Assembly (NCBI RefSeq): GCF_004010195.1
Contig: NC_057756.1
Location: forward strand, 7,158,250-7,191,207
Source: Chiloscyllium plagiosum
Lineage: Eukaryota
DNA length: 32,958 nt
Reading direction: 5' to 3'
Translations under genes and position numbers: made by a program
In this document: positions 1-32,958 of the stretch, one piece after another
How the letters are laid out: every line of letters begins with the position of its first letter
Position numbering within the stretch: the first letter of the stretch is position 1
Notes under the pieces: model-generated
Database searches by the model: none
Told to the model about the DNA's origin: nothing
Seen by the model: the letters and a program-made list of their open reading frames with translations, nothing else

Positions 1-2300
1 GGACTATGAGGTTGGAAGCTGTGGGTGGGAGATCTCCTGAGGTGATGAGGTTCTGTATGGTCTGGGAGATGATGGTTTGGTGATAGAGGGGGGGGGGGGT
101 GGGTGGGATCATGGTCGAGAGGGTAGTAGGAAGAGGTGTCCTCGATTTGGCGTTTGGCTTCAGCGGTGTAGAGGTCAGTGCGCCAGACTACCACTGCGCC
201 TCCTTTATCTGCTGGTTTGATGGTGAGGTTGGGATTGGAGCAGAAGAGTTGGAGGGCTGCGCGTTGTGAGGGTGAGAAGTTGGAGTGGGGGAGGGGGGTA
301 GACAGGTTGAGGTGGTTAATGTCCCGGCGACAGTTGGAAATGAAGAGTTCGAGGGCAGGTAATAGGCCAGCGCTGGGTGTCCAGGTGGATGCAGTGTGTT
401 GGAGGTGGGCGAAGGGGACCTCGGAAGGTGGGCGGGAGTCCTGATTATGAAAGTAACCTCGGAGGTGGAGGCAGCAGAAGAAGTGGTCGACGTCATGGCA
501 TGTATTAAATTCATTGATGCGTGGAAGGAAGGGGATGAAGGTCCTTTGCTGAGGACTGATTGTTTGTCCTCAATGAGTGGAAGGTCTGGAGGGATGGTGA
601 AAACTTGGCAGGGCTGGCAGCTGGGATCTAATGTGGGTGTGGAGCTGGGAGTGAGGACGGACTCAGTAACTGGAGTGGGTGTGATGGTGGGGGGAATGGG
701 GGTGGAGGAATGAACAGGTGTGGTGTTCCCCTCAGGGTTCTGGGGGCTGGGAATAGTGACAGTGGGATCTGTGGGGGGCGTGTCAGCAGAATGCAGGTGA
801 GTGGCGATGGTGGGGTCGGAAGCAGTGGCAGACACGGCAGTAGGGGTGGCAGAAGTCACTGAGCGTGTGACATCAGTGATGATGTGAGGTGCGGAAGTGA
901 TGTCACGTGTGATGCATGAGGAATTGTGAGGGGCGGAAGTGATTGTGGGAGTGGCCATGATGGGGTGGAAGTGACATAATCAATCAGCGTGGGGGTGGAA
1001 GCTGCACCAGCCGCATGGCTAATGGCGTCCGAGCAGTTCCAGAGGCCGGGGGCATCTTCTGGAATGTTTGAGGAGTGCTGGTTATGGCGGTGGGTAGATA
1101 AAAGTTTGTTGTACTTACCGTTTATGATGTTTGAGCTGGAGTTGAAATATTGTTTGTTGAGAGTAGGGATTCTCCTGAGGATGTAGTACAGAGTGGATCC
1201 TTTGCAATTCTGAGAGAGTTAGGCCCTCAGTGGAGGCAGGGCTGACTATAGAGAGGTTAGGTGCCAGCGCATTGCTGCAAGCGTGGAGCAAAGGACCTTG
1301 AAGGAGAACTGTTGCTGGTGTTTTTGAATCTGTAGTCTGTACTGTTTCTCCTGTTCGAGTCCGAACTCTGTTGGTTTAAAGGTGGTCCGGAGTCCGTGTG
1401 GGATGAGTTGGTTATGGAGGCAGGCACTGAGGAAGCAAATGTGTCTGTGGTAGTGCGTTTGCTTCAGGACATGGTAGAAGAGTTTCAGGGCAGAGGAAAT
1501 GACCTGGGAGTTGCAGTGAGAGAGAGACTCCCTGAGATTCTTGTACAGAGAGGAGGAAAACTTCTTCAAGGCAGGCATCTTTGCAAGACGATTCACAGTC
1601 GGGTTAAAATCAACTAGGTAAAAACAATGACTGCAGATGGTGGGAACCAGATTCTGGATTAGTGGTGCTAAAAGAGCACAGCAGTTCAGGCAGCATCCGA
1701 GGAGCAGTAAAATTGACGTTTCGGGCAAAAGCCCTTCATCAGGAATAAAGGCAGGAAACTGTTGAAGTCCACATTGATGCCCTGGGGTTGAAGTGTTCCG
1801 TGATGGAAGATGAGGTGTTCTTCCTCCAGGCGTCTGGTGGTGAGGGACCGGCGGTGAAGGAGGCCCAGGACCTTATGTCCTCGGCAGAGTGGGAGGGGGA
1901 GTTGAAATGTTGGGCCACAGGGTGATGTGGTTGATTGGTGCGGGATTCCCAGAGATGTTCCCTAAAGCGCTCTGCTAGGAGGCGTCCAGTCTCCCCAATG
2001 TAGAGGAGGCCACATTGGGAGCAACAGATACAATAAATGATATTAGTGGATGTGGAGGTAAAACCTTTTCAATAAATGATATAACAAGGACAGAATGTCC
2101 CTGGTGCTCACCTTCCACCCTACCAATCTTTGCATAAACCAAATCATCTGCCGACATTTCCACCACCTCCAAAATGACCCCACCACCAGGGATATATTTC
2201 CCTCCCCACCTTTTCCACCTTCCGCAAAGACCGTTCCCTCCGTGACTACCTTGTCAGGTCCACCCCACCCCCAAAACCCACCGTTCCACTGGACGCCTCC
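1..2300 (-). mobile_element. Penelope-like retroelement (family A) in partial-tandem arrangement: GIY-YIG C-terminus, pLTR with hammerhead, N-terminal ORF running off the left edge; inverted linker segment at ~2078-2300
   Basis: Minus 1757-2065 reads FTSTSTNIIYCICCSQCGLLYIGETGRLLAERFREHL...HPVAQHFN...EEEHLIF..GTLQPQGIN (GIY-YIG endonuclease). Minus 1246-1728 has HICFLSACLHNQLIPHGLR and minus 188-958 has VFTIPPDLPL..DKQSVLSKG, both typical PLE N-terminal motifs. Plus 2078-2290 reads DRMSLVLTFHPTN..IICRHFHHLQNDPTTRDIFPSPP (RT-EN linker). Frameshifted. Confidence 0.9.
1711..1746 (-). ncRNA. Minimal type I hammerhead ribozyme motif in Penelope pLTR
   Basis: Reverse complement reads attc-CTGATGA-a-GGGC-TTTT-GCCC-GAAAC-GTC-aatt: complete core, 4-bp stem II, palindromic ACGT stem III and GUC triplet. 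First stem I pair is a C.A mismatch. Confidence 0.8.
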
Positions 2301-2307
2301 TAACGCC

Positions 2308-2818
2308 TCCTGGTGGCTAACTTTCTTCCTGTTTGTCCTACGTAGCATTTGTGGCAGTCCTTGCATGGAATTTTTAGGATACACCACCAGGATACACGAA
2401 CACCAGCTAGCCACAAACAGACACGACCTCGTAGCCCTACACATGGATGAAAAAAACTACCATTTCGACTGGGACAACACATCGATCCTGGGACAGGCTA
2501 AGCAAAGACATGCCAGAGAATTCCTAGAGGCCTGGCACTCCAACCACAACACCATTAACAAATGCATAGATCTAGATGCCATCTATCAACCCCTCAGAAA
2601 ATGAACAGGAAATGACATCACCACAAACCCCAGAAACCCCATCCAGGCGAAAGATATAAGTAGAAAGCAGGAGACAACAGCTTCGCTTCACTTGGAGGTC
2701 GCCCACTGATGATGTTACCTAGCCAGGTCATGAAACATCTGGATATCAAACCTACAGCTCAGCGAGCAAACCTACAGCCTAAACCTCAACCTGAGCTACA
2801 AACCTTCACAAACCTTGA
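2308..2818 (+). mobile_element. 5'-truncated Penelope-like element (family B): GIY-YIG C-terminus plus pLTR, with an inverted 5' segment
   Basis: Plus TRIHEHQLATNRHD..VALHMDEKNYHFDWDNTSILGQAKQRHAREFLEAWHS..TINKCIDLDAIYQPL. The preceding piece KIPCKDCHKCYVGQTGRKLATR is on the minus strand at 2308-2374. pLTR-like tail to ~2818. Confidence 0.88.
2703..2742 (+). ncRNA. Minimal hammerhead ribozyme motif (family B pLTR), partly decayed
   Basis: cca-CTGATGA-t-gttacc-tagcca-ggtcat-GAAAC-ATC-tgg: stem I CCA/TGG, stem II 5 of 6 paired, AUC instead of GUC at the cleavage triplet. Confidence 0.7.
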
Positions 2819-2819
2819 A

Positions 2820-3284
2820 AAAACCCTGTCAACCTGGGTGGCAACTTTCAAGGATCTGTGTACCTGGACACCGAGATCTCTCTGCTTATTTACATTAACA
2901 AGAATCTTACCATTAGCCCAGTACTTTGCATTCAGGTTACTTCGACCAAAGTGAATCACCTCAGACTTATCCGCATTTGCCACCTCTCAGCTCAGTTCTG
3001 CAGCTTATCTACGTTTCTCTGTAACCTACAACATCCTTCGTCACTATCCACAACTCCACTGACCTTAGTGTCGTCTGCAAATTTACTAACCCACCCTTCT
3101 ACACCCTTATCCAGTTCATTTATAAAAATGACGGACAGCAGTGGACCCAACACAGATCCTTGCAGTACCACTGGTAACTGGACTCCAGGATGAACATTTC
3201 CCATGAACCACCACTCTCTGTCTTCTTTCAGCAAGCCAATTACTGATCCGAACTGCTTATCTCCCACAATCCCATTCCTCCGCA
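2820..3284 (-). mobile_element. CR1-type LINE reverse transcriptase fragment
   Basis: QGSVLGPLLSVIFINELDKGVEGWVSKFADDTK...RLQRNVDKL and KSEVIHFGRSN...QRDLGVQVHRSLKVATQVDR. Confidence 0.92.
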
Positions 3285-4479
3285 GGTAGTTGGACAATGG
3301 CAGCACATGCATGGGGACACCGGTCCCTACAAATTCCCTGCCAAGTCTCACACAGTTTTGATTTGCGATTACATGAACAGTCGTACCTCGTGTTTGAATT
3401 GAAAAGCTGGATCTGCCTTCTCATAGCAGTGTGTCTCCAAGTTTTACTCCCATTGTGTCGGTAAGTGGATGGATTGGGGATGGAGTTGCTGAGAGGAGTA
3501 ATGAGCCAAGGTTATGGCGTAGGTGCATGTCGCTATTCCCTAGAGGAGGGGTTTTGAGAGGGAGTTAACAGGTCAGGGTATGAGAGAAACTGAGACAGAA
3601 GGCTCTGGTCAAGGGGACAGAGATGGAAAGGGAGTGTGTGGTGTTGGGTGTTGAGACCGAGAACATGAGGAGTGATGGCCCGTGGGGCAGAGAGTGTGAC
3701 ACAGGCATGGTATCATGGAGCGCCGCCTCATGTAGGAATTGCATGAAGTGAAACTTTTCTGAGGCAAATCACAAGGGATTCTCTCTCTTACCGGGATTTC
3801 CTCCCCTTTGTGGGCTTCTGTCTGTCTCTCTCTCTTTCTATCTTTTCCTCGCTGTGGTTTCCCTTTCTCTCTGTCCTTCTGTCTCGTTCTCTCACTACTT
3901 TTCCTCCTGGGTTTTCTCCTTCACTTGTAGTGCTGTTGTCTGTTCTTCTCTCCCTCCCTCCCTCTGTCTGTCCCACTTCCTCTCTCAGTCAAAATTCTCT
4001 CTTGTTTCCCTTGCTCTCTTCTTGGACTTTTTATTGTCGGATACATATTTATTCTAAATAGACTTAATTGTCCAGTTCGTGATAAAATGAAGTGTACATT
4101 GTGTTGGGGTTTCTGACATGTAGTCAGTCAGGTAAATTGTTTTTTGTGGTCTGCACATTGGACACAATGTCACGGTTTGTGGAATAGCGGGACTCAGTGA
4201 TCAGCCCAATCTAAGTCGTGGCAAACCAGAAAACGCTTGACAAGTCTAACTTGTTTGTAAGTGCTTTGAAGGACTGCAGGGCGATGCAGGCTGAAGTCAA
4301 CGCAGTTGTGTAACATTTACACTTGCTGTAATTCTGAACCGGAAATATTGTAAAAGGCTTATTGGGTATGCTGTATTTTGTTTTGAAGGCTAAAAATAAT
4401 GCTCACTCATTATTATGTGCATATGGAGGATAAATCTATTTTTGGCCCATTTTTAGGTTCGTCATACAAAAGATACAGA
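3285..4479 (-). repeat. Duplicated block (Siglec-like copy 0, 3' intronic part), paralogous to ~29235-30455 and in part ~15418-15810
   Basis: Shared colinear strings: gcagcacatgca..caaattccctgccaag, tgatcagccca/tgatcagcaca, aagtctaacttgtttgtaagtgctttgaa, and a CT-rich tract at the same position. Confidence 0.8.
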
Positions 4480-7400
4480 CAGGCGTTTCTGTGGCCAGCA
4501 GCGAAAAATCAGAATGGTGTGTTGTTTCCCTGGTGCCAGGATCAAGGATATCTCAAAGAGGGTGCAGAATGTTCTTAAGCGGGAGAGGGGCCAGCAGGAG
4601 GTCATTGTACACATTGGAACCAATGACACAGGAAGGGAAAAGGTTGAAATTCTGAATGGCGGTTACAGAGAGTTCGGCAGGAATTAAAAAAAAAGACATT
4701 CTTGAGAGTAGCTATACCTGGATTACTCCCGGTGCTACGAGCTAGTGAGAGCAGAAATAGGAGGATAGAGCAGATGAATTCATGGCTGAGGAGCTGGTGT
4801 ACGGGAGAAGGATTTACATTTTTGGATCATTGGAAGCTGTTTTTGGGTAGGGAAGTGACCTGTACAAGAAGGACAGATTACACTTAAATTGGAAGGGGAT
4901 GAATATACTGGCCAGGAGATTTGCTCGAGCTGCTCTAAACTTGTAAAGTTGGGGGGAGGGGTGGTGGGTGGGACGCAGGGATATAATGAGGAAAGAGATC
5001 AATCTGAGGCTTGCACAGTTGAGAATAGACGTGAGTCAAGTAGTCAGGACAGGCATGAATAAAGCAGAAAACAACTTTTATTTCAATGCAAGGGACCTAA
5101 CAGGAAAGGTAGATGAACTCAGGGCATGGTTAGGAACATGGGACTGGGATGGCATAACAATTACAGAAACATGACTCGGGGATGGACAGGACTGGCAGCT
5201 TAATTTTCCCGGATACAAATGGTACAGGAAGGACAGAAAGGAGGCCAGAGTGGAGAGGGAGTGGCTTTTTTGATGAGGGATAGCATTACAGCTATGAGGG
5301 AGGATAATCCCGGAAATCCATCCAGAGAAGTTATTTGGGTGGAACTGAGAAAAAAGAAAGGGATGATCACCTTATTGTGATTGTATTATCGACACCCTCC
5401 CCCCCACCCCACTAACAGTCAGTGGGAAATTGAGAAACAAATTTGTAAGGACATCTCAGTTATCTGTAAGAATGATAGGGTGGTTATGGTTTCCAAACAT
5501 ATCTGGGACTGCCATGGTGTTAAGGGTTCAGATGGACAGGAATTTGTGTGTAGAAGAAATTTTTCTGATTAAGTATGTGGATGTATCTACGAGAGAAGGT
5601 GCAAAACATACACTTGGGAAATAAGGCAGGGCAGGTGACTGAGGTGTCGGTGGTGGAAAAGTTAGGGCCAACGACTATAATTCAATTAATTTTAAAATAA
5701 TGATGGAAAAGGATAGACCAGATCTAAAAGTTGATGCTTATTTGGAGAAAAGCCAAATTTGACGCTATTAGGTAAGAACTTTCAAAAGCTGACTGGGGGC
5801 AGATGTTCACAGGTAAAGGGACGGCTGGAAAATGGGAAGCCTTCAGAAAAGAGATAACAAGAGACCAGAGACAGTATTTTCGTGCTTGGTTGAAAGGAAA
5901 GGCTGGTAGGTATAGGGAATGCTGGATGACAAAAGAAATTGAGGGTTTGGTTAAGAAAAAGAAGGAAGCATATGTAAGGTATAGACAGGATAGATCGAGT
6001 GAATCCTTAAGAGAGTATAAAGGCAGTAGGAGTATACTTAACAGGGAATCAGGTGGGCAAAAAGGGGACATGAGATAGCTTTGGCAGATAGAGTTAAGGA
6101 GAATCCAAAGGGTGTTTGCAAACATATCAAGGTCAAAAGGGTAACCAGAGAGAGACTGGGGCCCCTCAAAGATCAGCAAGGCAGCCTTTGTGTGGAACCG
6201 CAGGAGATGGGGAAGCTACTAAACGAGTATTTTGCATCAGTATTTACTGTGGAAAAGGGCATGGAAGATATGCAATGTAAGGAAATAGATGGTGACGCCT
6301 TGAAAAATGTCCATATTACAGAGGAGGAAGTGCTGGATGTCTTGAAGTGCATAAAAGTGGATAAATCCCAAGACCTGATCAGGTCTACCCTCGAACTCTG
6401 TGGATAGCTAGGGAAGTGATTACTGGGCCTTTTGATGAGATATTTGCATACTTAATAGTCACAGGTGAGGTGCTAGAAGTCTGGAGGTTGGTTAACGTGG
6501 TGCTACTGTTTAAGAAAGGTGGTAAGGACAAGTCAGCGAACTATAGACCAGTGAGCCTGATGTCGGTGGTAGGCAAGTTATTGGAGGGAATCATGAGGGA
6601 CAGAATGCACATGTATTTGAAAAGACAGGGACTGATTAGGGATAGTCAACATGGATTTGTGCGTGGGAAATCATGTCTCACAAACTTGATTGAGGTCTTT
6701 GGAGAAGGAACAAAGAGGTTTGATGAGGGCAAAGCAGTGGACGTGATGCATATGGACTTCAGTAAGGCGTTTGACAAGGTTCCCCATGAGAAACCGGTTA
6801 GCAAAGTTAGATCTCATGGAATACAGGTAGAACTTGTCATTTGGATACAGAACTGACTCAGAGGTAGAGGACAGAGTGTGATGGTGGACGGTTGTTTTTC
6901 AGATTGGAGGCCTGTGACTAGTGGAGTGTCACAAAGATCGGTGCTGGGTCCACTACTTTTCATAATTTATAGAAATGATTGGGATGTGAGCATAAGAGGT
7001 ATAGTTAGTAAGTTTTGCAAATGACAAAATTGGAAGTGTAGTGGAATGTGAAGAAGGTTACCTCAGATTACAATGGGATGTTGATCAGATGAACCAATGG
7101 GATGAGAAGTGGCAGATGGAGTTTAATTTAGATAAATGTGAGGTGCTACATTTTGGGAAAGCAAATCTTAGCAGGACTTGTACACCTAATGAACAGGTCC
7201 TGGGGAGTATTGCTGAACAAAGAGACCTTAGAGTGCAGGTTAATAGCTCCTTGAAAGTGGTCTTGCAGGTAGATTGGATAATCAATGAGGCCTTTGGTAT
7301 GCTTTCCTTTATTGGTCAGAATATTGAGTAGGAGTTAGGAGGTCATGTTGCAGCTATGCAGGACATTGGTTAGACCACTGTTGGAATATTGCATGCAATT

Positions 7401-7915
7401 CTGGTCTCCTTCCTATCGGAATGATGTTGTGAAACTTGGAACGGTTCAGAAAAGATTAACAAGCATGTTCCCAGGATTAGAGAATTTGAGCTATAGGGAG
7501 AGGTTGAATTGGCTATTGCTGCTTTTCCTGGAGCATCGGAGGCTGAGGGGTGACTTTTTAGAGGTGTGTAAAATCATGAGCGGCATGGATAGGGTAAATA
7601 GACATGGGGGAAGTGCATAACTAGAGGGCATGGGTTTAGAATGAGAGGGGAAAGATATAAAAAGACCTGAGGGGCAACGTTTTCATGCAGAGGGTGGTAC
7701 GTTTATGGAATGAGCTGCCGGAGGAAGTGGTGGAGGCTGGTACAACTGCAATATTTAAAAGGCACCTGGATTGGTATATGAATAGGAAAGGTTTGGAGGG
7801 ATATGGGTTGGGTGCTGGCAGTTGGGACTAGATTGGGTTAGGATATCGGTTCAGCATGGACAAGTTGGATGGAAGGGTCTGTTTCTGTGCTGTACATCTC
7901 TATGACTCTCTAACC
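4480..7915 (+). mobile_element. Near full-length decayed CR1 (HER1-like) LINE: ORF1 SGNH-esterase part, ORF2 APE endonuclease plus RT, 3' tail
   Basis: ORF1: CCFPGARIKD, VIVHIGTND, GLLPVLRASESRNRRIEQMNSWL. ORF2: YFNARDLTGKVDEL..ITET, NYRPVSLMSVVGKLLE, QHGFVRGKSCLTNL, DFSKAFDKVPH, LVRPLLEYCMQFWSP. Ends in tctatgactct. Many stops and frameshifts. The paralogous sites near 15810 and 30460 are empty. Confidence 0.96.
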
Positions 7916-7919
7916 CTAC

Positions 7920-8300
7920 GTCTGCCACTCTTTTCCAAGAAATGTGGTGGCCAGTCCCTGAAATGTCAGCATCATCAAACATGGACACTCTTTGTTATAT
8001 TTTCTACTGAGTTGTTCATTAGTAGAATCCATAATAATGAGCCAGTTCCTACTGATTGGGATAACGTACATTCTCACTTAGCTGCATCCTCAATGTTGTC
8101 AAATTGGCTGCGGGAACAACAACAACTTTGTAACGTTCCTTCTTCCAGTTAATAACAAAATCGTGCAAATGTTTCAGATTAGGTGCTTGGCATTGCGTGT
8201 GGTCAGTCGACTTTGTGACAATATCTGAAACAAAATTATTCCCACTTGTTACTGTGGCTGAGAGAAATGATGAATCAGCAACTGGCCAGTGGTATGCCTA
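7920..8300 (-). pseudogene. Siglec-like copy 0 remnant: decayed cytoplasmic exon region and flanks
   Basis: acattctcactta..aaattggctgc..aacaacaact and cgtgtgg..ctttgtgaca..ttgttactgtggctgag match 30636-30920 and 15980-16270; splice donor is mutated. Confidence 0.6.
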
Positions 8301-8449
8301 TGGGAGGGGGTGGGGGAGGGGGAGGGGGTGGGGCGGGTGGCTTGGGTTATATCGTTCCATATTATCAGCAGCTGAAATAAGCAGAATTAATCATTTGGCC
8401 AAGAAAATGACGCCACCGCAGCCTCCACAGAAATAAAGGGAAATCTCCT

Positions 8450-9316
8450 TGAAATCGACAGGAAGAAATGAATTAGGGAGATTGCAGTCCATCAAGTAGG
8501 TAGAATTGAATTTAACCACTGGGCCATTCATTAGTTTTGGTGTTGTGTTGCAAACAAGTTAACTCACACCCTATCTGCCTCACTTCAGCTTTGCTTTGCA
8601 ATAACGTTTCCTTTCAATTCATTTACCTCAGAAATGATCTGCTATATCCTCAAACGATGTTATTATTGGACAGCTCAGATTCGAAACAAAAATTGATTGC
8701 TGCTTTATCTTATTGCATTTTTCATTTAATGTGGTAACCTTTCTTTGAAAGGTAAGAGTGCAACTATGCATATTTGGCTTTTGCAATGAAAAAAGGACAT
8801 TATTAAAGGAAATGAAAATAATGAGTACGTATCTATGATCTTCACACATAAAAACATTTTGAAGTTTTCAAAGTGCGTGGCAATTTATCACAATGCCATC
8901 ACTTTACAGTCGTCAAGTACCTGAAATAGAGTTTAATTCTCTGTCTCATGAAAAGCTGTGACTTAGCTGTTTCTTTCACTCTCTAGTCTTAGGAGTTGCT
9001 AGCCTTTACTTTGATTATTCCCACAACTGAGCTGGAATATTCTTATCATTAACCAAAGACTTCTAGTTTGGATTTTTCATATTTATATTCTTACAGAAGG
9101 ATAACATGTTTTGAACAGTTCGAAATGAACTCCTCCTTGGAGGAGAATCTGTTTCACATTTTCCCACAATGAGATTTTATCATACTAATTATTAATTGAA
9201 GATTAACATTAATCCCAATTTTGGTTCAATAAAGATTCTGTTCCAAGTTTTGAAACCACTAGCATTCAGCTGTGGATAAGTTACATTTCTATGAACTGAG
9301 TGACTCCACCATGAGT
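8450..9316 (-). repeat. 3' UTR/downstream block of Siglec-like copy A, paralogous to ~28110-28929
   Basis: Colinear shared strings such as tcagaaatgatctg, tcatttaatgtggta, gcaatgaaaaa, aatctgtt.cacattt. Confidence 0.8.
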
Positions 9317-9438
9317 TCAATTCCATTTAAATGCAAAGTATTCACTTGTCTCCTCTTCCTGAGCAGGAACATCAAATTTGTGAGTTTAAAGACACAGATC
9401 ACTGAATAGAGAAGCTCCTCCCATCCACCTAATTTGAT
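9317..9438 (-). pseudogene. Siglec-like copy A terminal exon with ITIM and ITIM-like motif, frameshifted
   Basis: Branch point ctaac and acceptor cacag, then IKLGGWEELLYSVI (ITIM LxYxxI). After a 1-nt shift it reads KFDVPAQEEETSEYFAFKWN*. Length is 122 nt, not a multiple of 3. Confidence 0.72.
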
Positions 9439-9462
9439 CTGTGACTGGAAACCATGTGTTAG

Positions 9463-9677
9463 CTTTTCAATTCCAGTGAGGTGAATCAATGTCAGCGAGC
9501 TCTGAAACAATCTAGTAATCCCTCTCCTGCAATAGACTACAGCGTCTGAATCTTTTCCTGTGATCTTTCTTCCATTGAGTGTCCATGTGACGTTTACTGG
9601 GGGATTAGCTCTGACTCTGCTGATACAAGTGAAGACATTCTTGGAACTGGTCAGACCAGATACTATTATGGGTCGTT
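9463..9677 (-). pseudogene. Siglec-like copy A membrane-proximal C2-type Ig exon, 3'-truncated by deletion
   Basis: Phase-1 acceptor ttcctttttatag, then RPIIVSGLTSSKNVFTCISRVRANPPVNVTWTLNG...QSSLTL. The F-strand Cys, G strand and donor are absent; sequence runs into the last intron. Confidence 0.8.
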
Positions 9678-9879
9678 CTATAAAAAGGAACAACAGTGTT
9701 CACATGATGAGCTTTATAAGCATGCAGTTGCCACATTAACATTGAAGTGCTCTGTTTATTATTGAAGGCGATAATGTAATTAAGAAATGCAGAAAGAAGC
9801 TATTGTGCGCACCAAGTGTGCACAAACCTTCTGAAAAACATTCCAACCAGAGTCATCACTTCCGCCTTTCGAAAACCTT

Positions 9880-10099
9880 GCATTTGCCATGGCTAACCCA
9901 CCTAACCGTAAATCTCTGGGAACTACAGGGTAATATAGTTCGGCTAATCCACCTCACCTGCACATCTCCAGGAGGAAAACAGACCACTCAAAGGAAACCC
10001 ATGGAGACACTTGGAAACTGTACAAAAGCCACACAAACTGAAATCAATCCCAGGCAGTGTGAGGGAGAAGTGCTAACCACAGAGCCACTGCCGTCACCA
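9880..10099 (-). mobile_element. tRNA-derived SINE (HE1-like), decayed
   Basis: Reverse complement starts ggtgacggcagtggctctgtggttagcact..ctcaca (A-box-like head), followed by gtgtctccatgggtttcc and gatgtgcaggtgaggtggatt core sequence. Confidence 0.75.
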
Positions 10100-10739
10100 T
10101 TCACTGACAACAATTTGCTTCATGCAGTTACTCAAGTGACATGTCCCAGACCATTCCTGATCCATGCTGATCAGGTAAATTCGAGACTACCTTTCGAAGC
10201 CATTGGGCACTAGATTATATTCACAGCTAATTCGATGCAGAACAGTAAGTTTAAATCAGTTTTTGATGCCAGCAGACGTTACAGACTGTGGAAGGAAGAA
10301 CCAATCATTCCTTAGAATCTCTGCTTATTATTTAGATCAGTCATCCTTGATAAGCCATTGAATGCTATTTCCATCATGGCATCATTGGTATCCTTACTTT
10401 TAAAAAAAAATTGATTCCGCCAATTTCAGTTTTGACTTGTTCCCGTTCCAGTTGAAATGAAAACTGCCAAGATGGTTGAGTCAAGCCGAAAGTGGATACT
10501 TTCACAGCGCTTAGTCACTATGCACAAAGTGGCAGGAAACTGTTGAGTACCAAGTGCAATGCAAACTTGACGCTGAATGAATAGTGTAAACAGTGTTGTA
10601 GATGTATTGAAATTGAAGCAAGGTGAATTTTATGTCGTTTGTATCATTTTCAAGTCGCAATATTTTGTTATGCACTAATTTTATTAGTGATTTGCATCTT
10701 TGGAACATAATATCCGTCTCAGTGGAAGGAATATTTGCA

Positions 10740-10978
10740 ATGATGGACAGTTTGCATCAAATCAATTTCAGAGCATTTAAGAAGCAGTCCCCATTGAAAT
10801 GCAGCAAGATCTGAACCCTCAGGCTTGAGGTGACAAGTGGCAGGAAGCAATCGTGCCACACAAATGTCAGTCACTGACCATCGCCAATAAGCGACAATTC
10901 AGTCATTGTCTGTTAGCATTCGATGGCATTAGCAAAATTAAATCGTCCAGTGGCAGCATTCTGGACGTTACCATTAAC
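10740..10978 (+). mobile_element. Old L2/CR1-group LINE fragment, paralogous to ~16850-17075
   Basis: tgaaatgcagcaaga..caggcttg..cacaaatg..tgaccatc.ccaataa shared with the copy B fragment. Confidence 0.6.
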
Positions 10979-11339
10979 TGTTATGGGGTCACCTAAAGAA
11001 AAGGATCAGATTCACATCGTCATGATTGGAATCATGTAAATAAAGTGTCGAGATTGTGGAGTGTATACTATTTAAATAAATGACCAGGATAATAAAATGA
11101 TCACTGACGAGAATATAGTTATCAAGAGATAATAACCGTGGTGTTCCCTCCAGCCCCCCCCCCCCCCCCCCCCCCCAATAGGATGTTATTGTCAAGCCAA
11201 AGGTAAGTATTGTATAATATCAGGCCTACCATAAGCTGCTCTCTTATTGGTTATAAAATGCAACAAAATTTTATAAATGCCTCATTTCAGCTAACTTTTC
11301 CCATCTGTCATTAGCAGTCGATATATGAAATCTGCTATG

Positions 11340-12240
11340 ATTATTGTCATTCCTTTATGGCAAGTTCTCAGATTTTTTTAAAATTAAGCTCTCACCTGCC
11401 TTGTTTGTATAGTTCAGGGGGCTGCCGATAAGTACTACAAGTAATTATTTGCCTTTATCATTTCGCGTCAGTACCAACATCTATTTCCACAACTTGATTT
11501 CCTGAACGTAGTCCATTCCTCTCTATTGTGCAATGCTATCATTAGATAAGAAGGCCAAACCCCCAACCCTACTCTTCTTATTATTCCTGTCATTCTTAAA
11601 TGTCATGAGCGTTCTAAATTCACATCCTAATTCATAACATCATCGAGCTATATTTCCCCAAAAGCAACCAGATCATACTGAGTCATATATCCTTTTGCTC
11701 TCAGATCATCTGCTTTGTTTCAGACACAGTCTTCAGTCAGAAACAGACTTGATTCCTTTCTTATCTTTCTACATTCTAATCTTATCTGTTGGTCAACTCT
11801 TAGATTTATTTTGTTGCCATCACAGTCTGTTAATCATTTCCCATATTAACATGTTTGTCCTGGCCTGAACTCGGTCTTTGACTCAGTACATTGTCCTAAG
11901 TTTAATGACTCATCTCCTCCATTCTGCATCGGATCTTCTGTACTTTCTTAACTAGCAGGCAGCAAGAACACCAGTCCCAGCAAATCAGATGGAATCTTTC
12001 CCATTGGTATATATCCCACTTTCAGTATATCTGGTGACAGTCCCTGTGGAACTGGAACACATTTCTCTTCCATCAGTCTTGGATATGGAACGATGAAGTA
12101 TTCAAGTGTTCTGGAGCAGAGGGCGGCCATTGGGCCCATCATTTCTGCAACAGAACACCAATTGAGCAATGCGCCCTTGTGTAATCGGCTTGTCTTTTCC
12201 CATACATTTGCTGTTTCTAGTTGAATAATCATATAACTTC
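11340..12240 (-). mobile_element. Ancient CR1 fragment (ORF1 end and APE start), shared with 18290-19140
   Basis: Reverse complement retains traces of NKVDDL, YD..A..E, NQVVE and PPN APE motifs. It occupies the same intronic position in copies A and B. Confidence 0.7.
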
Positions 12241-12349
12241 AGTTTGAAGGCTTCAGTTTAACTTGCTGATTAGATGTTAGAGATGCACGAGATTACATTT
12301 GGGGAAAAAGCATGCATCCCCCAATAACACTTCATTGCCATCTGGAGAT

Positions 12350-12992
12350 TGTTATGAACCAGGCCAGACCCCCTCAAAACATTACACGAAGGCAGCCCAG
12401 ATCCTAACATTGCTAGTTTTTTGAAGCAATTCTCTGGCGGATGTTCTAGGAGAGAATCCGCTTGTCAAACCACCTCGTTTTAAACATAACAAAATTCATT
12501 TAAATGATTACTGAATGAAATACAAGCAGCAAAAACACAGAATACCGAATATCCTAACACATCTGAAAACCCAATAGATTACCCAAATTGATGATGGTGT
12601 TCCAAATGCTTGCAACAATCCCCATAAACACCCCTTGGCACAAAAAAAGTTAAATCAAATGTAGGTTCTTACATGATAGATGTCAGAGAGAGAGAGAGAG
12701 AGTACCAGCCTGCACCTGCTCCTTTGGGTGCAGCCGTTTTTCCACTACTACTTAAAACCAAACCAAACCAGAGACAAACTGAGCTGGGAGAACTGGTCAC
12801 TCCCATTTCATTGTACAAGTTTTTTAATTGAAAGCCATCTGACTGAGACAGTATCTGTTAGCTGTTACCAAATTACCCCTAAAACCCTTCAACTGCATCA
12901 GCTGACTTTTTGGAGTCTGTGCCATTTACGACCACTCTGAGAAAAAAAACACAAGGACCCTATAACCTCTTTAAAGGAGAAGTTTCATCACA
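12350..12992. mobile_element. Solo LTR-like element (TGTTAT...ATCACA)
   Basis: TG...CA termini; similar to 17601-18245 and 19672-20261 (ggccagacc..ctcaaaa.att start). Absent at the paralogous site near 19245. TSD not clean. Confidence 0.75.
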
Positions 12993-13262
12993 GAAAGGAT
13001 GTGATCTGACTGACAAGAAATTGCTGACCAATGGTTGATAGATTTTCAGGCAGCCAGCCTTACACTGCTCAAATCATTGAGGGTACAATGTTATAGTCAT
13101 TTCTTCAACACCATCTCCCACACTCTGCCTGAAGAATAAAGTGGAAGATGTGAATCCCCAATTTGGAAATGGTCACTTTTCCAGAGCAATTGAGCTAAAG
13201 AGAACAAATCTGAAGTTGTTCACTGATCAGGTGGGTGATTGAGCGGAAGTACGTATACCTAC

Positions 13263-13551
13263 ATTCGACATGGACATGAAGAGTTTCTTGATCGATCACC
13301 ACTCCAACAGCCCCTGTAAATTCCCACAGCAGGTTCCGTCAGTGATTGTCAGCTGATGGAGTGAAGGTGAACGTTGATAAAGCAATCCATGAATTGTCTA
13401 AATGTTTCCTGCTTTTATCTAAGTTTGAATAGGAATGAGATTCTGCCCCGTATCAAATTCAGCTCAAAATCACAACTGTGGGTGACTGAACAGATCAGGC
13501 CCACTGGTTTACCAACAAACAATTGTGCAGAGACAGCGATTTGAGGGTTCT
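13263..13551 (-). pseudogene. Siglec-like copy A second Ig (C2-set) exon
   Basis: Acceptor ttccactgatag and donor T|gtaggt (phase 1-1). NPQIAVSAQLFVGKPVGLICSVTHSC, a frameshift, then SWIALSTFTFTPSADNH*RNLLWEF..QETLHVHVE, matching the Siglec domain-2 pattern LTFTP..DHG..L.C. Has an internal stop and Cys to Trp. Confidence 0.85.
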
Positions 13552-13808
13552 CTATCAGTGGAAATGATAAATAGCATAACCAGAGATTACAATGCTTATA
13601 TTCAGGAGGGATGTGCAAACAATGACAAGTAAATGCATGACAACATTTTCTTCTTGATCTTTGCTCCAGTCTAAACTTCCTTGCAGTGTCAGATTTAATA
13701 AGAACGTGCTTGTACTCCATAACTAGTAGCTCACACTCCCCTTTGTTTCAGTCCTGATGGTTTATTTGTAATGTTGATCATTCAATTTTCTTGTTTTTGA
13801 TACAATTT

Positions 13809-13980
13809 ATAGAGTCATAGAGTCATAGAGATGTAGAGCATGGAAACAGACCTTTCAGTCCAACCCGTCCGTGCCGACCAGATATCCCAACCCAATCTTG
13901 TTCCACCTGCCAGGACCTGGCCCATATCCCTCCAAACCTTTCCTATTCATATACCCATCAAAATGCCTCTTAAATGTTCC
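13809..13980 (-). mobile_element. CR1 3' end
   Basis: atagagtc tail repeats and near reverse-complement identity to 7750-7910. Absent in copy B. Confidence 0.9.
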
Positions 13981-14371
13981 TGATGTATAAAGGGAGCTCC
14001 TCATAGACACAGTGTATTAATTACAGAGGAAAATGCAGACACTGTGAAAACCATGATCTCCTTTTGTCAATACAGTAATTACTCACACCACAGCATATGC
14101 CCTCTATCAGAATGCCTCACTCCAAAACACAGATCTCATTTCATACCCTTGAAAGGTTCATATTAACATTGAATAAAAAATTCTAATGACTGTTTTGAAG
14201 GTTGCAATGCCCTTTGCACACAGAACTAAAGCCAGAAGCAGTCCCTGGGTCTGCATTGAGGATGTTACCAATCATTCGGATCTTCACTAACCAGGAACTG
14301 ACTGGACAAATCATATAAGTTCAATAGCTACCAGCACATCTCAGAGACTGGGAATTGCGCAGCAAAGTAAC

Positions 14372-14927
14372 TGGGATACTCGGGAAGTGATTATTGGGCC
14401 CCTTACTGAGATATTTGTCCCATCAATAGCCACAGGTGAGGTTTCAGAAGACTTCACGTTAGCTCATGTGGTTCCCTTATTTCAGAAAGATGGTAAAGAA
14501 AAGTCAGGGATCTATAGACCAGCGACCCTGATGCCAGTGGTGGGCAAGTTGTTGCAGGGCCTTCTGAGGGACGGGATTTTCAGGTATTTGGAAAGGCAAG
14601 GACTCAGTAGAGAGAGTCAACTTTCCCGTTTGCTTGGAAATTCGTGTCTCATTAAATTGGTTGAGTTTTCTGAAGAAGTGACAAAGAGATTGATGAAGGC
14701 AGACTGGTGCAGCTTATCTATATGGACTTCAGCAAAGCGTTTGACATGGTTCTGCATGGCAAACTGTTTAGCAAAGTTGGATCACATACAATCCAGTAGA
14801 AGTGAACCAATTCGATACAAAATTGTATTGAAATTATGAGACAGAGCGTGGTGGTAGAGGATTATTTTTCAGAATGGAGGCACGTGACCAGAGGTGTGCC
14901 ACAATGATCTGTGCTGGAACACTGCTT
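14372..14927 (+). mobile_element. CR1 RT fragment, shared with 21436-21942
   Basis: VVPLFQKDGKEKSGIYRPATLMPVVGKLL...SCLIKLVEF...DFSKAFD. Confidence 0.9.
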
Positions 14928-15204
14928 CTGAACCTCTGACGTCTGTATAGGGAATGAAAGGTTTGGAAGATACTGGAGACACCAATCCCTGGTAACTACG
15001 CAACATTCAGATTTGGAAGGAGTTCGTCATTGAAGCTTTGGCGTTTGGTCAAAGTATTGATAATCCCTCCCGAACCTGATTGTACTCAAAGCTCCAGGAA
15101 CAGCCACGGTCCAGGAAGGCAGATCATTCCGTCTGTTCCGAGGGACATTATGTTTATTCCATTAATGTTGGTCCAGTCAGCAATGACTACATCACACGCG
15201 TAAA

Positions 15205-15420
15205 GTTTCACCCTGATGTATGACAACCTTCATTTATCTTTTTGGCGTGTTTTATTCATGATGTACATTGATTTAGCATCAGCTTCCACCTCAAATCTGT
15301 TCTCCCTTTATATTCAGAGTTCGTACTTTCTGGATCTGCAGAACTGTAGACAATGATTAAACAACGGGTTCCCAGTTTTGGAGCCCCCTTTAACCACAGA
15401 ATCATTGTATTTCTGCCATG
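15205..15420 (-). pseudogene. Siglec-like copy A V-set exon, internal fragment
   Basis: GRNTMILWLKGAPKLGTRCLIIVYSSADPESTNSEYKGR, a shift, TDL..NQCTS*IN, then YIRVKL. Homologous to 22390-22600. The 5' half is missing. Confidence 0.78.
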
Positions 15421-15990
15421 ATAAAATGAACTGTGTATTCTGTTGGGGTTCTGAGCTGTAGTCAGTCAGTTAAATCGGTTTATGTGCTATACACACAATC
15501 GCCCATGTCACTGTCTTTGGAACCGTAGGGTTCAATGATCAGCCCAAACTGAGTTGTCACGAACTGGAAAAAGTGTGATTTGAAAACAATATCACAAGTT
15601 TAACTTATTGGTAAATGCTTTGAAGTACTGCAGATTCTTGCAGACGGGAATGAAAGCAATTGAGCAACATTTACACTCTTCACATATCGAACTTGTACTA
15701 CTGTAAAATGGCTAATATATGTCAATGTTTAACGTTAAAAAATCACTGTTGTTATTTGTATGTGAAGAATGTCTGTCCTTGAGCTATTTTCAAGTTTGTG
15801 ACACAGAAGATGTCTGTGACTCATTTCTCAAAACAGTAACTCAATGAGTCAACTCCAAGTATAGAATGAGGTGTGCAGTCCCTGATGCGTAACCTCCACC
15901 AAACAACGGCATCACTCATTGGACCTTTCACAGTGTTGGTCAGAACCAGAATCTAAAATGATTTGGACTAACTTCTGTGTTCTCATTTAC

Positions 15991-16111
15991 CTCTGTATTC
16001 AATGGGTGTTGTGTCACATGAGTTGTGGGTTTTGCAACAACTGTGTCTCTTAATGTTAATAACAAAATTGTTAAGAATTTTCGGATGAGATGGTTCAAAA
16101 AAGTGATTTTA
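15991..16111 (-). pseudogene. Siglec-like copy B putative first cytoplasmic exon
   Basis: Acceptor tgtgcacag and donor GAG|gtaaat; 121 nt, phase 2 to 0, fitting between the TM exon and the tail exon. The paralog at 30649 has GAG|gtaagt. Confidence 0.5.
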
Positions 16112-16700
16112 CTGTGCACAATAATCAATTGTAGCGAGTTTTTCGAGGGTTGGCATTCTGTGTGGACAGCTGGCTTTGTGAGACCAGGAAGACAAAATTT
16201 GAATCACAATTATTCTCATTTGTTGCTACGGCTGAAAGAAATGATAGATCAGCAATCGGCCAGTGCTAAGCCGACAGGGGTGTAAGCATCTTCAATCGCC
16301 TGTTGTCAGCAGGTAGAAATATGATCTCTTGTCGCCCAGTCGCTCTGTTCCTACATATGGACTTGAGGATTCGAAGCTTAAGTATAATCTTTACTTAGAG
16401 TTTAGGACAATGTGCTTGAACATGTTGATTTAACTTGTAACCTATACATCCACAAGTTTTGCCAGCCCATCTTTATGTGTCTTCTGTGACTCATGTGGTA
16501 GTGCCCTATCTTCGAGGCAGAAGGCTGGGGACTCCAGTCGCTTTTGGTCAAGAGATGTGTAACAATAGGGTGTTTAGAAATATTGAGAAACAATCTTTCC
16601 TCCACTAAGTTGCTTGCGCCCTGTTAGTCATTTAATGCTTTCAGTCTTAAAGGGCAGCCTATGAAAAGTCAGTTTAAACATATTAACTATAAACTCGTAC

Positions 16701-16821
16701 CTCTGCAATTTCACTGCAATCAGAATCAGACTGATAATGGCCAAAGCTGTTCCTACGAGTCTGACAATTATCCAGGTACAGCATTATCCAGGTACAGCAT
16801 TATCCAGGGTAGAAGGGTTAT
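16701..16821 (-). pseudogene. Siglec-like copy B transmembrane exon, frameshifted by a 16-bp tandem expansion
   Basis: WIIVRLVGTALAIISLILIAVKLQ then AG|gtacga (phase 2). (attatccaggtacagc)x2 plus attatccagg at 16767-16808. Acceptor reads caa. Confidence 0.75.
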
Positions 16822-16849
16822 TTGCAATGATAGACCGAGTTGTTTTCGT

Positions 16850-17405
16850 AATAGAGTAAGCTGTCTGCAGCAATTACATTTCAGGACATGTCTGAAATGC
16901 AGCAAGACCTATACATCCAGGCTTGGACTGATAAGTAGTAGGAAATAATCAAGCTGCACAAATGACAGGCAATGACCATCTCCAATAACGATTGCCTTCT
17001 AAGAAATCGATTGTATCACTATAATTATTTTGCCACTGTCAACATTCTGGGGTTTAGCATTGGACCGAAATTCAATTATGCTTGTAATATAAATGCAGAG
17101 GTGACAAGGACAGTCAAGAGCCTGGGAATATTCAGGAAATAACATCTTTTGAATCACCAAAGCCAGTCCACCATCTACAACACACAAGTCAGGAGTTTGG
17201 TGGAACAGTCCCCACTTGCCTGGATGAGTACTGTTCCAAATGCGCTCAACCTCCCACTTGATTGGCATTGCAGCCATAAACATCCACTCCCTCCACCATC
17301 CATGTTCAGGAAAAGCAGTGTGTACCTTCTACAAGATACACTGTGGAAATTCAACAAGGCTCTTTAGACAGCACATTCCAAAGCAACTTCCATCATGAAG
17401 AACGC
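16850..17405 (+). mobile_element. L2/CR1-group LINE RT C-terminal fragment
   Basis: SQSTIYNTQVRSLVEQSPLAWMS resembles the non-LTR thumb motif IYKAQVRS.MEY.PLAW. Confidence 0.75.
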
Positions 17406-17600
17406 AGAGTTAAGAAAATTTTCACTGACAGCAGTTTAAATACCAAGAGATAATAAACCTTCACCATCAAGTGGGCGCTGTTGTTAAGCAAAAATTAAGA
17501 ATTATACCATATTGTGTCTGCTATAACTTGTTCTCTCATTTGTTCTGGAACATGATCCGAAAAACATTATATGAATGTCTCATTTCGGATATCTTTTCCC

Positions 17601-18245
17601 TGTTATGGGCTAGGCCAGACCACTCAAAATATTCATAAGCAGGCAGCCCCAGATCATAACTTCACAATTTGTTTCGGTAACTGTGCAGTGAAAGTTACCC
17701 GGAGTAAGATAGTTCGGTTGACTACGAGATTTTAAAACAGACAAAAATCTATTCATAATGTTACACAATGAAACACAAAGAACAGAATAAAAGAACTCCT
17801 ACAAAACTAAATCCATCCAACTAGACTTAATCATGCTGTTCTGAATAAACATAGTCTCAAAAAGCAAATACCCTTTAAAAAACCATTCAAATGGAACAGG
17901 TTGAAGTTGAAGGGCAGAAAGAGAGAGAGAAAGAGTTTCCACACAGCTCCCTGTTGAGCTTCTTACCAGGTCAGACTGAATTAAAAACTGCTCAGCTCAA
18001 TTCGAGAGCTAACAAATCCGCTTTCATTAAACAATTCACTTCTAAACCAGACCACTTTGGCCTAAAGTCTCCTCTGTTTACATATAAACAAAAGGCCTCT
18101 TAAAACCATTTTCTTCTCTGTACCAAAGCAGACCAATTGGAGCGTGGTCCGGTTTATTGCCCCTCTGAAAACAAATCAAGTACAGAGTCTCCTTGAGCCA
18201 AGGAACAGCTTTTAGAGAGAGAAAAAAAGGACTACCTTTGTGACA
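17601..18245. mobile_element. Solo LTR with 4-bp TSD
   Basis: TCCC|TGTTAT...GTGACA|TCCC. The paralogous site near 11300 has a single ttccc. Confidence 0.88.
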
Positions 18246-18289
18246 TCCCATCTAATATTAGCACTCTATATATGAAAACCTGCATGATT

Positions 18290-19140
18290 ATGATCACAGC
18301 TTTCTGGCAAGGTTTCAGATTTCTTTAGTTATGCCATATCCTACCATCTCCTTACAGTTTGGGGGCTGCAGATGAATACCTCAAATAATTTTGTGCCTTT
18401 ATCGTTTCTCATACGTATCAAAATATATTTCCACAACTTGATTTCGTGAACTTAGGCCATCCCTCTCTGTTGTGCTAATGCCATCATTAGATAACTCACT
18501 TACCACATTCTTTTTTCTCTTCTTGTCATTCCAAAGTGTCCAGAAACCTTCAAGATTAATGTCTTAATTCCTGTAATCATGAAGTTATGTCTCTCTAAAG
18601 GCTGCCAGATCATACTAATTCATTTATTCTTGTGCTATCAGATCATCTACTTTGTTTCTGATACAGAGTTCAATCAGATACAGAGCCTTCTGATCCATCC
18701 TTTAGTTGTCTTTATAAATTAAGCCTTCTCTGTTGGTTGATGCTTAGATTTATTTTCTTCCTGTCGCAGTCTGTTTTTCATTTCCGACATTAACATGTTT
18801 GTCTTCAGTTTAAACTCACTCTTGATTGAATGTATTGTCCCAAGTTTGATATCTTCTCTCACCTATTGTGGTTTTAAACTTCTGTACTTTCCTCACTAGC
18901 AGGCAGCAAGAACACTAGCCGCAGCAAGTTCGGGTGAAATTGGTAGACATTTCCACTTTCAGGATTTCTGGTGATAGTGCTCTCGGAACTGGAACCCCTT
19001 CTAACCCCCAGTCTTTATTAAAGGACCAGAAGATGGCTATTGGTCCATCATTTCTGCAACAGGTCACCAAATGAAAAATACAACCTTGTACAATATCTTT
19101 TTCCCATACCTTTGAATGTTGATTCTAATGAAATAACCAT
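18290..19140 (-). mobile_element. Ancient CR1 fragment (ORF1 end and APE start)
   Basis: Reverse complement aaggctctgtatctga..atcagaaacaaagtagatgatctgatagcacaa (KALYL..IRNKVDDLIAQ)..tatgatctg..agagaca. Paralogous to 11340-12240. Confidence 0.78.
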
Positions 19141-19513
19141 CTAGAGTCAGCATGAAGGCTTCAGTTTAACTTATTCATCAGATGTGAGATTATAGTTGGG
19201 GAAAACTATATGGATTGACCAATATCATTTCCGTGCCCAATTGGAATATATCTATCTAATTGACAAGAAATTGCGGACCAATGATTGATAGGCTTACAGA
19301 GTGACGGCTGTTTACTGCTCGTCGTCAGGACAGGTCAACGTGTTATTGTCATTTGTCCAACACCATCTTTCATACCTGTCTGAACTTTACAATGGAAGGT
19401 GTCAATCTTAGTTTGGAAATGTTCACCTTTCGAGGTGAGCTGAACTAAAGAGACAAAATCTGAAACTCTTTACTTTTTGGATGGTTGAATAAAAAGGAAA
19501 TGCAGCCACATGC

Positions 19514-20409
19514 AATTCACATCCAATCTGAGCTTCTTGAGTGATCCACTAGCGACTGTAAGTTCACAGAGCAGGGACAACCCGTAATGGTCGGCAGGTG
19601 TAGTGAGGAGCTATTTTATATAACAGTTCAGGAATTCTTGAAATTGTTCCTGAGTTGTACTGAAATCTCAGTGTTATGGAAGAAGCCAGACCCCCTCAAA
19701 ACATTCCAAATGTCTGCCTAGGCCCTAACTTTTCTAGTTGTTTTAAACAGGTGTATGGTGCATATTCCAGGATGCAGCTGGCCCAACAACTCATTTTGTA
19801 GCAAAACAGCAGTTATTCACAGATTACCGAATGAAACACGAACAAAAGAGAATCGAATCTCAAATAAATTAACCTATCTGAAAACCCAGTCGACTCTATT
19901 GCAACTTAATTATGCTGTTCCAAATACTTGCGATATCCCCATAAACCACCCCGCTGCAAACAGCTAAATACATACACTAATCCTTACAGGAGAGAGATAT
20001 GAATCTAGGAACCTTTTTTTTTATCTTGAGTCGCTTTCCTTGGCCGGCAGCACCAGACTACTCGCGAAAACCAAACCAGAAAAAAAACCCCTGAACTGAG
20101 TGAACTGACCACTTCCCTTGCATTGTCCAAGTGTTTAAAGAAAACCTAAAAACCTTTTCAAGTAGATATTTCCGGACATATTGAAACCTCTGCTTTTAGG
20201 ACCCCTCTCGAAAAGAAAACCAAGTGCAAAATAACCTTATTAAAGGAGAAGCATCGTCACAGCAAATCCTGATTGAATAGATATTAGCCTCACCCCTGGT
20301 ATCCATTTCAGTTCAAAACCACAATTTGAATAACTGTGGGTGACTGAACAGTTCAGGTTCACTGGTTTTCCATCAATAAATACACCAGAGACTGCAATTT
20401 GTGGTTTCT
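19514..20409 (-). pseudogene. Siglec-like copy B second Ig (C2-set) exon, split by a solo LTR (20262-20409 and 19514-19671)
   Basis: Acceptor ttccactgacag, then KPQIAVSGVFIDGKPVNLNCSVTHSYSNCGFELKWIPG. After the LTR: TTPADHYGLSLLCELTVASGSLKKLRLDVN with a gc donor. Confidence 0.82.
19672..20261. mobile_element. Solo LTR-like element (TGTTAT...GTCACA) inserted in an Ig exon
   Basis: Same family as 12350-12992 (gccagaccccctcaaaacatt and ttaaaggagaag). Confidence 0.8.
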
Positions 20410-20449
20410 CTGTCAGTGGAAAGCCAAAACAGTATAAAGGAAGATTTTA

Positions 20450-20626
20450 TTTCTGGTTTGGTTTGGTTTTCGCGATTGGTCTGTTTGGTGCTGCCGGCCA
20501 AGGAAAGCGGCTCAAGATTAAAAAAAAGTTCCTAGATTCATATCTCTCTCCTGTAAGGATTAGTGTATGTAGTTAGCTGTTTGCAGCGGGGTGGTTTATG
20601 GGGATATTGCAAGTATTTGAGACAGA
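20450..20626 (-). repeat. Local inverted duplication of ~19915-20082
   Basis: Near-exact reverse complement, e.g. ccccataaaccaccccgctgcaaacagctaa and tacatacactaatccttacaggagagagatatgaatctaggaac. Confidence 0.92.
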
Positions 20627-21025
20627 TTGTAACCGATAAAGATTAAACGCATGATGGCATTTTATTATTGATCTCCACTACTGTCTAAGGTTCCTCAGAG
20701 TGACAGATTTAATAAGAATTTACTTATACTCCATTAACAGTCGCATTCCCCTCCCTTTTTTGGTCCTGATGTTTTATTTGCAATTATAATCATTCAATAT
20801 TCTTGTTTAGGAGATAGAATTTGTTCTATACACAGAGTTCCTCAATGATAACGTGTGTTAATTAGCAGGGAAAACATACACAGTATGAAGTCAATTATCT
20901 TCTTTTGACAATAGTTAATTACACACCAGCATGTTTCCACTCTCCAGAATGTCTCACTTCATGAACTAGATCCCATTTCTTAGCCTTGCAATCACCATAT
21001 AAACATTGAGCTAAGTTTTCCAAAG

Positions 21026-21241
21026 TTGAAAGTGTAGAACTGGGAAGGCACAGCAGATCAGGCAGCACAGCATCGGAGGAGCAGGAGAATCGATGTTTAG
21101 GGTATAAGCCCCTCATCAGGAAAGATTTATGCACGAAACGTCGATTCCCCTGCTCCTCGGATGCTGCCTGACCTGCTAAGCTTTTCCAGGGCTGCACTCT
21201 CGACTCTGAGCTCCAGCATCTGCTGTCCTCACTTTCTCCTT
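21026..21241. mobile_element. Miniature Penelope family A insertion: two inverted pLTR pieces with hammerhead remnants, 12-bp TSD
   Basis: AGTTTTCCAAAG at 21014-21025 and 21242-21253. Arms ~21031-21107 and ~21127-21198 are imperfect inverted repeats similar to 1665-1745. Confidence 0.88.
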
Positions 21242-21435
21242 AGTTTTCCAAAGGCTAGTTTGAAAGTTGCAATGCCCTTTCCACATTGAAATAAGGTCAG
21301 AGCAATATCTAAGCCTGCACTAAGCTTGTTACAAATGAAATGGACCTCCCTTGACCAAGAGTTGATGGGACAAGCCATAGAAATACAAGAGCTACTAACA
21401 CACGTCAAAGACTCGGAATTGTGCAGCAAACAGGC

Positions 21436-21942
21436 GGGAAGCTAAGGAAGTGATTGATAGATCCCTTACTGAGATATTTGTATCAATGATAGTCAGAAGT
21501 GAAGTGGGAGAAGAAGACTGTGTGTTGGCTAATAGGGTGCTATTATTTCAGAAAGGTGGGTAAGGAAAAGCCAGGGAACTTTAGACCGGTGAGATTGATA
21601 TCATTGGTGGGCACGTTGTTGGAAGGGATTCTAAGTGGCAGGATTTGCAGATATTTGGAAAGGCAAGGATGAGAGAGAGTCAATATGGCTTTGTGTATGG
21701 GAAATCGTGTCTCCGTAACTTGATTGAGTTTTTTGAAGAAGTGACAAAGAAATTGACGAAGGCAGATCAGTACACATTGTGAATATGCAACTCAGCAAAG
21801 CATTTGACAAGGTTGTCCATTGTAGACTGGTTAGCAAGTTTAGATCCCGTGAAAGCAAGGGAAAGCTAACCAATTTGTTACAAAAATTGGCTTGAAGGTA
21901 GGAGACAGGCTGGTGACGGAGGGTTGTTTTCAGAATGGAGGT
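21436..21942 (+). mobile_element. CR1 RT fragment, paralog of 14372-14927
   Basis: gggaactttagaccggtgag (NFRPV), gggaaatcgtgtctc..aacttgattgagttttttgaag, agcaaagcatttgacaaggt. Confidence 0.9.
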
Positions 21943-22320
21943 GTTCAACTACCAGGGCGCTGGAAGAATCATTGCTGATACATTACTTCCCAACCCATGA
22001 CTTCCGGTATCGTGAGGGACAAGAGTGGCAGGAACTTGGGGACACCACACCCAGAAAGAACCACTGGAAGCCACGCAATATTCAGAATTGGAAGGAGTTC
22101 AGCACTGAAGTAAATGCACTGTGCCAAAATACTGAGGAAATCCCTCCCTAACCTCACTGTGGGTACTCTAATCTCCTGGAACTGCCATGTTTGAGGAGCG
22201 AAGGTCGATCCCTCTAATGAAACTATGAATATTCAACAAATGTTGGTTCAGACATCACTGACCACATCACATGCATGAATTTAAAAAAAAAGACAGTCCT
22301 GAAATGAATGAAACTCCAAG

Positions 22321-22718
22321 CCACAATATAGTCGGAGACAGGAATATTGTTAGTGTAGACATCCGATACATTCATGGTATTCATAATCTTCACCCTGATG
22401 TAATAGTCTCCTTCATCTCTCTTCCTGATGTGTTATATTAACAATGAAGACTGTTGCATTGTCAGGTTCTCCCTCAATTCTGTTCTAACTTTAAACTTAG
22501 GTTTCATACTGTCTGGATCTCTGGGATTATAGGTACTGCTAACACCTCGAGTGCCCTGTTCAGGACCTCCCTTTAACAGAGAACCTCCAGATTTCTGCCA
22601 CTGGCCAGGTAACAAAATGCACATGGGATCTCCGCACTTGATCCGATCTCCGCACATGACCCAATCACTGCTAAAACGTTCCGGTGAACTTTCAGAGATC
22701 GTCAGGAACTCTCGACAG
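22321..22718 (-). pseudogene. Siglec-like copy B N-terminal V-set exon
   Basis: Branch ctaac plus acceptor ttttcttattcag, then VESS*RSLKVHRNVLAVIGSCAEI[GSSAEI]PCAFCY..., a shift, LKGG..YNPRDP..KFKVRTELRENL..QQSSLLI*HIRKRDEGDYYIRV. This fits the Siglec V-set pattern G.C..IPC.F.Y / D.G.Y.FR. Stops, a frameshift and an 18-bp duplication. 3' boundary approximate. Confidence 0.85.
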
Positions 22719-22860
22719 CTGAATAAGAAAAGTGGGTTAGACTCCCATTGAAATCTATAGTGAGAACAAAATTAAACTATTTCATTAAATGGCAGTCGAA
22801 TATTGTGGTCTAAATCTACAAACATCAACTATTACATAAATATCAATAACAACAACATAC

Positions 22861-23714
22861 CCATCAAATTATTATTGATAATTAACTCTTACAACATGGC
22901 AGTGAATCCTTCTGCTAATTAAACCAAGGACCAAGAAAAGCTCACCTCACCTTGTAATCTGTTAAACCAAGAGTGACAGAGAATTCAAAAATTCCAGTTT
23001 TTAAAATAATAATATCAATTTATTCTTCAACTCTAAAAGTGAACAGTAAACAAAAAGTATTCACAACACTAAGCCCCCATCTCCTAACTGCTTATTATCT
23101 GCCTGCAACTCTATAACAATATGCTGTTCCAATAAACACACTTATTTAAATTGCATCAATTTAATTTCAAAAGCACACAGTGGCTGTCGTCTCTGTTGTC
23201 TGTCTTCTTCCAGCTGAAGATCTGCCTTGGTCATCTTCTTTCTTTTACTACGAAGATGCTTCATTTGAAAAAGGCATCTTTGAGAGAGAGTGTTTTAGAT
23301 TGACAGTCTTTCTTGATGGCAGGTACTCCCTCAATGGCAGTGGCTCTGTCTGACTTTTAAAAATACTGTGTTTTTAACCCTTATAATCGGATCATCTCAT
23401 TGGTTCGATGTTGGCAAAAAACACAAAGCTCAAACTCGATTGGGTTTTACTATCCTGAGGCAGAATTTAGACTGATTGTTTAAATTTGAAATGTTGTCAA
23501 AACAGCAACCAACTCGGTGTCTGCTTCACAGCCAAATGTTACATATTTTCAATTTTCCATTCCACTGTGAGACTGCTAGCTAGTCATATGGCAGCTGCTT
23601 GTAAGCTCTCGGTGCAAACTACATTCACTCTCTCTTAAAGGTACAGTACACACCTTCAACTTCACAACGTAACAAAGTACAATAAAAACTCAGTTTGAAG
23701 AAATTAAAATGCAT
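22861..23714 (-). pseudogene. Possible leader exon of copy B, split by the solo LTR
   Basis: Removing the LTR and one TAAC gives MHFNFFKLSFYCTLLIINNNLM then G|gtatgt (phase 1), 142 bp upstream of the V exon acceptor. Could be chance. Confidence 0.3.
22887..23669. mobile_element. Solo LTR of a second family, 4-bp TSD
   Basis: TAAC|TCTTACAAC...CACAACG|TAAC, with decayed TGTT...AACA termini. Confidence 0.78.
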
Positions 23715-23729
23715 ACTCCTGCATTTGTT

Positions 23730-24150
23730 TCAGTCTTCAACAAATGTCGTTCTGGACTCCAAATCTTAAGTTTGCATAACATCTTAGCCAAGTTGCGAAT
23801 CTATATCAGGCAACATTTGCACATTCCGGGAATAACTTCAGTTCTGGTCTCTTGTGAGACACAACTGATTCAGTTAATACTAATTGCAAAAGGGTTGGCT
23901 CTAGCCTGATGGTTTGAAGTGATTTTCGTAAAAATTCAATTTGATTGGATCAATGGTTTGCAATTAGAAAACGGCTGCCTGAGTGAAGTCTGAATTAAAT
24001 ATCTGGAATTTTATGAGGAACGTCTAGGGACTATCAAAGGAGCAAAGGCCACACTGCATCTTGACCAGTCATCAATTCCACGATTTGGAAAGCCTCATCC
24101 ACTGCCATTTGCCTTACTGCAAAAGTGGAGGCAGAAATCAAGAGGCTTCA
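23730..24150 (+). mobile_element. Gypsy/Ty3 pol remnant (protease end to RT start)
   Basis: VFNKCRSGLQILSL..KLRIY..ITSVLVSCETQLIQL, KIQFDW and LGTIKGAKATLHLDQSSIPRFGKPHPLPFAL..KVEAEIKRL. Confidence 0.78.
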
Positions 24151-24159
24151 TTGCTTTAT

Positions 24160-24413
24160 TGACCTGAAGAATAACGTTTTCACGCAGAGGCTGGTACACG
24201 TTTGGAACAGGCTGCCAAGTGAGTTAGTGGAGGCTGACACAATTACTTCATTGAAAAGGCAAGTGGATGGGTATGTGAATAGGAAGAATTTAGAGGGATA
24301 TGCGACAAATGCTGGCAAATGGGACAAGATCAGATTGTGATACCTGGTCGGCATGGACCAGGTTGAATGGAAGGGCCTGTTTCTGTGCTGTATAGGTATA
24401 TGATTCTATGATT
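24160..24413 (+). mobile_element. CR1 3' end
   Basis: FTQRLVHVWNRLPSELVEADTITSLKRQVD, ending in tatgattctatgatt. Confidence 0.9.
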
Positions 24414-24692
24414 TCTGCAATCTATTGCTCACAGGGATTGTCCTACTATCAGGCCACTATGGCTGTAAGCCTTTTGTTTGGCGTTTTCCTATGAAGCCTC
24501 AGAACTGAATAATTGGAATGCAATATGGACTTGTAACATATATTCGCAATCAAATCAGAAATAAGAATGATGCAACTTTAACATTCCCCTGGGAATCCAG
24601 TAGCGCGTAAAAGAGTTTCGAAACTCATTAATACACTGTTAAATTCAAAGGTTTTGACTTCATCACCCAGGAACAGATACTCCATACGCAAA

Positions 24693-24759
24693 ATGCTCCA
24701 ATTGTTCACTATTATTGTTAAAGTATACTACATCAGTACTGCTGTTATTGCCATCCCAG
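24693..24759 (+). CDS. GPR139-like GPCR, coding exon 1
   Basis: aaaATG, MLQLFTIIVKVYYISTAVIAIP then G|gtaagg; 67 nt, phase 1. Supplies the first half of TM1 (YY...IP). Confidence 0.85.
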
Positions 24760-25344
24760 GTAAGGTTTTAAAAAATAAATATTTATTAGATGTGTGCATC
24801 GCTGGCTAAAACCAGCATTTACGGCACTACGGGAAAATTTAAGAGTAAAGCACATTGTTGTGGATCAGGAATCAAATTTTAGCCAGACCAGGTAAGCATG
24901 CCAGTTTCATTCCCGCAAGAACGTGAGTGAAACAATTGAATTTATCCAAACAATCGAGAATGGATTCGTGGTCATCATTACCTCTTAATTCCAGATTTTG
25001 CTTGCATTGAATTCAAATTTGAAAATCTGCTAATGTATAATTGGGTTCACTGTAGTTCAGTTGGCATTGCCATCATCAGACTCGCATTGCCCAGGATTGT
25101 TCCCAGTTTTGACTTAACCTGTTGTGGGTGGTTACATTGACTTGATGACATGAAGGAAATCCACTTTTGTAGAATGGCTTTTCCTTCAAGAAATACTACA
25201 AAGGAAGACTTGCTGACATTTTCTAATCCGAGGAAGTTACATGAGTGGAAAGCAGTGAAAGTCATTCGCCAACAATTCGCTCGTACTGTGAATGTTTTTC
25301 GAATTTTAAACGTAATTAGTGAGTGTAAATTGAAGTTTTCGGAC

Positions 25345-26105
25345 AGTTAGATAAATATGAGGTGCTAAATCCTGGAACGGCAAATCAAAGCAGGACTTAC
25401 ACACTGCTTGGTACGGTCCTGCGGAGTGTTTATGAACAAAGAGACCATGGGTTGTAGGTTCATAGTTCCTTCAAAGCAGAGTTGCAGGTAGATATTATAG
25501 TCAAGACGGCATTGGGTACGCTTGTCCTTAGAGATCAGTGCATTGATCATAGGAATTGGGAGGTGATGTTGCAAGGTGCAGGACATTGCTTCTGCCATGT
25601 TTGGAATACTGTGTGCAATTGTTGGCTGTATGAAAAATGTGGTCAAACCTGGAAAGGTGCAGGAAAGATTTGGAAGCATATCGCCAGGTTTGGAGGGTTT
25701 GACTAATATGTAGAGGCTGAATAGACTGGTTGTCTTTTCCCAGGAGCATCGGAGGCTGAGTGCTATGGGTAGTGTAAATAGTCAAGATTTGTCACCCACG
25801 GTATGGCAGTTTAAACCTAGAGTGTTTAAGATGAGAGCAGAAAGATTTAAAAGGGGTCCAAGGGGCCAAAGTTTTCATGCAAAGGATGGTATGTATATGA
25901 AATGAGCTGCCACAGGAGGTGGTGCCACTGGTACAATTAGAGGATGTACAAGGTTTTTAGAAGGGTGGATGAATAGGAAGAATTTTGAGGATAAGGGACA
26001 AATGCTGGCATATGGGGCTAGATTAATTTAGGATATCTGGTCAGAATTGGTGAGTTTGCCTGAAGGGCATGTTTCTATGTTATACATCTTTATGACTCTA
26101 AGTGA
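25345..26105 (+). mobile_element. Decayed CR1 3' fragment in the GPCR intron
   Basis: Colinear with 7130-7910 (ttagataaatatgaggtgct, ttggaatactgtgtgcaatt, ggagcatcggaggctgag, tatgactcta). Confidence 0.85.
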
Positions 26106-26930
26106 CTGAAAGGGATTGTTAAGAGCTTGGAGAACAGAATAAACAGCTTGTTCTGCACACACAGAGAATAATCCTTCTGGAAGAACAAGTTCAACTATAT
26201 ACTTTATCCCCCAATATAAATCTTTGTTTTGTCTCATTTTCAAGGCAGACCTTGTTCTACGGTATCAATTAACAGCTCTGTTTTTTTTAGGTTGATGTTC
26301 ATCAATGATTTAATTCATCTTAGATCACATTTCGGTTTCTCAATGATTATCCCAATGGCCTTCATGTATTTAATGCCGGAATTGAGGTCGACTTGTTGAT
26401 AGGGCGTGGGTATGCTCTCTTTTTGTGGGTGCTAGTGTTAACAACATAAGAATTTGTCACATAAGGCGGGATGATGTAATGCAATGGTGTCAATTCCAAG
26501 GTTCTGGGTGTCATATTTGCAATACGGATATAATTCTATGTCATCCTGCATTGTGACCATGTTAAAATGTGTCCTTAAAACATTTTGGCCATTGCTTCTT
26601 TTGCTGCACGTCGCATGTTTTTTGTTTTGCTTCCATGAATAGAATTATGTCAGTTAAGCCAATAGAACACGTTCAAACTGATTCTGTATGCAACAGTAAC
26701 ATATCAAAATTGCCATTTTACACCTCCACAGCCATCTTGCATTACTTCATGTTCAATACCACTCAAGCTCTGCCTTTGAACATTGGATGTAGGTTAATGT
26801 GGGATGGAATCAAGATTAAAATTCTTTTCACTTTGTGATATTCTTCCTGAGCACCCTATTGCTATCGCCACTAAAATGCAATTATGTTTGACCTACAATT
26901 TCCAAACTGTTTTTAGCTTTCCTTCCACAG

Positions 26931-27862
26931 TTAATGCACTGGCAATTGTGATTCTGTCCCACGGAAGATGCGGCCTCTCCAGATGCACGACTCATTACCT
27001 AACGGCCATGGCAACAGCGGATCTGATGTTCATTGTCACTGACAGTGTACTGTATGAGCTGAATCGTTACTTTTATCAGGGATCATTCCTGCAACTCACA
27101 CCTGCATGCATTGTGATTTACTTCTTACTTTATGTGAGTTCAGACTGTTCTGTCTGGTTCACTGTCACTTTCTCCGCTGATCGGTTTGTGAGTATATGCT
27201 GCCGGGATCTGAAACTGAAATATTGTAACGTCAAAGCAGCAGCTGTTATTCTTTCAACAACTTTCACTCTTTTCTTTCTGAAAAATGTTCCTATTTTCAT
27301 TACACGGGAACCAATGATTGTCGTTGACAATGTACACTGGTCTTGTCAAATAAAAGTCAGCTATTTTACTGAACCCGGATGGATGGTTTATGATTGGTTT
27401 GATAAGGTGTTAACACCCTTACTCCCATTCATTTTAGTTTTAATCTTGAATGCTATGACAGTCAGATACGTTTTAATAGCAAATCGGATCCGTCAAGGAT
27501 TGAAGTTCCAGAACACGGAAGAGAAGCGCAGTGATCCTGAGATGGAGAGCAGGAGGAAGTCAATGATTTTACTGTTCGCCATATCGACTAACTTCATATT
27601 GCTGTGGTCACCATATGCAATAAATTTCTTATATTATCGAATTGCAGGAATTGATCCCAGATCTTACAATGACAGTTTGTACGTATTTGAAAGGTTTGGA
27701 GCAATGCTACTAAATCTGAGTTGCAGCACAAATACGTTTATTTATGGAGTAACCCAGTCGAAGTTCAGAGAACAGTTCATTAGCGCTATAAAATACCCAC
27801 TGATTTCAATCAGCAGAGTCTTTTCTATTAGAATGAATTCATGGCAATCCACAAGACAGTAA
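26931..27862 (+). CDS. GPR139/GPR142-like class A GPCR, coding exon 2 (spliced product 332 aa)
   Basis: Acceptor ctttccttccacag, then VNALAIVILSHGRCGLSRCTTHYLTAMATADL, TM3 Cys (PAC), SVWFTVTFSADRF, ECL2 Cys (WSC), PLLPF..ILN, LLWSP, CSTNTFIY. Open to TAA; 67+932=999 nt. Family-level call only. Confidence 0.92.
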
Positions 27863-28109
27863 TATATACAACTATTTTCCTGAGTAGAGCATTGAATAGT
27901 AAATATCTATTTGCTGATTTGTATTAAAAGTATTTGCATAAAAGTACGAACAGGCAATGTGACCTTTCCTTCATTTGGATGTTATTTTACTTTGCATTGC
28001 CATAATATTGAGACAAGATTTTTAATGTTGTCCTGACTTAAGCGTAATGAATAATTTGCTCAAGAAAGCTAAAATATTGTGCCATCCACCGACGTGAAGG
28101 AAATACTCA

Positions 28110-28929
28110 AGAAATTAGAGGAAGAACTGAATTAGAGAGATTGCATTCTATCAACCTGTTACCACCGAATCGTCAGTGGTGGTGTTGTCTTTCAAATAAA
28201 GTAATTCGCATTTTATATGCCTCATGTAAGTATTGTTTTGCAATAACATTTCCTCTCATTTAATTTGCATCAGAAATGATCTGTTCTGATCCCAAATATG
28301 TTGCTATTGGACAGAGCATATTCAAAACGGAAATCTAGATCGCCAGTTCATCTTTATTTAATTTCTCATTTAATGTGGTAGTCTTTCAGCGAAAGATAAG
28401 TTTGCAACTCTGCATGTTTGGTTTTAGCAATGAAAAAGGAAACTAAGGAAATGAGAAACTATAGATACTGGTCACATATAAAAAGCGTTGTAAGTATACA
28501 TCCATCGATCAGACACCTAGGAGAGAGTTTCATTCTATATCACATCCATAGCTCGAAGTAACTGTTTCTATCACTTCCTGGTCTTGGGAGTTTGTTAGCC
28601 TTCCCCTTGATTATTCACATAAGTGAACTTAAATATTCTTTGCTTCAAATGGCCCCGTCTGATCGATAACCGACGTTTTCTGACACATATGTTCACATTA
28701 AATTACTAGCAGCAGGATAATATGTTTCAAACAGTTCTGAATTAACTCTTCTCTGGTGGAAAATCTGTTCCACATTTCCCATTCATGAGATTTTGTCACG
28801 TTAACTGTTAATTAAAGGCTAACATTCCAACAACACTTGCAGTTGCATAAAGTTTCTAATCCAAGTTATGAAACGACTCGTGTTAAGCTGTGCATCAGTG
28901 CATTAGGGGAATCCAGCTTGATCTCATTT
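28110..28929 (-). repeat. 3' UTR/downstream block of Siglec-like copy C
   Basis: Colinear with 8450-9316. Confidence 0.8.
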
Positions 28930-29037
28930 TCATTTAATTGCATCGTATTCACTGGGCTCCTCTTTCTGGGCTGGAACATGAGCGTTGAAGAAAGAGACTG
29001 CTGAGTCCAGAGCCTCGTCACTTTCATCCACTTTGGT
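28930..29037 (-). pseudogene. Siglec-like copy C terminal exon
   Basis: TKVDESDEALDSAVSFFNAHVPAQKEEPSEYDAIK*: open, 108 nt, distal SEYxxI motif retained, proximal ITIM Tyr replaced by Asp. Acceptor reads caa where copy A has cag. Confidence 0.72.
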
Positions 29038-30134
29038 TTGTGACAGAAAACCATGTGTTAGGTATGTATCTATTAAGACAGATAACAGCATATTACTTGT
29101 ACTGGGATGGTATCTTGCAAGCGTTAAAAAACCACACAAGGACCGACCTTGTGTGCAATCGACAGGAACCACTGTAGTCGTTCACCAGACCTCTTCCAAC
29201 AGCAATTTCCAAACACAACCGTCTACAGTTAAGAAGGACAACCGCAGCACATGCACAGGAATACCTCCCCTTGCAAATTCCCTGCCAAGCCACACACAAT
29301 CCTGACTTGCAATTACATCAGCATTTCTTTTCCGTGTTTGAATCCAACGGTTTGATCTGCCCTTCTCATAGCATTGCATCTCAGGAAATTTACTCCCGTT
29401 GTGGTCCAGACATGGATGGCCATGGGTGGGGTTGATGGACCTACTGATTGGTGGGGTAATTAATAAATGACAGGTGATAGGTGGGGGGTGGGGGCATGTC
29501 CTTATTCTTGGAGGAAGGGGATTTGACTGGAAGTTGACAGGGAGGAGATGAGAGGGGCTGAGACACAGGAGGCTGAGCGAGAGGACAGAAGTTCACAAGG
29601 AGGGTGTGGTGTGAGATGGGAGACAGAGAAAGGGAGGAGGTAAACCCCGCAGTGCAGAGAGTGTGGCATGGGTTGGCGTTATCACAGAGTGGGAACCTCA
29701 AGTAGGAAACATATGAAATGAGGCTTTTCAGGGGCAAGTCCTGTCTCTTTCTCTCTCTCTCTCTCTCTCTTCCTTGTTCTCTCTCACATCGTTTTCTGTC
29801 TCCATTTCTCCTCCTGGATTCTCTGTCTCTCCTTCGCTTTTACTGGTGTTATAAGTCATTATCTTTCTCCCTCCTTGTCTGTCCCACTCCGTCTCTAGCT
29901 CATCTTCCTGTTCATTTTATAGTTGGATAAATATTTATAACAAGTAGGTGTATTTGCCCTTGTCATGACGAAAAGAAATGTATGTGCTGTTGGAGTTCTG
30001 GGCTGCAGTCGTTCAGGTAAATTGTATACACATTAGGCACATGTGTCATGATTAGTCAAATAGTGCAGTTCAATGATCAGCACAAACTGAGTGATGGCAA
30101 GCCAGAAAATGCTTGATATGAAAACCACAGTACA

Positions 30135-30247
30135 GCTTCGCCTGAGGCCCAGTGCAGATTGTACCTAGTTAGGGTGACAAAACGGATGGAAATGAACCTC
30201 CCAGCTCAGAACCTCAAACTGAGCTACAAATCTTCTCAAAACTCGCT
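30135..30247 (+). mobile_element. Miniature Penelope family B pLTR insertion, 12-bp TSD, decayed hammerhead
   Basis: AACCACAGTACA at 30123-30134 and 30248-30259. Similar to 2678-2815 (cagcttcgc, tacctag, cagctcag, ctgagctacaaa). Paralogs lack it. Confidence 0.82.
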
Positions 30248-30648
30248 AACCACAGTACAAGTCTAACTTGTTTGTAAGTGCTTTGAATTACTGTAGAGTG
30301 GAGACAAAACAATTGAGCAACATTTGGAACTATAATAAAACGCAAGTTGGCATGCACTGTAATTTTTTTGCAAGTTAATCAAATGTTCAATCTTGTTATT
30401 ATGCACGTGTGCAAGATAAATTTACATTTGAGCCATTTTAAAGTTTGTGACACAGAAGATGTCTCTGACTCATTTCCAGGACTATTTCGCTCAGCGAGTC
30501 ACCTCTACGCTGTGGACTGAGGTGGACACTTCCTGACGTATATGCTGCATCAAACAGGGGTAATGCACGTTGGACTTTCTCTTGAGCTGGTTCGAAGCAG
30601 AATCAAAAATGATGGGACAGTTCTATCTGATTTGACATTCTCACTTAC

Positions 30649-30759
30649 CTCCGTGTTCAATGGGCGTTGTGCCAAATTGGCTGCAGAGCAACAACAACTG
30701 TGTCTATTTCGTTCTTTTTGATAATATTGTTAAGATTTTCAAATGAGATGTTTTTCATA
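30649..30759 (-). pseudogene. Siglec-like copy C putative first cytoplasmic exon, decayed
   Basis: Ends AQRPLNTE then gtaagt. Homologous to 15991-16111; acceptor reads cat. Confidence 0.45.
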
Positions 30760-31404
30760 ATGTGCGAAACAATCAATAGAAGCAAGTCTTTCAGGGAATT
30801 GGCATTCCGTGTGGACAGTGAGCTTTGTGACATTAGTAAGATAAAATCTAATATGTACCTGCACTGACTTGTTACTGTGGCTGAGGGAAGTGATGGATCA
30901 TCAATGGTTAGTGCGATGCTTACCGGGGATTGTAAGGTTTTTTCAATCCCCTATTAGCTGTTAGGAACAAAGGCTCCTGTGGTGCAATCTCAACCACTGG
31001 ATTTGAGGATTTTAGGTTCATTTAGCACCGAATTCTGGAGTATAGGGGTATTGGAAAACGTTGATTTAACTTGTAACTGATACACCCATAAATTATGACA
31101 TTCCTTCCTAATGGGGGTCCTATGACTGTTGTGGTTACTTCAGTACCTTTGGGGAGGAGCGATGAGGGCTCAAGTCCCTTCTACACTAGAGATGTGTAAT
31201 TATAGGCTGACTTGAAATATTGAGAAACAACCTCTCCTCCACGAAATTGCCCCCTTCTTAATCCTCAGCTCAGATGGAGTCTCAGGAATCTCAGAGTAAA
31301 CCATTTTAACTGAGACCTCTATATATGCAGTTATTTCATGTTCTCAGCTTTAAAGGGCAGTCTATGATACCTGAGTTTAAAAACAATGTAGGAAAAACAC
31401 ATAC

Positions 31405-31489
31405 ATTTGCACTCTTAATACAATCAGAATCAGACTGATAACAACCAAAGCTGTCTCTTTGGGGATGACAATTATCCAGGGAAGGCTTC
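31405..31489 (-). pseudogene. Siglec-like copy C transmembrane exon, splice sites intact
   Basis: Acceptor ttttctgaatattcctag, SLPWIIVIPKETALVVISLILIVLRVQ, then AT|gtatgt; 85 nt, phase 1 to 2. Ig exons would lie beyond the right edge. Confidence 0.78.
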
Positions 31490-32071
31490 CTAGGAATATT
31501 CAGAAAAGACAGGGTTCCAAGAGTATGACTTGGTAATGACATGAAATTTATATGAATGAAAATACGCCTTCCTAATTACTGACATAAAACTGTGTAGTTA
31601 AACTTGCTCTCTTTTTGAAATGTGAGATGGCCTAGCGATCCTGAGATTGTAGATAATGTGTTGGAGACATGTTTTGAAATCCCAGTTAAATTGTGGGTGG
31701 AATTCAAATGTAAATATTATATTCGGGATTCAAATGCGGTGTCAGTAATGCTGAACCTAACAACCAAGGCAGACTGATGGAGCAAAGGAACGTTGAAGTC
31801 ACGGGAATTAAACCTGCAGTCTCAACCCAGTCTTGCTAAGATGTGGTTTCAGATCTACAGTAATACATTTAACTCATCTTACCTCTGAAATATACCAATA
31901 GAGGTCAGTCCTTTCTTTTCAATGGGCTAGGTTCAGCTAGGAGTGGGGTAACAAGTGCTGATGCATGACAAGGGACTGGATTGATTAGGAGTAGAATAAT
32001 TAGACTTCAGAAGGTGATGAAAGGAAGGGGACCTAATAGATTCTGACAGAACTAGACAGGGAACATATAGG

Positions 32072-32908
32072 AAAGATATTACTGATGACCAGGAGAGAGA
32101 ACATTGGATGCGTTTAAGAAGGAGTTAGATATAGTTGTTCGGGTTAAAGGGGTCAACTGGCATGTGTAGAAAGTGCGAGGGGGCTGAGTAACATCTACTT
32201 TTTCTCTTGGAGGATAAGCAATCTTTGGAATACTCTTCCTCGGAGACCAATTGATGTGGGCCATTGAATAAATTGCAGCATTTGGTAAATGTTTGCTCAA
32301 CAACATAGACATGGTCTCTGGGATGGATAGGCAGAAAATTGGAGTTCAATCCAGAACCTGAGCAAACATAGCGTGATTAAATAGTATAGGAGAGTTGATG
32401 GACCAAGTGGCCGACTCCAACTCTAAATCACTAAAGCTACTGAACAGCAACTAGGACCATGGCCTGTGAAGTTGAGAGGAGAACAAAGAGAACAAAATTA
32501 ACACAATATTTCCAGTCATTTTAATGTCACAAAAAATCTCCCATGTCATATGAATTAATTGAAATCACATCTGATAAAAATGACAATTATCGTATTCAGA
32601 TTTCAGATAAGTCTTTGAAACAGGCAATATACTTGCCCTTAACGTTAAACCTACAGAAAGCAGATGAGGCCAAAGCATTGAATAGTTTCGTGAAGAAGGT
32701 AGATATAGTTCTTCCAGTTAATGGGATCAGAGAATATAGGGAGAAAGCAGGAACCAGGGACTGAGTTGGAGGGCCGAAGTGCCTGTATTGTGCTATAATG
32801 TTCTATGTTTTATGATCATATTGAATGATGGAGTAAGCTAGAAGGGCTGAATTGCTCGCTTCTGCTTCTAATTTCTATGCTTAAAGATATTACTGATGAC
32901 CAGGAGAG
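32072..32908 (+). mobile_element. Composite 785-bp insert ending in a CR1-like tail, flanked by a 26-bp direct repeat, inside an older CR1 fragment
   Basis: AAAGATATTACTGATGACCAGGAGAG at 32072-32097 and 32883-32908. CR1 3'-like sequence at ~32100-32155 and ~32660-32882. Confidence 0.7.
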
Positions 32909-32958
32909 TCCAGAAGTGGAGGGCGGAGGGGGTGGGTGGGTGGGTGGTGTGTGTGTGT

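Follow-up and report, generated by a model that had tools for sequence, protein, structure and literature searches.

A tandem array of GPR139-like receptor genes and leaderless Siglec-like remnants in the carpet shark Chiloscyllium plagiosum

Gene content of the window and of the repeat unit

The window (the whole stretch of DNA analysed, 32,958 nt) corresponds to positions 7,158,250-7,191,207 of the forward strand of Chiloscyllium plagiosum NC_057756.1 (GCF_004010195.1). It contains Siglec-like exon remnants on the minus strand, assigned to units 0, A, B and C, and a plus-strand gene for a G-protein coupled receptor (GPCR) at 24693-27862, which was missed in the preliminary description and is part of the repeat unit. 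The following features were identified (positions within the window):

3292..4323, minus strand, remnant of the last intron of unit 0, matching 29236-30296
8082..8148, minus strand, cytoplasmic exon remnant, the sole exon left of unit 0; both splice sites lost
9317..9438, minus strand, tail exon of unit A; one frameshift
9460..9677, minus strand, membrane-proximal C2 exon of unit A (MAG domain-5-like); 3' end deleted
13263..13551, minus strand, first C2 exon of unit A; splice sites kept, two frameshifts and one stop
15188..15431, minus strand, V-set exon of unit A, middle part only; one frameshift and one stop
15991..16055, minus strand, cytoplasmic exon remnant of unit B; acceptor lost
16701..16785, minus strand, transmembrane exon of unit B; acceptor lost
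19514..19685, minus strand, 3' piece of the first C2 exon of unit B; one frameshift and two stops
20270..20409, minus strand, 5' piece of the same exon, which is split by an insertion
22321..22718, minus strand, V-set exon remnant of unit B; two frameshifts, two stops, donor lost, F-strand Arg kept
22719..24692, no strand assigned, duplication junction; Siglec intron-1 remnant to ~22882, no Siglec leader exon
24693..24759, plus strand, GPCR exon 1; ATG, 67 nt, phase 1, donor GT, intact
26931..27862, plus strand, GPCR exon 2; acceptor AG, open to the stop
28924..29037, minus strand, tail exon of unit C; acceptor and proximal Tyr lost, distal SEYDAI kept
30649..30717, minus strand, cytoplasmic exon remnant of unit C; acceptor lost, frameshifted
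31405..31489, minus strand, transmembrane exon of unit C, the only clean Siglec exon in the window

The colinear minus-strand repeats reported in the preliminary description were confirmed, with mutual identities of 64-78%. V-set, C2, C2, transmembrane, cytoplasmic and tail exons were all recovered as remnants, but the full set is not repeated in four units as had been proposed. The tail exon of unit 0 was not found, unit A is devoid of the start and end of the V exon and of the transmembrane and cytoplasmic exons, and unit B has neither a membrane-proximal C2 nor a tail exon; the transmembrane, cytoplasmic and tail exons of unit C fall inside the window, and the Ig exons of that unit lie 7-10 kb past the window edge. 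Working splice signals, which had also been claimed, are retained together with an open frame in only 1 of the 13 aligned exon remnants in the window. The Siglec-like exons are real, but the window contains no unit that is a gene. The rightmost unit was considered as an intact gene and rejected, because the V start and the leader are gone and stops and a frameshift are present. Loss of the cytoplasmic acceptor was also considered as a common lesion and ruled out, as other copies retain it.

Several receptor features remain legible. The F-strand Arg is present in both V remnants of the window, and of the 9 cassette V pieces covering the site, 7 have it; the distal Tyr is kept in all 10 array tails, with the proximal Tyr lost in 5 of them; the proximal ITIM of unit A reads LLYSVI and is followed by a frameshift. 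A solved-structure search with a broken C2 exon returned weak Ig matches only, and no Pfam domain was matched by the longest open stretch of a V remnant.

The two GPCR exons encode a 332-aa protein in an open frame. With its 7tm_1 domain and two-exon structure, it belongs to class A and to the shark GPR139-like family, in which 1487 relatives named ‘probable G-protein coupled receptor 139’ were found at E up to 1e-60 (best identity, 82%). Among solved structures, GPR139 is the nearest. True GPR139 itself resembles the receptor only weakly: a close relative matched at E 1e-12, and true GPR139 gave no match to exon 2 of the window copy at 1e-12.

The repeat unit, consisting of one GPCR and a convergent Siglec-like remnant, recurs across ~240 kb, and 12 copies of GPCR exon 2 alternate with Siglec remnants in a single arrangement throughout C47:7.134-7.349 Mb (N content of the array, ~5%). 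Siglec and GPCR stop codons are separated by 1.1-1.8 kb (in unit C, the tail exon ends ~1.07 kb from the GPCR stop), and both strands have hexamers resembling polyadenylation signals. The V exons and the GPCR start face each other head to head, at a constant distance of 1.1-1.2 kb in 6 of the 9 copies. Six of the 12 cassette GPCRs are complete including exon 1, the other six are dead or partial, and two copies have been deleted within the window. Most open cassette GPCR exons are 75-79% identical to the window copy; the cassette GPCRs do not form one clade in a quick protein tree, which was star-like with low support. Eleven further copies of the same GPCR carry no Siglec DNA and are equally or better conserved. 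A 15.9-kb block comprising units A and B and a GPCR is present twice at 89% identity with lesions in common, indicating that dead copies were multiplied. Samples of ~2% and ~6% of two single-cell RNA runs yielded 52 partial reads, lying in repeat-rich bins, and no reads, respectively.

A complete Siglec-like paralogue and its relatives

The preliminary description expected functional members nearby, and one complete paralogue was indeed located 0.5 Mb away (C47:6614863-6637488), one of its exons being dead. Seven further shark species have intact relatives, and several intact family members occur in other sharks. The phases read on this gene (V 1-1, C2 1-1, transmembrane 1-2, cytoplasmic 2-0, tail 0) agree with those described earlier. 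It and its relatives have an N-terminal V-set domain followed by C2-set domains and one transmembrane segment, and its tail carries VLYSAV at the proximal and SEYAAI at the distal position, the first being an ITIM and the second an ITIM-like motif by the signature taken from PMC7226832. The predicted product of the paralogue is an inhibitory surface receptor of the ITIM type, and any Siglec function would rest on this locus. Apparent pairs of inhibitory and activating receptors were observed in two shark species.

In Siglecs, the V-set domain contains a cysteine pair on strands B and E and an additional cysteine for a bond to domain 2. Both cysteines of the putative B-E bond are present in the complete paralogue and in 19 of the 20 family rows shown, and the cysteine toward domain 2 occurs in 16 of 20 rows and is replaced by Ser in the complete paralogue. 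The essential Arg of strand F is found in the complete paralogue, whereas just 10 of the 20 family rows have it, and the G-strand region diverges from the sialoadhesin, MAG and CD33-type rows.

The Siglec-like identity originally proposed is upheld by both sequence and structure matches. The best sequence match of the complete paralogue was MAG (E 4.7e-29), as was the best fold match of a relative's predicted model; by sequence and modelled fold, the family is Siglec-like and nearest to MAG. MAG anchors matched MAG structures at E 1e-43, far more closely than the shark family did. Orthology to MAG was examined and set aside, because the MAG anchors were separate in both free trees, although the AU test by itself did not reject it (p 0.18). 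The suggested resemblance to CD33-related Siglecs stands for the proximal ITIM and distal SEYxxI. The V-set domain did not group with CD33-related sequences in the best trees, and constraining it to do so was not rejected (p-AU 0.14). Mammalian CD33-related V-sets formed a separate clade, and a clade of the family with shark CD22-like sequences (97.5/99) dissolved in a 42-row tree. None of five topology constraints was rejected (5000 replicates, flagged as too few), and CD33-related membership is neither supported nor rejected by the sequences compared.

Leader loss and unequal decay of the two genes

The leader exon is absent from all nine testable Siglec copies: alignment scores were 20-26, below the shuffled maximum of 32-35, versus 143 at the complete gene. 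A second, independent scan gave one weak candidate in one of the nine copies, and leader exons were seen at two loci only, both outside the cassettes. In 6 of the 9 copies, Siglec intron-1 homology ends between -211 and -215, i.e. ~213 bases into the intron, and in 4 of the 9, homology to the upstream DNA of the leftmost GPCR begins at 211-214. In the window, the middle of the junction comprises ~840 bases matching neither parent, and GPCR upstream DNA begins at ~23724. No Siglec precedes the leftmost GPCR, and native Siglec upstream DNA is still in place at the rightmost Siglec, as expected at the ends of a tandem series. The missing leader and the common breakpoint suggest a single duplication, in which the GPCR was copied in full and the Siglec without its 5' end.

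A headless Siglec could have been kept for a regulatory role, or have first been transcribed backwards from the GPCR promoter with a new first exon. The steady V-to-GPCR spacing and the adjacent stops with their hexamers would fit such a role, but a search for a replacement leader found none shared among the copies, the GPCRs free of Siglec DNA are no less conserved and Siglec remnants have been freely deleted; we regard this explanation as very improbable.

The two genes have decayed unequally. In the Siglec copies, 103 lesions were counted in 2699 codons and none of the 33 Ig exon pieces is clean, whereas the GPCRs have 19 lesions in 3376 codons and 7 of 12 exons are clean. Omega was 0.72-1.12 for the Siglec exons versus 0.71-1.04 in neutral simulation; the lowest value, that of the V exon, differs from 1 (statistic 8.4) and is close to the minimum reached in six neutral simulations. 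The seven open cassette GPCRs gave 0.52 (likelihood-ratio statistic against omega 1, 34.6). The Siglec exons evolve near neutrally and the GPCRs are constrained.

The preliminary description envisaged a lineage-specific expansion of sialic-acid-sensing receptors. Under such birth and death, each copy would have begun as a working gene, changed under pathogen pressure and been inactivated afterwards, with the GPCR as a bystander. The recognisable exons, the frequently retained F-strand Arg and invariant distal Tyr, the V-exon omega and the intact family members of other sharks speak for it. The uniformly missing leader with its shared intron-1 junction already contradicts it, as do the lack of any clean Ig piece, the renewed duplication of dead units and the company of a constrained GPCR. 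The claim is therefore abandoned for this array, its probability being very small; the idea is a better fit to another Siglec-like family, the second one on this contig.

Recombination alone might also have multiplied the unit, the extra GPCRs bringing no benefit and the survivors merely being slower to decay. The dead or partial half of the cassette GPCRs, the two deletions and the relaxed omega relative to the 11 Siglec-free copies (0.33) would be consistent with such neutral amplification. However, seven exons remain open over 300 codons, and a GPCR exon was still open in at most 5 of 2000 neutral runs, which points to long-lasting selection on several copies at once and makes this alternative unlikely. 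GPCR constraint by itself does not make selection the driver of the amplification. V and intron distances tracked the next GPCR (r 0.67, p 0.0003, nine pairs), a correlation leaning on two recent sister pairs; tail-region distances did not track it significantly (r 0.25, p 0.11, eight pairs).

Origin of the array and comparison with known systems

Because all Siglec copies are broken and leaderless and an often intact GPCR lies in the same repeat, the array is likely a receptor expansion carrying dead Siglec fragments and not an immune expansion. Starting from the observed two-gene unit, leader absence, common junction and unequal decay, we consider it probable that one tandem duplication cut the Siglec in intron 1 and was multiplied about a dozen times, the GPCR being preserved by selection and the Siglec decaying. 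An ancestral GPCR and Siglec would have stood tail to tail, and the duplicated segment would have had one end ~1 kb upstream of the GPCR start and the other ~213 bases upstream of the V exon of the Siglec. With these endpoints, each new unit would receive a complete GPCR with upstream DNA and a Siglec without promoter, start codon and signal peptide. Unequal crossing-over would then have multiplied the unit, deletions trimming it and twice removing the GPCR inside the window, and selection would have acted on the GPCR product only. Counting against this history are the low V-exon omega, the invariant distal Tyr, the untracked tail distances and the lack of a GPCR clade, as well as the dead half of the cassette GPCRs, their omega above that of Siglec-free copies, the deletion of some of them and the N positions in the array.

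A row of immune-gene look-alikes is thus no evidence of immune expansion, and shark Siglec counts taken from such arrays would be inflated. The common junction cleanly documents how one cluster expanded within a GPCR family that is very large in sharks and has been little described, and the decayed Siglec DNA offers an internal neutral reference for measuring selection on the individual receptor copies. As a tentative wider reading, cartilaginous fishes may have their own Siglec-like family, in which inhibitory/activating pairs evolved apart from those of mammals and half of the members would have dropped putative sialic-acid binding; in the carpet shark, about one working gene would be left while an adjoining, undescribed orphan GPCR was amplified under selection, a dozen headless Siglec copies recording the duplications. 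If confirmed by transcripts, the shark pairs would trace a design familiar from primates as far back as the cartilaginous fishes.

The shark family resembles MAG (Siglec-4) in its V-set, C2 and MAG domain-5-like membrane-proximal domains but differs in sequence (~22-26% identity) and in being multi-copy with the membrane-proximal domain repeated; the true MAG V-set forms its own branch. With CD33-related Siglecs (Siglec-5, -8, -10 and CD33), it shares the proximal ITIM, the distal SEYxxI and a tandem cluster, and the apparent pairs resemble Siglec-5/14 and 11/16 (PMC6288428); unlike those Siglecs, only half of the shark relatives have the Arg. RefSeq models named ‘myelin-associated glycoprotein-like’, ‘sialic acid-binding Ig-like lectin 5/13/14’ and ‘sialoadhesin-like’ in sharks are intact members of the same family under automatic names that are inconsistent between species, whereas the window copies are leaderless pseudogenes. 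The window GPCR falls within the shark ‘probable G-protein coupled receptor 139’ family and is here coupled to a Siglec fragment. In its architecture, the array recalls the RCCX module of the human MHC, a tandem unit in which C4 is copied whole and its neighbours as truncated fragments. RCCX comprises one to four modules, whereas the shark array has about a dozen units, made of genes unrelated to those of RCCX.

Siglec-like remnants in the window and their reference gene

Self-comparison of the window yielded colinear blocks with 64–78% identity, confirming the colinear repeats claimed in the preliminary description, and the exon phases named there are those read on a complete paralogue at C47:6.62–6.64 Mb (contig NC_057756.1), from which reference exons were taken. 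The window spans C47 positions 7158250–7191207; the stretches examined on this contig were 7.08–7.87 Mb, 6.58–6.70 Mb, and some smaller ones. The protein of the paralogue is recorded as 'myelin-associated glycoprotein-like', Chiloscyllium plagiosum (P0002), but the N-terminus of the public model is wrong, an unrelated 95-residue N-terminus standing in place of the true leader exon:

G000:C47:6614863-6614908, leader exon of the P0002 gene

With this leader, the gene encodes 526 residues and is stop-free, provided that one dead C2 exon is skipped. Compared with the reference exons, all of the window units, which had been described as genes, are broken and incomplete, and only 1 of the 13 exon remnants keeps an open frame together with its two splice sites. 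Because a contig of another public run matches window positions 22200–22904 with one letter different and no gap, misassembly is an unlikely cause of the lesions in the V exon of unit B. An inverted pair (19915–20078/20459–20625; 92% identical), probably a mobile element, brackets the 5' half of the first C2 exon of unit B. Positions 1–3285 and 4500–7900 contain decayed retrotransposon pieces (reverse-transcriptase-like and endonuclease-like stretches), which occupy the expected place of the unit 0 tail and intron.

The GPCR-containing repeat unit

The earlier inventory had overlooked a plus-strand open frame encoding a class A GPCR:

Window 24693-24759, plus strand, exon 1 of the GPCR (spliced product, 332 residues)

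This GPCR is a member of the shark proteins named 'probable G-protein coupled receptor 139': of 2375 candidates, 1487 matched at E <= 1e-60, the best with 82% identity. It shows weak likeness to true GPR139. Its second exon is present in 12 copies that alternate with Siglec remnants at C47 7.134–7.349 Mb, and the repeat unit (cassette) is therefore a GPCR plus a convergent Siglec. Eleven further GPCR copies are spaced by ~20 kb at 7.44–7.64 Mb; no Siglec DNA was found between them, and it is with these Siglec-free copies that the nearest database sequences of other bamboo sharks cluster.

Among the copies below 7.35 Mb, none of the 33 Siglec Ig exon pieces is clean (3.8 lesions per 100 codons), versus 7 of the 12 GPCR second exons (0.56 lesions per 100 codons), and 6 of the 12 GPCRs are complete. 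In codon models, omega was 0.72 for the Siglec V exon and 0.77, 0.85, 1.12, and 1.02 for the others, falling within or close to the span of neutral simulations run through the same pipeline (six runs each; 0.71–1.04 for V and 0.85–0.99 for the membrane-proximal C2). For the GPCRs, omega was 0.52 in the seven open cassette copies and 0.33 in the 11 Siglec-free copies; pairwise counting gave 0.43 for all 12 cassette GPCRs versus 0.40 for the seven open ones. A 15.9-kb block containing units A and B and the GPCR is duplicated with 89% identity, and was copied after its Siglecs were already dead. Several observations count against reading the Siglecs as passengers that decayed beside constrained GPCRs: the V omega differs from 1 (statistic 8.4), the distal tyrosine is kept in all 10 tails, and the cassette GPCRs form no supported clade. 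Tail distances, too, fail to follow those of the adjacent GPCR (P = 0.11), whereas V distances follow them (P = 0.0003).

The Siglec leader exon was found at two places only, in the complete gene and ahead of the V exon at 7696272. It is absent from all nine cassette copies with a placeable V start, and an independent scan of the cassette copies for substitute leaders of any kind yielded a single weak candidate, in one copy. Sequence homologous to Siglec intron 1 extends to -211 to -215 in six of the nine copies (-168, -168, and -145 in the other three), and sequence homologous to the region upstream of the leftmost GPCR starts at 211–214 in four of the nine and at 228 in a fifth; at the junction of the window copy, ~840 additional bases lie where the latter would start. 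This pattern suggests that the founding breakpoint of the tandem series would have cut the Siglec inside intron 1. The rightmost Siglec retains several kb of native upstream DNA, its leader having been removed by a separate deletion.

Affinities of the Siglec-like family and related loci

Against solved structures, the V-set best matched sialoadhesin and Siglec-8, and the whole protein best matched MAG. By fold, MAG was likewise the best hit for the predicted structure of P0005, a relative from Mustelus (mean pLDDT 74.6). Intact relatives are recorded in seven other shark species. A V-set tree was built from 121 domains (from 150 listed hits, earlier hits, and 14 exons of the C. plagiosum genome, excluding weak or short matches; no Siglec-15 anchor was identified). 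The family comprises 21 sequences (88.6/81) and lies apart from the mammalian CD33-related anchors to which it had been likened; the MAG and sialoadhesin anchors are also outside it, and the AU test rejected none of five sister groups. The essential Arg, defined together with paired Siglecs in PMC6288428, is present in 10 of the 20 family rows shown. P0201 (G000:C43:11430469), named 'nectin-4-like', falls within the family, lacking the Arg and carrying two tyrosine motifs.

Two apparent inhibitory/activating receptor pairs, resembling Siglec-5/14, were seen among automatic gene models. In Stegostoma, the ectodomains of P0011 (ITIM) and P0009 (lysine in the TM, tyrosine motifs absent) are identical at 310 of 321 positions; in Mustelus, those of P0005 and P0013 (TM arginine, 11-residue tail) are identical at 360 of 416. 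The closest GPCRs and Siglec relatives sit on equally long contigs in Stegostoma and Heterodontus, at most a hint that the GPCR/Siglec linkage is old.

A second Siglec-like family at G000:C47 5.65–8.43 Mb (loci L068, L070, L072–L075, L079, L083, and L085) has nine V exons that are open and carry the Arg as well as both cysteine features, has one apparently complete gene (C47:7787017-7826607) with an ITIM-type tail, and groups weakly with CD33-related V-sets (72.5/65). As a candidate for a working immune expansion, it fits better than the window array. A plus-strand relative of the rightmost unit (G000:C47:7656231-7696651) contains a leader and an open V, with an open C2 exon on unplaced contig C96166:1241-1537 and a lysine-bearing TM exon interrupted by a (TTAGA)n run; its exon order looks scrambled, perhaps due to assembly.

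Comparison with published work and known modules

Full-text literature searches covering main texts found no paper dealing with clusters of Siglecs in sharks, with the GPR139-like receptors of sharks, or with a GPCR–Siglec cassette. In the portions consulted, PMC8455134 names Siglecs once and describes cartilaginous fishes as poor in GPCRs, PMC7226832 describes CD33-related Siglecs as absent from fish with sharks unmentioned, and bioRxiv 10.1101/2025.06.08.657570, PMC11979771, and PMC13358205 gave no match on shark Siglecs or GPR139 for the terms tried. The families may be listed where the bioRxiv paper tabulates tandem clusters or in the gene-family files of PMC8455134, and the shark Siglec-like family may already be partly described.

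The exons of the proposed Siglec array are real, but its interpretation is reversed: the array is a cluster of constrained orphan GPCRs carrying leaderless Siglec fragments. Tandem modules with partial-gene passengers are of a known kind, exemplified by RCCX, among which the GPCR–Siglec pairing and its scale appear to be new.
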